From Candidatus Woesearchaeota archaeon (GTDB lineage Archaea > Nanobdellota > Nanobdellia > SCGC-AAA011-G17 > JACPIM01): DNA of 43,174 bases. The notes under the pieces are model-generated. The model did not search any database. It worked only from the letters and a program-made list of their open reading frames with translations, and was not told the origin of the DNA. The position numbers and the translations under genes are program-made. Positions within the stretch are counted from its first letter, which is position 1; each line of letters starts with the position of its first letter. The stretch is taken from the NCBI GenBank assembly GCA_016185635.1, contig JACPNF010000077.1:1-43174 (forward strand). The letters run 5' to 3'. This document shows, piece by piece, positions 1-43,174 of this stretch.

Positions 1-174
1 AAATTCAGTTCCGCCGTTAACTCTCCTGAGAGCCAAGCTAGCTAAAGAAGCAGCGTAAACATCTGATGGTTTTTGTTCATTAAGCCATTTGTAAGCTACC
101 GAAATATTTGCAGCACTTGCACTTAAGGAAAATAAAACTATTAATAATGCCACAAAAATTATCTTCTTAAACAT
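1..174 (-). CDS. partial CDS (N-terminus only, continues past window start): exported protein of unknown function
   Basis: Reverse-strand ATG at 172-174 gives MFKKIIFVALLIVLFSLSASAANISVAYKW..., a signal-peptide-like N-terminus. The frame stays open to position 1. Confidence 0.4.
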   Translation of the reverse strand, partial: MFKKIIFVALLIVLFSLSASAANISVAYKWLNEQKPSDVYAASLASLALRRVNGGTEF

Positions 175-283
175 AATTACCTCTTTTGATACAAAAGAGT
201 AGTTAATAATTTATATACCTTTCTAAAGAAAAATTTATCAAAAATAAATAGGTTTATAAATAATTATAATAAAATAAGAGAAA

Positions 284-1024
284 ATGGAGAAAACAGTAAA
301 AATAACATTGATAATATCTTTGGCTGTATTGATATTAGTATTCGGAAGTCTTTTTTTTATTAAAGATATTTTATCTCCAGCATCATCAAACACAGTAACA
401 GCCTCAGGAGAATCAAAAATAACTGTTGTTCCTGACTTAACTTCAGTATATTTCTTTGTTGAAACAAAAGATGAAAGTGCTTCTAAAGCAAAGGACAAGA
501 ATAATATAATATTTAATAAGGTATTTGATAGTTTGGTAATTTCAGGCATAGATAAAAATGAAATAAAGACAGATCAGTTTTCTGTAAATGAAAACTGGGA
601 ATGGGATGGAGAAAAAAGCGTAAAAAAAGGTTTTGTAGCACAGCATTATGCTAAATTAAACTTAAAAAATTTTGATTGGGTAGGAAAAATAATTGATATA
701 ATTATTGATAATGGTGCCAGGATAAATTCAATAAACTTTGAGCTTTCCAAGGAAAAAGAAAATACTTACAAAGCAGAAGCCCTTAAATTAGCTTCAAAAG
801 ATGCAAAAGCCAAAGCTGAAGCAATTGCAAGTGGCCTGGGAAAAAATTTAGGAAAATTAGTTTCAGTTAGGTCAAGTGACTTTAATTATCAGCCGTGGCC
901 TATATTTACAAGAGAATCAGCTGGAATATCAGACAAGGCAATTGTAGAAAGTGCAGTAGCAGAAATAACACCATCAGATAAGGAAATCACAGCAACAGTC
1001 TCAGTAGAATACAAATTAAGTTAG
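284..1024 (+). CDS. SIMPL/DUF541-like membrane-anchored protein
   Basis: 246-aa ORF with an N-terminal TM helix. The body (VTASGESKITVVPD..., KAEALKLASKDAKAKAEAIASGLG) matches the pattern I recognise for SIMPL/DUF541 periplasmic immunogenic proteins. Confidence 0.65.
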   Translation: MEKTVKITLIISLAVLILVFGSLFFIKDILSPASSNTVTASGESKITVVPDLTSVYFFVETKDESASKAKDKNNIIFNKVFDSLVISGIDKNEIKTDQFSVNENWEWDGEKSVKKGFVAQHYAKLNLKNFDWVGKIIDIIIDNGARINSINFELSKEKENTYKAEALKLASKDAKAKAEAIASGLGKNLGKLVSVRSSDFNYQPWPIFTRESAGISDKAIVESAVAEITPSDKEITATVSVEYKLS

Positions 1025-1027
1025 ATA

Positions 1028-1603
1028 ATGTTAAAAGAATTAGCCAAGGGAAAAAGATCTGTAGTTTATTTATGCAAGTTTAATGGAAAGCTGGCAGTAA
1101 AAAAAGTTGAAAAAGAAAATATCCAAGCAGTTAACAGGATTAATAATGAAGTTTTCTGGCTTAAAAAAATAAATAAGTTTAAGATTGGTCCAAAATTATA
1201 TTCTTCTAAGAAAACTTACTTTATTTGTGAGTATATTAAAGGAAAAAACATTATTCCTTACTTGGAATCTGTTAAAAATCCAGGAAAAGTTATTCTCAAA
1301 GTTTTAAAGCAGTGCAGAATATTGGATAAATTAAAAGCAGATAAGAAAGAAATGACAAATCCATATAAACATATCATTGTAAGAAATAATAAACCGGTAA
1401 TGATTGATTTTGAAAGGACTAGATTTAGTGCAAAACCGCAGAATGTTACAGCTTTTTTCCAGTTTTTAACAAGTAAAAAAATACAGCAAACATTAAAGAA
1501 AAAACTAGAATTGAATAATCAAAAATTAATGCCTTTGCTGAAAGAATACAAGAAAACTTATTCTGAAAAGGATTTTAATGAATTGGTAAAAGAGCTGAAT
1601 TAG
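1028..1603 (+). CDS. small atypical protein kinase-fold protein (RIO/Bud32/COG2112-like)
   Basis: 191 aa. It has a degenerate G-loop GKRSVVY, LAVKK lysine, KHIIV...MIDFE (DFG-like) and KPQNVT, and starts 4 nt after the upstream gene. Confidence 0.5.
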   Translation: MLKELAKGKRSVVYLCKFNGKLAVKKVEKENIQAVNRINNEVFWLKKINKFKIGPKLYSSKKTYFICEYIKGKNIIPYLESVKNPGKVILKVLKQCRILDKLKADKKEMTNPYKHIIVRNNKPVMIDFERTRFSAKPQNVTAFFQFLTSKKIQQTLKKKLELNNQKLMPLLKEYKKTYSEKDFNELVKELN

Positions 1604-1956
1604 TGCTTAGTGTATCCACCTTTTTCTTCATATTCTTTATGGGTTTTATACACTTCCAGAATAATCTGCAGAATTTTAAACTCATCTTGGGAAGTATTGG
1701 TATAAAATGCACGAGCTTCTTTTGTTAGTTTAATCAAAAACAAATTTGTAATTCCATATTTTTCACAGAAGTATTTGTAAATTGGGAGTTTCTTTGAAAT
1801 TGGATTTCCTTTCCTTTTTGCTTTAAGAAAATTTATAGACTTTAATATCAAATAATAAAGTTCTTCATTTGTCTTATTTCCTTCTTTTAATTCTTTTTCA
1901 ATTTTAATCTTTATTTGGTGTAGATCCTTGCTTAAGCTAACTAAAAATTCCTTCAT
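1600..1956 (-). CDS. hypothetical protein (small, basic)
   Basis: 118-aa ORF with no competing ORF. It lies downstream of the 2034-2309 ORF on the same strand, possibly a two-gene cassette. Confidence 0.45.
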   Translation of the reverse strand: MKEFLVSLSKDLHQIKIKIEKELKEGNKTNEELYYLILKSINFLKAKRKGNPISKKLPIYKYFCEKYGITNLFLIKLTKEARAFYTNTSQDEFKILQIILEVYKTHKEYEEKGGYTKH

Positions 1957-2033
1957 AAGATAAAAAATAAAAACCTTAACTTTTTTAAGTATTTCTGTAG
2001 AAATCCCGAAAAGTTTTCGGAAAACAAGAATAG

Positions 2034-2309
2034 TTATACTATTGCTGCTTCTTTAATTAATTGGTTTAGTTTTTTATTATTAGCAAAAACCCATATTATT
2101 TTATCATCTTCAAACATAATCTTGTTTGACCTCTCTAAATAATCCAGTATTAGCTTAAAAGTCTGATACTGCATCTGCTTAGGAAGGCTTTTCCATAATT
2201 CCATTTTTGTAAGGTAATCTTTGCTGTTTTGAATAGTTTTTTCTACCATCAAGATAGAATCCAACCTAGGATAATGCAAAATAATCATTTCTTGTTTAGG
2301 TTTCATCAT
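2034..2309 (-). CDS. hypothetical small protein, possibly winged-helix
   Basis: 91-aa ORF. The wHTH guess comes only from its size and helix-rich pattern. Confidence 0.4.
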   Translation of the reverse strand: MMKPKQEMIILHYPRLDSILMVEKTIQNSKDYLTKMELWKSLPKQMQYQTFKLILDYLERSNKIMFEDDKIIWVFANNKKLNQLIKEAAIV

Positions 2310-2398
2310 TGTATATATCTATACAATTACTAATATATAAAATTTTTGTTTTTTAATTAGTACTGCAAAAGAGAATTTAAGAATCTAATAAAAGAAAT

Positions 2399-2842
2399 TT
2401 AGTCTATTTTACAATTAAACTTCTCAGCAGCTACTCTAAACATTTCATAAGTTTCATCAAAATTTTGACCCTGAACTGTAAAACTAGAAATGTAATGATA
2501 ATCTAAATAAATCCTACCTAACTTAATGCCTTCTGGTAAACCTATCTCTTTTTTAATATCTTCCATAATTTTCTTTAGTTTAACATTATCAACATCTGGA
2601 GCAAAAATACCATTTTCTATTAATTTTTTAGAGACTACTGTACTCAAATAATGTTTTCCTACCTTTAAAAATTGAGGAGATATCAAATTAAAAGAATATA
2701 AACCATCTTTCTTATCAAAAGTCACCACAAATTCAGAACCTGTTTGAGCTTGTTTAATAGCCTGCAAATGTTCTCCTGAAAGGATTTTTTTTTCAAATCC
2801 TTCTCTTTCAAATTTTTCAACTGCTTGCTCCAAGGTATCCAT
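2399..2842 (-). CDS. hypothetical protein, paralog A of 3427-3945
   Basis: The track ORF runs 2399-2869; the likely true start is MDTLEQAVEKFEREGFEK at 2842. It shares N-terminal (MDTLE.A...F.E.GFEK) and C-terminal (ETYE.F...AE....KID) blocks with 3427-3945. Confidence 0.6.
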   Translation of the reverse strand: MDTLEQAVEKFEREGFEKKILSGEHLQAIKQAQTGSEFVVTFDKKDGLYSFNLISPQFLKVGKHYLSTVVSKKLIENGIFAPDVDNVKLKKIMEDIKKEIGLPEGIKLGRIYLDYHYISSFTVQGQNFDETYEMFRVAAEKFNCKID

Positions 2843-2898
2843 TTTAATCAACCATAAACTCCAAAACATAGTTTTTAAGTCTTTCCATAAGAGAAAAG

Positions 2899-2919
2899 TT
2901 TAAATAATCTACAATTGTA
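2899..2919 (+). promoter_or_regulatory. TATA-like box plus 10-bp palindrome upstream of the antitoxin gene
   Basis: TTTAAATAA lies at 2899-2907, about 28 nt before the ATG at 2931 (leaderless geometry). The perfect palindrome TACAATTGTA at 2910-2919 lies between box and start, a plausible autoregulatory operator. Confidence 0.35.
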
Positions 2920-2930
2920 TACATAAGTAT

Positions 2931-3167
2931 ATGGAAACAACAATTAGGATAAAACAAGGTACTAAAGAAGAACTTGACAAGTATAGGCAATATAAAAATG
3001 AAAGTTATAATGAGGTAATCGGAAAAATTCTGTATATAATTAAAGTTTCCGAAAAGAATCCGAAATTAAGTAAAAAAACAATTAAGGAAATAAAAGAAGC
3101 TAGAGAAAGAATTAAAAAAGGTGAGTATTATACTGAGGAAGAATCTAAAAAAATACTTGGCCTTTAG
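2931..3167 (+). CDS. type II antitoxin (RelB/CopG-like)
   Basis: 78-aa ORF directly abutting a RelE/ParE toxin (stop 3165-3167, toxin ATG 3169). The C-terminal KKGEYYTEEESKKILGL is typical of archaeal antitoxins. Confidence 0.6.
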   Translation: METTIRIKQGTKEELDKYRQYKNESYNEVIGKILYIIKVSEKNPKLSKKTIKEIKEARERIKKGEYYTEEESKKILGL

Positions 3168-3168
3168 G

Positions 3169-3417
3169 ATGTATAAACTAATTTTTGAAAAAAGAGCTTT
3201 AAAAGACTTAGATAAATTTGAAAAGCATATAAAAGAAAGAATTTGGAACAAGCTTCAAGAATGCAAGGAAAATCCATTTAGATTTTTAGAGCCGTTAATT
3301 GAAATTGAAGGATTTAAATTAAGGCTAGGAGATTATAGACTTATAATTGATATTGATAAAGAAATAAAGATATTAAAAGTTATAAAAGTAGGTCATAGAA
3401 AAAATATTTATGATTAA
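3169..3417 (+). CDS. RelE/ParE-family type II toxin
   Basis: From the internal ATG at 3169: MYKLIFEKRALKDLDKF...NPF...FKLRLGDYRLIIDID..IKILKVIKVGHRKNIYD, the canonical RelE/StbE signature. Confidence 0.8.
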   Translation: MYKLIFEKRALKDLDKFEKHIKERIWNKLQECKENPFRFLEPLIEIEGFKLRLGDYRLIIDIDKEIKILKVIKVGHRKNIYD

Positions 3418-3426
3418 TTAAAAATC

Positions 3427-3945
3427 TTAGTCTATTTTATAACCAAGCCTTTCAGCAGTTAATTTGAATTTTTCATAAGTTTCTCTAAAGTCTTTTCCCT
3501 TTGCATAAACAAGTAAATTAAAAGCAATCGCAAGTTTAGGAATACCTAAATCTACATCTTCAGGCAATTCTAAGCTTCTTTTAAATTCATCCAAAATTTG
3601 TTTAATTCCATCATTTATTCCGCTTTCAGCAATTAACCTCTCAACCCTGTCTTTTATGTCATCTTGAACTTTTTTTGGTTTTGGAGAATCAGCAACTATT
3701 GAATCCATAATCCTGAAAGTATAAGTTCCTGGCTCAAGTGGAATATATCTGTTTGGTCCTTTTATAAAATGCCCTATAACATTAAAATTACTTGGAGATA
3801 AATGTAAACCATGTATAATTACATCTTCTATTCTACCTTCTGATAAATTTAATTCTTTAAAAAAAACGATATGGCTGTCATACTCAAAAGTTTTTTCAAA
3901 TCCTTTTTCCCAAAAATTTATTAAAGCCTTTTCCAGAGTATCCAT
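3427..3945 (-). CDS. hypothetical protein, paralog B of 2399-2842
   Basis: 172-aa ORF whose shared terminal blocks with 2399-2842 can be aligned by eye. Confidence 0.6.
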   Translation of the reverse strand: MDTLEKALINFWEKGFEKTFEYDSHIVFFKELNLSEGRIEDVIIHGLHLSPSNFNVIGHFIKGPNRYIPLEPGTYTFRIMDSIVADSPKPKKVQDDIKDRVERLIAESGINDGIKQILDEFKRSLELPEDVDLGIPKLAIAFNLLVYAKGKDFRETYEKFKLTAERLGYKID

Positions 3946-3976
3946 AATTATTTAAAAGAAAATAAGTTTATTAATT

Positions 3977-4479
3977 TTGTTAAAAATGGATCCAAACAAA
4001 GCTCATTACGTTACTGCAACAGCCATTATAATAAAAGATGGAAAATTTCTTATAACTAAAAGATCTCCAAATGAAAAGGCATTTCCAAACTTGTGGACAG
4101 TTCCAGGCGGAAAATTAGAGCAAAAAGATTATATAAACAAACAAAAAGATACAAAAGACTGCTGGTATAATGCAATAGAAAACCTGCTTAAAAGAGAAGT
4201 AAAAGAGGAAACAAACTTAGAGATAAAAAACATAAAAATATCTTACAAGCCTGGTTTTCATAAGGCCTGACAACATTCCTGTTGTTGTTCTTAGCTTTTT
4301 TGCAAACCATCATAAAAGTAATATAAAACTTTCTTCAGAATTGACAGAATATGCATGGGTTACATTAGAAGAAGCTAAAAATTATGACTTAATTAGTGGT
4401 TTATGAAGAGCTTGAAATGTTAGATAATCATTTGAATAGAAATGTTCAAAAAGAATGGAAGAAAGATAAAAATGCTTAA
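3977..4479 (+). pseudogene. NUDIX hydrolase gene disrupted by two +1 frameshifts
   Basis: Frame 1 (3977-4270) carries Nudix box elements (PGGKLE...REVKEETNLEI) and stops at 4268. Frame 2 continues from 4236 (KYLTSLVFIRPDNIPVVVLSFFANHH...YAWVTLEEAKNYDLISGL) and stops at 4404. Frame 3 runs from 4402 (YEELEMLDNHL...KDKNA) to 4479. The shifts sit at an A5 run (4234-4238) and near the T3 run at 4400-4402. Confidence 0.7.
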
Positions 4480-4503
4480 AAAGGCCACATTACAAAAATT
4501 ATT

Positions 4504-5691
4504 ATGGATATTTCAGTCTCAGGTCATACAGAAAAAATCAAATATGCAGTTAGAAACATTGCAAGAAGAGCTAAAGAACTTGAAAAGCAGGGAAAAAGAA
4601 TTCTTTATCTGAATATAGGGGATCCTGCAAAATATGATTTTAAGGTTCCAGGGCATATCGTCAATGCTCATTGTGAGGCTATTTGTGCTGATAAAAATTA
4701 TTACGGCTTTTCTTCAGGAGTAGATGAAGCAAGAGAAGCAATTGCAAAGGATTGTAGGAAAAAAGGTTTCAAAAACCTTAGCTTAGAAAATATAATAATA
4801 ACAACTGGAATAAGCGAAGGTATTGATATCTTATTAAATGTTTTGCTTAATCCTGGTGATAATATCTTAGCCCCTTCTCCAAATTATCCTTTATATGATA
4901 TAGTAGCTAATAAAATAGGGGCTCAAGTTGTTCCTTATTATTTAGACGAAGAAAATGAATGGCAACCAGATATAAGAGATATGAAAAGAAAAATTAATGA
5001 CAGAACAAAAGCTATCCTTGTTATTAATCCAAACAACCCAACTGGGGCAGTATATAAAAAAGAAACTTTGCAGCAGATAATAGAATTGGCTGCAGAAAGA
5101 AAAGTCCCCATTATATCTGATGAGATTTATGATAAGCTTCTTTTTGATGAAGAAATCCATATTCCATTAGCTTCGATGACTGATGAAATTCCAGTGATTA
5201 CATTTAACGGCTTGTCAAAAAACTATCTTGCGCCTGGTTGGAGAATAGGGTGGATTATTGAAAGCAACATAAATCCCAGAAGTCAGTTTGCAGCTACAAT
5301 GAGCAATATGGTTGATGCACGTCTTTCAAGCCCTACACCAGCGCAATTTGCAATTAAAGCAGCCCTTGAAGGTTCACAGGATAATTTGGCAAGCACAATC
5401 AGTAAAATGCAGGAAAGAAGGAATATTGCTTATGAAAGGCTGAATAAACTTAATGGAATAAGTTGTGTAAAGCCAAAGGGAGCTTTTTATGCTTTTCCAA
5501 GAATAAACTCTGATAAATATGGTACTGATGAAGAATTTGCTTTAGGTTTATTGCAAAATGAAGGGGTTGTAGTTGTTCATGGAAGTGGTTTTGGCCAGAA
5601 GCCTGGAACAAAACATTTTCGTTTGGTTTTCCTGCCAAAGCCTGATATTTTGCATGAAGCCTTTGACAGAATTGAAAGATTTGTAGCTTGA
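4504..5691 (+). CDS. PLP-dependent class I/II aminotransferase (alanine/aspartate aminotransferase-like)
   Basis: 395 aa with LNIGDPAKYDF, NPNNPTG and the SKNYLAPGWRIG lysine motif. Confidence 0.85.
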   Translation: MDISVSGHTEKIKYAVRNIARRAKELEKQGKRILYLNIGDPAKYDFKVPGHIVNAHCEAICADKNYYGFSSGVDEAREAIAKDCRKKGFKNLSLENIIITTGISEGIDILLNVLLNPGDNILAPSPNYPLYDIVANKIGAQVVPYYLDEENEWQPDIRDMKRKINDRTKAILVINPNNPTGAVYKKETLQQIIELAAERKVPIISDEIYDKLLFDEEIHIPLASMTDEIPVITFNGLSKNYLAPGWRIGWIIESNINPRSQFAATMSNMVDARLSSPTPAQFAIKAALEGSQDNLASTISKMQERRNIAYERLNKLNGISCVKPKGAFYAFPRINSDKYGTDEEFALGLLQNEGVVVVHGSGFGQKPGTKHFRLVFLPKPDILHEAFDRIERFVA

Positions 5692-5710
5692 TGACGAATA
5701 TGACAAAAAG

Positions 5711-5995
5711 TCAGATAGTTAAATAATCATTAATAATTTTCTTTGTATCTTCTAAAGAAACCTTTCTGAAAATAATCCCTTCAGGATAAATAGCAATTGT
5801 AGGCCCAAAATTGCAGTGCCCTAAACATTTGGTTTTTGTGACATTAAACAATCCCATTAAGCCCTTAGAATTAATATGCTCTCTTAAAATTCTTAAAATC
5901 TCATGTCCTTCCTTTCTTCCGCAGCTTTCTCCTTCATCCCTTTCATTAATGCATACAAATATATGTCTTTTATATTTTAATTCTATTTGCTCCAT
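5711..5995 (-). CDS. thioredoxin-like [2Fe-2S] ferredoxin
   Basis: 94 aa with HIFVCINER..CG...KTKCLGHCNFGP..IYPEGI, the Cys pattern of (2Fe-2S) ferredoxin-domain proteins. Confidence 0.65.
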   Translation of the reverse strand: MEQIELKYKRHIFVCINERDEGESCGRKEGHEILRILREHINSKGLMGLFNVTKTKCLGHCNFGPTIAIYPEGIIFRKVSLEDTKKIINDYLTI

Positions 5996-6033
5996 GAAAG
6001 TATAGGAAAGAAAAGATTTAATTAAATTTCTAT

Positions 6034-6393
6034 ATGCTCAAAAATATGGAAAATAAAAAAGTGCACTGGAATTCAGCTATACTGACAATAAATCCAAAAG
6101 AAATCCAAAAACATGATGGGACTATAATCAGAACTTTATTTGATGATGTAAAAAAAGTTCTTTTAGTAGATGTTATAAGAGAACTTGATTCTTTAGAAAG
6201 AAAGATTACATTTAGTCATTATCCTGAAGAATGTCATGAAAATGTTCAAGAATTAAACCCTGATGAGATGCCCCAGCCCATCAAGGATTTATATCAGGAT
6301 TTTGAAGTTAAGGAAGCTTCAGAACTTGTTGGAAGAAAGATTGTTGGTTTATATTTCTATAATAGTCTTGTAGGGATTAGAAAAATAGAATAA
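6034..6393 (+). CDS. hypothetical protein
   Basis: 119-aa ORF with no recognisable motif. Confidence 0.4.
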   Translation: MLKNMENKKVHWNSAILTINPKEIQKHDGTIIRTLFDDVKKVLLVDVIRELDSLERKITFSHYPEECHENVQELNPDEMPQPIKDLYQDFEVKEASELVGRKIVGLYFYNSLVGIRKIE

Positions 6394-6405
6394 TTTTTTT
6401 CTTTG

Positions 6406-6533
6406 GTACGTGTTTAGCTCCTAAAATCTATTTTTGTTCTATAAAACTTACCTATGCATTTTAAATTTTGTGAAAAAATTTGACCCATCAAAAACCTCAT
6501 ATTTTGTATTTCTGAGATGAGCTAAACACATAC
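6406..6533. mobile_element. candidate 128-bp MITE-like insertion
   Basis: 15-bp terminal inverted repeats (GTACGTGTTTAGCTC at 6406-6420, GAGCTAAACACATAC at 6519-6533; 14/15 complementary) are flanked directly by the 8-bp direct repeat TTTCTTTG (6398-6405 and 6534-6541). Confidence 0.4.
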
Positions 6534-6592
6534 TTTCTTTGATAAGATTTATATACCTTTTCAGCCTTATTTAACCATAAAGAGGTGATATA

Positions 6593-6790
6593 ATGGCTAA
6601 GAAACAAAATTGGGATTTGGTGGCACTTGTTTTAGTAATTGTAGGTGGTCTTAATTGGGGGCTTGTAGGTTTATTTGATTTTGACCTTGTAGCTGTAGTA
6701 TTAGGGGCAGTGCCAGTTGTTCAAAGGCTTGTATACGTGTTAGTAGGGCTTTCTGCAGCATATATGTTATATTCAGCAGTTAAGAAGTAA
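6593..6790 (+). CDS. DUF378-family small membrane protein
   Basis: 65 aa with VGGLNWGLVGLFDFDLVA.. and two TM helices. A strong SD-like AAGAGGTGAT lies 5 nt upstream of the ATG. Confidence 0.7.
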   Translation: MAKKQNWDLVALVLVIVGGLNWGLVGLFDFDLVAVVLGAVPVVQRLVYVLVGLSAAYMLYSAVKK

Positions 6791-6792
6791 AC

Positions 6793-8097
6793 CTATTTCT
6801 TTTTTATTTTTTTCATGACATTCTGCATAGGGTTTTTTATTCCCCTGCAGAAAAAGTCAGGCTGGCATACAGCCATACTTTTATAGTAACTAACATTATC
6901 ACAGTTAGGTGGAAGAATTTCCTCTTTTTGTCTTTTGCTCCAGTTGACCTGTGATTTTATGTAACCTTCTCTTAAAGGCTCATAATTTAACTTGTTCCAC
7001 TCAAGCAGTCTTCTTTCAATCTCATTAAAATCCCAACCCATTTTTCTTAAGAAATTAATTAAGATAAAAACAGACCTTTTCCTACCATCTTCTTTTGAAC
7101 CTTTTAGCAGTAGATGCATGCACGGCGGAAATAATTCCTCATTAATAGCTGTTGTAGGTAGTTCATATTCTCTCTTTTCTCTAAGAGAATTAGTTTCATT
7201 GCTTATTTGTTTTTTAAAGTCTTCTTTTATTATTTTTTTAGAATTTTCATCAAAAGCCTCAATAAGAAGAGCAGAAGCATCCTTTTCTTTCCCTTTATAT
7301 TCCAAGAAACCCATATTGACATTGACTTTGTCTATTGAAGCATTTTCTTTATTAAACTTTAAGACCCCAGCTAATTCAATTGGAATGCTTACAAGACCGC
7401 TTTTCTCATTAAGGCTGTAAACAGACCTGAATAAATGCCTGCTGGAAATTAAGACAGAATCAATTTCAATAACAGAATAAGGATTAAATTCATCATTTTC
7501 TTTTAAGTCTTCTTCTATTTTGTTTAATTTCTCTGCAAGCTCCTTTAGCTTGAAGTTATCAAGTATCTTGTCTCTTAAGTAATCTTTAATTGAATTTTTT
7601 ATATAAGAGTTGACAATTCTTACACCTTCAGGAAACCAAGACTTAATGTCTCTGTTATGGACATTATCTGGAAAGCTTTCAAAAGGTATGCCAATATGCA
7701 TTCCATTGTTTCCTGAAAATTTTAAAGAGATGTTTTTTACATCCTTGTATTTTAAAAATTCTATTATCAAATTTGCGCATATCTTGGAAACCTCGAATAT
7801 TTTTGTATCCAAATCAATAATTAAATCAAATCCTGTCCTTAATTCATCAAGCTGTTTCTGGGTCATGCCTGTTTTTAATTTTAAAGGATCATTAAATCGT
7901 TCAAGGGAAACATGAAAAGAGGTTGCTCCCTGCTTTGCAAGCTCTAAAATATCATTTTCATATTCAAGAACATCAGGCCGTTTTCCAAATCCCTTTTCTC
8001 CGAATTTTACTGCAATTTCCCTGTTTCTTGCAAGGTGAAATATCTCTTTTTGCACATCTTTCCTGCTGTAGAATTTTAATATATTATAGTCTATCAA
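6793..8097 (-). CDS. DNA primase, single-chain PriS catalytic domain fused to PriL-like Fe-S domain
   Basis: 434 aa. The N-half has AEP motifs DLIIDLD and SGNNGMHIGIPF. The C-half has FPPCMHLLLKG...GRKRSVFILINFLRKMGW plus Cys in PPNC, AVCQP and FFCRG (4 Cys, PriL C-terminal-domain-like). Confidence 0.7.
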   Translation of the reverse strand: MIDYNILKFYSRKDVQKEIFHLARNREIAVKFGEKGFGKRPDVLEYENDILELAKQGATSFHVSLERFNDPLKLKTGMTQKQLDELRTGFDLIIDLDTKIFEVSKICANLIIEFLKYKDVKNISLKFSGNNGMHIGIPFESFPDNVHNRDIKSWFPEGVRIVNSYIKNSIKDYLRDKILDNFKLKELAEKLNKIEEDLKENDEFNPYSVIEIDSVLISSRHLFRSVYSLNEKSGLVSIPIELAGVLKFNKENASIDKVNVNMGFLEYKGKEKDASALLIEAFDENSKKIIKEDFKKQISNETNSLREKREYELPTTAINEELFPPCMHLLLKGSKEDGRKRSVFILINFLRKMGWDFNEIERRLLEWNKLNYEPLREGYIKSQVNWSKRQKEEILPPNCDNVSYYKSMAVCQPDFFCRGIKNPMQNVMKKIKKK

Positions 8098-8201
8098 TTT
8101 TCCCCCCTAAGATATTAAAAAATAATCTTATTTATAAGAATTATTATAGGATTATTTAACTATGCACATACCATAGGATAGTTGCAATTCTTAGGTTTGC
8201 T

Positions 8202-8489
8202 CTAGACTTTTTCTAATCTGGATATTGTAAATGCATCGTTTTGTCGATATTTATCCCTTAATCTTTTCAGAACTTCTTCATCAAAAGTTGATAAATACCA
8301 TTTTTGTCCGCTAAAACCTGTAATATCATGCTCCCCAGAAGATGCTATGCAATTGTAAAATACTCCGTTTTCACCAAGAAAATCTTCTAAATCTTTACCT
8401 CTTCTTTCAAACTCGCGTGGTCCCTCTGGCCCTCTAATTAGACCAGGACTTAAATTAATTCCAATAAGATATCTTTGTTTTTCTGTCAT
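8202..8489 (-). CDS. hypothetical protein
   Basis: 95-aa ORF with no motif recognised. Confidence 0.4.
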   Translation of the reverse strand: MTEKQRYLIGINLSPGLIRGPEGPREFERRGKDLEDFLGENGVFYNCIASSGEHDITGFSGQKWYLSTFDEEVLKRLRDKYRQNDAFTISRLEKV

Positions 8490-8526
8490 AACTATAAAGT
8501 AGTTTCAATATTTATAAACTTTTGCA

Positions 8527-9030
8527 TCATGTCTTCCCAGCATCCATCTTAGCTTCATAATCTACTAAATATTCAAGATAACCCTCTTTTTCTTGTTCAG
8601 CTTCTTCTTTAATTTTTTCATAGCTTAATTTTTTAATATTATAAATTGGAGAAGAATACTCCTTTTCTCTCCAAAATCTTTCTTTATGGGGAAAATATAG
8701 TGTAAAATTTCCCTCTTCTGTAACTTCTCCATCAGGGTTTCCATCAGAATAAGTAATATTGACTGGCATGTCTTTTTCGCTTCTTTCAAGATTATCCTTA
8801 AAAATGCCCTCATAAATTGAGAGCATTTCAAAGTAAGTTATAATTTTAGCAAATAATTCCTTTCTTTCTTTGGGAAAATTTAAATTTCTCAAGAGATATA
8901 AAGATTTTAATATTACTTTTTTCTTCAATGTCTTGATAGAATCTCTGTCAACACAGTCTAATAGCTTTAATCTTAATGCAAATATTTTCTCGCTTAAAGA
9001 ATCATTCATAATTTTTAAAAAACCATACAA
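8527..9030 (-). CDS. hypothetical protein
   Basis: 167-aa ORF with no motif recognised. Confidence 0.4.
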   Translation of the reverse strand: MYGFLKIMNDSLSEKIFALRLKLLDCVDRDSIKTLKKKVILKSLYLLRNLNFPKERKELFAKIITYFEMLSIYEGIFKDNLERSEKDMPVNITYSDGNPDGEVTEEGNFTLYFPHKERFWREKEYSSPIYNIKKLSYEKIKEEAEQEKEGYLEYLVDYEAKMDAGKT

Positions 9031-9208
9031 AAACTATAAAAGTTGCTGGTTGAGATAATCTTGAAATTTTCTTTATACTACCTTATATTATATTTAAGAA
9101 TATAAACCTTAGTTGCAGTATTTACTACAATTAGCATATCAAAATCATTTTTTAATAATCAAAATAGAAAATATGACAAACCAGTTATCTTCTTTTCATT
9201 TTGTAAGA

Positions 9209-9466
9209 TTATTCATGCAAGCATTTATGTCTTATTTGATTGCCATAGGAATTTACTACCTTTCTTTCACCAGCATAAGGGCATAATCCGCTAAAATCAT
9301 TATCATCCTCGCAAGGTATTATACTGCAATATGTATCCCAGCCATCTGTTTTTTTGTACGGTGAAGAATTAATTCGAAGCAATCTTAGGCATTCTCGTAT
9401 TATATTTACTAAGTCTTTTATTTCTTCTTTTTTCCTTATTATCTTTAACTTGTCTTCATCCATCAT
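9209..9466 (-). CDS. hypothetical Cys-rich small protein
   Basis: 85 aa with 5 Cys in the C-terminal half. Its start overlaps the stop of 9463-9885 by 4 nt. Confidence 0.45.
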   Translation of the reverse strand: MMDEDKLKIIRKKEEIKDLVNIIRECLRLLRINSSPYKKTDGWDTYCSIIPCEDDNDFSGLCPYAGERKVVNSYGNQIRHKCLHE

Positions 9467-9885
9467 TTTTTTGCTATAGGATACTGTTTTTTATCTGCAA
9501 AAGGCCCATATTTTTCTTCTGCAAGTTCATTTGCCCACATTTCAGTATAAAACTTTCTATCTTCTAAAAAATAACAGTTAAATATGCTTGGAAAAGCAAC
9601 AATAGGATAATAAAATATTCCAAGTTTTTTAAATTGTTCTACATGCCCGCTTTCATGTTTGTATAGATCATCGACTTCATCATTAAGCCCAAAGTCTTTA
9701 TTTTTACCCATGACTATAAAAGGTCCTGGAGTAAAAGAATAACCAGGAAAAAAGTCGGTAATAATAACTTTGTTTCCATAAACTTCTTCTATTCGAGCAT
9801 GATTTCTTACTTGGAAAAAAAAGCCACCTAATAAAATAGCTGAACTTAGTATAATTCTTTCAACTAATGATTTCCTTTTGGTCAT
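9463..9885 (-). CDS. putative membrane-anchored zinc metallopeptidase (HExxH)
   Basis: 140 aa with an N-terminal TM helix and an HESGH motif. It is the middle gene of a three-gene minus-strand unit. Confidence 0.45.
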   Translation of the reverse strand: MTKRKSLVERIILSSAILLGGFFFQVRNHARIEEVYGNKVIITDFFPGYSFTPGPFIVMGKNKDFGLNDEVDDLYKHESGHVEQFKKLGIFYYPIVAFPSIFNCYFLEDRKFYTEMWANELAEEKYGPFADKKQYPIAKK

Positions 9886-9903
9886 GATTAAAAATGATAT
9901 CCT

Positions 9904-10947
9904 TTAGTTAACTTTTCTGGTTTCTTTTTTTGCTATATCAAGCAAGTGGGTTAATTTGTTTTTTTCTGCTAATTCTAAAATCCCTGTTGCAAACCCATAT
10001 TTATTATCAAGATTTGGATACATGACACTATTAATGCCAGCTATTCTGAGAACACCGTCAACCATGACAGCACCAACTGATCCTCCACTCATTCCACTTG
10101 ATAATGTTGCCTCAATAAAAACCCTGTCTTTATTGTCAAATGGTAGTGGTTCCTTTCCTAGATTAGTTATAATTCCCTGGCTTACATGCTTGCCCCACGA
10201 AAAATCTATGATTCCAAATGGAGTCTTGTAAATAGCATGTGGATAACCTATGGCATAAACTTCTTGGCCAACCCTGAGCATATCTCTGTCTACAAAAAAG
10301 TTATATGGCTTGAATTCTTCTTCTGGCAGGTCAGTTCCTATTAAAATAGCTGCATCTTTATCATCGTCTTTTGCAAGCTGCCTTAACCTTGCAACTTTTA
10401 TTTCTTTTATTTTTTTATTTCCTTGAAAGTCCAAGAGAATTTTTCCGCATTTATTTTTTTCATATTCATACTTGACAATATAAACCTCCTGTTTGAAAGT
10501 AGTCTCTACTACCTTAATTAATCCGCTATAATTTTCAGAAATTTCAGTTTCATCATCTGGAAGGCAATGAGCAGCTGTTCCAAAATAGGATATTCTCCCA
10601 TCTCTTGCAAAATTAAATGCGCTTCCAAAAAGTACTCCCTGGGCATACCTGGATCCTATTTCAGTGCCATCTTTTGTCAATAGAGTTTGTTTCCTCGTAA
10701 TCTCATTTATTATTTTATAGTCAGCATTTACAAGTTTCTCCAACCCATCTAATTTTTTTTCTTCTGCGCTTAATTCTCCTGAAGCAACTGAAACAACATT
10801 GCAAAAATTATCTGGTTCTATTGCTACAGCATTTTCTCTTGGTTGGTGTTCTATAACCTTGTCATTAAGATCCTTCTTTAGTTTAGTGTAACTTCCGCAT
10901 CCCGCAGCTAGTGCGCCTGCCAGAACAAACTGATATAATCTTCTCAT
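9904..10947 (-). CDS. trypsin-like (S1/chymotrypsin-fold) serine protease, probable lipoprotein
   Basis: 347 aa with a lipobox-like N-terminus MRRLYQFVLAGALAAGCGS. Catalytic triad contexts are GTAAHCL (His), DKDAAIL (Asp) and SGMSGGS (Ser). Confidence 0.75.
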   Translation of the reverse strand: MRRLYQFVLAGALAAGCGSYTKLKKDLNDKVIEHQPRENAVAIEPDNFCNVVSVASGELSAEEKKLDGLEKLVNADYKIINEITRKQTLLTKDGTEIGSRYAQGVLFGSAFNFARDGRISYFGTAAHCLPDDETEISENYSGLIKVVETTFKQEVYIVKYEYEKNKCGKILLDFQGNKKIKEIKVARLRQLAKDDDKDAAILIGTDLPEEEFKPYNFFVDRDMLRVGQEVYAIGYPHAIYKTPFGIIDFSWGKHVSQGIITNLGKEPLPFDNKDRVFIEATLSSGMSGGSVGAVMVDGVLRIAGINSVMYPNLDNKYGFATGILELAEKNKLTHLLDIAKKETRKVN

Positions 10948-11233
10948 TAATTATTCCCCTCGAAAAAAAATTGAAGTATATTTAATGTAGATTTAATCAT
11001 TTTTTCATTATATATTATTGATTATTTATATTTAAATTAAGGTAGTAGTAAAAGCTACAACTGGCATCAATATCCTGTTTCTAAAGAAAAAAGTTATGCC
11101 CTCCTCCCAGCCATGAATTGCTGGGTTTCCAACAGAAGCAGCTAAATTAAGTACTGCTTCTGAATATAGTTCCTGCTTCATTGACACGAGCCTTTATAGT
11201 TTTTGGTGAAACTTTCTCAATATTTCTGTTTTC

Positions 11234-11275
11234 TTTTCCGAGGTTTTCTTTTTCAAAGAAAAGCTCAGGTCTTAC
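11234..11275. repeat. copy R1 (partial) of palindrome-cored repeat family
   Basis: TTTTCCGAGGTTTTCTTTTTC (11234-11254) is identical to 39161-39181. It is followed by the palindrome TTTTCTTT-TTC-AAAGAAAA. Confidence 0.6.
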
Positions 11276-11665
11276 AGTATCTCCAACAGGCGTTAAGTTC
11301 GGGCTCGTCCAGCCCTACTTTGAATATGTTTTTTGGATTAAGGTTTTTTGTTTTCTTGCCTATCGCTTGTTACAGCTTTGTATGGCAAGATTATTTTTAA
11401 TCCAATTAAGCTTAAATTGTTTTTCAGTTATTTAAGCTTTATTGTAATTCATCACTATTCAAGGAATATTTTCGGAAAGTTTGCGATTTCACCGGAAGAT
11501 TTCCGGAATTTATAAAAATATTACGAAAATTAATTACCCTAATTCATCCATATTAAACTTTTGAAAAAAGTTTAATCAAAAATAGATTAAAGAACATGGT
11601 TTTCTTGGGCACTGCTAATAAAAAATGCTTTAAAGACTTTAATAGCAGGGCTTGAAGAAATATGA

Positions 11666-12085
11666 TTATTTTTTATTTTGTTCTTTTTGTATCATTTCGT
11701 TTACTTCATTTGCAAGTTCCTCATTGTGAACACTTGCCTTGATTAATTGTTCTCTTACTTTTTCCATTGTTTTTGTAAGCTCTTCCATTTGGGTTTTTAT
11801 TAGATTACCAGCTTCGCTTAATTCCTTTTCAACTAAAACCCCGTTTCCAACATTCACAAGGACATTTTTATTGTCTAAAAGCCTGCTCGCAACATAAACT
11901 CCAGAGCCAAGAGAAGAAAACATTTCAGGCTCTTTGTTTGAATCCTTTATTTCCATTAAATTATTTTGCAAAGCTGCCAGTTCATTCAGCTGCCTTTGCA
12001 TAAGCATGTATTGCTCCTGGATTTGTTTTATCTGCTGGTTTAACAGCTGAAGTTCTATGTATTTTTTTTGTATTTCTTCTTTCAT
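11666..12085 (-). CDS. pfdA: prefoldin alpha subunit
   Basis: 139 aa: coiled coil, then central SLGSGVYVASRL...VNVGNGVLVEKELSEA, then coiled coil. Its start overlaps the upstream stop by 4 nt. Confidence 0.7.
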   Translation of the reverse strand: MKEEIQKKYIELQLLNQQIKQIQEQYMLMQRQLNELAALQNNLMEIKDSNKEPEMFSSLGSGVYVASRLLDNKNVLVNVGNGVLVEKELSEAGNLIKTQMEELTKTMEKVREQLIKASVHNEELANEVNEMIQKEQNKK

Positions 12086-12822
12086 TTTTTAGATTTCTTT
12101 GTTGTTTTTTTCTTTTCTTTTTTAGCTTGTTCTTTTTTCTTTGGGGTTTCCTTTTTTTCTTCCTTAGTCAAACTTTTCTCATTAGTTTTGTTCAAACTTT
12201 TCTCATTAGTTTTGCTGAAGCTTTTCCCAAAAGCTTCTTGTGATGGAGTATTTCTTTTTTTTGCTGGTTTTTCTTTTGTTGTTTTTTTCGTAGTTCTCTT
12301 TTTCTCAGTAACTCCATAACCAAGTGTAGTTAATTCTTTTTTGACATTTTCAGTGCTTTCATTTTTCTTTATTTTTATTGTCTTGTCTAGTGTTTCTAAA
12401 TGAAAAATATTGCATTTTCTTCTTTTTACATTTCCATCTATAAGAACAAAATTATTTCCTAATATATCAACAACAGCACAGGTTTTTCCAGCCTCTCTTC
12501 CTGCAGTTTTAATACATATCCTTCCAACTTCAAAAGAATATCTCTTTACATCACTGGTTTTTTTTATTATGATTTCTCTGCTGCAGTGACTGCATAAATT
12601 GCCACCATAAGGTCTCTCAACCCTTCTCTCAGTAAAAGATAAGTTTCTAAAAACAGCTGGTCTTTCCCTTGGAATTCCAATTAAAGCTATTCTGCACTTT
12701 CCGCACCTTGTGGACTTTGGTTTTCTTTTTAGGTAATGTATTACTACTCTTCCACCAGGTGTCTTGACCTTTACCCTTCTTAATCTTCTTGTTGCTTGCG
12801 GACTTATTGCCATTTTTATCAA
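12082..12822 (-). CDS. fusion of ribosomal proteins eL34 and eL14 with repeat-derived K/E-rich tail
   Basis: A single uninterrupted 246-aa ORF. The N-part RRLRRVKVKTPGGRVVIHYLKRKPKSTRCGKC...ERPYGGNLCSHC is eL34; residues from about 95, FEVGRICIKTAGREAGKTCAVVDILGNNFVLIDGN..VKRRKCNIFHLE, are eL14. The tail is ...QEAFGKSFSKTNEKSLNKTNEKSL.... Confidence 0.8.
   Translation of the reverse strand: MIKMAISPQATRRLRRVKVKTPGGRVVIHYLKRKPKSTRCGKCRIALIGIPRERPAVFRNLSFTERRVERPYGGNLCSHCSREIIIKKTSDVKRYSFEVGRICIKTAGREAGKTCAVVDILGNNFVLIDGNVKRRKCNIFHLETLDKTIKIKKNESTENVKKELTTLGYGVTEKKRTTKKTTKEKPAKKRNTPSQEAFGKSFSKTNEKSLNKTNEKSLTKEEKKETPKKKEQAKKEKKKTTKKSKK
12168..12250. repeat. copy R2 of repeat family (inside eL34/eL14 tail)
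   Basis: Two 24-nt modules are followed by the perfect palindrome GAAGCTTTT-CCC-AAAAGCTTC (12217-12237). Positions 12181-12226 match 17641-17686 with one mismatch. Confidence 0.8.
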
Positions 12823-12830
12823 ATCTTCTG

Positions 12831-13505
12831 TTACTTTTCTAAACCTCTCCCAAGAGCAAAACCACCCCTACCGTAGTTCCGGTAGCCACTGACACACAAC
12901 CTGCCATCAAAGCCACAGTAAGAATCCAAAGCTGAAACAGTTTTTGTAGGTCTATACACTTTAGCTAAAGTTATTACATAAGAGGCTTTCTTAAGAATAG
13001 AAGCAATTTCTGCAAGTTTTTCAGCTTCTTCTTCTCCTGCTTGGGCTATAACAAATTTATGTCTTGCAAGTTCTACAAGAGTTTGCTCTCCTTGCTTGAA
13101 ATCATTTAATGAAACAAACCTTACCTTTTGGTTTTCTCTTAATATTTTTTCCAAGTCAGGATTATTAATATCTATTTCATCAGCTTTAGTATGTGCGTCA
13201 TTTAAATAAAGACCATCAATTTCAGGAATGCCTATAACCTCAGTGAAAGCATAAAACCGGCTTTCTTTAAGTATTTCTATAAATCTTTCTTTAATTTCTT
13301 CAGAATGTCTACTGTTTTGTTTTAAGATATCATAACCTATTGAAATAGTCTCAGCCATAGTAACTCTTCTTAATCCTGATTGTTCTATTTCGTTTCCAAT
13401 ACTATGATAAGTTCCAGGACCAAAGGGAGGATATTTAAAAGTTAAAGTTCCATCTATAGGCCTTGCTTCCAGTTCTACTCTTTCATTTAAATTTGAGTTT
13501 ACCAT
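12831..13505 (-). CDS. hypothetical protein occupying the slot between DUF106 and eL34
   Basis: 224-aa ORF tightly packed in the operon. The C-terminus (...RLCVSGYRNYGRGGFALGRG) weakly recalls the C-termini of 24415-25248 and 26166-26990. Confidence 0.55.
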   Translation of the reverse strand: MVNSNLNERVELEARPIDGTLTFKYPPFGPGTYHSIGNEIEQSGLRRVTMAETISIGYDILKQNSRHSEEIKERFIEILKESRFYAFTEVIGIPEIDGLYLNDAHTKADEIDINNPDLEKILRENQKVRFVSLNDFKQGEQTLVELARHKFVIAQAGEEEAEKLAEIASILKKASYVITLAKVYRPTKTVSALDSYCGFDGRLCVSGYRNYGRGGFALGRGLEK

Positions 13506-13510
13506 TTTTT

Positions 13511-13978
13511 TTAATGTAGTTTCAAAACCTTCCTTAATATTAAGCTAAATATTAATGAGAACAAGATATATGTTCCCAGCCACCCTAGTCCCTTCCCTAT
13601 TAATGGGACTGAAAATGGTAATTGCAATATAATTTCGCTATTTTTAAATGTATTCCCCATCCACCGGAACACCAATAATAAAGGTAGTAAAGTAAATAAT
13701 GTTGGCCACATAGATTGTTTCATGTAATTTAAGCTGTTTTCCATTACTTTTTTCTGTATTTCCATAAGTTTATGTGGATCATCCTTAAATTCTTTCATTT
13801 CTTTTTTGAATTTCTCACCCTCTTCTTTAAGTTCTTTCATTAACTTCTGGTCAGAAAGAAATTTTATAGTTAAGTTTACTAATAAAGTTAGTAAAAAAGA
13901 GATTATTATTACTGTCCATGGATTTCCAAAGCTTATTGCCCATCCAAAGATGAAATTAAAAAATTTTTCAAGAACCAT
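13511..13978 (-). CDS. DUF106 / Oxa1-superfamily (EMC3/YidC-like) membrane protein
   Basis: 155 aa: TM, then a K/E coiled region (KELKEEGEKFKKEMKEFKDDPHKLMEIQKKVMENS), then TMs. It sits at the conserved position right after secY. Confidence 0.7.
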   Translation of the reverse strand: MVLEKFFNFIFGWAISFGNPWTVIIISFLLTLLVNLTIKFLSDQKLMKELKEEGEKFKKEMKEFKDDPHKLMEIQKKVMENSLNYMKQSMWPTLFTLLPLLLVFRWMGNTFKNSEIILQLPFSVPLIGKGLGWLGTYILFSLIFSLILRKVLKLH

Positions 13979-15370
13979 TTAGCCCATCATCCCCCTTAAG
14001 GCAGGATACATGTCTTCCATGTGCTGCCTTGAAATATCTTCATAAAGTCTGTAAATTATCATGACAGTTAAAAGCAAGCCTGTTCCGCTTGTAAGTGCCC
14101 CTAAAAGATCTGTCAAAGAAGCAAGCAATCCTACAAGAGCTCCCCCCATGATAGTTAAAGGAGATATATACCTTTGCAGTAATCTTTCTATAACTCTTGC
14201 ATCTCTCCTAAATCCAGGTATTTGCAGGCCAGAAGCCATTATCTGTTTTGCTTGTGCGCTTGCATCCATCCCGGAAGTTTGTACCCAGAAATAAGAAAAC
14301 ACTATAGCACCTATTACGAATATGACTATATAAATAAAAGACTGTAGCAAAAGAAAAGGCCTGAAGCTTCCACCTATTATTTCAGCTGGCAGGTTAGGTG
14401 CAAACAGCCATGAGATTAATCCAGATGAAGGTACATTACCTGCAAAAGTTCCTAATATAGGATAACCCCAGCCCTCAAGTAATCTTGCCCAAAGCTGTAC
14501 ATTTGCAAACAGAGCAGCAATTAATATAACTGGAATATTTGAAGTGTACATAAATTTCAAAGGCCATCTTATGCCTTGCCCTCTTATTCTTCCAAAACTT
14601 AATGGAATCTCAACCTTCATAGCTTGTGTATAAACGCTGATTGCAAATATTAGCACAGTAAAAAATATCAGCAAACCAGCAAGCAATCCTTCCTTGATAT
14701 TTCTTCCTAATAAAGAAAATATAAATACCCATATTTGTCCTACAGGGCTTTCACCTGAGCCAAGAGCCAAAGTTCCAGCTCTCGTCAATGGAGATAAAAT
14801 TCTTATGAATATTTGCGAAGAAACTCCTGCAGCTATAAACAAGCTTATCCCGCTTCCAAAGCCATACTTGTTCAGGACATCATCCATAAACATGATAAGC
14901 ATTCCACCAACAAACAACTGAATAATTAAAGCAAGCTGCAAAGCAAAGAAGTTTCCTCCTTGTACAGGAGCAAGTCCCCCCAAGATAACATAAATGACAG
15001 CCTCAAATATTATAAAACCTACAGACATTAATTTCTGGACACCCTGAAAATGCGCCCTTCCTTCTTTTGTTGTTGTGTCAAATTTTACTAATCCAGATCC
15101 TGTTAATAGCTGCAGTACAATGGAGGCAGTAACAATAGGCCCTATTCCCAAAGATATTAAGCTTCCAAAGCTTGCACCTAATATTATAGATAAAGATTCA
15201 AATTGTGACAATGCATTTTGCCCCAAGCCGTAAAGCGGCACAACACCTAAAATAAAAAAAGCAGATAAAATTATTAAAGTCCAAGTTAATTTTGTCTTGA
15301 AAGAAACATGTTTCTCGCTCGGGCCTTTTACTTCAGGCAGGTTATTTATTAATTGATTAAAAAAACTCAT
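13979..15370 (-). CDS. secY: preprotein translocase subunit SecY
   Basis: 463-aa polytopic protein following rpl15, with SecY-typical segments (LGIGPIVTASIVLQLL, FMYTSNIPVILIAAL). Confidence 0.95.
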   Translation of the reverse strand: MSFFNQLINNLPEVKGPSEKHVSFKTKLTWTLIILSAFFILGVVPLYGLGQNALSQFESLSIILGASFGSLISLGIGPIVTASIVLQLLTGSGLVKFDTTTKEGRAHFQGVQKLMSVGFIIFEAVIYVILGGLAPVQGGNFFALQLALIIQLFVGGMLIMFMDDVLNKYGFGSGISLFIAAGVSSQIFIRILSPLTRAGTLALGSGESPVGQIWVFIFSLLGRNIKEGLLAGLLIFFTVLIFAISVYTQAMKVEIPLSFGRIRGQGIRWPLKFMYTSNIPVILIAALFANVQLWARLLEGWGYPILGTFAGNVPSSGLISWLFAPNLPAEIIGGSFRPFLLLQSFIYIVIFVIGAIVFSYFWVQTSGMDASAQAKQIMASGLQIPGFRRDARVIERLLQRYISPLTIMGGALVGLLASLTDLLGALTSGTGLLLTVMIIYRLYEDISRQHMEDMYPALRGMMG

Positions 15371-15371
15371 T

Positions 15372-15782
15372 TTATCCAGTTAAGATCTGTCCGCCAGCTT
15401 TTTCAATCTTTTCTTTTGCCTGGCTGCTGAATTTTTCAATAATAATTTTAAATTTCCTGTCTATGTTTCCCTTGCCAAGCAATTTTCCATATCCTAATTT
15501 TTTTAAGTCTATATTTTCTTCTTTAAATTTGTTCAGCTCTCCCACATTTATTATTTTAACATCCTTGATTAATATTTGCGGCCTGTGAAATCCAGTTTTC
15601 CCAAAATAATCATGTCCGTATTCATGCAATATCATGGTTTTTCTGTGGTCTGATCTTTTTCCTGTTCCAGCCATTCCATAACCGCCGCGATTTCCTGAGT
15701 TTCTGTGCTTTTTATTGGCGCCCCACCCATGAGTTCTTAATCCTCTCTGCCTTGAATTTTTCTTTCTTTTGTTTACTGGCAT
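15372..15782 (-). CDS. rpl15: 50S ribosomal protein uL15
   Basis: RGLRTHGWGANKKHRNSGNRGGYGMAGTGKR, and its position between uL30 and secY. Confidence 0.9.
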   Translation of the reverse strand: MPVNKRKKNSRQRGLRTHGWGANKKHRNSGNRGGYGMAGTGKRSDHRKTMILHEYGHDYFGKTGFHRPQILIKDVKIINVGELNKFKEENIDLKKLGYGKLLGKGNIDRKFKIIIEKFSSQAKEKIEKAGGQILTG

Positions 15783-15783
15783 C

Positions 15784-16260
15784 TTAAATCATCCTCATTA
15801 AGAGCTCGTTTATTTTTTCCTTTCTGTATCCCAAAACTCCGCCCAAAGAAAAAGGCATTTTTGTTCCCTTTGTTTCAAACCCTCCTCTTGGAGGTGATAA
15901 TTTAAAGAAATTTTTCAGTCCAGGAATATCTTTTAATTCTTTTTTAAAACTCATGTATTCTTCAGCAAATTTATTAAAATCTAATTTTGTTTTGTTTTCA
16001 ATATATTCATTTGTTAATTTTTCCTTCTTTGTTATTTTTCCTCTTTTTTCTAGCAGTAACTTAAATGTATTATTATCTATTTCTCCCCAGGTAACATAAT
16101 TATTTATCTTCATTATCATCCCTAAATAATTTTTGGAAGAAGGCACAACAATGCATGTATACTTGTTATAAAGCCTCAGCATTTTTAATGTATCTTTTAT
16201 TTCTTTCTTTACTCCAATCTTTCCGCATATCCTCACAACTGCAATTCTTTTGTTTTCCAT
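15784..16260 (-). CDS. rpl30: 50S ribosomal protein uL30
   Basis: IAVVRICGKIGVKKEIKDTLKMLRLYNKYTCIVV, and operon position. Confidence 0.85.
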   Translation of the reverse strand: MENKRIAVVRICGKIGVKKEIKDTLKMLRLYNKYTCIVVPSSKNYLGMIMKINNYVTWGEIDNNTFKLLLEKRGKITKKEKLTNEYIENKTKLDFNKFAEEYMSFKKELKDIPGLKNFFKLSPPRGGFETKGTKMPFSLGGVLGYRKEKINELLMRMI

Positions 16261-16261
16261 A

Positions 16262-17080
16262 TTATACCATGCCTTCTACTATCCCTAAATTTCTTACATT
16301 TTCTTCCTTGATCTTTGTGGCATTTAATTCCTGAAGAGCATAAATGCATGCTTTTATTAGGTTTAATTTTGTCCTCGACATCCCAAAAGTGATTGAATGA
16401 ACATCTTTTATGCCTGCAAAGCTAAGTAATTTTGCACATTCTTTTTCTACTACAAGCCCAGTTCCTTTTGGTGCAGGTTTTAATACTACTATTACGCTTC
16501 CGCACTTTCCCTTTACTGAAAATGGTATTGAATGAGGGGCCTTGCAGTTGCATGCCCATGAGCCGCACCCTCTCCTTATCTTCATTATATTTAGCTTGGC
16601 TTTTCTTATTGATTTTTCTCTTGCTGGAACTGTTTCTTTTGCTTTGCCGTATCCTATCCCTATATAGCCGTTCTTGTTTCCTACAAATGCCAAGGCAGAA
16701 AACTTTGGTTTGTTGCCTTCAGCAGTTTTCTTTTGGGTTTGTCTCCATATTGACCTTTTTCCTCCGCCAAACTTTCCCTTGCTTTGCCCTACAGCTATAA
16801 ATTCAACTTCAAGAGTAGGCATAAGTTCATCAACAATCCGGGATTCCAGTATTTTTTTGCCATCATCAAGAATAACATCTATGTTTGTAATTTCTTTTGT
16901 CTTTACTTTTCTTCCTAACAATGTCTTTGGCTTCCAGTCGCTTTCTGTACTTTCCTCTTTAAGCAAAACTCCTTCTGGTTCTTCAGAAACTGCTTTTACT
17001 TCTTCAATTGCCAAAGCTTCCCCAGTACTTTCAAGCTTGCTTTTTTCAGCTTCTGGAAACTTTTTCTTTTCAACTGTCAT
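16262..17080 (-). CDS. rps5: 30S ribosomal protein uS5 (with an acidic N-terminal extension of about 50 aa)
   Basis: VGQSKGKFGGGKR...VGNKNGYIGIGYGKAKETVPA..KA, and operon position. Confidence 0.9.
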   Translation of the reverse strand: MTVEKKKFPEAEKSKLESTGEALAIEEVKAVSEEPEGVLLKEESTESDWKPKTLLGRKVKTKEITNIDVILDDGKKILESRIVDELMPTLEVEFIAVGQSKGKFGGGKRSIWRQTQKKTAEGNKPKFSALAFVGNKNGYIGIGYGKAKETVPAREKSIRKAKLNIMKIRRGCGSWACNCKAPHSIPFSVKGKCGSVIVVLKPAPKGTGLVVEKECAKLLSFAGIKDVHSITFGMSRTKLNLIKACIYALQELNATKIKEENVRNLGIVEGMV

Positions 17081-17081
17081 T

Positions 17082-17612
17082 TTATTTAACCCTTAAGATT
17101 TTGTCTTTAACCTCATTTAAATGCTTTCCTAAATTATTTATGTCTACTTTATAGCCTGTGAATTTCTTTCCTTTTTTTGCATATTCTACAATATGTTTTC
17201 CTAAAATTCTATCTTCGCTTGGAAGGACTTTCTTTTCATGAGGTATATCTAATCCCCCATCTAAAGCCCCTTTCAAAAAACCATAAGCTAAAGAACCTTT
17301 TACATTTCTGTATGCTCCTATATCAAGTATAGCTTCCTTAATACCATTGTTCTTTGCCTTTATTGCTATTAAAACTCCAAGCAAATATGAGCTCGGCAAA
17401 TTAGTTCTTGGTATTCCAAGATTATATTTTTTATCTAATTCAAAAGTTGTAGCTGTAACTAAGACCTTATCCCCATCATCATTATATTCTATGATCTGGG
17501 CATAAAAGTTTTTTAATGATTTTCTGAAAACTAATCTTAATTTTCTTGTCTTGACTAGCTTAAGCCTTTCTTTATAATCAGTATATCCTAATCTTTTTCT
17601 TTTGTACTGCAT
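17082..17612 (-). CDS. rpl18: 50S ribosomal protein uL18
   Basis: KRKRLGYTDYKERLKLVKTRKLRLVFRKSLKN.YAQII, and operon position. Confidence 0.9.
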   Translation of the reverse strand: MQYKRKRLGYTDYKERLKLVKTRKLRLVFRKSLKNFYAQIIEYNDDGDKVLVTATTFELDKKYNLGIPRTNLPSSYLLGVLIAIKAKNNGIKEAILDIGAYRNVKGSLAYGFLKGALDGGLDIPHEKKVLPSEDRILGKHIVEYAKKGKKFTGYKVDINNLGKHLNEVKDKILRVK

Positions 17613-17613
17613 T

Positions 17614-18144
17614 TTATTTCTTAGCTAAGCTTTTTTGTTCATTAGTTTTGCTCAAACTTTTCTCATTAGTTTTGCTGAAGCTTTTCTCAAAAGGCTTCTT
17701 TTTAAAAAGCTTATTTTCCTCCAAAAATAATTTTATGTGCCTCTTGCTTCTGAAAACATTTCCTTTTATCATTGTGTAAATTTCCCTGTTAGTCTGGGTT
17801 GTGATTAATTTCTTTTCTTTTAATAATCTTAAAAACCCTCTTTGTACCCGTACTTTCTGGATCCATCTTCTTTTCCTGGTTAGTCTTGCATGTCTTGTAC
17901 CTTTTCTTGACCCAGGCCCCTTTCTTTTTCCTTTTCTTTTCTGCAACCTTATTTTATTAGCCCTGTAAGAAGATATTCCGTGTTTCTGTTTTAATGAAAT
18001 TGCACCCATACCAATAAGCCTTCTTATGTCTGATTTTGTTATTGCCTCTTTTATTTCATTTAATCTTGCAACATCAAACTTAACTCTGTCTAATCCGCAC
18101 TTGAGAACCTTAGCTGCAATCCTTTTTTGTGTTTTCAGTTTCAT
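17614..18144 (-). CDS. rpl19e: 50S ribosomal protein eL19 with repeat-derived tail
   Basis: MKLKTQKRIAAKVLKCGLDRVKFD...; the tail is KKKPFEKSFSKTNEKSLSKTNEQKSLAKK. Confidence 0.9.
   Translation of the reverse strand: MKLKTQKRIAAKVLKCGLDRVKFDVARLNEIKEAITKSDIRRLIGMGAISLKQKHGISSYRANKIRLQKRKGKRKGPGSRKGTRHARLTRKRRWIQKVRVQRGFLRLLKEKKLITTQTNREIYTMIKGNVFRSKRHIKLFLEENKLFKKKPFEKSFSKTNEKSLSKTNEQKSLAKK
17637..17700. repeat. copy R3 of repeat family (inside eL19 tail)
   Basis: A 24-nt module followed by GAAGCTTTT-CTC-AAAAGGCTTC (17677-17698). Confidence 0.8.
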
Positions 18145-18710
18145 GCTTTTCCTTCCAGTACTCTTCTTTTCTCTTCTTGTTCTCTCTTTTTCTTTTCTTC
18201 ATCTGTTTCTTTTATCTCTTCCTTTGGTTTTGCTTTTTCTTTCTCGCTTTCTTTTTGGGTTTTTTGCTTTTTCTTTTCTTCTTTTTCTTTCTTTCTTGCC
18301 TCAAAATTATCTGTGAATTTCTTTATTGCTTTTTCCAGGTCATTGAAATTAAACATTTTTAGTTTTTTCTCTTTGATTTTTTTTAAAATCTCTATTTTTT
18401 TTCTTGCTCCCAAATTTCCATTTAAAACAATTAAGTCATCTTTCCCGATAATATCAAGGTCCTTTAAGTTTCTCACAAAAACAAAATTTAATCCTTCTCT
18501 GCTAAGTCCTCTTACTTTGCTAGGCGAACCGTATCCTGGGCTTATATGCGCTCCTTTTCCTCTCCTTCTTGCCCTTAATTTTGAGTCCAGTCCTTTTGGT
18601 TTTCTCCATTTTTCATTTAATCCCTTCAGGAACCAGTCCTGCCTTCGGAATTTAGGCTTGTTGCTCTTCATTTCATTTCTCAGTTCCACAAGTTCTTTTT
18701 CAGTTCTCAT
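18141..18710 (-). CDS. rpl32e: 50S ribosomal protein eL32 with K/E-rich C-terminal extension
   Basis: KPKFRRQDWFL...WRKPKGLDSK.R....GKGAHISPGYGSP..VRGL, and operon position. Confidence 0.85.
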   Translation of the reverse strand: MRTEKELVELRNEMKSNKPKFRRQDWFLKGLNEKWRKPKGLDSKLRARRRGKGAHISPGYGSPSKVRGLSREGLNFVFVRNLKDLDIIGKDDLIVLNGNLGARKKIEILKKIKEKKLKMFNFNDLEKAIKKFTDNFEARKKEKEEKKKQKTQKESEKEKAKPKEEIKETDEEKKKREQEEKRRVLEGKA

Positions 18711-18711
18711 T

Positions 18712-19260
18712 TTATCTTATTTTTTCTCCATCTTTCTCTATGAAAAAGCAGCCATCCTGAAATCTTCTTCTGTCCTTTCCTGTAATCCTTGTAGCTTGTT
18801 CTATATTTGCACCTGATTGTGATGTCTTTTCTTTGTCAGCACCGTCAACAGTGATAATATCCCCATCTATCTTTACATTTACTCCGTCATAAATCCTGGC
18901 TGTTCTTGGAATTTTCTCGCCAAGGAAATTTTTTATTGTGACTTTATTTTTTTCAGCAACAACAGTCATTGGAAAATGGCTTGAGCATATCTTTAATTTA
19001 TAGATATAACCTAAATTAACGCCTTTAATCATGTTTCTGAAATGAGATAAAAAAGAATTAAGAAGTTTTTTTTGTGACCTTAAATCACCGCTAATTGAAA
19101 AAAGAACTTTGTTGCCTTCTTTTTTAATTTGCAACCCTGTATTCTCAAAAGACTTGGTTGACTCTCCGATTTTTCCTTTTGCTTTGATTATAAAATCATC
19201 TATTGAAACCTCAGTTCCTTCAGGAACTTCAATAAAATCTTTAAGATGCTTTTCTGCCAT
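18712..19260 (-). CDS. rpl6: 50S ribosomal protein uL6
   Basis: 182 aa with two uL6-type repeats (IEVPEGTEVSIDD..., ...VNVKIDGDIITVDG), following rps8. Confidence 0.9.
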   Translation of the reverse strand: MAEKHLKDFIEVPEGTEVSIDDFIIKAKGKIGESTKSFENTGLQIKKEGNKVLFSISGDLRSQKKLLNSFLSHFRNMIKGVNLGYIYKLKICSSHFPMTVVAEKNKVTIKNFLGEKIPRTARIYDGVNVKIDGDIITVDGADKEKTSQSGANIEQATRITGKDRRRFQDGCFFIEKDGEKIR

Positions 19261-19261
19261 T

Positions 19262-19332
19262 TTAGTTTTTTCTCGTTAGTTTTGTTCAAACTTTTCTCAA
19301 AAGTTTGTGATGGAGCTTTTTTTAAGAGCTTC
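19262..19332. repeat. copy R4 of repeat family (rps8-rpl6 spacer)
   Basis: TTAGTTTTGTTCAAACTTTTCTCA is identical to part of R2. It contains the palindrome AAACTTTT-CTC-AAAAGTTT and shares GTGATGGAG with R2. Confidence 0.7.
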
Positions 19333-19334
19333 CT

Positions 19335-19724
19335 TTAATAAAAATACATTAATAATCTTCCTCCGATGTTTTTCTCCTTCGCTTCTGCCTGGGTCAATAC
19401 TCCCTGTGAAGTTGAGATTACTAAAAAGCCGAAGTCCTTTCCAGGAAGATATCTTTTTTCAAATTTTTCGTACTCATTCTTCTTGACATTATACCTTGGT
19501 TTTATTGCACCACACCTATTCAAGGTTCCAAGCAAGTTTACCTTAAATGTTCCTCCCCTTCCTTCTTCAAATGTAACCTCTCCAATATACCCTTTGTCTT
19601 TCATTATCTGCAGTACTGTTTTTATGATATTTGACACAGGACTGACTAAGCAGAATTCCTTTCCAATTTTTGCAGCATTATAAATATTGGATAATGCATT
19701 AGCCAATAGATCGTTGTTTGTCAT
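19335..19724 (-). CDS. rps8: 30S ribosomal protein uS8
   Basis: DLLANALSNIYNAAKIGKEFCLVSPVSNIIKTVLQIMKDKGYIGE. Confidence 0.95.
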   Translation of the reverse strand: MTNNDLLANALSNIYNAAKIGKEFCLVSPVSNIIKTVLQIMKDKGYIGEVTFEEGRGGTFKVNLLGTLNRCGAIKPRYNVKKNEYEKFEKRYLPGKDFGFLVISTSQGVLTQAEAKEKNIGGRLLMYFY

Positions 19725-19955
19725 TTAGCTGTATTTTTTGAAGCCTATGCTCGGTGCTACCTCTCTGAAGCATTGTCTGCATAGGTTTAGCCCATATTTT
19801 CCTACATGAGCTCCTGTCCTCCCGCACAATCTGCATTTTTTATGAATTTCGCCGACGCTCCTTTCCTTTGGAGCATTATGTTTTATGAATTTCTTTAGTT
19901 TTGCAGGCTTGTTCTTCAATTGCTTGAACACTTTTTTATAATCTTTTGTAGTCAT
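19725..19955 (-). CDS. rps14: 30S ribosomal protein uS14 (zinc-type)
   Basis: [25 protein letters not shown] (CxxC...CxxC), between rpl5 and rps8. Confidence 0.85.
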
Positions 19956-19957
19956 TT

Positions 19958-20464
19958 TTAGTTTACCTCAAAATTATACTTTTGCTTGATGAAATTAATT
20001 GCTTCTTCCTTTGAAATTGAATGCTCTTTTGGAACAGTTCTTTTTCTGTTTCTTCTTCTTTTTATCCTGAATCCAGGTCTTTCCAATGTTACTGCGACAT
20101 CAAATCCTATAATTCCTATGCTTGCGTCATATTCTATTCCATTTACATCAAGGTATTCAGGAATTCCAAATGAAAAGTTTCCGAATTTGTCAAATTTTAA
20201 TTTATTAATTTTTTCTGCTCCTGCTACCAGAAGTCTTTTTAACAGCTCATCTGCTTTTTCTCCTCTAAGAGTTACCTTGCACCCTACTTGCAGTCCTGGC
20301 CTTATGTCCCATGTAGGTATTCTTTTTTTGGTTATGGTACTTACTACTTTCATCCCAGTTATCTTGTTTAATAGCTTCATTGCTTTCTCAAGCTTCTCTC
20401 CAGGTCCGCCAGTACCTATGTTAAGCGTGATTTTCTCTATCCTTATTTCTTTCATTTTGTTCAT
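19958..20464 (-). CDS. rpl5: 50S ribosomal protein uL5
   Basis: [22 protein letters not shown]..., and operon position. Confidence 0.95.
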
Positions 20465-21138
20465 TTTTCAATTTCAATTACATAAGCATAGTCAGCTAAA
20501 GTTTCATATGCCTTATTGCTAAGTTTAAATGCAATAACATCTTTTGTAGGTCCGATAAACTTTTTTACATCAGTTAAAATTGCTTTAGACCCAGCATGTT
20601 TTCCACCAATAAGATAAATTGCAGCACCTTTCTCAAGCTTAAGATGTTTCATAATTTTATTGTCTTTTATTACTACAGAATCGCTGACATTATAGTCCCC
20701 TTTAGGAGTTAATATATTCTTTCCACCATAAAGATTTAGCTGCATTTTATTTTTCTTCAAAATCTTTTTTCCTATTATTTTGTAAGTTTTTTCTTCAGCT
20801 TCCTCTTTGCTTATTTCAACTAAACTTAATTTTCCAAGATTATTATGCAGTATCCTATAATGCTTGTTCAAAAGAAGTATAGAAATACTGTCCATTATTC
20901 CTGCACTAAATCCAAAATCTTTTCTTATCTGATTGTTTACTAAAAAATTTCCTGCATTAAGTATTATCTTGATCTGCCTTTTTGTCTTGGCTAAATTAAG
21001 AATTTCTCTTAGTATAACTCCAATAGGCATTCCCTCATCCAGCTTGTGCACTCCCGGATTTGGTTTTGTTACAAATTTTGTAGTCTTTCTCTGAATAGGC
21101 CAAGTTTTTGGTGCATTGATTCTTTTTAAGTGGCTCAT
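20461..21138 (-). CDS. rps4e: 30S ribosomal protein eS4
   Basis: MSHLKRINAPKTWPIQRKTTKFVTKPNPGVHKL. Confidence 0.9.
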   Translation of the reverse strand: MSHLKRINAPKTWPIQRKTTKFVTKPNPGVHKLDEGMPIGVILREILNLAKTKRQIKIILNAGNFLVNNQIRKDFGFSAGIMDSISILLLNKHYRILHNNLGKLSLVEISKEEAEEKTYKIIGKKILKKNKMQLNLYGGKNILTPKGDYNVSDSVVIKDNKIMKHLKLEKGAAIYLIGGKHAGSKAILTDVKKFIGPTKDVIAFKLSNKAYETLADYAYVIEIEK

Positions 21139-21139
21139 T

Positions 21140-21613
21140 TTATTTTTTTCCTGAAGGCTTTTCTAAGTTTTTGCCGAAGCTTTTTTCAAAAATGCTTCTT
21201 TCTGAATTTTTCCCTGAAGGATTTTTTTCAAAAAGGCTTCTTTCTATTGCCTTTTTCCTTTCTTTGTCTTTTAAATCTAATTCTTTTATCATTAAATTTG
21301 ACGGATGTATTGGATAAAATGCTTTTGTGCCATCTTTCTTTAGCATTTCAGCTCCCTCAACATAAACTTTTATTTTTTTATAGCTTACTGAACTTACATT
21401 CCCTGTTTTTCCCTTGAACTGTCCTCTCATTATCTTTACGCTGTCTCCTTTTCTAACTGGAAAATTTCTTATCTTGTATTTTTTCATAAGTTCCTCAGAC
21501 AAATGGCTTGACATGAACTTGTTTCTCGTGTGCAAAGGAGCATTATACACATATTTCCTTTGTTTTCTTGGCTGCTTGCTTGCCTTCCATTTATTTGAAA
21601 ATTTAGTTCTCAT
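21140..21613 (-). CDS. rpl24: 50S ribosomal protein uL24 with repeat-derived tail
   Basis: KQPRKQRKYVYNAPLHTRNKFMSSHLS..L..KY..RNFPVRKGDSVKIMRGQFKGKTG; the tail is ERSLFEKNPSGKNSERSIFEKSFGKNLEKPSGKK. Confidence 0.9.
   Translation of the reverse strand: MRTKFSNKWKASKQPRKQRKYVYNAPLHTRNKFMSSHLSEELMKKYKIRNFPVRKGDSVKIMRGQFKGKTGNVSSVSYKKIKVYVEGAEMLKKDGTKAFYPIHPSNLMIKELDLKDKERKKAIERSLFEKNPSGKNSERSIFEKSFGKNLEKPSGKK
21143..21243. repeat. copy R5 of repeat family (two tandem degenerate units in uL24 tail)
   Basis: TTTTTTTCCTGAAGGCTTTTCTAAG...GAAGCTTTTTTCAAAAATGCTTC followed by TTTTTCCCTGAAGGATTTTTTTCAAAAAGGCTTC. Confidence 0.7.
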
Positions 21614-22038
21614 TCAGCACTTCCTTTTAGGATTTTTTCACATTCTTCTACACCTTTATCGTAAGTTTCCACAATATAATCCTTTAAAGCATCTAAGTGG
21701 GGATAAAGTTGGATATTAAATAATATGGGAAAAAAGTTTTCCGGATCTAATAAAGCGAAATATACTCTATCTTTTTGTACTTTTGCCCCAGCACCTAATA
21801 TATAACCTGTTTTGACAAGGTCTCCTTCTCCTGCAGTAGTTTTAGCCATACCCAAAAGTTCTTTCAGTTTACAAAGCTCAGCAAAAAAAGTTTCAAACCT
21901 GCAAGCCCCTAATCTTTCTTTTACAGTTTCAAGAGGAATATTTTTAGCTGACAAAAAACTTTCCAAGTCTTTTAATTCATCTTCTCTTCCTTTGCCAAAT
22001 CTTAAATCAATTACCATTTTATACAAGTATATCTGCAA
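21610..22038 (-). CDS. hypothetical protein inserted between rpl14 and rpl24
   Basis: 142-aa ORF (alternative start MVIDL at 22017). Its stop overlaps the rpl24 start by 4 nt and its start overlaps the rpl14 end. No motif recognised. Confidence 0.55.
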   Translation of the reverse strand: MQIYLYKMVIDLRFGKGREDELKDLESFLSAKNIPLETVKERLGACRFETFFAELCKLKELLGMAKTTAGEGDLVKTGYILGAGAKVQKDRVYFALLDPENFFPILFNIQLYPHLDALKDYIVETYDKGVEECEKILKGSAE

Positions 22039-22426
22039 CCTTTGCGATTGCAGGCCATCTTTCAGCTACCTCCTTAGCTATAGCTCCCTTGAACATAGTT
22101 CCTTTTGGAGTTCCCTTGTCATCTTTTAATATTACAACAGCATTGTCAGCAAATTTTATTCTTATTCCGTCCTTTCTTCTGTACTCTTTTCTCTGCCTTA
22201 CTATCACTGCAGGTACAACCTGTTTTCTCATTGCGCTGTCTCCTTTTACAACAGATACCAAAACTAAGTCGCCTAATCCGCATCTTGGTTTTCTTCCCCT
22301 TACTGTCTTGCTTCCGCTTCCCTTTACAGATACAATCCTGACTACTTTAGCTCCTGAATTATCGCAGGTTTCAACCTCGCTTCCGTGATTCAGTCCCTTT
22401 GTTATTCTTGCTTTAAGAGCTTTCAT
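22019..22426 (-). CDS. rpl14: 50S ribosomal protein uL14
   Basis: GLNHGSEVETCDNSGAKVVRIVSV...GDLVLVSVVKG. Confidence 0.95.
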   Translation of the reverse strand: MKALKARITKGLNHGSEVETCDNSGAKVVRIVSVKGSGSKTVRGRKPRCGLGDLVLVSVVKGDSAMRKQVVPAVIVRQRKEYRRKDGIRIKFADNAVVILKDDKGTPKGTMFKGAIAKEVAERWPAIAKVADILV

Positions 22427-22748
22427 TTTCGATTACCACAAAATTTTTCATTTTTGATATTGGCCTGCATTCCATGACCTTTACAACATCTCCAATCTTG
22501 ATGTTTATGCATGGCGGATTATGCACATGTATTCTTGTCTTTCTTTTCTCGAATCTTTCATATTTTGGAAGATAAAATTGCCTGAAAAATTCAAGGCTTG
22601 CAGTTTTTGCTCCACTTAATTTTATTATGGTTCCTGAAAACATTCTTCCCTTTACTTTAAACCCTTTATGGAAAGGGCAGTGAACATCCTCGCATGCTTT
22701 TGCAGGCTCCTTTACTTCTACTCCCAATTTATATTTTTGTTCTTTCAT
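22413..22748 (-). CDS. rps17: 30S ribosomal protein uS17
   Basis: CEDVHCPFHKGFKVKGRMFSGTIIK...IHVHNPPCINIKIGDVVKVMECRPISK. Confidence 0.9.
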   Translation of the reverse strand: MKEQKYKLGVEVKEPAKACEDVHCPFHKGFKVKGRMFSGTIIKLSGAKTASLEFFRQFYLPKYERFEKRKTRIHVHNPPCINIKIGDVVKVMECRPISKMKNFVVIENESS

Positions 22749-23005
22749 TTTTTTAACCTGTCTTCAGGCCTCCCAAGCAAAAGATCTCCATTTACTTTTA
22801 TTTCATTTCCTTTGTAATGGATTTTTAATACAACCTGATCCTTTAGTATTGTTTTCATTTCTTCCTTTTCATTTTTTATCACTAAAGTATTTTTAGTTTC
22901 ATCTACTATAACTCCCTTCATTCCGATAAGGTTCTTGTTCTTTGCTTCTAAAACTTCCATTTTCAATCCTATCATTTCAGTCTTCAAAAAATCTTTTAAG
23001 TTCAT
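22745..23005 (-). CDS. rnp1: RNase P protein component 1 (Rpp29/Pop4)
   Basis: IGLKMEVLEAKNKNLIGMKGVIVDETKNTLVI...LLGRPEDRLKK, at the conserved position before rps17. Confidence 0.75.
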   Translation of the reverse strand: MNLKDFLKTEMIGLKMEVLEAKNKNLIGMKGVIVDETKNTLVIKNEKEEMKTILKDQVVLKIHYKGNEIKVNGDLLLGRPEDRLKK

Positions 23006-23008
23006 TTT

Positions 23009-23335
23009 TTAACGTCTTCTTACTTCAATAGACTCTGGTGAAAAACCAAGCTTGATCAGTTCTTCCCTTGTTTTTTCTGAGTGATCCCCCTGCAGCTCTA
23101 TGTTTTCTTCCTTTACTGTTCCGCCGCATGCAAACTTTGACTTTAGCTTTTTTGCCAGGTCTTTAAGGTTTATTTCCTTTTTGTTTATCCCTGAAACAAC
23201 TGTTATTAATTTGCCAAATTTTCTTTTGTCAACATTTATTGTTATCCTCTGGCTTTCCTTTGCAATTGTCTGGCAAACACACAAATCTCTTGGTAAACCG
23301 CACTTTGGACAGACCTCAGTCATTATTTTTAGCAA
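23009..23335 (-). CDS. translation initiation factor aIF1 (SUI1)
   Basis: [14 protein letters not shown]...[19 protein letters not shown]...[28 protein letters not shown]. The likely start is MTEV at 23323. Confidence 0.85.
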
Positions 23336-23546
23336 CCTCCTGGGTTTTTTGTATTTTACCCTGCTTTGAATTTAATATTGTTAATATTTTTGCAATTGTT
23401 TTTTTAGTATTTTTAATCAGGGCTGGTTTTTCTAAGGTAGTTCCTCTTGCCCTTTTTGAATTAAGTATTATAAGCTCTTTTCTTAAGTCAAGTATTTTAG
23501 TCTTTAATTTCTCTTGATCCATTTTCTTCAGTTCTTCAAACTTCAT
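23316..23546 (-). CDS. rpl29: 50S ribosomal protein uL29
   Basis: 76 aa with L..K..DLRKEL..L....A.G..LEKP..IK..KK.IA.ILT, following rps3. Confidence 0.85.
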
Positions 23547-24418
23547 TCTTCTTTAGCCTTATCCTCATTAGTTTCTTGTATTTCTTCTTTTACAAGTTCT
23601 TGTATTTCTTCTTTTGCAGTTTCTTTTTCCACTTCTGTTTCTTTTGCTTCTTCACTTGGTGCAGGTTCTTTTGCTTCGGCTTTCTTTTTTCTTTTTTTAG
23701 TTTCCTTTTTTTCAGAGTCTTTTGGTGCTTCCACTTCTAAGGAAAGCTCTGCTGCAATTTTCTCTGCTTCTTCTTTTACCTCAACTTTTTTTCCTGTTTC
23801 TTTTTCAATTAGGTTCATTTCATTATCTAAAATTAATATCTTGTCTGGCAGAACAATATCAGGAGTCATTATGCTGACCTTGATGCCTATGGTTCCAGAC
23901 TTTAAGTTGGCAGTAGATACAGCCCTCTTGACTTCATTTTGTGAGATATATCCTGATTTTTTCAAATGCCCGGCTGAAAATCTCCATGATCTTGCCCTTG
24001 CGCTTGGAACTTTTCCAGATATAACAATTTCAGCACCCAATGCTCCGCTGTCAAGAATCTGCTGTAAAGTTTTATACCCTACTGATTTAAATCTTTTTGA
24101 TCCGAACCTTACTAATGTGGAAGATATTCTGTCAGCAACATAATTTGCGTCAATCATTGGATTAATTAATTCTCCAATCTCTATCTGTGGATTTTCAACA
24201 TTAAATCTCTTGTTCAAAACAGTAGTTAATTGCTTGATATTTTCTCCTTTCCTTCCTACAACAAGGCCTGGTCTTGTCGTGTATATAATTACCTTTTCAC
24301 CCAAAGGAGTTCTTTGTATTTCAGTATGAGAATATCCAGTACCAACCAGCTTTGACTTTATGTATTCCTGAATCTGGTATTCCTTTACTTTCTGGTTTAC
24401 AAACTGCCTTTCAATCAT
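23543..24418 (-). CDS. rps3: 30S ribosomal protein uS3 with K/E-rich C-terminal extension of about 85 aa
   Basis: MIERQFVNQKVKEYQIQEYIKSKL...RTPLGEKVIIYTTRPGLVVGRKGENI (KH domain). The tail contains the KEEIQE tandem. Confidence 0.95.
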   Translation of the reverse strand: MIERQFVNQKVKEYQIQEYIKSKLVGTGYSHTEIQRTPLGEKVIIYTTRPGLVVGRKGENIKQLTTVLNKRFNVENPQIEIGELINPMIDANYVADRISSTLVRFGSKRFKSVGYKTLQQILDSGALGAEIVISGKVPSARARSWRFSAGHLKKSGYISQNEVKRAVSTANLKSGTIGIKVSIMTPDIVLPDKILILDNEMNLIEKETGKKVEVKEEAEKIAAELSLEVEAPKDSEKKETKKRKKKAEAKEPAPSEEAKETEVEKETAKEEIQELVKEEIQETNEDKAKEE

Positions 24419-25248
24419 CTTGTTTTCTCCAAAATTTTTGCATGGCGTACCCCGAGGTCAGCATTCAAGTATGAAGGATTGCCACTACAAAGCAGATAAA
24501 CCCCACCAACATTAACAACAAACCCAACAGCTCTTCCTTCTTTTGGTCTCCAATAATATAAATTTCCTTTTTTCACATTTTTTCTTGGCAGTCTTTGAGG
24601 CGTAGGATTATTTAAAAAATCATCTAAATTTATTCCTGGAAGCCTGTCTTCCATTAATGTATCTGAACCTAAAGGTTCAGTAACCTTAACTAATCCTCCT
24701 TTGGAATTAAACCTAGAACAAGTAACTTGAAGATTTCTCTTGCTGTCTAAAGAATACATGTCTTCAAACCATTCTGCTCTCCAAGGACTTTTTGGTTTTG
24801 CAACATCATTAAATTCCATTTCTAATCTTTTTTTATTTATTTTTTTTCCGTTTCCATTGTAAACTTTTATTTTTCCTTCTGAGCCATCCCTTAATGTTCT
24901 TAAAAATTCAACACCAATATAAAGAGGAAGAGTAAAACCTCCAAAACCTGAATTAATTGCTATTGCCTGTTCATGGTTTATAGTTCCAATAAATCCTTGC
25001 TCATTATCTCTTAAGTTTAAGCCCAATTCCTCTTGAATTGTACTGATTAAAGGAGAAAAACACAATCTCCTTAATCCAACCCCTATATCAACTTGATGGG
25101 AATCATTTGCTGGTAAAAGAACATAATTTTCTGGAGCTTCTGCTTCTTTTATTTCTTCATATTCTCTCTTTAGGTTTTTTAATTTTGTAGAAATCCACTT
25201 ATGTACTCTTGGATTTTCTTCAGATAATCTATCTAAATCTATGTTCAT
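24415..25248 (-). CDS. hypothetical protein, paralog 1 of ribosomal-operon insert family
   Basis: 277-aa ORF between rpl22 and rps3 with 4-nt overlaps at both ends. Its C-terminal half aligns with 26166-26990 (TLMEDR..GI..DD...NP....LPRKNVK.G.LYYW.P.EG...GF......L.C.GNP....ADLGVR.AKIL). Confidence 0.7.
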   Translation of the reverse strand: MNIDLDRLSEENPRVHKWISTKLKNLKREYEEIKEAEAPENYVLLPANDSHQVDIGVGLRRLCFSPLISTIQEELGLNLRDNEQGFIGTINHEQAIAINSGFGGFTLPLYIGVEFLRTLRDGSEGKIKVYNGNGKKINKKRLEMEFNDVAKPKSPWRAEWFEDMYSLDSKRNLQVTCSRFNSKGGLVKVTEPLGSDTLMEDRLPGINLDDFLNNPTPQRLPRKNVKKGNLYYWRPKEGRAVGFVVNVGGVYLLCSGNPSYLNADLGVRHAKILEKTR

Positions 25249-25766
25249 TTTTTAATTTCATTCTCCTCAGTTTTTGCAGGAACATTTTCTTTGTTAGCTT
25301 TCTCAGTTTTGTTGAAGCTCTTCTCACCAGTTTTTTCCTGAAGGTTTTTTTTCAAAAAAGCTTCCTTTGCAAAAATTTCTACGCAGCTTCTTTTCATTAC
25401 TCTCCCCCTGTGCCTGCTGTAATGCCATGCTTTTGGACCTTTGTTTGCAATTACTTTGTCAATAACTAATCCTTCCGCATTTAATCCAATGTTTTTTGCA
25501 TTTGCTTCAAGTGTATTCAACAAGCCTACAAAATACTTTGAAGCTTTTACAGGATAAAACCCAGGTCCAATTTTTCCTTTTTTATGTCCTCTTTTGTGCT
25601 TGAATCTCTTTAAAGGTATGACAAATTTTTGGTCCATTACAGATGTTAGTATGCTTTTTGCTTTTGCAACATCTTTTCCCTTGATAAAGCTGCATATTTC
25701 AATTGCGTGCTTTGTCGAAATAGGCATGTCGTTTCCCTTCACTCTTGCAATTGTTTTATCTGTCAT
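25245..25766 (-). CDS. rpl22: 50S ribosomal protein uL22 with repeat-derived tail
   Basis: ARVKGNDMPISTKHAIEICSFIKGKDVAKAKSIL...; the tail is KEAFLKKNLQEKTGEKSFNKTEKANKEN.... Confidence 0.9.
   Translation of the reverse strand: MTDKTIARVKGNDMPISTKHAIEICSFIKGKDVAKAKSILTSVMDQKFVIPLKRFKHKRGHKKGKIGPGFYPVKASKYFVGLLNTLEANAKNIGLNAEGLVIDKVIANKGPKAWHYSRHRGRVMKRSCVEIFAKEAFLKKNLQEKTGEKSFNKTEKANKENVPAKTEENEIKK
25293..25366. repeat. copy R6 of repeat family (inside uL22 tail)
   Basis: TCAGTTTTGTTGAAGCTCTTCTC...TTTTTTCCTGAAGGTTTTTTTTCAAAAAAGCTTCC. Confidence 0.65.
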
Positions 25767-25768
25767 GT

Positions 25769-26164
25769 TTATTTCTTTGTTGTGGCAGCACTTGATTTTG
25801 TAGCTCCTACACCTGGAGCAGAGTGCTGTACTTTTCTCCTTGTTAAAGTAAATTCGCCTAAATAATGTCCGAGCATTTCAACAGTCATTATAATAGGAAC
25901 AAAATCCTTTCCAGTATGGACAAAAATAGTAGTGCCAAGCATTTCAGGAACTACAATCATGTCCCTGCAGTGGGTCTTTATATTTTTCTTGATGGATCCT
26001 TCATTATATTTTTTAATTTTTGCAAGAAGTTTTTTGTGCTGTTCAGTAAGCCCTCTTTTCAATGATCTCCTTTGCCGTGCATTTGTTAATTTCATATAGT
26101 CAGCTGTACTAATTCCTGCAAACTCTTTCTCAGTTTTTCCCTTGAATAATGATTCTTTTGCCAT
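25769..26164 (-). CDS. rps19: 30S ribosomal protein uS19
   Basis: KTHCRDMIVVPEMLGTTIFVHTGKDFVPIIMTVEMLGHYLGEFTLTRRKVQHSAPGVGAT. Confidence 0.95.
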   Translation of the reverse strand: MAKESLFKGKTEKEFAGISTADYMKLTNARQRRSLKRGLTEQHKKLLAKIKKYNEGSIKKNIKTHCRDMIVVPEMLGTTIFVHTGKDFVPIIMTVEMLGHYLGEFTLTRRKVQHSAPGVGATKSSAATTKK

Positions 26165-26165
26165 T

Positions 26166-26990
26166 TTAATCCAAATCTATCCCTCTCCCCATCTCAAAAA
26201 TATCTTGTAGATAGCTTCCACCTATTTTTCTTATTCTTTCTTTCTTTTCTTCTTCAGATATTTTTGGTTTTTCTTCTGATTTTATCTCTTTTTGGTGTTT
26301 TATTTGATAAATAGTTTCCCTGTCTAAAATTTTTGCCCGACGTACCCCGAGGTCAGCACCCGAGCCCAAAGGATTGCCATCGCAGACCAGGTCAGCCCTG
26401 AAAGCATCAGCACCAAACCCAGCGACTTTTCCTTCTCTTGGTTTCCAATAATATAACCTTCCTTCTTTCACATTTTTTCTTGGCAAACCACTTTGATTTG
26501 GGTTTTTTATCCAATCATCGAAATCTATTCCCGAAATTCTGTCTTCCATTAAAGTATTTTCATCTAAACCTATTAACACTTCTATTAATTTTCCTGAAGA
26601 ATCAAATTGATGAGTACTCACCCCATACAAATGCCCAGTAATTATTGAATATTGATGATCAAGTCTTGTTCCTCTCCAAGGATTTTTTAATGCTATTAAT
26701 TCATCCAAAAATCTCTTTTTTAGTTCATTTGAAATTCTGTTTCCCTTGCCATTATAAACAACTTCTTCTGATTTTAATAATCCAATAGCTTCTACAAGTT
26801 CATTTGGATTTAACATAAAAGATCTTTCTTGCTTTAATGCTTCTTTTGTTTGAGGGTGTTTTTTATCTCTATGTGATAATTCCATTATTTCTATCCCCAA
26901 GGTAGGGTGGTTATCCCAGTAGTTTCCACTAGTTATTTCTGGCAAAATGATATAATTTTCCAGATTCACTTCTTGAATTAAATTAGTCAT
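26166..26990 (-). CDS. hypothetical protein, paralog 2 of ribosomal-operon insert family
   Basis: 274-aa ORF between rpl2 and rps19 with 1-nt spacers. It is paralogous to 24415-25248, and the 18-nt string CGTACCCCGAGGTCAGCA (encoding ADLGVR) is shared. Confidence 0.7.
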   Translation of the reverse strand: MTNLIQEVNLENYIILPEITSGNYWDNHPTLGIEIMELSHRDKKHPQTKEALKQERSFMLNPNELVEAIGLLKSEEVVYNGKGNRISNELKKRFLDELIALKNPWRGTRLDHQYSIITGHLYGVSTHQFDSSGKLIEVLIGLDENTLMEDRISGIDFDDWIKNPNQSGLPRKNVKEGRLYYWKPREGKVAGFGADAFRADLVCDGNPLGSGADLGVRRAKILDRETIYQIKHQKEIKSEEKPKISEEEKKERIRKIGGSYLQDIFEMGRGIDLD

Positions 26991-26991
26991 T

Positions 26992-27714
26992 TTACTTTCT
27001 TCCAGTTCTCCTTGCAGCTACTTTTCCTACTTTTCTTCCAGGAGGAGTTCCTCTTGCAACAACTCTTATCTTTGAATGCGCACGTCCCCTTCCGCTTCCA
27101 AAAGGATGATTAAGAGCATTCATAGCTACTCCAGAAGTTCTTGGCCAGTATTTTCCCCTTGCTCTCATTATATGATGTTGTTTTCCTGCTTTTACAATAT
27201 ATTTTTCAGTCCTTCCAGATCCGGATATGATCCCTATTGCTGCCCTGCATTCAGGATTAAACTTTTTTTGTTTCTTGGAAGGCAGTTCAATTAAAATAAA
27301 ATCTTCGCTAGCGCTTACTACTTTTGAAAATGTTCCAGCTGCCCTACAGAATTTTCCACCGTCTCCAGGAGAGCTCTCTATATTATATATTAAAGTTCCT
27401 TCAGGAATTTGTTTCAAGGGAAGTACGCTTCCCTTATTTAAGCTTGATTTTATGCCGGTTTCAACAATATCTCCAGTTTTAACCTCATTTGGTGCTATTA
27501 TATAAGCCTCTTCGTTGTTGTCATAAACAACTTTAGCCAATGGAGCAGTATGCCCTGGGCATTTAACTAAGTCAACTATTTTTCCTTTCAGCACAGATTC
27601 TTTTTCAATTTTGTCATATCCTCTGTGCCTAACATCAGCAAGGTATCTATGTGAAGGAGCTACAAATATTGGGCTTCCGCTTCCTCTCTTCCTTGTTAAT
27701 GTTCTCTTTCCCAT
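26992..27714 (-). CDS. rpl2: 50S ribosomal protein uL2
   Basis: RGSGSPIFVAPSHR...GGKFCRAAG...MNALNHPFGSGRG. Confidence 0.95.
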   Translation of the reverse strand: MGKRTLTRKRGSGSPIFVAPSHRYLADVRHRGYDKIEKESVLKGKIVDLVKCPGHTAPLAKVVYDNNEEAYIIAPNEVKTGDIVETGIKSSLNKGSVLPLKQIPEGTLIYNIESSPGDGGKFCRAAGTFSKVVSASEDFILIELPSKKQKKFNPECRAAIGIISGSGRTEKYIVKAGKQHHIMRARGKYWPRTSGVAMNALNHPFGSGRGRAHSKIRVVARGTPPGRKVGKVAARRTGRK

Positions 27715-27715
27715 T

Positions 27716-27967
27716 TTACATTAGTCCTAATTTTGTTGCAACATCCATCGCATTGTTGTCTTTGTGTAATTTTATAAAAGCTTTTTTTCCTTCTCTCCCA
27801 ATTAAAGTATTTACTTTCTCAACCTTTACACTGAACATTTCTTCAATTGCTTTTTTTATATCTGCTTTTCTTGCCTTTCTTTCCACTATAAATATAATTT
27901 TATTCTCTTCCTGCATAAGCTTAAGTCCTTTTTCAGTTGAAACTGGATATTTTAATATATTTTCCAT
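27716..27967 (-). CDS. rpl23: 50S ribosomal protein uL23
   Basis: ILKYPVSTEKGLKLMQEENKIIFIVERKARKADIKKAIEEMFSVKVEKVNTL. Confidence 0.9.
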   Translation of the reverse strand: MENILKYPVSTEKGLKLMQEENKIIFIVERKARKADIKKAIEEMFSVKVEKVNTLIGREGKKAFIKLHKDNNAMDVATKLGLM

Positions 27968-27968
27968 T

Positions 27969-28874
27969 TTACTTCTTTGCCTTCATGATTTTTTTAATTT
28001 TCTCTTCTTTCTTAGTTTCTTTTGTATTATCTTTTTCTAAAAGCTTCTTTTCTTCATGTACAACATGTTCTGTAAACAAATTTTTATTTTTGATTAATTC
28101 AACAGCGTCTTTTGTGAAAAAAGTCAGTCTTCCAGGCATTCCTCCAGGAGCTAATAAATCAACATTAAGGTTGTTTGCTAAGACTGCCTCTGTTCCTTGA
28201 ATAGAGCTTAAAATTTTTGATAATACCTTATTACTTTTTCCTAAAACAAATAAAGGCCCTTTTTTGTAATTGTATCTTCTTCCCCTGTTTTTTCCTTTTC
28301 CTGCCCTTACTTTTTTAATCTTTATCCTGTTAATTTCTTCTTCAAACCCTAATATTATTAACAGTTTGTAAAGGTCTTTTGTTTTCTTTAAATCATAAAA
28401 GTCCTCATCAAATATAATAGGCACTTCCTTGAAAAAATGTCCCCTTTCCTTAACAAAATTTTCATTTACAGAAGCACTCAAGGCGCTTCTTATTGCTTTC
28501 CTGTTTTCTTTTATATTTATTTTCTGGCTAAGTATTTTTGTAGCCTTAGGAGGATGAGCTTTTCTTCCCTTATACATGCCAGGAGCATAAGCACCTACCC
28601 ATCCAAACTGCCTTCCTCTTTTCCACAAGGTTTTTCTTGGTACTCTTGACATTGCTCTTCCATAAGCTGTCTTGTACTTTCTTCTTCTTCTTGATAATTT
28701 TGCAGAAACCCTCTCACCAGCATGAGGCATTGTACCATACCTTTGTCGTTTATTAGCTCTTATAGCTAAAAAAGCCCTATGAATTAAATCATTCCTCACA
28801 GGCTCGTCAAACTGGTTGGGCAGTTCAACAGTTCCTTTCTTTGTTCCATTTGAAGAATATAAGCTTGCTTTCAT
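27969..28874 (-). CDS. rpl4: 50S ribosomal protein uL4 with K/E-rich C-terminal extension
   Basis: GTVELPNQFDEPVRNDLIHRAFLAIRANKRQRYG..., second gene after rpl3. Confidence 0.9.
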   Translation of the reverse strand: MKASLYSSNGTKKGTVELPNQFDEPVRNDLIHRAFLAIRANKRQRYGTMPHAGERVSAKLSRRRRKYKTAYGRAMSRVPRKTLWKRGRQFGWVGAYAPGMYKGRKAHPPKATKILSQKINIKENRKAIRSALSASVNENFVKERGHFFKEVPIIFDEDFYDLKKTKDLYKLLIILGFEEEINRIKIKKVRAGKGKNRGRRYNYKKGPLFVLGKSNKVLSKILSSIQGTEAVLANNLNVDLLAPGGMPGRLTFFTKDAVELIKNKNLFTEHVVHEEKKLLEKDNTKETKKEEKIKKIMKAKK

Positions 28875-29836
28875 TTTTTAATATTCAATCCTAATGACAC
28901 TAACTCAAAACTTTGCACTCTTTTTTTAGGCCTTACAGCTTCCGTCATTATAACTGGCCTTTTGTAAGTGCCTACAACAGAGCCACTGACTAAAACATAA
29001 TTATTTTTTACAACCCCATATTGCCTGAACCCGCCTGCATTTTCTATTTCTTTTGGATTGTTCCCTATTTTTAACAGTAATTTATTATACTCAGTTCTTT
29101 GATGGAATCCCATCTTTCCTGGCTGTGCAACAGTGCTTCTTACTCTTGATGGATGCCATGGTCCTACTGAACCTATTCCTCTTACTTTTTTCTTTGACTT
29201 ATGAGCCACTCTTCCAACTCCAAATCTTTTTATTGGTCCTTGAAAGCCCTTTCCTTTTGTAACTCCATGCAGATCTAATAATTGGCCTTCCTTGAAAACA
29301 TCATTTATTTTTATTTCCTTGTCAAGAAGGCTGTTTAAAAAGGCTGTTTTTTCTTCAAGATCTTTTCCTCCAACTTTCATTTCAGACACTTCAGGTTTTT
29401 TTCTGCCTACCCCAGTTAATTTTGGCTTTGTATAAACTACAATTCTAACTTCATCAAATTCTTTAGGAATAGCAGTATTTTTCTTTCCAGTCATGACTTT
29501 TCTTTTTAATTCCTTGTCGACATTTTTTGAAAAAACCTCAGAAATAAGCTTTAACCCGTCAAAATGTTGTTTGTAAAATCTTAAAGAAAGAACGCTTAAA
29601 GAAGGGCACTCTATAATCGTGATAGGAACAGCAATATTCTTTCCTTTAGTCATTGAATTAACAGTATTGTCTTTTACCATTGCCTGAGTCATTCCAACTT
29701 TATATCCAATAAACCCAAGAAGCTTTAAATTAGTATTATTATCAACCCAGTTCCTTATCCTTGCATAAGACTTTTTAGCCCTGCTTCTAGGCCAGACTTG
29801 CATGCTTCCTTTTCTTGGTTTGCTGTACTTTGACAT
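28871..29836 (-). CDS. rpl3: 50S ribosomal protein uL3
   Basis: KPRKGSMQVWPRSRAKK...GYKVGMTQ...VTKGKGFQGPIKRFGV; first gene of the cluster. Confidence 0.95.
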   Translation of the reverse strand: MSKYSKPRKGSMQVWPRSRAKKSYARIRNWVDNNTNLKLLGFIGYKVGMTQAMVKDNTVNSMTKGKNIAVPITIIECPSLSVLSLRFYKQHFDGLKLISEVFSKNVDKELKRKVMTGKKNTAIPKEFDEVRIVVYTKPKLTGVGRKKPEVSEMKVGGKDLEEKTAFLNSLLDKEIKINDVFKEGQLLDLHGVTKGKGFQGPIKRFGVGRVAHKSKKKVRGIGSVGPWHPSRVRSTVAQPGKMGFHQRTEYNKLLLKIGNNPKEIENAGGFRQYGVVKNNYVLVSGSVVGTYKRPVIMTEAVRPKKRVQSFELVSLGLNIKK

Positions 29837-29850
29837 ATCTTACTTTTGCT

Positions 29851-29914
29851 GGATTTTCTTTTTATAAGCCTTTTCCGTCGTTTTTCCCTGAAGGCTTTTC
29901 CTAAAAGGCTTCTT
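29851..29914. repeat. copy R7 of repeat family (upstream of rpl3)
   Basis: The 34-mer TTTTTCCCTGAAGGCTTTTCCTAAAAGGCTTCTT at 29881-29914 is identical to 34528-34561. It is preceded by GGATTTTCTTTTT, as in R9. Confidence 0.8.
29861..29867 (-). promoter_or_regulatory. candidate TATA box of the ribosomal operon
   Basis: The minus strand reads AAAGGCTTATAAAAAG, with the box centred about 28 nt upstream of the rpl3 ATG (29836). This is leaderless-type geometry. Confidence 0.4.
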
Positions 29915-30030
29915 CCTAGAATTAGCGACTGATTATATACGTAGAGGGTAAAGTTTTAAAGAAAATTTTCATTTATAAACATATCGTTTTATCCATTAAT
30001 CTTAAAAATATAATAAAAAAAGTATTTCTT

Positions 30031-30897
30031 ATGAAAAGGCTTACTATATTAATAGTAAATTACAAAAATAGCAGAGATACAGTTGAATTAATTGAAAACC
30101 TAAAATATTCAACATTTAATGACTTTAATATAGTTGTATGGGATAATAATTCTCCCAGGGATGAGTTCTTTAAAAGATTAGAAGAAAATAAGGAAATAAG
30201 ACTCATAAAAAATGATAAAAACATAGGCCTTACTGGAGCAGTTAATGAATCTTTAAGGCATATAACAACAAGATATGTTCTTTTGTTGAATCCTGATATT
30301 ATTATAGACAAAAATGCTGTAAAAGAACTTTTAGATTTAATTGAAAGTGATGAAAAAATAGCATTTGTTGGCGGCTCAATTTATAGTTTCATAAATAAAG
30401 ATAAAATAGATGCTTTTGGCGGAAAGATAAATTTCTTCACAGGCATAGGAAAGCCGTTAAAAAATGAAAATAAAATTAGGGAATTAAAATTTGGTGAATA
30501 CTGCGATGCCTGCATCTTGATGTTTAACAAGGATATTTTTGAAGAACTAGGAAAATATGATAACAGGTTTTTTGCTTATGCAGAAACTGAAGATGTATTG
30601 TTTATGGCAATGAAAAAAGGCTACAAAGTTATGATAAATCCAAAAGCAAAAGTATGGCACAAGCAATATGGAAGTTCAGGTGGGGAAAAAAATAAATTTG
30701 TTGTTTATCAGCTGACAAGAAACAGGTTCTTGATGATGAAAAAAAATGTTAATGCATTAAGATTTTTTTTATTTTTAATTATAAACTTCCTATTAATCTT
30801 TCCAGTTCAGTTTTTCTTATTTATTTTCAGAAAGCAGTTTGGCTTGATTCCTTCTTTTTTAAAGGGAATTTTCGATGGTTTGATAGGAAGATACTAA
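30031..30897 (+). CDS. family 2 glycosyltransferase
   Basis: LTILIVNYKNSRDTVELIENL...VVWDNNS...LLNPDII..., with a C-terminal TM segment. Confidence 0.75.
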   Translation: MKRLTILIVNYKNSRDTVELIENLKYSTFNDFNIVVWDNNSPRDEFFKRLEENKEIRLIKNDKNIGLTGAVNESLRHITTRYVLLLNPDIIIDKNAVKELLDLIESDEKIAFVGGSIYSFINKDKIDAFGGKINFFTGIGKPLKNENKIRELKFGEYCDACILMFNKDIFEELGKYDNRFFAYAETEDVLFMAMKKGYKVMINPKAKVWHKQYGSSGGEKNKFVVYQLTRNRFLMMKKNVNALRFFLFLIINFLLIFPVQFFLFIFRKQFGLIPSFLKGIFDGLIGRY

Positions 30898-30918
30898 ACA
30901 TCAAAATTGTATAATAAA

Positions 30919-31767
30919 TCATTTTTCAGCTATGAGTTTTCTCTTATTCTTTTCAGGTTCTGCTAAATAATTTTCTGAAGTAGTTATATCTTTGCCAGTT
31001 TCTAATTCAAGTTTCTTTCTTGCATCACCAGCAATCTTACCACCTTTCATGGCAGCAGATTTGTTTTCTTGAAATCCTTGAGTATCTTTTTTTCTTGCAA
31101 TTTCTGTTGTCGAAGCTTCACCAAGCATGTTAAATATTAATTCAAGATCAGTCATATGGTCTCGTAGATTTTCTCTTTTCAGACCTTTGAATTTCTTATA
31201 CTCATCGACAGTCTTGCCAAAAGTGGCTTTACTTATTTCATTAGTCAAAATAGCATAGTCATTATCTTCCTTGACCCCTCTTTTATTCCATTCATCAGTC
31301 AGCTCTTGCCTGATGGCTATGCCCCTTACTCTCTTTTCAATCCATTCTTCAGAATAACCTTTTGCCCTGTAGATCTCTTTCATCCTTGTCTGTGCAAGCT
31401 CTGGGTTTTGTATCTCTTCGACACGCTCGTAGCCGACTTTGGCAAGCCATTGCTTGAACGGCTCTGCCTTTGGTGAAGGAATAGACTGAATAATCCTAAA
31501 TAAGGTTTCTGTATTAGCACAATCAGTTTCATAGAATTTTCCATCTGCAGCCGGTAATTTCAGTTGGTGACAATTTGTCACCACCTCACTTCCTTCTTCT
31601 TTTAGTCTTTGACTGAGCTTATTCCAGTACTTTCTGGCTTTTAGATATTCATCTTGTTCTGTAAGAACTGCAATAATATCAACTACTGAAAAGTGCCACC
31701 CCCCATTATGCCATATCCTTCTTATTTTTTTATCCTGAAAAACAACCAAAGTATTATTTTCAGCCAT
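30919..31767 (-). CDS. Bro-N domain protein (BRO/DinD-like)
   Basis: LVVFQDKKIRRIWHNGGWHFSVVDIIAVL...KAEPFKQWLAKVGYERVEEIQNPELA...; visibly G+C-richer codons than its neighbours. Confidence 0.65.
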   Translation of the reverse strand: MAENNTLVVFQDKKIRRIWHNGGWHFSVVDIIAVLTEQDEYLKARKYWNKLSQRLKEEGSEVVTNCHQLKLPAADGKFYETDCANTETLFRIIQSIPSPKAEPFKQWLAKVGYERVEEIQNPELAQTRMKEIYRAKGYSEEWIEKRVRGIAIRQELTDEWNKRGVKEDNDYAILTNEISKATFGKTVDEYKKFKGLKRENLRDHMTDLELIFNMLGEASTTEIARKKDTQGFQENKSAAMKGGKIAGDARKKLELETGKDITTSENYLAEPEKNKRKLIAEK

Positions 31768-31958
31768 TTCCTCAATAAAGATATTGTGTTTTTTAATTAT
31801 TTAGGTAAGATAGAATATAAGTAAACATATTTGTTGAAAAGTTTGCAAGTATATTGAAAGATTTTCAGGATTTATGAAATATTTTCTTATTATTTGAAGA
31901 TACTAAATTACAATAATTCTTTTAAATGTTATAATCTTTAATATGTTTGGGGACTTTT

Positions 31959-32957
31959 ATGACAAGGATATTACTTACAGGAGGAGCTGGATTCATAGGG
32001 CATCATTTTGTTAATCATTTTCTTAACTTTACAGATTGGGATATTGTAGTTTTAGATAAATTAAATTATGCAAGCAGTGGTTTAGACAGGTTAAGAGATA
32101 TAAATACCTTCAATGAAAAAAGGGTTTTAATTTTAACTCATGATTTTACTAGACCAATTGAGGAAGGAATTGCGAAAGAGATAGGGGATGTTGAGTATAT
32201 TTTTCATTTGGGTGCTGAAAGTCACGTCAACAACAGCATAAAAAATCCAGAGCCGTTTGTAATGTCGAATGTCATTGGTACAATGAGGCTACTAGACTTT
32301 GCCAGGAAATGTAAAAGCTTAAAAAAATTCAATTTTTTTAATACTGATGAAGTTTTTGGCCCTGCACCAGAAGGTATTTTTTATAAAGAATGGGATAGGC
32401 ATAACCCTACAAATCCATATTCCGCAACAAAAGCAGGTGGGGAGATGCTTTGTCTAGCCTATGCTAATACTTATGGATTACCAATAGTTCTGACAAACAC
32501 GATGAATGTCTTTGGCGAGAGGCAGCATCCTGAAAAATTTATTCCCATGACAATAAGAAAAATTCTAGCTGGTGAAAAAGTCATAATCCATTCAGATCCT
32601 ACAAAAACAAAAGCAGGTTCAAGATTTTGGATACATGCCAGAAATGTTGCAGCAGCAATTATGTTCTTATTAGACAAGGGAAAAAACAGGGATAAGTATA
32701 ATATAGTGGGTGAAAGAGAAGTAGATAATTTGGAAATGGCAAAATTCATCGCAAAAGTCCTAAGAAAAGAGTTAAAATATGAAATGGTGGACTTTCATTC
32801 AAGCAGGCCAGGTCATGACTTAAGATATGCTCTTGATGGAACTAAAATGAAAGAAATGGGTTGGAATATCCCAATGACATTTGAGCAGTCATTGGAAAAA
32901 ACAATTAAATGGACTTTGGCAAATCCTAAGTGGCTGGAATTAAGCAAATATGAATAA
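31959..32957 (+). CDS. NAD-dependent sugar-nucleotide 4,6-dehydratase/epimerase (dTDP-glucose 4,6-dehydratase-like)
   Basis: ILLTGGAGFIGHHFV (Rossmann), YSATKAGGEML (YxxxK). The ATG at 31959 is preferred over the TTG at 31947. Confidence 0.8.
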   Translation: MTRILLTGGAGFIGHHFVNHFLNFTDWDIVVLDKLNYASSGLDRLRDINTFNEKRVLILTHDFTRPIEEGIAKEIGDVEYIFHLGAESHVNNSIKNPEPFVMSNVIGTMRLLDFARKCKSLKKFNFFNTDEVFGPAPEGIFYKEWDRHNPTNPYSATKAGGEMLCLAYANTYGLPIVLTNTMNVFGERQHPEKFIPMTIRKILAGEKVIIHSDPTKTKAGSRFWIHARNVAAAIMFLLDKGKNRDKYNIVGEREVDNLEMAKFIAKVLRKELKYEMVDFHSSRPGHDLRYALDGTKMKEMGWNIPMTFEQSLEKTIKWTLANPKWLELSKYE

Positions 32958-32995
32958 AGAAAAGTTTATATTAATAATAATTTTTAGATAGAATA

Positions 32996-33826
32996 ATGTT
33001 CAGAAAGTACGGGTTTTTAGGGATATTATTGATATTATTAGTTGAGATAAATTTCTTTTACAGATATGTTGATATGGGGACTTTGTACTTTCCTTTAATC
33101 TGGTTTGGCTATATTTTTTTAGTAGATGCTTTGGTTTACAAATTGAGTAGAAATTCTTTGATATCCAACAGGCCTTACCAGTTTTTAGGGTTAATTATAT
33201 TAAGTGCCTTGTTCTGGTGGACATTTGAACTAATAAACTTTGCAGCAAGAAATTGGGAATATAAAAGCCTAGGAACAATATTCCCATATGGAATTGCAGT
33301 AATAATAAAAACACTTTCATTCTCAACAGTTCTCCCTGCTTTTTTTGAAACAGTTGAGCTAATTAAGTCAGTTCATTTGTTTGATAATAAAAAATTAAAA
33401 AAGAAGCACAATATTACAAAAAGGTTTATCCATGTAATGTTTGGAATAGGAATAATTTCTTTTATACTGCCAGTAGTATATCCAAATTATTTTTACCCGT
33501 TAATCTGGAGTACTTTTTTCTTTTTATTAGACCCAATAAATTATTTGCACAAGCAGCCGTCAATAATACAGCACTTAAAGGACAGAAAGCTGGCAATACC
33601 ATTTTCATTGTTATTGGCAGGAATTATTTTAGGATTTTTTTGGGAATTCTGGAATTACTGGGCTACAACAAAATGGTATTATAATATTCCTTTTGTAGGT
33701 TTCTTTAAAATATTTGAAATGCCAATTTTAGGTTATCTGGGTTACTTTCCCTTCTCATTTGAGCTGTATGCAATGTACTGGTTTACAAGAAGTTTGTTAT
33801 TGAAAAAAGAAAAGCAGTTAATCTAA
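32996..33826 (+). CDS. polytopic integral membrane protein, unknown function
   Basis: 276 aa with multiple hydrophobic helices, W/F/Y-rich. Confidence 0.5.
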   Translation: MFRKYGFLGILLILLVEINFFYRYVDMGTLYFPLIWFGYIFLVDALVYKLSRNSLISNRPYQFLGLIILSALFWWTFELINFAARNWEYKSLGTIFPYGIAVIIKTLSFSTVLPAFFETVELIKSVHLFDNKKLKKKHNITKRFIHVMFGIGIISFILPVVYPNYFYPLIWSTFFFLLDPINYLHKQPSIIQHLKDRKLAIPFSLLLAGIILGFFWEFWNYWATTKWYYNIPFVGFFKIFEMPILGYLGYFPFSFELYAMYWFTRSLLLKKEKQLI

Positions 33827-34521
33827 GCTTCAAAATTTATTTCTTTTTCAATTATTTTTCCATCAATGTTTAACATTCTTTTTATTTTTCCTTTCCTTAA
33901 GGCATTTTCTCTTGCCATTGCAGGATTATCCATGTCTTTATCGCTTACAATTAGTTCATTAATGGTAAAAGTATGGTTTATTTTTAATTCAGAAAAATTT
34001 TCATTTACATCAAAAGCAAATTCCTTGATAAAATTTAAGTCCTTAGCTGTAAAAGTGCAGAAATCTGCTTTAACTTCATTGTCTTTTCCAGGCTTTGCAG
34101 CCTTAGGAGATTTAACTTTTACTTTTAAAGTTCCATAATCTGTTGCAAAGCTCAATAAAAATAAGGCATCTGAAAATTTATTGAAAATATTGTTTAATGA
34201 ATCTTTGTCTATTTCATTATCAATCAAAAATGTCTTTACTCCTGCAAACTGCTTCATCTGAACATCAAAATTTAATTCTTTTCTTATATCTTTTTTAGTA
34301 ATTATTCCACCGGAAACTTTTGCCTTGTCTTTAACAGTATTTGCTAAAAATCTTGCAAAATCTTCTGCAAACTCAAAGCTGGTTTTTACTTTTACAGAAC
34401 TTTTTGATTTTTTTACCTCAACAACAGCCCTGTTTTCATAAACTCCCTTTCCAAATCTCTTGAACTGCTTATGTACTAAATTGTCGGTTTTTCCTTCAAA
34501 TATTTTTTTTATGAAATTCAT
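33823..34521 (-). CDS. hypothetical protein
   Basis: 232-aa ORF. Its first 12 coding nt plus 4 upstream nt are duplicated at 34560-34575. Confidence 0.5.
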   Translation of the reverse strand: MNFIKKIFEGKTDNLVHKQFKRFGKGVYENRAVVEVKKSKSSVKVKTSFEFAEDFARFLANTVKDKAKVSGGIITKKDIRKELNFDVQMKQFAGVKTFLIDNEIDKDSLNNIFNKFSDALFLLSFATDYGTLKVKVKSPKAAKPGKDNEVKADFCTFTAKDLNFIKEFAFDVNENFSELKINHTFTINELIVSDKDMDNPAMARENALRKGKIKRMLNIDGKIIEKEINFEA

Positions 34522-34524
34522 TTT

Positions 34525-34561
34525 TTATTTTTCCCTGAAGGCTTTTCCTAAAAGGCTTCTT
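34525..34561. repeat. copy R8 of repeat family, flanked by 16-bp direct repeats
   Basis: The 34-mer at 34528-34561 is identical to R7. The flanking TTATGAAATTCATTTT occurs at 34509-34524 and 34560-34575. Confidence 0.85.
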
Positions 34562-34573
34562 ATGAAATTCATT

Positions 34574-34807
34574 TTAGGAAGAGTTAGTCTGGTTATTTTT
34601 TGGAAGCCATTCTTTTTTTGTAACCTCTCCTGTAATGTCTTTTACATTAGTAAAAACGCTGTAAACCCAACCAGAATAAACCTTGGCAAAACTTATTAAA
34701 TCATCCTTGTTCTTTAGATTATAATTGTTATACGTCTTGACAAAATAAGCCCCTATTACTAACAGGATTAATATTAAGACAACAAGTCTGCTTATTAATT
34801 TAGGCAT
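34574..34807 (-). CDS. small N-terminally membrane-anchored protein
   Basis: 77 aa starting MPKLISRLVVLILILLVIGAYF... Confidence 0.4.
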   Translation of the reverse strand: MPKLISRLVVLILILLVIGAYFVKTYNNYNLKNKDDLISFAKVYSGWVYSVFTNVKDITGEVTKKEWLPKNNQTNSS

Positions 34808-34854
34808 ATCAATTTAGAAAGGTTTAAAATATAATATAAAGCTTTTTATTTTAT

Positions 34855-34959
34855 GCTCCCATAGTCTAGTCCGGTTATTTTAATAAAACCGAAAGGACGC
34901 GAGCCTCTCGAGATATTCGGGGAACGCTCGATACCTGGGTTCAAATCCCGGTGGGAGCA
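34855..34959 (+). tRNA. tRNA-Glu(CUC) with two apparent introns (D-loop and anticodon loop)
   Basis: Acceptor GCTCCCA/TGGGAGC, D stem GTCT/GGAC, anticodon stem CGAGC/GCTCG, loop beginning CTCTCG(A), T arm CTGGG-TTCAAAT-CCCGG, discriminator A. At 105 nt it is about 30 nt too long: the D-loop is 27 nt and 21 nt lie between the anticodon stem halves. Confidence 0.7.
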
Positions 34960-35004
34960 TAAAATTTTTGATTAAAAACATAAAAATATTAAATTCTCAA
35001 GCTG

Positions 35005-35043
35005 TACGTCTACATAGAAAACTTTATAAATAATGTAGACGTA
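35005..35043 (+). promoter_or_regulatory. 11-bp perfect inverted repeat bracketing a TATA box upstream of the MNT/HepT pair
   Basis: TACGTCTACAT (35005-35015) and ATGTAGACGTA (35033-35043) enclose CTTTATAAATA. The ATG at 35052 is about 25 nt downstream of the box. Confidence 0.45.
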
Positions 35044-35048
35044 TAAAA

Positions 35049-35522
35049 TTGATGGTTTATACAGAAATCAAGGAAAGAAATGGAAAAAAGTATTTTTACA
35101 GAGTTATATCTATAAGAAATAAAAATAAGGTATCTAAAAAAAGAGAATATCTTGGCATTAATTTATCTAAAAAAGAATTATCTTTCAAGGAAAAAGAAGC
35201 AGATAAAGTGCTTAATCTAAAAAATATAGAAAAGAAAAATAAAGCTATAGAAAAATTAAAGCCGATAATAATAAAAATTCTAAAAAAACATGGAGTAAAA
35301 AGAGCAGGTATTTTCGGGAGTTATGCCCGTGGAGAGCAAAAGAAAAATAGTGATATTGATATTTTAGCAGACATTCCAAAAAAAGTAAATTTATTTGATT
35401 TCGTTGGAATAAAATTAGAATTAGAAGATGCCTTGAAAAAAAAAGTTGATTTAGTTGAATACAAATTAATTAGACCAGAACTCAAAAATATTATATTAAA
35501 TGAAGAAGTGAAAATATTATGA
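35049..35522 (+). CDS. nucleotidyltransferase (MNT/MntA-type antitoxin) with extra N-terminal domain of about 80 aa
   Basis: GIFGSYARGEQKKNSDIDILADI...KVDLVEY; overlaps the HepT gene by 4 nt. Confidence 0.8.
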   Translation: MMVYTEIKERNGKKYFYRVISIRNKNKVSKKREYLGINLSKKELSFKEKEADKVLNLKNIEKKNKAIEKLKPIIIKILKKHGVKRAGIFGSYARGEQKKNSDIDILADIPKKVNLFDFVGIKLELEDALKKKVDLVEYKLIRPELKNIILNEEVKIL

Positions 35523-35878
35523 AAAGAAAAGAAGGATTATTTTTAAAAGATATTATAGAAAGCATTGAAAATATAAAGAAATTCACAAAAAGTATATCAA
35601 AAGAAGAATTTATAAAAAATAGACTAATCCAGGATGCTGTTATAAGGGAAATTGAAATAATCGGCGAAGCTGTTAAACATATATCAGATGACATAAAAGA
35701 AAGATATCCCGAAATTGAATGGAAAAATATTTCTGGAACAAGAGATATTTTTATTCATGGATATTTTCAAGTTAACTTAGAAAAGGTCTGGGATATTGTA
35801 AAAAATAACCTTGATAATTTGAAACAAAACATTCTGAAAGTAAAAGTATATGTTGACTCAAAAGAAGAAGTAAGATAA
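35519..35878 (+). CDS. HepT/DUF86-family HEPN toxin
   Basis: IQDAVIREIEIIGEAVKHIS...W..ISGTRDIFIHGYFQV....VW (Rx4-6H context). Confidence 0.8.
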   Translation: MKRKEGLFLKDIIESIENIKKFTKSISKEEFIKNRLIQDAVIREIEIIGEAVKHISDDIKERYPEIEWKNISGTRDIFIHGYFQVNLEKVWDIVKNNLDNLKQNILKVKVYVDSKEEVR

Positions 35879-35974
35879 AGGAAAATTAGCCAATTTGGTA
35901 GGGTTACTGTGGAAGCATTTTTATGATTTCTTGAAAAGTTCAGCTTTTTAAATAGGTAGATATTGAATTTTTAC

Positions 35975-37189
35975 ATGGACCTAAACAATTTAAAGTTAAA
36001 TTCGAATTTAATAAAAGCCATAAAGGAAATGGGTTATACTGAATTCACAGAAATCCAGAATAAATGTATTCCAGCTATTCTAGAAGGAAAAGACATATTT
36101 GGGCAGTCAAAAACAGGATCTGGCAAAACAGCTGCTTTTGGATTGCCTATTTTACAAAAAATAAAGCCGGGTGAGGGACTTCAAGTCTTAATTTTGACTC
36201 CGACAAGAGAATTATGCGTGCAGGTTACCCAAGTATTAAATAATTTTGGAAAATATTCTAAAATTAAGGCTGTAAGCATTTATGGGGGAGTTGGTATTGA
36301 ACCTCAAATTAGAGACATCAAAAAAGCAGATATTGTCATCGGAACTCCTGGAAGAATACAGGATCACCTGGGCAGAAAAACAATTTCATTTCAAAATATA
36401 AAATATTTAGTCCTGGATGAAGCTGATAGAATGTTTGATATAGGTTTTATCAATGTTGTAGAAAGAATAATAGCACATACGCCAAAAGAGAAGCAGACGT
36501 TATTATTCAGTGCAACTTTATCAGAAAGCGTAAATCATATTTTAAAAAAGCACCTTAAAAATCCAATAATTATCAAAAGCTCAGAATATGTTGAGCCAGA
36601 AAAATTAAAACAGATTTACTATAGCCTAGAATATTATGAGAAATTTTCTTTGCTGGTTCATTTATTAAAAAAAGAAACTTTTGGGATAGCCTTGGTTTTT
36701 TGTGCAACACGAAGAGAAGTTGATTTATTAACAAGAAACCTGAGAAAACAAGGAATTAAAGTAATGGGAATTCATGGGGGATTAACTCAGAACAGAAGAC
36801 AGCAGGCTTTAAATCAATTGAAAAGTGAAAATATTAGAGTTTTAGTTGCAACTGATGTTGCTGCAAGGGGTTTGGATATTCCAAATATTACTCACGTGTA
36901 TAACTATGATGTTCCGAAAACTTCTGACGAATATATTCATAGGATAGGAAGGACTGCGAGAGCTGGAGAAATGGGAGAAGCTATTACTCTCTTAATTGAA
37001 AAAGATTATTCCAATTTTGATAATGTACTAAGCAACAGAAGAATCCAAATTAAAAAAGAAGAAGTCCCTAAATTTAAAAAAGTTTATTTTGAAAGAAATA
37101 TGGAAAGAAGAAGACCTTTTCAGAGAGTTTCATTTCCAGGAAAAAAATATGGGCAAAGAGAAGAAAAAAGATATCATTATAGAAGATAG
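35975..37189 (+). CDS. DEAD-box ATP-dependent RNA helicase
   Basis: Q-motif FTEIQ, GQSKTGSGKT, PTRELC, VLDEADRM, SAT, HRIGRTARAG. The ATG at 35975 is preferred over the TTG at 35963. Confidence 0.9.
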   Translation: MDLNNLKLNSNLIKAIKEMGYTEFTEIQNKCIPAILEGKDIFGQSKTGSGKTAAFGLPILQKIKPGEGLQVLILTPTRELCVQVTQVLNNFGKYSKIKAVSIYGGVGIEPQIRDIKKADIVIGTPGRIQDHLGRKTISFQNIKYLVLDEADRMFDIGFINVVERIIAHTPKEKQTLLFSATLSESVNHILKKHLKNPIIIKSSEYVEPEKLKQIYYSLEYYEKFSLLVHLLKKETFGIALVFCATRREVDLLTRNLRKQGIKVMGIHGGLTQNRRQQALNQLKSENIRVLVATDVAARGLDIPNITHVYNYDVPKTSDEYIHRIGRTARAGEMGEAITLLIEKDYSNFDNVLSNRRIQIKKEEVPKFKKVYFERNMERRRPFQRVSFPGKKYGQREEKRYHYRR

Positions 37190-37282
37190 CTAAAAATATA
37201 CTTTATAGTTATGCTGGGTAGTCAAACTTTTTGATTATTCCGCCGTCAGTATTGTTCTTTAAAAAGAAAAAAAGAAAAAAAA

Positions 37283-37483
37283 TTACTGGTTTTTGTTGTT
37301 TATTCCAAGATAATTATGCAGCAAGCACCAACCGATTAGACTTTCCAAAAGTGCTATCCATCCAACAGCGTGAACTATCCAATTTGCCCATCCCAAACTA
37401 AAGTGTGGTGCATAAGAACTTAGCCACCAGACTCCAAGCAAAAATCGAAAAATCCTGTCTAATTTTCCCAAATTTTGTTTCAT
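37283..37483 (-). CDS. DUF2892 (YgaP-like) small membrane protein
   Basis: NLGKLDRIFRFLLG... with two TM helices. Confidence 0.55.
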   Translation of the reverse strand: MKQNLGKLDRIFRFLLGVWWLSSYAPHFSLGWANWIVHAVGWIALLESLIGWCLLHNYLGINNKNQ

Positions 37484-37494
37484 GATTTCACCTC

Positions 37495-37782
37495 TTAATT
37501 TTTTTCAATATCAAAACGTATCTTGAATTTCTTTCTCGTGAAATGCTTGTAATAACCGTCAATTAAATCCATCCCAGCATAACCTCCTAAAAAGCTAAGC
37601 TGTTTTGCAAATCCAAAAAGTATTCCAGAAAAAGCTCCAGAAGCAATAACTAATATTGCGTAAAACCCGAATTTTTTAGAGTCAATTTTCTTTTTTGACT
37701 GGTATGATTTTATTAAATCAACTAACAGCCTGACTACCCCTCCTAATATCCCAAAAACAACAGCTATAGTTAATTCACTCAT
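37495..37782 (-). CDS. small membrane protein, tandem paralog
   Basis: 95 aa sharing G.LGG.VR.L and GY.G.D blocks with 37779-38051. Confidence 0.5.
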   Translation of the reverse strand: MSELTIAVVFGILGGVVRLLVDLIKSYQSKKKIDSKKFGFYAILVIASGAFSGILFGFAKQLSFLGGYAGMDLIDGYYKHFTRKKFKIRFDIEKN

Positions 37783-38051
37783 TTTCTTATGAAAACACTC
37801 CCTTCTAAAGTAGCTTTAAAGACATTTTCCAAGATATCAGTTCCAACATATCCAGTAAGAGCAGCTATGTTATATTGTGTATTAAACACGCTTCCGAGAA
37901 TACCTCCAATAGCTCCCGCAATAATAATTGTGGTTAAAAAGTAACCAATGCTGATAGTCTTGTTTTTGGCAACAGCCTTCATTATTCCATATAAAGCCCT
38001 GACTAATCCTCCTAAAGCTCCTACCAAAATAAAAGCAATCACCTCTTGCAT
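37779..38051 (-). CDS. small membrane protein, tandem paralog
   Basis: 90 aa; 4-nt overlap with the downstream paralog. Confidence 0.5.
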   Translation of the reverse strand: MQEVIAFILVGALGGLVRALYGIMKAVAKNKTISIGYFLTTIIIAGAIGGILGSVFNTQYNIAALTGYVGTDILENVFKATLEGSVFIRK

Positions 38052-38129
38052 TATTTTGCTTAAGAGTTTGTAATTTAATAAGTTTTTGATATAACAATAC
38101 TTAAAAACAGGTTTACATAGATAATATAG

Positions 38130-38786
38130 GTGGGGACTTTAGAAGATATATTAATTGATACAGGTTGCCTATTTATACCTAAATTAGACAAGGTAGCTTT
38201 CAAAATTCAAACTAATTATAGGAAGTGTTCAAATTTTTTTCAGGGGAGAAAAAGAAGATTAGGTGAAGTAAAAGCATTTAATTTGCAGGATTTAGCACAA
38301 GTACTTGATATAGTGCAAAAGAACCAGGAAGCTGTTTCCAATTTAAATGCTCTTTTCATAGACTCTACTCTTTCTGGTGAAGATGGAGTTTATAAAACAG
38401 AAAGACTGCTTGAAAGAGGCCTTGGATCATTTTTGTTGAATAAGTTCTGTATTAATAATAAAGCAAGAGAATCTATTTTTTCATGTGTTAGCCATGAAGC
38501 CTTTGGAAATGATAAAGAAGAAAAAGAAGGAGAAAAGCATTACTTTGATTTTTTAAAGGGAAAAAGATATCAAAGTACAGGGAAATCACGAAGTTTTGTG
38601 ATACCTTGCTATGAAGCTTTTATAGAATTCTTTTATTCTTTAATAGGCAAGAAGTACCAAGATAAAGGCAAGCCGCGAAGTTTTGTATTTCCAGAGTATG
38701 AAGCTTTTGTTGAATTCACGGTAAAAGACCCTGAAAAATTTGTAATAGATGGAAGATATATCCTTCAAAATCACAATAAACCTTAA
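38130..38786 (+). CDS. hypothetical protein with internal 29-aa duplication
   Basis: 218 aa with a GTG start. GKRYQSTGKSRSFVIPCYEAFIEF is repeated as GKKYQDKGKPRSFVFPEYEAFVEF. Confidence 0.45.
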   Translation: MGTLEDILIDTGCLFIPKLDKVAFKIQTNYRKCSNFFQGRKRRLGEVKAFNLQDLAQVLDIVQKNQEAVSNLNALFIDSTLSGEDGVYKTERLLERGLGSFLLNKFCINNKARESIFSCVSHEAFGNDKEEKEGEKHYFDFLKGKRYQSTGKSRSFVIPCYEAFIEFFYSLIGKKYQDKGKPRSFVFPEYEAFVEFTVKDPEKFVIDGRYILQNHNKP

Positions 38787-38810
38787 AAATCTTGAAAATA
38801 TAGCAAAGAT

Positions 38811-39143
38811 ATGCTTGAAGACGCCCAGTTGGTAGTTTGCAGGAAATGCAGGAAGAAAGTTCATCCTTCTGAATTAAAAAGAGAAAGTCCAAACAGTAGC
38901 TCAATGGTTTGCAATTCTTGTTTAGGCAGAATGAAGGAAGTAAGCAGCACAATTGAAGAATTAAAAAGCAATATTTCAAATTCAAGCGAGGAAAAAAAGA
39001 GATATTACTGTGAGGAATGCGGCTTTAAATTTACAAGAACTGGCAGGCTTATTAACAATACATGCCCTTATTGTTCTAAAGAAAGTGTAAAGGTAGTAGA
39101 AATTAATTTGATAAAAGAAATAAAAGACAATAGTTTTGAATAA
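38811..39143 (+). CDS. double zinc-ribbon protein
   Basis: CRKC...CNSC and CEEC...CPYC pairs. Confidence 0.5.
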   Translation: MLEDAQLVVCRKCRKKVHPSELKRESPNSSSMVCNSCLGRMKEVSSTIEELKSNISNSSEEKKRYYCEECGFKFTRTGRLINNTCPYCSKESVKVVEINLIKEIKDNSFE

Positions 39144-39160
39144 AATAATTCTTTAATCTA

Positions 39161-39217
39161 TTTTCCGAGGTTTTCTTTTTCGTTTTTTCCCTGAAGGCTT
39201 TTTCTAAAAGGCTTCTT
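39161..39217. repeat. copy R9 of repeat family (abuts stop codon of 39216-39644)
   Basis: TTTTCCGAGGTTTTCTTTTTC followed by a 34-mer 33/34 identical to R7/R8. Its last two nt are part of the TAA stop (39216-39218) of the minus-strand gene. Confidence 0.8.
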
Positions 39218-39644
39218 ATTTGCTTTCCAAATAAATTCTATATATAATCTTTAAAGATACCATTACTACAGCTAAGCTCAGGAATATTGACATGTTAAGC
39301 AAAGCTGCCCTTAAGTAAACACCTATATTAAAATAATTGATAACCTGCACAGGTGCAGCGCTGACTAAAATTAAGCCGATTGAAGCCAGTAAAAAATAAG
39401 GAGCTTCTCTCTTGCTGACATCTAAAAACCCTACAACAGCCCCCAGCAATAATAAGATAACTCCTTTTCCAGCACTTAACTGGTTAGGTTCTGCAATTGT
39501 AAATAAGATAACTAATAAAATCCCTAAGCTGAAGAAAAAATGACCAAAATTAAGTTTTCTACTGCCATCAAATAAATCTTTGGATTCTTTTTTAACCTCT
39601 AGCCTTAAATTATTTAAAGCTCCTTTTTTTCCCTTCTTAGCCAT
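39216..39644 (-). CDS. integral membrane protein, unknown function
   Basis: 142 aa with a basic N-terminus followed by 4 hydrophobic helices. Confidence 0.5.
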   Translation of the reverse strand: MAKKGKKGALNNLRLEVKKESKDLFDGSRKLNFGHFFFSLGILLVILFTIAEPNQLSAGKGVILLLLGAVVGFLDVSKREAPYFLLASIGLILVSAAPVQVINYFNIGVYLRAALLNMSIFLSLAVVMVSLKIIYRIYLESK

Positions 39645-39735
39645 GATTATAAAAAACCTTAGAGTATATATAAAAATTTTTAACCATTTAAGAATAGCAA
39701 TTAATAAAAATACAAACTAATATTTAAACAAATAA

Positions 39736-39808
39736 GCAGTAGTAGTATAGTCTGGTAGTACGAGAGCTTCCCAAGCTTTTAGCCCGGGTTCAAATCCCGG
39801 CTACTGCA
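39736..39808 (+). tRNA. tRNA-Gly(CCC)
   Basis: A 73-nt cloverleaf: GCAGTAG/CTACTGC acceptor, GTAT/GTAC D stem, AGAGC-TTCCCAA-GCTTT anticodon arm, CCGGG-TTCAAAT-CCCGG T arm. No encoded CCA. Confidence 0.85.
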
Positions 39809-39846
39809 TAAGATTTATAAACAACCTAATTCAAAAAAAATTTAAG

Positions 39847-41901
39847 ATGGTTTACACAGCCTTGATTTGGATAATAGGAATTTTGTCATTGTTATTTGCA
39901 TTATTCTTGACAAGAAATCTTCTTAAGTTTGATCAAGGCAATCAAAAGATGAAGGAAATTACCAATGCAATAAAAGTTGGGTCAAATGCATTTTTAAAAA
40001 GGCAGTACAAGACAATAAGTATATTATCAGTTATTCTTGCAATTTTAATTTTTGCAGTTTATTCTTATCTTGGAAAAACAGTAGAGGGCAGTATAACTGC
40101 CATGGCATTTTTGTTCGGTGCATTTAGTTCTGCATTGTCAGGATTTATAGGCATGTGGATAGCAGTCAGGGCAAATTCAAGAACAACTGCTGCTGCAGAA
40201 AAAAGTCTTAACAACGCTCTGCAGGTTTCATTAAGATCAGGAGCAATATCAGGAATTGCAATTGTTGCATTGTCTTTGTTAGGTGTTTCTTTTATGATAT
40301 TCCTGTTGCAGCAAGCTGGTTTTGATATTAAAGAAATTCCATTCTTGATTGTTGGTTATGGTTTTGGTGCTTCATTTGTTGCATTGTTTGCGCAATTAGG
40401 CGGAGGAATTTTTACAAAGGCTGCAGATGTTGGTGCAGACTTGGTAGGTAAAATTGAGGCAGGAATTCCTGAAGATGATCCAAGAAACCCTGCTGTAATT
40501 GCAGACTTGGTTGGAGACAATGTTGGAGACTGTGCAGGTCGTGGTGCAGACTTGTTTGAAAGCACGGCAGCAGAAAATATAGGAGCAATGATAATAGGTG
40601 TTGCTTTGTTTCCTGTATTTGGGATTAATGGAATTTTATTTCCCTTGGTTGTAAGGGCATTTGGATTGATAGCATCTATAATTGGAGTAATGACAGTTAA
40701 GTGTGATGAAGATGAAAGCCCAATGAAAGCAATGGCAAAGGGATATTTTATTACGAGCGTACTTGCAACTCTGGCTTTTTATTTTGTTACAATAAAAATG
40801 CTTAACAACATTTGGTTTTTTTATTCAGGATTAGTTGGTATTGTTACAAGCATTCTTATTGTTCTAATAACTGTTTACTATACTGAAAGTTCTTTTAGGC
40901 CTGTAAAAAAAATTGCAAAGGCATCAGAAACAGGCCATGCAACAAATGTTATAGCAGGTTTTGCAGTAGGTTTAGAATCAACTGCTTTGCCAGTTATTGT
41001 TTTATCAGCTGCTTTAATTTTAGCATATAAATTTGGAGTTTTCTCCGGAATAGAACATGGAGGTATTTATGGGACAGCCATGGCAACAATGGGTATGCTA
41101 GCAACTGCAGCATACATACTTGCGATGGATAATTTTGGACCTATTGTTGATAATGCAGGAGGGATAGCTGAAATGTCAAAGGCAGAAGAATCCTTGAGAA
41201 AAAGAACAGATAAATTAGATGCTGTTGGAAACACAACTAAAGCCTTGACAAAGGGATATGCTATTGGTTCAGCAGCACTTGCGGCTTTCTTATTATTCTC
41301 AGCATATTTAGATGAGGTTGCAAAATATACTGGAAATGCAGTAATGTCAGTTGACATAACAAAAGTACCTGTTTTTGTAGGTGGATTTATCGGTGCAATG
41401 CTAATATTTTTATTTAGCTCTCTTGCTATTGATGCAGTAGGAGAAACAGCACACATTATTATTGATGAAGTCAGGCGTCAATTCAAGCAAATTCCTGGGA
41501 TAATGACTTACAAAAATAAGCCAGATTATGCAAAATGTGTTGATATATGTGCGAAAGCTGCTTTAAAACAGATGATCCTCCCAGGTGTTCTTGTAATTGG
41601 TTTAACAGTTATTGTTGGTATAATATTAAAAGCAGAAGCTGTTGCTGCTTATTTAATGATAGGAACAATATCTGGAATCTTAATGGCTTTAGTTCTTAAT
41701 ACAGGTGGTGGAGCTTTAGATAATGCCAAAAAACATATTGAAGCAGGTCATCATGGTGGAAAAGGAAGTCTAGCACACCAGGCAGCAATTACAGGAGATA
41801 CTTTTGCCGATGCCGGAAAAGATTGCGGCGGTCCAAGTTTACATGTTCTCATAAAATTATTAGGAACGATTACTTTAGTTCTTGCTCCTTTATTTATTTG
41901 A
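39847..41901 (+). CDS. hppA: membrane-bound proton-translocating pyrophosphatase
   Basis: 684-aa polytopic protein with GGGIFTKAADVGADLVGK, DPRNPAVIADLVGDNVGDCAGRGADLFES, GNTTKA and DNAKK. Confidence 0.95.
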   Translation: MVYTALIWIIGILSLLFALFLTRNLLKFDQGNQKMKEITNAIKVGSNAFLKRQYKTISILSVILAILIFAVYSYLGKTVEGSITAMAFLFGAFSSALSGFIGMWIAVRANSRTTAAAEKSLNNALQVSLRSGAISGIAIVALSLLGVSFMIFLLQQAGFDIKEIPFLIVGYGFGASFVALFAQLGGGIFTKAADVGADLVGKIEAGIPEDDPRNPAVIADLVGDNVGDCAGRGADLFESTAAENIGAMIIGVALFPVFGINGILFPLVVRAFGLIASIIGVMTVKCDEDESPMKAMAKGYFITSVLATLAFYFVTIKMLNNIWFFYSGLVGIVTSILIVLITVYYTESSFRPVKKIAKASETGHATNVIAGFAVGLESTALPVIVLSAALILAYKFGVFSGIEHGGIYGTAMATMGMLATAAYILAMDNFGPIVDNAGGIAEMSKAEESLRKRTDKLDAVGNTTKALTKGYAIGSAALAAFLLFSAYLDEVAKYTGNAVMSVDITKVPVFVGGFIGAMLIFLFSSLAIDAVGETAHIIIDEVRRQFKQIPGIMTYKNKPDYAKCVDICAKAALKQMILPGVLVIGLTVIVGIILKAEAVAAYLMIGTISGILMALVLNTGGGALDNAKKHIEAGHHGGKGSLAHQAAITGDTFADAGKDCGGPSLHVLIKLLGTITLVLAPLFI

Positions 41902-42976
41902 GAATTTCTTTTTTAATATTATCTCGAATTTTATTCCAACCAATACCAATCTCATTCCAGCTAACGAGATTAATATTTTCTAAAATAAATTTCATTTTTT
42001 GTATTTTCTCAGGATGTTTACTATATTTTAAAAGTATCTGAATTAAATGTTTAATATGCTCTTTTCTATAAATAATAAGTTGATAAAAATCTTTGTTATA
42101 AATTCCATATGAAGTAAAAGAGCCCTTTTCCCTAGAAAGATAAAGTAAAGCAAAAAAACCTCTCACTATTAATTTTTCTTTTATTTGCCATAAAATATCT
42201 TTATCCATTGAACCAATTCCAAACACAAATCTAAAATTATCATAATCTTTACCATATTTACGATTATTAATTATACACCAGTATCCTTCACAGTCCATAT
42301 AAGCTGCAAAAAAATTATAAAAATATTCATCATTTTCCATTATCCAGTCTGGAATCTTTTCAGGCTTTTCTAAAAGAAAATTAAAAGAAGGATGTAAATC
42401 AATATAAATAAACCATTCTGGCTCTTTTCTTAATTTGGATTGGTAAAAATATTTACAAATCTCACCGTACTTTTCAAAAGAATTTCTTAACAATTCTACC
42501 TGAGCTGGATGTGTTGTAGATGTTTGAAATCGTGGAGATAAATTCTTTGTCTTGCAATGAAAATCGCCAGTCCTTAAACCTAAAAAATAAGCTTTTTCAG
42601 CTAAATCTCCGGAAAATTCAGATTTCATTTTTAATGTCATGGCTTCAGAAAGGGTTTTTCTTTTAAGCCCATACTTTTCCATTTTCTTTCTTATTGTTCT
42701 TTCATTTTTAATGCCAAATTTCTCAGCAATTTCTCTAGGCTTCATGCCCTTGTTCCAGTAAAGGTCCTCAAGAATTTCCTTATCAATAAGTATTTTCCTA
42801 TAATCTACAGGTCTTTTCTCAATCCCAAATTTTTCAAGAGCTCTAAAAATAGTTGTTCCAGAGCAATTAAGTTTCTTAGCTACTTGGCTTAAGGAAAGTT
42901 TTTGATTTACATACATTTCTTCAAGTTCTTTCTTAGAGAAAAAATATTTAGTTTTATACACCACAAACTCATACAA
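41894..42976 (-). CDS. free-standing LAGLIDADG-like endonuclease homolog with two N-terminal HTH repeats
   Basis: 360 aa with a TTG start. It has duplicated HTH-like units (LSLSQVAKKLNCSGTTIFRALEKFGI / MKPREIAEKFGIKNERTIRKKMEKYGL) and LAGLIDADG-like motifs AYFLGLRTGDF and FFAAYMDCEGYW. It overlaps the hppA 3' end by 8 nt (convergent). Confidence 0.6.
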   Translation of the reverse strand: MYEFVVYKTKYFFSKKELEEMYVNQKLSLSQVAKKLNCSGTTIFRALEKFGIEKRPVDYRKILIDKEILEDLYWNKGMKPREIAEKFGIKNERTIRKKMEKYGLKRKTLSEAMTLKMKSEFSGDLAEKAYFLGLRTGDFHCKTKNLSPRFQTSTTHPAQVELLRNSFEKYGEICKYFYQSKLRKEPEWFIYIDLHPSFNFLLEKPEKIPDWIMENDEYFYNFFAAYMDCEGYWCIINNRKYGKDYDNFRFVFGIGSMDKDILWQIKEKLIVRGFFALLYLSREKGSFTSYGIYNKDFYQLIIYRKEHIKHLIQILLKYSKHPEKIQKMKFILENINLVSWNEIGIGWNKIRDNIKKEILK

Positions 42977-43013
42977 GATAATTTCCTATATAAATCTTAG
43001 GCAGACATGCCTC

Positions 43014-43041
43014 TTGTCCAGTGGGTTTTGTCCAGTGGGTT
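43014..43041. repeat. perfect tandem 14-bp repeat (TTGTCCAGTGGGTT x2)
   Basis: Read directly. It is immediately followed by TTTATAAA (43041-43048) and the palindrome CGGAAA-G-TTTCCG (43053-43065). Confidence 0.8.
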
Positions 43042-43174
43042 TTATAAAGGGACGGAAAGTTTCCGGAAAAGTCTATTTTTTTCAAAGAATTAATATATTC
43101 TATTCCCCAATATTACAATATGGAAATGCGATGGAGATATAACCAAGGATCAAGAAAGAATATTTTTGAAGAAT

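Follow-up and report, generated by a model that had tools for sequence, protein, structure and literature searches.

A very small palindromic repeat dispersed through a ribosomal-protein operon of a DPANN archaeon

Why does one short palindromic sequence recur in the spacers of an archaeal ribosomal-protein operon and also inside the 3' ends of unrelated genes? The question is raised by a 43,174-nt stretch of DNA (contig JACPNF010000077.1, hereafter the window) carrying a minus-strand ribosomal-protein operon of a DPANN (Woese-/Nanoarchaeota-like) archaeon.

The repeat family in the window

The presence of a repeat family is confirmed. The window contains three near-identical 34-mers as well as six or more additional copies of the core, and all of them run in the direction of the genes (Table 1). 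Two of the 34-mers are exact (29881-29914 and 34528-34561) and the third matches at 33 of 34 positions (39184-39217), as the initial annotation had stated; shuffles give an expectation of 0 matches. Its count of nine or more copies is borne out by a scan of the window with a profile built from the repeat copies themselves: eight matches have E<=4e-6 and a ninth unit, in uL24 (21145-21165), has E=1e-3. All nine lie on the minus strand (the gene sense), and plus-strand matches in the window are weak palindromic mirror images only. The claim that every copy has the same orientation holds for these nine matches, but not for a diverged plus-strand unit, TAAACTTTTGAAAAAAGTTTAATCAAAA, at 11555-11581. 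Read on the operon strand, that unit is a T-rich hairpin.

Each unit is approximately 27-35 nt long. A T-run, a 3-nt loop and an A-run lie, in this order, between a purine-rich arm of 5-6 nt and its complementary arm, and the latter is followed by an A-rich tail (CAGCAAAA or CAGGGAAAAA). The 46-nt match between 12181-12226 and 17641-17686 has exactly one mismatch, the palindrome at 12217-12237 is a perfect 9+9, and the 21-mer at 39161-39181 is found again, exact, at 11234-11254. Pfam agrees with the host genes proposed (L34e+KOW, L19e, L26/L24 and L22). The third 34-mer shares two nt with the stop codon of ORF 39216..39644, as noted before; the eL34/KOW copy is within its gene but not at the very end, since approximately 40 more K-rich codons come after it. 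The ACGAAAAAGAAAACCTCGGAAAATAG modules also follow the unit in loci L162, L178, L183 and L189.

Table 1. Repeat units, accessory modules and associated features in the window
Feature	Coordinates	Strand	Context
Accessory modules GAGCTTTTCTTTGAAAAAGAAAACCTCGGAAAAGAAAAC ... GAGAAAGTTTCACCAAAAAC	11201..11275	-	ORF-free region downstream of operon; includes remnant 11201-19
Diverged unit AAACTTTTGAAAAAAGTTTAATCAAAA, opposite orientation	11555..11581	+	~85 nt downstream of prefoldin stop, just past operon's last gene
eL34-KOW fusion tail	12168..12250	-	Perfect 9+9 palindrome unit 12210-12238 and two 24-nt modules; 46 nt, one mismatch to eL19 copy
eL19 C-terminal tail, translated KKPFEKSFSKTNEKSLSKTNE	17637..17700	-	Unit 17670-17700 and two 24-nt modules
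uS8-uL6 spacer built from units	19262..19334	-	Perfect palindrome CAAACTTTTGAGAAAAGTTTG + AACAAAA 19280-19306; degenerate unit 19312-19334
uL24 C-terminal tail, three units	21143..21243	-	21208-21242, 21169-21199, 21145-21165
uL22 C-terminal tail, translated KEAFLKKNLQEKTGEKSFNKTEK	25293..25366	-	Degenerate unit 25332-25365 and second module
Probable decayed remnant GAAGCTTTTAGAAAAAG	28031..28047	-	uL4 tail; weak, E=0.15
GCC-type unit AAGAAGCCTTTTAGGAAAAGCCTTCAGGGAAAAA	29881..29914	-	rpl3 operon 5' leader, 46 nt upstream of rpl3 ATG
Right copy, 16-nt target duplication	34509..34524	-	Holds real start codon of gene 33823..34521
Recently inserted 35-nt unit GAAGCCTTTTAGGAAAAGCCTTCAGGGAAAAATAA	34525..34559	-	Between 77-aa ORF and conserved 232-aa gene
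Left copy, 16-nt target duplication AAAATGAATTTCATAA	34560..34575	-	Its ATG now starts 15-codon mini-ORF reading through element
Accessory module ACGAAAAAGAAAACCTCGGAAAATAG after unit	39158..39183	-	21 nt identical to 11234-11254
GCC-type unit, 33/34 identical	39184..39217	-	Begins at stop codon of ORF 39216..39644; convergent spacer
Profile matches	12210-12238, 17670-17700, 21145-21165, 21169-21199, 21208-21242	-	Profile scan
Profile matches, rest	25332-25365, 29882-29914, 34528-34561, 39185-39217	-	Profile scan

The likeness is conserved at the nucleotide level and across reading frames. In 22 distinct coding copies the left arm falls in frames 0, 1 and 2 in 8, 9 and 5 cases, respectively, and the peptides vary accordingly (EAFGKSF, KKPFEKSF, RSLFEK/RSLLGKAFRE, EAFWKKPSGK). 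Because all three frames are used, and because further copies are intergenic or within tRNA introns, this is, as the initial annotation had proposed, a nucleotide-level family and not a protein motif. Could it nevertheless be a by-product of composition and codon bias in ordinary low-complexity, K/E-rich ribosomal-protein tails? uS3, eL32, uL4 and eL34 do carry long K/E-rich tails unrelated to the repeat, the genome has approximately 32% GC, and the operon's coding strand is purine-rich (on the opposite strand GC skew is -0.17 to -0.28 and AT skew approximately -0.03 to -0.35, negative throughout). However, this reading is refuted by exact 34-mers in non-coding DNA, by the 46-nt match between two unrelated genes, by the use of three frames, by the units in tRNA introns and by the demonstrated insertion described below; we give it virtually no chance of being correct.

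Insertion and turnover

Insertion with target duplication is demonstrated at 34509-34575. The orthologous loci L253, L254 and L255 (85-86% protein identity) have an empty site in which stop and ATG are 1 nt apart, and the 51 extra nt of the window are the 35-nt element plus a 16-nt target duplication; aligned in this way, the copy at 34525-34559 is shown to be an insertion. This site, together with unit numbers that differ between strains, upholds the suggestion that the repeat is inserted and copied. Duplications abut the element at five further independent sites, four of approximately 9-20 nt (20 nt in L244/L181; 14 nt in L157; approximately 9-12 nt in L177; 16 nt in L230, a mid-ORF site, 48 nt in total and in frame) and one of 65-69 nt (L132, spanning the promoter and first 19 nt of a tRNA-Gly gene). 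When flanks of different loci were paired as a null, 3 of 591 pairings gave duplications of at least 16 nt. In all six independent events the duplication starts with an A-run abutting the A-rich tail of the element, and the 5' junctions show microhomology, having 2-5 nt in common with the element's usual AAGAAG flank. Junctions of this kind, with duplications of variable length, speak against a transposase with a fixed stagger and favour copying by template switch or target priming.

These junctions bear on whether the unit is a non-autonomous DNA transposon (a minimal MITE, REP or PATE-like element) mobilised in trans by a transposase or Y1 enzyme (HUH, RAYT/TnpA-like) that recognises the hairpin, with the strand bias arising from single-strand (lagging-strand) transposition. 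A palindromic core with co-varying arms resembles terminal inverted repeats or an HUH hairpin, a conserved tail adjoins it, filled and empty sites both exist, orientation is strictly biased, and near-identical copies occur within one genome. DDE transposases, however, make target duplications of fixed length and IS200/IS605 or RAYT elements make none, whereas those seen here range from approximately 9 to 69 nt. Inverted pairs (REPIN/BIME) are absent, many copies are intragenic, and the units, at 27-35 nt, are well below the approximately 100-150 bp of the prokaryotic MITE-type elements compared, among them the RPEs treated below. No transposase gene associated with the repeat was found in the window or the loci examined, and orphan ORFs within the operon have only 11 homologues (10 without the window's own protein) and no known fold. 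The REP/MITE-like element of the initial annotation survives as an inserted, copied repeat, without the features that define REPs and MITEs, and we consider the transposon explanation unlikely.

Alternatively, a transcript comprising hairpin and A-tail might be copied by reverse transcription, with a nicked A/T-run in the target as primer, in the manner of a SINE; this would give variable duplications and sense-only copies in transcribed regions. All six duplications do begin with an A-run abutting the A-rich 3' tail and vary in length, and among the loci listed copies are essentially sense-only in mRNAs, leaders and tRNA introns. An A-run stands ahead of nearly all start codons here (TAAAATG context), however, so the A-run signature may merely reflect the sites; retroposition alone predicts no sense orientation relative to the target gene; and tandem unit changes and nested units suggest slippage at the DNA level. 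Neither the window nor the loci examined showed a reverse transcriptase, and we know of no target-primed retroposition of this kind in Archaea. We regard such an RNA intermediate as very unlikely.

Comparison with relatives shows the family to be lineage-specific, with tandem variation. In close relatives the number of units differs and some of the junctions that hold the element are others than in the window; L002 and L006 have some of their copies at junctions that are not orthologous (uL4 tail, EMC3-eL34 spacer, uL2-uS19 junction), and the uL4 tail of L002 has two better copies in the same place as the window remnant at 28031-47. The uS8-uL6 spacer is only 1 nt long in L006, without a unit; it contains a single 28-nt unit in L003-5 and two units in L002. 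eL19 lacks the tail in L006 and has one module fewer than the window in L002, while the eL34-KOW orthologue in L003 has a single degenerate module only; by this comparison the eL19 and eL34 tails have gained units in the window lineage. The uL24 tail has one unit in L010 and L006 and a unit plus a degenerate partial repeat in L002, but none in more distant relatives, and such uL24 tails are confined to the closest relatives. The repeat is translated repeatedly as ribosomal-protein tails, as first described, and distant relatives are without those tails. At the rpl3 leader position L002 also has the element, as two nested units, and L006 has a degenerate version. The uL24-tail unit is approximately 84% identical between lineages in a hand count over the tails, whereas third positions are 55-60% identical; this conservation above synonymous sites could reflect purifying selection on function rather than homogenisation.

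Orientation, palindrome and function

A census confined to 533 kb of selected loci gave at least 104 distinct sites. Copies were found by ARAGORN in the introns of tRNA-Glu, Pro and His (also in L147 and L156), and prepilin-like leader peptides hold 1-4 tandem 27-nt units. Among the sites listed, in-gene copies are sense in 34 cases and antisense in 7, and those between co-directional genes are sense in 27 and antisense in 3, two of the latter being sense to a tRNA. With 61 informative sites sense and at most 10 otherwise among those listed, orientation relative to genes is strongly sense. It is confounded with replication direction, because no single contig combines genes on both strands with copies on both.

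The arms co-vary between subtypes: GAAGC/GCTTC occurs at least 117 times, GAAAC/GTTTC at least 36, AAAAC/GTTTT at least 21 and CAAAC/GTTTG at least 8, with mixed pairs at 5 or fewer each among the copies listed, so that some process must maintain the self-complementarity of each unit. The frequencies of G.T and A.C mismatches are about equal (8 each, in a hand tally of pair counts among the copies listed), so there is no wobble signature specific to RNA. The three identical copies, of the most abundant subtype, have a fixed C.C mismatch and, with folding energies of -5 to -6 kcal/mol, are no more stable than shuffled sequences (z of 0.7, -0.09 and -0.22). The initial annotation's alternative of an RNA or DNA hairpin signal is weak on these grounds.

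A broader version holds that the element is first of all a cis-acting signal (an intercistronic processing or stabilisation hairpin, translational coupling or re-initiation, or a regulator site of ribosomal-protein operons) and that the coding-tail copies are secondary. Sense orientation and co-varying arms suit this, as do enrichment at gene junctions and in the rpl3 leader, retention of the uL24-tail and rpl3-leader elements across lineages whose synonymous sites are approximately 45% diverged, and the lone reverse-oriented unit at the operon end, whose T-rich hairpin could terminate transcription. Against it, positions vary among close relatives, the fresh insertion separates two unrelated genes whose relatives keep an intact empty site, and copies also occupy tRNA introns and leader peptides that are cleaved off, places with no need of an operon signal. 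The commonest subtype folds as described, G.T and A.C mismatches are about equal, an Rfam search gave no match, and a terminator search gave no terminator-like call in the sense orientation. We judge a primary signal quite unlikely. The description "marking gene ends" is better explained by where insertions can survive in a very compact genome than by a signal function.

Our preferred explanation, which we think probably correct, is that the units are selfish or neutral DNA, spread by copy-insertion into tolerated sites, tandem change and homogenisation. A new copy would arise by copy-insertion, duplicating a variable stretch of target; existing copies would grow and shrink in tandem and be homogenised by copying between dispersed sites. 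As the mode of copying we infer, and favour, microhomology-guided template switching while DNA is replicated or repaired, which the hairpin may promote; with no enzyme and no donor identified, this rests on the junction signatures of only six independent events. Because the genome is extremely compact, copies would persist only at sites that can bear additional RNA or protein: ribosomal-protein C-terminal tails (in whichever frame they land), operon spacers and leaders, tRNA introns and cleaved prepilin leader peptides. Two causes may underlie the sense bias. A reverse copy would put T-runs with a hairpin (resembling an archaeal terminator) and hydrophobic or stop codons into transcripts, and the purine-rich ends of the element may find microhomology solely on the purine-rich coding strand.

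Comparison with known systems

We class the family as a very small repeat of the REP/RPE/MJRE kind. Like REPs and REPINs, it comprises imperfect palindromes of 20-40 nt that have a short conserved sequence beside them and recur many times in operon spacers and at the ends of genes. REPs are extragenic, typically in both orientations or inverted pairs, lack target duplications and are linked to a RAYT gene; the copies here are also intragenic, nearly all in one orientation, in direct tandem arrays and with variable duplications, and no RAYT gene was seen in the window or the loci examined. The MJRE of Methanocaldococcus jannaschii, reportedly described by Suyama, Lathe and Bork in 2005 as mostly extragenic palindromic repeats, are likewise archaeal, and a few reportedly lie within coding regions without disrupting them. 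They are another sequence family in another lineage; to our knowledge neither tRNA-intron copies, three-frame translation nor target duplications have been reported for them.

The transposing tRNA introns of Thermoproteales also place similar short sequences in introns of different tRNA genes and positions, which suggests copying between transcribed sites in sense orientation. Those are reportedly (Fujishima et al., in 2010) whole bulge-helix-bulge introns confined to tRNAs, whereas the unit here is only the inner part of the intron and is also in mRNAs and spacers; by manual pairing of the tRNA-intron sequences the unit itself supplies no bulge-helix-bulge motif, and no splicing motif was found in the mRNAs and spacers. 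PARCELs are 25-residue (75-nt) protein-level domains, defined by protein HMM, in bacteria and eukaryotic microbes (PMC2996958). They too are tandem intragenic repeats with DNA dyad symmetry scattered among unrelated ORFs (PMC2996958), but the present unit is 8-11 residues, keeps no constant frame and in many of its copies does not code for protein.

Rickettsia palindromic elements (RPEs), of approximately 150 bp, insert into unrelated coding genes without destroying them, are translated as extra peptide and are also found in non-coding DNA (PMC10969869). The present family is likewise palindromic and behaves similarly in these respects. RPEs are approximately 100-150 bp, give a defined peptide in one frame and belong to a bacterial obligate intracellular parasite, whereas the units of these DPANN archaea are 27-35 nt, are read in three frames, mostly at protein termini, and occur in tandem arrays and with variable target duplications.

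A palindrome-cored repeat in the ribosomal-protein operon

The window is AT-rich (approximately 32% GC) and carries a classical archaeal ribosomal-protein operon (see table); the nearest homologues of its proteins come from MAGs labelled Woesearchaeota, Pacearchaeota or Nanoarchaeota, which identifies the host as a DPANN archaeon. Genes abut stop-to-start (TAAAATG or ATGA), the coding strand is purine-rich, and a TATA-like box precedes the ATG of monocistronic genes by 25-30 nt. Regions upstream of window genes show no obvious Shine-Dalgarno motif. The eL34 and KOW (eL14-like) domains are fused in one ORF (12082-12822, apparent TTG start), a fusion that recurs in L003 (228 aa) and in L006 (247 aa; L numbers denote other genomic or metagenomic loci compared with the window). 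Elsewhere, an 87-nt tandem duplication (71% identity) lies at 38543-38716 within ORF 38130..38786, and the neighbouring minus-strand ORFs 2399..2869 and 3427..3945, which are likely paralogues, are 73% identical at their 3' ends (2392-2472 versus 3420-3500).

A short palindrome-cored unit, which reads AAGAAGCCTTTTAGGAAAAGCCTTCAGGGAAAAA in gene sense, recurs through this region. Its 34-mer form is exact at 29881-29914 and 34528-34561, matches at 33 of 34 positions at 39184-39217, and is absent from shuffled sequences; a profile of the copies detects nine minus-strand units, with only weak mirror-image matches on the plus strand. The family is real and beyond chance. Other identities in the initial annotation were reproduced: a 46-nt match with one mismatch between the eL34-KOW and eL19 tails, a perfect 9+9 palindrome at 12217-12237, and an exact 21-mer common to 11234 and 39161. 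Its statement that every copy has a single orientation does not hold, as a diverged plus-strand unit lies at 11555-11581, just beyond the operon end. The eL34-KOW copy is within the ORF as described, but not at the 3' end of the gene: approximately 40 more codons follow it.

One DNA unit gives rise to different peptides: QEAFGKSFSK in eL34-KOW, KKPFEKSFSK in eL19 and RSLFEK...RSIFEKSFGK...EKPSGKK in uL24. The left arm is in frame 0, 1 or 2 in 8, 9 and 5, respectively, of 22 distinct coding copies from the window and related loci, and intergenic copies have a stop in one frame (GAA GCC TTT TAG). A protein-motif reading was rejected because all three frames are used and because non-coding and tRNA-intron copies exist. 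Supply of Shine-Dalgarno sequences by AGGG/AGGA in the tail of the unit was also rejected, since upstream regions show no Shine-Dalgarno use and genes are either TAAAATG-coupled or leaderless.

Lineage specificity is seen in uL24: its tail, with one to three units, is confined to the closest relatives (92, 86 and 74% identity) and absent from typical uL24 proteins, which are tail-less and 126-130 residues long. The three-unit tail in the window resembles the lone L010 unit, split by an in-frame expansion of 63 nt. In two sister lineages (L002-L005 and L006-L009), the element occurs in gene sense at the orthologous uL24 tail and rpl3 leader, and also where the window has a remnant or no copy at all, namely two copies in the uL4 tail and others in the EMC3-eL34 spacer and at the uL2-uS19 junction. 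The uS8-uL6 spacer is 1 nt in L006, contains one 28-nt unit in L003-L005 and two tandem units in L002, and has degenerate units in the window. The eL19 tail is absent in L006 and in the window equals that of L002 plus one 24-nt module, an accessory sequence accompanying the units; the eL34 tail of L003 has a degenerate module only. Given these differences, the near-identical eL19 and eL34 copies in the window reflect recent copying or gene conversion. The uL24-tail unit is approximately 84% identical between lineages (manual count) compared to 55-60% identity at third positions, an excess compatible with homogenisation by other copies as well as with a constraint of some kind. No copy of the element occurs in the 20 kb of the more distant relative L257 (73% identity).

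In the rpl3 leader, a block 5' of the repeat (CTTTACCCTCTACGTA.A..ATCAGTCGCTAATTCTAG) is nearly identical between window 29915-29975 and L002 1560-1608. The rpl3 TATA-like box lies approximately 90-135 nt before the ATG; a long and perhaps regulatory leader is therefore probable for the operon, in contrast to most genes here. At the other end of the operon, a 718-nt stretch 3' of the last gene is devoid of ORFs of 60 aa or more and contains repeat modules and locally G+C-rich self-complementary segments (GGGCTGGACGAGCCC; GGCTGGGAGGAGGGC). Rfam gives no hint beyond an HgcC match below threshold at 11083-11160 (20.7 bits, E=0.02), and the stretch may be an unannotated RNA gene.

Four orphan ORFs are interspersed among the ribosomal-protein genes. 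Two encode paralogues (X274 and X277; 77-78% nucleotide identity in two blocks of 163 and 69 nt). Orphan ORFs occupy other junctions in relatives (in L002, after uL3, uL4, uL2 and eL32), and the EMC3-eL34 junction contains a repeat unit in L003 versus the 224-aa orphan ORF in the window. None of the four has a Pfam, NCBIfam or PHROG match, and a confident AlphaFold model of X277 (pLDDT 87.6) has no PDB fold match. The X277 family has 11 members among 5.8 billion proteins, including X277 itself. A family this rare cannot account for a repeat that is widespread in DPANN archaea, and the orphan ORFs were therefore rejected as the mobilising enzyme.

Coordinates of the operon and associated features, flanking duplications and Thermococcus copies
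Feature	Location	Strand	Details
Ribosomal-protein operon	window 29836 to 11666	minus	classical archaeal; uL3, uL4, uL23, uL2 ... SecY, EMC3-like, eL34-KOW, prefoldin
Orphan ORF X274	window 26166-26990	minus	274 aa
Orphan ORF X277	window 24415-25248	minus	277 aa
Orphan ORF X142	window 21610-22038	minus	142 aa
Orphan ORF X224	window 12831-13505	minus	224 aa
ORF-free stretch	window 10948-11665		
Flanking duplication	L244/L181		20 nt
Flanking duplication	L157		14 nt
Flanking duplication	L230		16 nt; 48-nt in-frame insert mid 576-aa ORF
Flanking duplication	L177		~9-12 nt
Flanking duplication	L132		65-69 nt; spans promoter and first 19 nt of tRNA-Gly gene
Thermococcus copy	L029 5274-5299		
Thermococcus copy	L046 3507-3526		
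Thermococcus copy	L069 294-314		
Thermococcus copy	L092 6400-6425		
Thermococcus copy	L109 1110-1135		

Insertion sites, flanking duplications and orientation

The copy at 34528 is bounded on both sides by the 16-mer AAAATGAATTTCATAA, which contains the start codon of a conserved 232-aa gene. The orthologous loci L253, L254 and L255 (85-86% protein identity) have an empty site (...CTTCTTAACATGAATTTCATAAAAAAAATATTTG), at which the stop of a 77-aa ORF lies 1 nt before the ATG. Compared to these loci, the window is longer by exactly 51 nt, of which 35 are the element and 16 the second copy of the 16-mer. This filled-site and empty-site pair amounts to proof of insertion. The first ATG after the insertion opens a 15-codon mini-ORF that ends with TAA 3 nt before the real ATG, so that the stop-start chain is kept. 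L252 holds the closest relative of the 232-aa gene (90% identity) but lacks the 77-aa ORF upstream of it, and a unit of another subtype, TTAAACTTTTAGAAAAAGTTTAATCAAAA, lies in sense orientation at 639-665, approximately 30 nt before the ATG; the start of this gene has thus been colonised a second time, independently.

The target-element-target arrangement recurs independently at several other loci (see table). When flanks were paired across different loci as a null, matches of at least 16 nt were found in 3 of 591 comparisons. Every duplication opens with an A-run that abuts the A-rich tail of the element, and all 5' junctions have 2-5 nt in common with its usual AAGAAG flank. An apparent 19-nt target duplication in L114 was not counted, as it is actually a 51-nt tandem coding repeat like that in L164.

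Template switching or target-primed copying would produce both the variable duplications and the microhomology at both joins, and copying of the units by template switching or a microhomology-mediated process is the mechanism that we tentatively favour. Our explanation as a whole, which contains this sub-hypothesis, is probably correct. Variable duplication length with microhomology at both joins is not the product of a DDE transposase or an IS200/IS605-type enzyme, and Pfam annotation of genes in the window and loci brought no RAYT (Y1 HUH transposase) gene to light; mobilisation of the units by a trans-acting transposase is unlikely. RNA-mediated copying is very doubtful. We consider quite improbable the broader idea that these are the first SINE-like or reverse-splicing-like archaeal mobile mini-elements, with an approximately 30-nt hairpin and A-tail RNA spreading into transcribed DNA via an RNA intermediate or a transcription-coupled template switch. 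If true, it would account for units being found in sense only and inside tRNA introns, and for target duplications that vary in length and are primed on A-runs, and DPANN genomes would be continually seeded with tRNA-intron bodies, leader peptides and ribosomal-protein extensions.

Orientation was counted at 104 distinct sites in 74 low-GC loci (533 kb), giving 61 sense versus at most 10 antisense units. Inside ORFs, 34 are sense and 7 antisense, four of the latter in doubtful ORFs of 86-141 aa. Between co-directional genes the numbers are 27 and 3: two of these three are actually sense to a tRNA, and the third is the window plus-strand unit past the operon end. In convergent spacers, the unit adjoins the stop codon of the gene to which it is sense. 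A reversed unit reads TTTTTCCCTGAAGGCTTTTCC..., with T-runs and a hairpin that resemble an archaeal termination signal, and, in two frames of the three, encodes stops or hydrophobic residues. Purifying selection against reversed units probably accounts for the sense bias, together with a requirement for microhomology to purine-rich sequence, which the coding strand offers. A strand specificity linked to replication is also conceivable, given that no contig carries copies on both strands.

Distribution beyond the window and hairpin structure

A degenerate pattern scan of metagenome contigs yielded at least 120 loci. Low-GC DPANN-like contigs contain both the 'GCC' subtype of the window and a perfect-palindrome 'GC' subtype. 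The unit forms the intron body in tRNA-Glu, tRNA-Pro, tRNA-His and two further tRNAs: intron deletion followed by an ARAGORN rerun recovered a tRNA in 2 of 12 candidates (L147 and L156), and the assignments at L140, L215, L237, L227 and L123 were made by inspection. Inspection also places the unit in the introns of several tRNAs with non-canonical intron positions. The pre-tRNA splicing motif consists of exon and intron-end sequences, with the unit as an internal stem (manual pairing).

Prepilin-like proteins (...AQSAMEYLMTYGWAILI) are numerous in a hot-spring lineage (GC 0.38-0.47), with the family present in approximately 40 hot-spring metagenome loci (within L138-L250, e.g. L167 277-1287). 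Their N-terminal leaders are one to four in-frame tandem 27-nt palindromic units of differing arm types (KTFRKSFIK, KKLLGKASAK, ETFRESFIK and KPLRKASAK), the number and order of which vary among paralogues. In L164 (844-1047) and L114 (33-64), four exact 51-nt tandem repeats (17 aa, GSLLEKAFREKKKEATK) form the N-terminus of a 444-aa ORF, putatively a CCA-adding-type nucleotidyltransferase judging by eye from a GS...D.D motif. The 51-nt period in L164 equals the insertion length at window 34509-34575. The trait common to tRNA introns, cleaved leaders, protein termini and spacers is that extra sequence there is harmless.

Viral contigs contain only seven matches, in two sequence groups whose units have the same architecture; nothing in them suggests that a virus carries the subtype of the window. 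In a scan of a genome collection, the listed matches were dominated by an unrelated Acetobacteraceae repeat having the same core: Komagataeibacter, Novacetimonas and Acetobacter (approximately 60% GC) carry many copies of an approximately 85-nt AT-rich nested palindrome, AAAAGTTTTTGGGTG-CCGCCTTTTTTCAAAAAGGCGG-CGTCTTCT-GAAGCTTTTTGAAAAAAGCTTC-ACCAAAAACTT (among L012-L131, e.g. L012 3145 and L015 2347). Some DPANN units are nearly the same as its inner hairpin and tail (24 identical nt in L101 3428-3457), a likeness that may reflect convergence or shared constraint. Five Thermococcus MAGs have one copy each of CTGAAGCTTTTGGAAAAAGCTTCACCAAAAG with conserved flanks, none within a convincing ORF; that in L029 is approximately 0.4 kb from a tRNA-5S rRNA cluster.

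Arm pairs co-vary strongly between subtypes: GAAGC/GCTTC occurs 117 times, GAAAC/GTTTC 36, AAAAC/GTTTT 21 and CAAAC/GTTTG 8, with mixed pairs at most 5 times each. G.T and A.C mismatches are equally common (own tally), so self-complementarity is kept, but not in an RNA-specific manner; quasi-palindrome correction or two-arm recognition at the DNA level is as likely as RNA selection. The commonest window subtype, GAAGCC...GCCTTC, has a fixed C.C mismatch, and its folding energy of -5 to -6 kcal/mol is not better than that of shuffled sequences; perfect palindromes reach z = -1.8 at most extreme. At the gathering score, Rfam 15 identifies only tRNA and 5S rRNA in the window and 13 loci, and no copy in the 29-40 kb part of the window receives a terminator-like call. 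The sense-oriented hairpin is rich in A/U and leads into A-runs, unlike the G+C-rich hairpin and T-run of an intrinsic terminator. A stable RNA hairpin or terminator was rejected on these grounds: identical copies fold at z of approximately 0, with no terminator call and no Rfam family. The conservation of the uL24 tail above synonymous sites is the main point favouring a function, and a primary cis-acting function of the units is judged improbable.

If confirmed, these results would mean that repeats of approximately 30 nt are actively spreading even in the most reduced archaeal genomes, with a single sequence family as the source from which protein tails and leader peptides, as well as operon spacers and the bodies of tRNA introns, can be built. 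Lineage-specific ribosomal-protein extensions could then originate from selfish DNA insertion, not protein-level selection. Duplications of variable length, joins marked by A-runs and microhomology, and a strict sense orientation point to a mode of propagation other than classical transposition. The family can also mislead gene calling (false N-terminal extensions and mini-ORFs), tRNA detection and the ribosomal-protein marker alignments used for DPANN phylogeny.

Comparison with known repeat elements

The proposal that a mobile or recombining element was exapted as coding sequence is essentially upheld; strict membership of the REP or MITE classes and a hairpin signal are not. Like REP/REPIN sequences, which are imperfect palindromes of 20-40 nt in many copies, the units are short (27-35 nt, 9-10-bp arms) and numerous (nine or more copies in the window, 104 distinct sites across the fetched loci). 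REP/REPIN sequences are extragenic, whereas 34 of the 104 sites here are in ORFs, in sense and translated, and instead of both orientations or inverted pairs (BIME/REPIN) there is a sense bias with direct tandem arrays. With respect to MITEs, the arms are inverted repeats making up nearly the whole element, with the 3' tail outside them; unlike MITEs, the units are 27-35 nt rather than approximately 50-500 bp, and in place of a fixed family-specific target duplication there are lengths of ~9-12, 14, 16, 16, 20 and 65-69 nt.

Variable-length target duplications and an A-rich 3' tail are shared with SINE-like retroposons. Archaeal bulge-helix-bulge introns have their motif at the element boundaries, whereas window copies fold as a simple hairpin. 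A self-contained intron of this type was rejected because the boundaries of window copies lack the motif (manual pairing) and the unit is intron-internal in tRNAs. The family is also unlike a CRISPR array: copies are dispersed, and the L164 tandem array (51-nt period) repeats the 'spacer' too and lies within an ORF.

Rickettsia palindromic elements are in-frame inserts within unrelated genes (PMC10969869), and the translated in-frame insertions into unrelated ORFs seen here (the eL34-KOW, eL19, uL24 and uL22 tails; L230) are of this kind. The Rickettsia elements differ in having a unit of approximately 100-150 bp with one conserved peptide, compared to 27-35 nt and three frames here. The idea of palindromic coding repeats is in common with PARCELs (PMC2996958). 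Literature searches found no description of the DPANN repeat family, only the analogues RPE, PARCEL and tRNA-intron transposition.

REP, MITE, RPE, bulge-helix-bulge intron, terminator, CRISPR and Rfam family each differ from the repeat in at least one of the defining features tested. In behaviour, it is closest to Rickettsia palindromic elements, bacterial REPs and the MJRE repeats of M. jannaschii. We place it with the palindromic repeats known to colonise genes, as a new family that is exceptionally short and strict in its orientation.

Follow-up and report, generated by a model that had tools for sequence, protein, structure and literature searches.

Differences between a template repeat (TR) and a variable region (VR) that fall at template adenines are the hallmark of diversity-generating retroelements (DGRs). 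The variable proteins Mtd of Bordetella phage BPP-1, TvpA of Treponema denticola and TaqVP are built on a C-type lectin scaffold with inserts; their VR forms the last beta-strands at the C-terminus, and a conserved, non-variable, IMH-like 3′ end encodes the last strand. DGRs are widespread among Pacearchaeota and Woesearchaeota (PMC6349945). The AvpA-like proteins of Nanoarchaeota and Woesearchaeota have a C-type lectin fold that is divergent and most similar to CLEC5A-type domains, and a VR of ~27–29 residues; some members carry a tail after the VR, and not all homologs belong to DGRs (Handa et al., 2016; PMC5006420). Remote DGR targets are documented by Wu et al. [quoted passage not shown] We describe here a DPANN protein family with this scaffold, two members of which sit among ribosomal protein genes.

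The L2-S19-L22-S3 operon is the most conserved operon known. The stretch of DNA analyzed (the window) is a contig of 43,174 nucleotides from a Candidatus Woesearchaeota archaeon (GCA_016185635.1, JACPNF010000077.1). A preliminary description of this DNA had placed two ORFs, here X1 and X2, within the L2-S19-L22-S3 block, and the ORF coordinates and Pfam matches of the flanking genes agree with it (Table 1). So do the junctions: X1 has a 1-nt spacer on each side (TAAAATG at both), and X2 has a 4-nt ATGA overlap with rpl22 and another with rps3. The claim that both genes must be co-transcribed with the ribosomal genes holds and, given the start/stop coupling, their translation is probably linked to that of the ribosomal proteins. 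The order S19-L22-X2-S3-L29 recurs, at a DNA identity of 99.6%, in locus L105 of an independent assembly from Logan (SRR12113420). The placement of X2 is therefore not an assembly chimera; upstream of S19 the two strains differ.

Table 1. Features of the interrupted ribosomal block, with positions in the window.
Feature	Positions	Strand	Remarks
rpl2 (uL2)	26992–27714	-	Upstream neighbor of X1; Pfam Ribosomal_L2_C, 1e-40
X1, 274 aa	26166–26990	-	ORF between rpl2 and rps19; family HMM E=1e-75
X1 VR equivalent, codons 189–217	26340–26426	-	Ends in IMH-like CTCGGGGTACG (26341–26351)
rps19 (uS19)	25769–26164	-	Downstream of X1; Pfam Ribosomal_S19, 6e-28
rpl22 (uL22)	25245–25766	-	Upstream of X2; Pfam Ribosomal_L22, 8e-14
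X2, 277 aa	24415–25248	-	ORF between rpl22 and rps3; family HMM E=1e-74
X2 VR equivalent, codons 240–268	24445–24531	-	Ends in CTCGGGGTACG (24446–24456); looks eroded
rps3 (uS3)	23543–24418	-	Downstream of X2; Pfam KH_2 and Ribosomal_S3_C

X1 and X2 are paralogs, as had been argued from a hand alignment with 29 of 47 positions identical, a figure that our recount reproduced. By BLASTP, residues 129–275 of X2 match residues 78–224 of X1 at 43% identity over 147 ungapped residues (E=1e-40). X1 continues beyond its variable region in a Lys/Glu-rich tail of ~50 aa. No characterized family had been recognized for the pair, and single-sequence and profile searches of Pfam, NCBIfam, PHROGs, PADLOC and PDB sequences likewise found nothing for either protein. 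Inspection of the sequences by eye revealed no signal peptide or membrane segment, so a role as surface receptor is not evident.

A profile search found 1,162 clusters of relatives at E≤1e-3, and 426 at E≤1e-30. Those from named sources are confined to DPANN, all being from Pacearchaeota, Woesearchaeota or Nanoarchaeota. The family has no entry in Pfam, NCBIfam or PHROGs, and viral contigs and the BFVD structure library yielded no relative. The conserved motifs of the family are PWRAEW, DTLMEDR-PGI, GLPRKNV, LYYW-P and LGVR. Genomes carry multiple copies. One family domain is part of a protein of 3,104 aa with an N-terminus that resembles a signal peptide. The ~100 related loci present many unrelated contexts, such as positions after PolD, XPD, Metallophos, AAA_5 or GatD/E genes. 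Copies inside translation operons were found only in the window (two) and at one other locus, L008 (RpoD-L18e), among ~100 distinct loci. The closest homolog of X2 lies in a translation/transcription operon, RpoD-L18e-L13-S9, and family genes or whole DGRs border ribosomal operons next to L3 (L013, L049, L069), SecY (L004, L087) and S9 (L073). The L2-S19-L22-S3 string itself is uninterrupted in L013 and L049, the only relatives for which the operon was available, which are distant (ribosomal proteins 34–55% identical).

Structure models predict that the family has a C-type lectin fold. For P0010, a minimal family member modeled with a pLDDT of 94.6, the top 50 PDB matches are all C-type lectin-like domains (probability 0.85–0.99), with CLEC5A and Mtd, a DGR protein, among them. 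The AlphaFold2 model of X2 (pLDDT 90.3) gave only weak matches to the same class (E>0.1), owing to the additional helices at its N-terminus and to inserts; on this model the VR occupies the strands at 240–246, 249–256 and 268–272. The preliminary description had guessed at a DUF1566/Lcl-C-type fold. The lectin part of that guess is borne out by the P0010 model, but not the family: X1 and X2 match neither DUF1566 (PF07603) nor FGE-sulfatase (PF03781) at E≤1, and neither is among the 25 most often matched of the 62 Pfam families that 148 family members match at that threshold, where below third place each Pfam family is matched by at most two members. DUF1566/Lcl C-terminal and FGE-sulfatase domains do belong to the same broad fold class, and by eye they share with our family the pattern W..A....MPT..E early, followed by a strand rich in aromatics and a closing G-[VF]-R; however, the best structural neighbors of our family are animal C-type lectin-like domains and not FGE. 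The AvpA motifs GXXVVVYAH, HPXXXPFXG and RFXGV are missing from the family consensus, and family profiles run against all PDB sequences gave no AvpA match at E≤10; ours is thus a separate archaeal variable-protein family.

Many homologs are joined to a DGR. An RVT_1 gene lies 280–390 nt downstream of the family gene in L013, L014, L017, L019 and L022, and in five cases the TR/VR mismatches fall at TR adenines in 9/9, 10/10, 14/14, 13/14 and 10/11 positions. A gapped scan of 105 loci found 27 distinct TRs, serving 33 homologous genes and differing from the last ~85 nt of the gene almost solely at template adenines. Three of these loci are among the closest relatives of X2: L026 (12/12 mismatches at TR adenines), L031 (5/5) and L027, where one TR serves two targets (11/11 and 10/10). 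Of these two, one lies 2.9 kb off, so non-adjacent targets do occur in this lineage. Homolog cassettes often include an AAA_5 ATPase and an unknown protein of ~580 aa. For 38 family genes with at least 3 kb of flank on both sides, the locus contained a reverse transcriptase (RT) in 21 cases and a TR in 17; neither was nearby for another 17, about half, so fixed, non-diversifying members may be common.

Two apparent patterns were discarded. A subfamily with the tail LGVR-x-AKI(L/F) appeared to have no TR (0/21 vs. 24/72, Fisher p=0.001) in a rigid, ungapped 80-nt scan, but the gapped scan recovered TRs in L026, L027, L031 and L081; the artefact arose because TRs of this subgroup carry a 14–20-nt insert near the 3′ end. 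Nor does lack of a GC hairpin after the VR mark an inactive gene, since the same holds for templated targets of that subgroup, which end in ...CGTGTCGCGAAAATTTTT instead. In the three paralogs P0015–17 of GCA_053532875.1 variability in the VR is ~10-fold that of the remaining gene, at all codon positions, a pattern that says nothing on activity unless the TR is at hand for comparison.

The variable regions of X1 and X2 can be compared with these templated homologs. Both keep CTCGGGGTACG at the VR 3′ end, as the homologs do, and it occurs nowhere else in the window. Diversified codons are NNY where homologous TRs have AAY, a further likeness to Mtd, TvpA and TaqVP, as is the restriction of TR/VR differences in the homologs to template adenines. 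Against the heterologous TR of L027, the X1 VR is changed at 15 of 23 A positions and 6 of 52 non-A positions (Fisher p=5e-6), which is, as judged from sequence, a strong adenine-mutagenesis footprint. The corresponding contrast for X2 is weak (13/23 vs. 16/52, p=0.03), and 11 of its 16 non-A changes are C>T. In the 63-nt VR core X1 has four non-A mismatches, within the range of VRs with their own TR (median 5), X2 has 13, outside that range, and P0002, a sister copy in another operon, has three. GC content is 0.61 in the X1 VR and 0.46 in the X2 VR, against 0.31 in the rest of each gene, which argues for little AT drift in the X1 VR since it was last templated. The X2 VR is identical in the L105 strain, with 12 SNPs elsewhere; it looks eroded and static between these two strains. 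We also considered that X1 and X2 share one TR, their codons 234–268 differing mostly at codon positions 1 and 2. There are many non-adenine differences too, largely C/T, so one TR cannot template both now. No TR was found in the window (blastn of both VRs; TR-flank motifs), and no RT among its ORFs of at least 50 aa (HMM from four DGR RTs of homologous loci, E≤1e-3) or by Pfam in ten of the larger ORFs outside the ribosomal block; the stretch free of both extends for 16–26 kb either side of X1 and X2.

We consider it likely that X1 and X2 are old paralogs from a DPANN family of C-type-lectin-fold DGR variable proteins, acting as ligand binders that use the operon for expression and not as parts of the ribosome. 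In their relatives a DGR reverse transcriptase would copy a TR of ~85–90 nt into cDNA, misincorporating at adenines, and the cDNA would take the place of the final ~29 codons (the VR, ending in CTCGGGGTACG), to leave a re-randomized ligand-binding surface on a constant scaffold. In this genome the two copies have come to lie within the S10/spc ribosomal-protein operon with start/stop coupling. We infer from its VR that X1 may be a remote target, active now or until very recently, of a DGR that lies elsewhere in the genome; X2 would be a former target, now fixed.

A closely related reading, which differs only over X1 still being a target, makes both genes fixed, domesticated DGR descendants, constant C-type-lectin-fold binders expressed constitutively from the operon. 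It is a serious prospect, if a lesser one: the window without TR or RT, the X2 VR eroded by C>T changes and invariant across two strains, the family genes with no DGR nearby and the AvpA homologs outside DGRs (PMC5006420) all favor it, but at non-adenine positions X1 is as close to a template as VRs with their own TR, its VR keeps a high GC content in a 31% GC gene, and P0002 in another operon is equally fresh. The preliminary description had instead proposed lineage-specific ribosome-associated or ribosome-biogenesis factors, the operon position reflecting ribosome function. We find this very improbable, because most of the ~100 loci lie in unrelated contexts, often several to a genome, because the defining and recurrent partner of the family is a DGR (RT and TR), and because one member is a domain of a very large protein with a signal-peptide-like N-terminus; Pfam and NCBIfam gave no match to a ribosomal or biogenesis family. 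[quoted passage not shown] The tight translational coupling within the most conserved operon does speak for such factors, as do the RpoD-L18e-L13-S9 setting of the closest X2 homolog, the family genes and whole DGRs bordering ribosomal operons, and the ribosomal genes between DGR genes and S3-domain target of Wu et al. (2018; PMC5758913). Absence from the operon in all close relatives had been named as evidence against ribosomal factors; the uninterrupted strings of L013 and L049 go part of the way, both being distant.

Variable positions just after conserved genes also brought to mind selfish mobile genes, for instance free-standing homing-endonuclease-like genes, inserting between conserved genes. 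Copy number and position do vary, the insertions between or just after highly conserved genes are precise, and two strains differ upstream of S19. However, Pfam found no nuclease, transposase or integrase domain in X1, X2 or the 148 family members, searches of PADLOC, PHROGs and viral contigs gave no relative, and the variable C-terminus of what is predicted to be a C-type lectin fold is explained by DGR templating, to which RT and TR linkage attests. We rejected this candidate as exceedingly improbable.

As DGR variable proteins, X1 and X2 differ from Mtd, TvpA and TaqVP in having no detectable sequence similarity to them, in the absence of any Avd-type accessory gene noticed in homolog cassettes, and in lying in a ribosomal operon, away from any TR or RT in the window. 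Wu et al. (2018; PMC5758913) mentioned in passing that ribosomal genes can be interleaved with DGR targets, yet the location of X1 and X2 is unusual; the cases described there had TR and RT, hence their detection, whereas the window has neither. An X2-like gene called as one ORF with an overlapping rps3 would resemble the S3-domain target in that survey.

These results assign two “hypothetical” genes of the most conserved operon an identity that can be tested, and they define as DGR variable proteins a large DPANN family of >1,000 clusters that has no Pfam model. Where ORFs interrupt L2-S19-L22-S3 in DPANN genomes, annotation calls for caution, as these ORFs are most probably not new ribosomal proteins. 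Putative mutagenic-retrohoming targets are documented between essential ribosomal genes and start/stop coupled to them, so the DGR machinery would have to be precise enough to spare rps19 and rps3. A fresh X1 beside an eroded X2 in one operon offers a natural comparison of putatively live and decayed DGR targets. The operon placement implies high, growth-linked expression of a variable protein. A bolder proposal, which we think unlikely, is that ribosomal-protein and RNA-polymerase operons of DPANN are a recurrent, selected home for DGR targets, with X1-type copies rewritten in trans by a distant retroelement while lodged in the most conserved transcription unit of the cell, and their products serving as an abundant intracellular variable binder or acting at the ribosome; if it were true, the output of hypervariable lectin-fold proteins in these tiny symbionts would keep pace with the making of ribosomes.

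On the minus strand of the window lies an archaeal S10/spc ribosomal operon, in the order L3-L4-L23-L2-X1-S19-L22-X2-S3-L29-SUI1-Rpp29-S17-L14-ORF-L24-S4e and then on to SecY; L2, S19, L22 and S3 were named by Pfam and the remaining genes from reading their translations. X1 and X2 share 43% of residues in an ungapped alignment of 147 positions (E=1e-40), and searches of Pfam, NCBIfam, PHROGs, PADLOC and PDB sequences returned no match for either. The preliminary description took them for real paralogs wedged into L2-S19-L22-S3, and this is fully borne out by the ORFs, their junctions, the BLAST identity and a second strain (L105), whose independent Logan assembly (SRR12113420) has S19-L22-X2-S3-L29 at 99.6% identity. 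Judged from the gene layout, the start/stop coupling of X1 and X2 within the operon implies that they are co-transcribed with the ribosomal proteins, and their translation is probably coupled as well.

Features of the window and of related loci (L numbers). VR, variable region; DGR, diversity-generating retroelement; RT, reverse transcriptase.
Feature	Sequence	Coordinates	Strand	Remarks
X1	window	26166-26990	-	274 aa; 1 nt from rpl2 and 1 nt from rps19; TAAAATG at both junctions
X1 VR	window	26340-26426	-	
X2	window	24415-25248	-	277 aa; ATGA overlap with rpl22 and with rps3
X2 VR	window	24445-24531	-	
ORF between rpl14 and rpl24	window	21610-22017	-	135 aa from ATG at 22017; TAAAATG after L14, ATGA overlap with L24
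BRO-N-domain gene	window	30919-31767	-	~1 kb past ribosomal operon start
Putative glycosyltransferase gene	window	30031-30897		adjoins BRO-N gene; from reading its translation
Segment upstream of rps19	L105	1-36		compared with window 26165-26200
rps19 SNP group	L105	72-150		
Frameshifted family gene	L023	5457-6246		two overlapping ORFs
Split DGR RT	L022	6634-7744		two ORFs
Cassette with AAA_5 and ~580-aa protein	L027	2589-11663		
Cassette with AAA_5 and ~580-aa protein	L019	1904-7683		
Cassette with AAA_5 and ~580-aa protein	L009	3930-5997		
Hairpin downstream of VR	L013	6765-6830		
Hairpin downstream of VR	L014	6639-6700		
Hairpin downstream of VR	L022	6325-6390		
Hairpin downstream of VR	L004, L012, L021			
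Gene between rps8 and rpl6	L004	5715-6095		126 aa; Pacearchaeota ribosomal operon

Word-indexed searches found 11 relatives for X2 and six for X1; an exhaustive profile search yielded 1,162 clusters with E<=1e-3, of which 426 reach E<=1e-30. The family is thus large, yet absent from the descriptions of domain databases: no recurrent Pfam family was found among 148 members scanned, even at E<=1. All named sources are Pacearchaeota, Woesearchaeota or Nanoarchaeota. The conserved motifs are PWRAEW, DTLMEDR-PGI, GLPRKNV, G-LYYW-P and C...P......LGVR. A few proteins have two copies of the domain, and in one of 3,104 aa, with an apparent N-terminal signal peptide, it occupies residues 2560-2741. A 298-aa protein (P0144) has the C-terminal part of the ribosome-binding N-terminal domain of bacterial trigger factor (Pfam Trigger_N, 2.9e-15) fused to the family's C-terminal half; the fusion is curious in view of the ribosomal theme, and probably reflects chimerism of the contig or gene call.

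The contexts of family genes vary widely: they follow PolD DP2, an XPD-like helicase or Metallophos genes (the last for two of the four copies of one genome), overlap an AAA_5 gene, or are convergent with SecY. The closest X2 homolog (P0002, 63% identity) lies between RpoD and L18e-L13-S9, with 4-nt overlaps as for X2. Such variety first suggested a mobile gene, a view changed by annotating the neighbours of the family gene in 15 GTDB loci. In five of these, the gene is followed 280-390 nt downstream by an RVT_1 reverse transcriptase, and the intervening gap holds a template repeat (TR) of the final ~85 nt of the gene. Mismatches of the repeats fall at template adenines (9/9, 10/10, 14/14, 13/14 and 10/11), the signature of a DGR; RT and repeat together link the family to these elements.

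A metagenome scan contributed 79 further loci, and in a gapped TR search of all 105, 27 distinct TRs serve 33 family genes at VR-TR distances from 228 nt to 3.9 kb, several cassettes having two or three targets per TR. Of the family genes, 38 distinct ones are flanked by 3 kb or more at either end; among these, the locus holds an RT for 21, a TR for 17 and neither for 17. The closest metagenomic relatives of X2 (L026, L027 and L031; 40–42% identity at full length) are DGR-linked; in L027 two targets, one of them 2.9 kb off, share one TR.

An AAA_5 (MoxR/midasin-like) ATPase (identified by Pfam for the L009 and L019 genes only) and a ~580-aa protein are frequent in the family's DGR cassettes, between or before the variable-protein genes, whereas both are missing beside X1 and X2. 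One subgroup has a GC-rich hairpin downstream of the VR, e.g., CGTGCC-GTTA-GGCACG, with a conserved motif, GTTTTGCTCGCT, ~15–25 nt beyond it. TRs follow TTGGCTAC or ATTTGCTAC and terminate in CTCGGAATA(G/A). The hairpin, GTTTTGCTCGCT and the TR-flank motifs are likely DGR RNA and target-recognition elements. The frameshifted family gene of L023 and the split RT of L022 suggest that DGR components are decaying in some genomes.

An HMM of four homologous RTs, run against every window ORF of 50 aa or longer, found no DGR-type RT, and the window also contained neither a third VR copy nor a TR-flank motif. The VR architecture is nevertheless kept in X1 and X2 (GTCGCT/GCTGTT-GGGTTT...CTCGGGGTACG), with CTCGGGGTACG occurring in the window only at their VR ends, and NNY codons stand where templates have AAY. 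GC content is 0.61 in the X1 VR and 0.46 in the X2 VR, vs. 0.31 in the rest of each gene. Measured against the TR of L027, which is from a different organism, X1 is changed at 15/23 template-A vs. 6/52 other positions (p=5e-6), and X2 at 13/23 vs. 16/52 (p=0.03); C>T accounts for 11/16 of the non-A changes of X2. As calibration we compared each VR with its best heterologous TR over a 63-nt core and counted the mismatches at non-A positions: the median was 5 (IQR 4–7) for 33 VRs with their own TR and 7 (IQR 6–9) for 72 without a TR in the locus, while X1 has 4, P0002 has 3 and X2 has 13. The X2 VR is also identical in L105, with 12 SNPs elsewhere in 2,954 nt. From footprint, calibration and strain identity we conclude that templating of X1 was recent and that the gene may remain a remote DGR target, and that the X2 VR has drifted towards the AT bias of the genome, X2 being probably fixed. 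A single TR cannot be templating both genes at present.

The L105 contig ends 36 nt upstream of rps19, and in the 33 nt preceding that gene its sequence corresponds to the 3′ end of neither X1 nor rpl2; of the 12 SNPs, eight are grouped in the first ~115 nt of rps19. With this divergent end and SNP cluster, the X1 site looks strain-variable or like a recombination boundary.

The X2 model (pLDDT 90.3) had weak PDB matches (E>0.1), most commonly C-type lectin domains, plus one FGE entry. For a minimal member, P0010 (185 aa; pLDDT 94.6), all 50 of the top 50 matches were C-type lectin-like domains (probability 0.85–0.99; target-normalised TM-scores mostly ~0.4–0.6), bearing out the earlier guess as to the kind of fold; the models of DUF1566, the family then suggested, and of FGE gave no match themselves. 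The VR falls on the last beta-strands of the modelled fold. The P0010 matches include CLEC5A and Mtd, the prototype DGR variable protein. CLEC5A is the closest reported structural neighbour of the archaeal DGR protein AvpA (PMC5006420), and in Mtd, TvpA and AvpA the scaffold displays variable residues as a ligand-binding surface (PMC2408619, PMC5006420, PMC5758913). DPANN DGRs are thought to act in cell-cell attachment or dynamic host interaction (PMC6349945). Inspection of the X1 and X2 sequences revealed no signal peptide.

A role as ribosome-associated or biogenesis factors, proposed for X1 and X2 from their position, is not supported, given the widely varied contexts and DGR linkage of homologs; the operon position would serve expression rather than ribosome function. 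Copies lie inside translation operons in the window and L008, and family copies or whole DGRs lie at ribosomal operon borders in several further loci: divergent from L3 with the operon uninterrupted (L013, L049, L069), convergent with SecY (L004, L087) or with S9-L13-L18e (L073). At ~7 of ~95 distinct loci, this association is suggestive, not significant.

Inserts without an assigned family may be common in DPANN ribosomal operons. One lies between rps8 and rpl6 in L004, and another between rpl14 and rpl24 in the window, its junctions resembling those of X1 and X2. The latter has no match in Pfam, NCBIfam, PHROGs or PADLOC, and none of the 105 loci contains a homolog; an Avd-like identity was ruled out because its product is acidic. 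The window also has a gene for a BRO-N domain, which is characteristic of viruses and mobile elements, beside the putative glycosyltransferase gene.

In the CPR set (CPR bacteria and DPANN archaea) of Wu et al. (2018; PMC5758913), five DGRs have ribosomal genes between DGR genes. The authors further describe one "very unusual" target with an archaeal-type S3 domain, diversified upstream at the N-terminus; an X2-like gene merged with rps3 would be expected to look like this. The interleaving of DGR and ribosomal genes was thus glimpsed before but left unexplained. From its place in the operon, X1 may still be undergoing rewriting in trans. X1 and X2 belong to a family of DGR variable proteins of DPANN archaea, a known kind of system, here in a noteworthy location.

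Follow-up and report, generated by a model that had tools for sequence, protein, structure and literature searches.

A 35-nt palindromic repeat inserted at a gene junction of an uncultivated DPANN archaeon, with duplication of the stop and start codons

Protein-coding palindromic insertions have been described in Rickettsia (Ogata et al. 2000), with equivalents in Wolbachia, and in Methanocaldococcus jannaschii (Suyama, Lathe and Bork 2005), as cited in PMC2996958. REP, BIME, and REPIN sequences are mobilized by RAYT Y1 transposases and carry a GTAG or CGTC tag (PMC3733652), and prokaryotic MITEs are 50 to 800 bp long, with terminal inverted repeats of at least 10 to 15 bp and duplications of 2 to 10 bp (PMC11602168, PMC10969869). 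Here, we describe an element of 31 to 35 nt in a Woesearchaeota/Nanoarchaeota-type DPANN archaeon (assembly of 1.02 Mb in 87 contigs, 31% GC, with L34e and L19e encoded).

The closest published analogues of this element are the coding palindromic insertions of Rickettsia, Wolbachia, and M. jannaschii. As in these systems, a palindromic repeat occurs between genes and also, in frame, within unrelated protein genes; the coding hosts here are the tails of ribosomal proteins, a radical-SAM-like open reading frame (ORF) (L060), and an N-terminal anchor (L033). Rickettsia palindromic elements (RPEs) are roughly 100 to 150 nt in length, whereas the element has 31 to 35 nt, is sense-oriented, and ends in an asymmetric A-rich tail. 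It further differs by its documented empty sites, its start-rebuilding duplications of 14 to 23 nt, and its DPANN host. With REPs, the element shares the form of an imperfect palindrome of ~20 to 40 nt present in many copies and mostly at gene ends; unlike REPs, it is not restricted to extragenic sites. In place of a GTAG or CGTC tag, the element begins with GAAG (CTTC on the other strand), and no RAYT gene flanked by the element was found, the single Y1_Tnp gene (C81:185-667) being flanked by CTCAGGCCTAAAGGCCTGAG-type hairpins. We dropped a RAYT/REP link, as this lone Y1 transposase is of the IS200 type and its hairpins are unrelated to the element. REP/IS200-type movement is not known to leave a target duplication. 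We conclude that the element is a new variant among the RPE/REP-like mobile palindromes.

Filled and empty sites at the junction of the 77-aa and 232-aa genes

The window, i.e., the whole 43,174-nt stretch of DNA analyzed, contains the 16-mer TTATGAAATTCATTTT exactly twice, at 34509-34524 and 34560-34575, flanking a 35-nt copy of the element; tolerating two mismatches, no further copy of TTATGAAATTCATTTT was found in the window. The plus-strand layout is ...tttttt TTATGAAATTCATTTT ttatttttccctgaaggcttttcctaaaaggcttc TTATGAAATTCATTTT aggaag..., in which the spacer (34525-34559) reads TTATTTTTCCCTGAAGGCTTTTCCTAAAAGGCTTC. On the minus strand, the 16-nt repeat has the form AAAATGAATTTCATAA. Here, the end of the 77-aa ORF (...TCC TAA) is followed by the distal copy (A ATG AAT TTC ATA A), the element GAAGCCTTTTAGGAAAAGCCTTCAGGGAAAAATAA, and then AAA ATG AAT TTC ATA AAA AAA ATA TTT GAA..., which comprises the proximal copy and the 232-aa ORF. 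Read in the minus-strand sense, the element opens with a near-palindrome of 23 nt (34537-34559; one C.C mismatch), to which AGGG and an A-rich tail terminated by TAA are joined. The features of the locus are as follows.

34574..34807, minus strand: upstream gene for a 77-aa predicted membrane protein, the stop codon of which lies 1 nt ahead of the next ATG in the sister species
34560..34575, minus strand: distal copy of the 16-nt duplication (AAAATGAATTTCATAA), with its first two A's belonging to the TAA stop codon of the 77-aa gene
34525..34572, minus strand: decoy mini-ORF, MNFIRSLLGKAFREK-TAA, with a start/stop geometry like that in L040, L046, and L056
34525..34559, minus strand: inserted 35-nt element (GAAGCCTTTTAGGAAAAGCCTTCAGGGAAAAATAA), missing in the sister contigs
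34509..34524, minus strand: proximal copy of the 16-nt duplication, containing the true start codon (34521-34519) and codons 2 to 4 of the 232-aa gene
33823..34521, minus strand: downstream gene for a conserved 232-aa hypothetical protein of Woesearchaeota/Nanoarchaeota

A sequence-only reading of this DNA had already pointed out the two 16-mers around the 35-nt unit, the minus-strand copy that holds the ATG and MNFI codons of the gene at 33823-34521 and abuts the upstream TAA, and a decoy mini-ORF (ATG at 34572) in frame and 51 nt upstream of the real start; all of this, including the coordinates, agrees exactly with the sequence. No Pfam family was found for the 232-aa protein. Its N terminus, MNFIKKIF, is kept in all 19 of the 19 orthologues with a recovered start across the order, and the ATG at 34521 is therefore the real start codon.

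Relatives of the 232-aa protein with 83-90% identity were present in JGI, ENA, and Logan contigs. In four contigs from sister species (L022, L025, L027, and L028) with identical gene order, we found the empty site, ...TAAcATGAATTTCATAAAAAAAATATTTG, which the sequence-only reading had expected to exist in relatives. These contigs have 84-88% nucleotide identity to the window, and their 232-aa proteins are 83-86% identical to the one encoded here. Their junction lacks the 51 bp and reads cttctTAAcATGAATTTCATAAAAAAAATATTTGAAGG, with a single 16-mer only. In a multiple alignment with the window, the sister contigs have one clean gap of exactly 51 nt, and in blastn, the lone 16-mer of the relative matches both copies in the window. 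In L022-L027, a single base separates the end of the 77-aa gene from the 232-aa gene; L028 has the same junction, while its 232-aa gene was shortened by a later internal deletion and is called as 174 aa. The junction is even tighter, with the overlap aaaATGA, in another genus of the same family (L002, L004, and L005). Based on the conserved MNFIKKIF and the empty sites, the 51 bp represents a lineage-specific insertion that duplicated its target. Because sister genomes keep the empty site, the repeat family moves, and the filled and empty sites are direct proof that the 35-nt repeat is mobile in this uncultivated archaeon.

Among the 23 hairpin copies in the genome, only this one has a flanking direct repeat of more than 10 nt, and in a control, a repeat of at least 16 nt within 60-nt flanks was present at 3 of 2,000 random sites. 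A chance origin of the 16-nt duplication is excluded. The two 16-mers are mutually identical, and the element is identical at 34 of 34 positions to the ancestral copy upstream of L3; judged from these identities, the insertion is apparently recent.

As an alternative, the duplication would be an assembly artifact created by a repeat present at other loci. The 34-nt core does recur in the genome and the metagenome, and contigs built with k=31 break there and, as expected, only within the 34-nt repeat. However, three to four groundwater runs contain both junctions in separate contigs, one covering 34261-34557 (proximal 16-mer and element) and the other 34532-34900 (element, distal 16-mer, and upstream gene). 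Moreover, the repeat is much shorter than a read, and the gene order matches that of the relatives. Given this evidence, the probability of an artifact is negligible. In the groundwater runs, read depth was 70-630x in the element vs 7-9x in the flanks, and loose ends of metagenome contigs clustered at 34524/25/28 and 34558/61; the unit found at many other sites of the community therefore corresponds precisely to the 35 nt that separate the 16-mers. Among the Logan contigs, which drop rare variants, there was no empty-site contig from the same aquifer. The sequence-only reading had set two outcomes against its own claim, namely an artifact, and the absence of any empty site together with a lack of flanking duplications at the other copies. 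Neither was found, as both junctions are covered by independent contigs, the sister contigs have the empty site, and the copies in L040, L046/L062/L094, and L060 are also flanked by duplications.

The element family and its positions in genomes

Members of the family share one polarity, GAAGCC-TTTT-loop-AAAA-GCCTTC followed by AGGG and the A-rich tail, and a length of 31-35 nt. A loose hairpin pattern recovered 23 copies in the host genome and 0 in shuffled sequence, and the exact motif is present at nine places in this genome. We also observed partial 3'-half copies, which we looked at with 5' truncation as a hallmark of retro-insertion in mind; the sample is small and the family modular. The sense strand of the element is nearly always that of the neighboring gene, in the genome as well as in 43 metagenome contexts; an exception is the diverged copy in L003, which is antisense to its genes. 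Most copies are located 0-100 nt past a same-strand stop codon or within 3' coding tails. Two or three reading frames are open across the element. Diverged copies in the operon of ribosomal proteins encode the C-terminal tails of, among others, L24, L19e, and an eL34-eL14 fusion, with EKSF.K or EKPSGKK as the type of peptide produced. Coding copies outside such tails lie in the middle of an ORF in L060, in an N-terminal anchor in L033, and in a translated array in L043. A difference in the L4 tail between sister species was considered as a further insertion and rejected since it is not clean. The family is thus translated as ribosomal-protein tails, N termini of membrane anchors, and internal loops, and is in this way a source of new peptide segments. 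Two copies in the window are particularly similar to the inserted one.

29881..29914, minus strand: family copy, 34 of 34 positions identical to 34528-34561, located 50-76 nt upstream of rpl3
39184..39217, minus strand: family copy, 33 of 34 positions identical, beginning right after the TAA of the gene at 39216-39644 and having no flanking duplication

Sister species also carry an element at the place upstream of rpl3; the copy there is therefore ancestral, and it would be a plausible donor. Relatives with as little as 73% amino acid identity have related modules downstream of the gene at 39216-39644, with indels between GAAAA motifs. Based on these positionally old copies, we consider the family to be both resident and mobile. 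The sequence-only reading had held that the family moves and is not just a conserved signal; the empty site bears out its mobility, with the qualification that some copies are positionally old.

These old copies, together with the sense orientation and the placement at gene ends, are also what would be expected if the repeat were a conserved regulatory signal that evolved locally without insertion, e.g., a TATA-like promoter palindrome, a hairpin acting at 3' ends or in processing, or a protein-binding site. In addition, the A/T-rich center lies 24-27 nt before the next ATG in four junction copies, which matches the spacing between TATA box and leaderless start in archaea. However, among the genomic copies, the distance from center to ATG ranges from 27 to ~90 nt, and a TATA box belonging to L3 itself lies downstream of the element; for these reasons, we rejected a promoter function. 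A terminator function was likewise rejected since copies lie within ORFs. More generally, a strong terminator or promoter is incompatible with copies that lie well inside long ORFs and undergo translation in each of the three frames. With -5 to -8 kcal/mol (z about 0), the hairpin is weak and no more stable than shuffled sequences, and we therefore abandoned the idea of a structured RNA; a scan of 29000-40500 against Rfam at E<=1 returned tRNA-Gly only and no match to the element. The clean presence or absence of 51 nt with a duplicated target also argues against local evolution of a signal.

The distribution of the element is patchy. The exact element is found in 3 of the 151 genomes of the order and is absent from the other 148; the exact motif is present at three places in one genome of a neighboring genus and at none in its three sister genomes, and at two places in a genome of another family. 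Among ~185,000 species, five other genomes contain the exact element, all of them DPANN archaea and Altiarchaeota. This patchiness and the near-identical 31-mers argue against an order-wide regulatory signal, and overall, we regard a locally evolved signal as very improbable. The behavior of the family is that of mobile and largely selfish DNA that tolerates translation, the copies of which persist where they are least harmful, i.e., after stop codons, between genes, and in N- and C-terminal tails, including those of ribosomal proteins. We note that the positional conservation of some copies also fits a transcript-end function and that a purely selfish model at the DNA level gives no obvious reason to expect the near-absolute sense orientation.

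Flanking duplications and possible routes of copying

In a scan of metagenome contigs, we obtained 45 loci representing 43 distinct contexts. Three further independent copies have abutting duplications of 14-23 nt, two of which include the downstream start codon.

L040: 14-nt duplication, ccg[AAAAATGAGTAAAA]element[AAAAATGAGTAAAA]tagcagtc, doubling the 8 nt in which the S5 stop and the L30 start overlap
L046/L062/L094: duplication of 19-23 nt including the ATG, [AAAACAAAATGAAGACaCTAAAA]element-core[AAAACAAAATGAAGACtCTAAAA], at the start of a TldD-like gene
L060: 14-nt duplication, [AAAAAAGAgCAGAA]element[AAAAAAGAaCAGAA], in frame in the middle of a 575-aa radical-SAM-like ORF

The protein sequence around the insertion in L060 is KKEQ-KKPFWKSLQGKL-KKEQ. 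For the copy in L094, the nearest relatives are 40-48% identical and too distant to inform on an empty site. As a control, duplication scores of at least 11 were observed at 9 of 3,000 random sites. In total, 4 of ~60 distinct copies have duplications (14, 14, 16, and 19-23 nt) and ~56 have none; in G008 (L003), an independent insert at the same junction as in the window has no convincing duplication. All four duplications start with A4-A6 directly past the A-rich tail and end in AA ahead of GAAGCC; thus, AAAATG.., AAAAATG.., AAAACAAAATG.., and AAAAAAGA.. come straight after GGGAAAA(A).

Four independent copies with duplications that abut defined element ends could reflect a classical non-autonomous transposon, i.e., an ultra-short MITE for which a remote transposase cuts with a stagger of ~14-19 bp, the 16-mer being the enzymatic target-site duplication. 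Like MITEs, the element is non-autonomous, lineage-specific, and patchy, with flanking duplications at some copies, and the host genome has seven DDE_Tnp_1 transposase matches and one IS200-like TnpA. Elements of the IS4 group, e.g., IS1634/IS1549, generate long and variable duplications. In contrast to MITEs, however, the element lacks inverted repeats of at least 10-15 bp at its termini: its ends are GAAGCC... and ...CAGGGAAAAATAA, the palindrome (34537-34559) is internal, and the asymmetric, A-rich 3' tail is unpaired. At 35 nt (31-35 nt across the family), it is below the 50-800 bp of MITEs, and in place of a fixed duplication of 2-10 bp (ranges from PMC11602168), the duplications vary between 14 and 23 nt and are lacking at most copies. 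The IS elements in the genome have ends unrelated to the element, both in the inverted repeats that belong to DDE_Tnp_1 elements and in the hairpins of the IS200 type (e.g., GGCTCCATCCAAAAATTAAAT, or CTCAGGCCTAAAGGCCTGAG hairpins), and G008 contains the element but has no DDE_Tnp_1 match. The variable length of the duplications and the A-run junctions argue against a classical MITE, which we consider unlikely.

The same junction features bear on a SINE-like, target-primed retro-insertion via an RNA intermediate, in which the oligo-T 3' end at a nick would pair with the A-rich tail and a second nick 14-23 nt away would give a duplication of variable length. Consistent with this route, the element is nearly always in the sense of the transcript and has an A-rich tail, and each duplication begins with A4-A6 right after the tail, so that the complementary strand would supply a T4-T6 primer. 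As in SINEs, a duplication of variable length starts in an A-run that merges with the A-rich 3' tail. Target duplications of SINE/LINE elements in eukaryotes and of IS1634/IS1549 are variable and in the range of 14-23 nt. The genome also encodes a reverse transcriptase. However, this sole reverse transcriptase is of the type found in diversity-generating retroelements (LGNYTSQ motif), a G9 run splits it, and no co-occurring suitable reverse transcriptase/endonuclease was found in the genome. Nor does a reverse transcriptase track the element, as G014, G005, and G006 have the former without the latter, while G111 has the element without a reverse transcriptase. No endonuclease partner is known, A-runs are frequent at 31% GC, and no target-primed insertion mechanism of this kind is known in archaea. 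The element also differs from SINE/LINE elements and IS1634/IS1549: we found neither a matching reverse transcriptase/endonuclease nor a partner resembling IS1634, and it is ten times shorter than a SINE. Taken together, retro-insertion is improbable.

The lack of terminal inverted repeats and the duplications of variable or zero length fit a process without a ruler better than the staggered cuts of a transposase. We infer that template switching in the course of replication or repair, or capture at a break with fill-in, is the likeliest mechanism. Copying would not be fixed-stagger cut-and-paste; instead, template switching or gap filling at a break would use microhomology of A-runs at both junctions and would give duplications of variable length or none. 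The arguments for template switching are junction features only, in very AT-rich DNA in which A-runs are common, and with 4 of ~60 copies, the duplications may mark a minority pathway. Given the weak hairpin energy, fork stalling induced by the hairpin is unsupported. We did not detect Cas1/casposase (PF01867) in G000, G008, G111, and G154, while control genomes were positive, or an rve integrase, and we identified no enzyme or donor intermediate for movement of the element. The sequence-only reading had proposed either insertion with target duplication or a duplicative recombination event. Insertion with duplication is what happened at this locus, while a target-site duplication in the transposase sense is not established since only 4 of ~60 copies are duplicated and the lengths vary between 14 and 23 nt; duplicative recombination is at least as likely as a true target-site duplication.

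For the locus as a whole, we favor the following explanation as the probable one. As the filled and empty sites demonstrate, a 35-nt member of a mobile, largely selfish family was copied into the first codons of the 232-aa gene, just past ...ATGAATTTCATAA, after the split from the sister species, and in the same event, the 16 nt spanning the upstream stop codon and the downstream start codon were duplicated. The copying would have gone by template switching or gap filling, and the leftover ORF would act as a short relay. Because this stop/start segment is duplicated, both of the tightly packed genes are intact.

The combination of duplications varying between 14 and 23 nt, junctions in A-runs, sense polarity, ends without inverted repeats, and no partner enzyme does not fit any described class of small mobile repeats in prokaryotes. 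As a result of this misfit, the movement of mini-elements becomes a concrete question that can be addressed by comparative genomics. A speculative possibility, to which we attach a low probability, is an undescribed copy-and-paste route in DPANN archaea by which hairpin cassettes of 31-35 nt would enter transcribed DNA in the sense orientation with 14-23-nt duplications from A-runs, either by target-primed integration (RNA or ssDNA templated) or by a dedicated integration of hairpin DNA. If true, these elements would be the smallest mobile elements known, and duplicated start codons with relay mini-ORFs would be a regular by-product in gene-dense genomes.

Stop and start codons at the duplicated junctions

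The locus illustrates a route of entry into genomes with abutting or overlapping genes, in which the duplication rebuilds the stop and the start codon. At gene starts, selection would retain only those events that rebuild the start codon. The decoy ORF starts with the ATG at 34572 (34572-34570, inside the distal 16-nt copy), encodes MNFIRSLLGKAFREK, and ends with the TAA at 34527-34525; it has 15 codons and shares the frame of the real start, which lies 51 nt further downstream. Its start is 1 nt past the upstream stop codon (TAA-A-ATG), and its stop is 3 nt short of the real ATG (TAA-AAA-ATG). As the first in-frame ATG at the locus is that of the decoy, annotation of the gene start calls for caution.

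Genes that are 1 nt apart or overlap are in an arrangement typical of translational coupling. Since the decoy spans the distance from the upstream stop codon to 3 nt before the real ATG, it could relay ribosomes, and the leftover ATG would thereby open a 15-codon relay ORF that maintains the coupling of the ancestral TAA-N-ATG junction. A mini-ORF ends at or overlaps the true start codon in all four junction cases, i.e., TAA-AAA-ATG in the window, the duplicated S5 stop codon in L040, TGA within ATGA in L046, and TAAATG in L056. With this geometry recurring in four loci, a translational relay via the decoy ORF is plausible. In G111 (L034/L056), the element is located between abutting genes, in the arrangement acaTGAAGCC...GGGAAAAATAAATG.

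Composition and spread of the repeat family

At the junction upstream of the orthologue of the 232-aa gene in another genus (locus L003, on contig C27 of genome G008), we identified a diverged member of the repeat family, GAACCCTTTTAAGAAAAGCGTTCACGGAAAAC, on the opposite strand. The L003 insert of ~55 nt occupies the same gene junction as the insert in the window and represents an independent insertion, in which the family member is antisense to the genes of its locus; no clear duplication was found around this insert. The repeat family is modular. The 35-nt palindrome-cored element is accompanied, in variable order, by a second recurrent module, GAAAAC(C/T)TCGGAAAAGAAA, and by a third, GAGCTTTTCTTTAGAAAAG, at 39150-39190 of the window, at C63:19470 and C20:7385 in the genome that carries the window, and at many metagenome loci.

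Tandem arrays and duplications that contain the element

On two metagenome contigs, the element is included in a perfect 51-nt tandem array (L043, 845-1028; L079, 2794-2926); a nucleotidyltransferase-like ORF carries the translated array, (GSLLEKAFREKKKEATK)n, at its N-terminus. The copy number of this array is polymorphic because four copies are present in one sample and three in the other. The match between its 51-nt period and the 51 bp of the insert in the window is probably a coincidence. A 121-nt tandem duplication encloses the same element as that in the window on L088 (917-1116), a contig of an Altiarchaeota MAG, where a second hairpin of similar style, CTTTCTTTTTTGTAAAAAGAAAG, adjoins the element. 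This contig is assigned to a phylum other than that of the window's host and has a higher GC content; the presence of the element here may reflect horizontal spread or mis-binning.

Other features of the locus and the genome

In the contigs of the sister species, the 276-aa gene and the epimerase gene are separated by a PIN-domain gene and a small partner gene, likely a toxin-antitoxin pair (L027, 2496-3084; L028, 4505-5078); neither occurs in the window (compare 32971-32993). The 232-aa gene in L028 (3001-3525), predicted there as a fragment of 174 aa, is internally deleted past codon 14 (...GACAATTTAGTGCTTTGA) and may represent a pseudogene or an assembly error.

The 1.02-Mb DPANN genome contains seven DDE_Tnp_1 transposase matches and one to an IS200-like TnpA, an unusually high IS load for so small a genome.

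Contigs with transposase matches
DDE_Tnp_1 or IS200-like TnpA: C47, C32, C87, C25, C61, C56, C41, C81

A DGR-type reverse transcriptase with the motif LPLGNYTSQFFANIYL is encoded at C16:216-1114 in two frames, with the break at a nine-G run; the split may be a homopolymer sequencing error, a pseudogene or a slippery site.

In the window, 34855-34961 (+) resembles a tRNA gene, with an acceptor GCTCCCA...TGGGAGCA and a T-arm CCTGGGTTCAAATCCCGG. Additional sequence breaks up the D-loop and the anticodon region of this stretch, which is called by neither ARAGORN nor Rfam. It may encode a tRNA whose introns are non-canonical.
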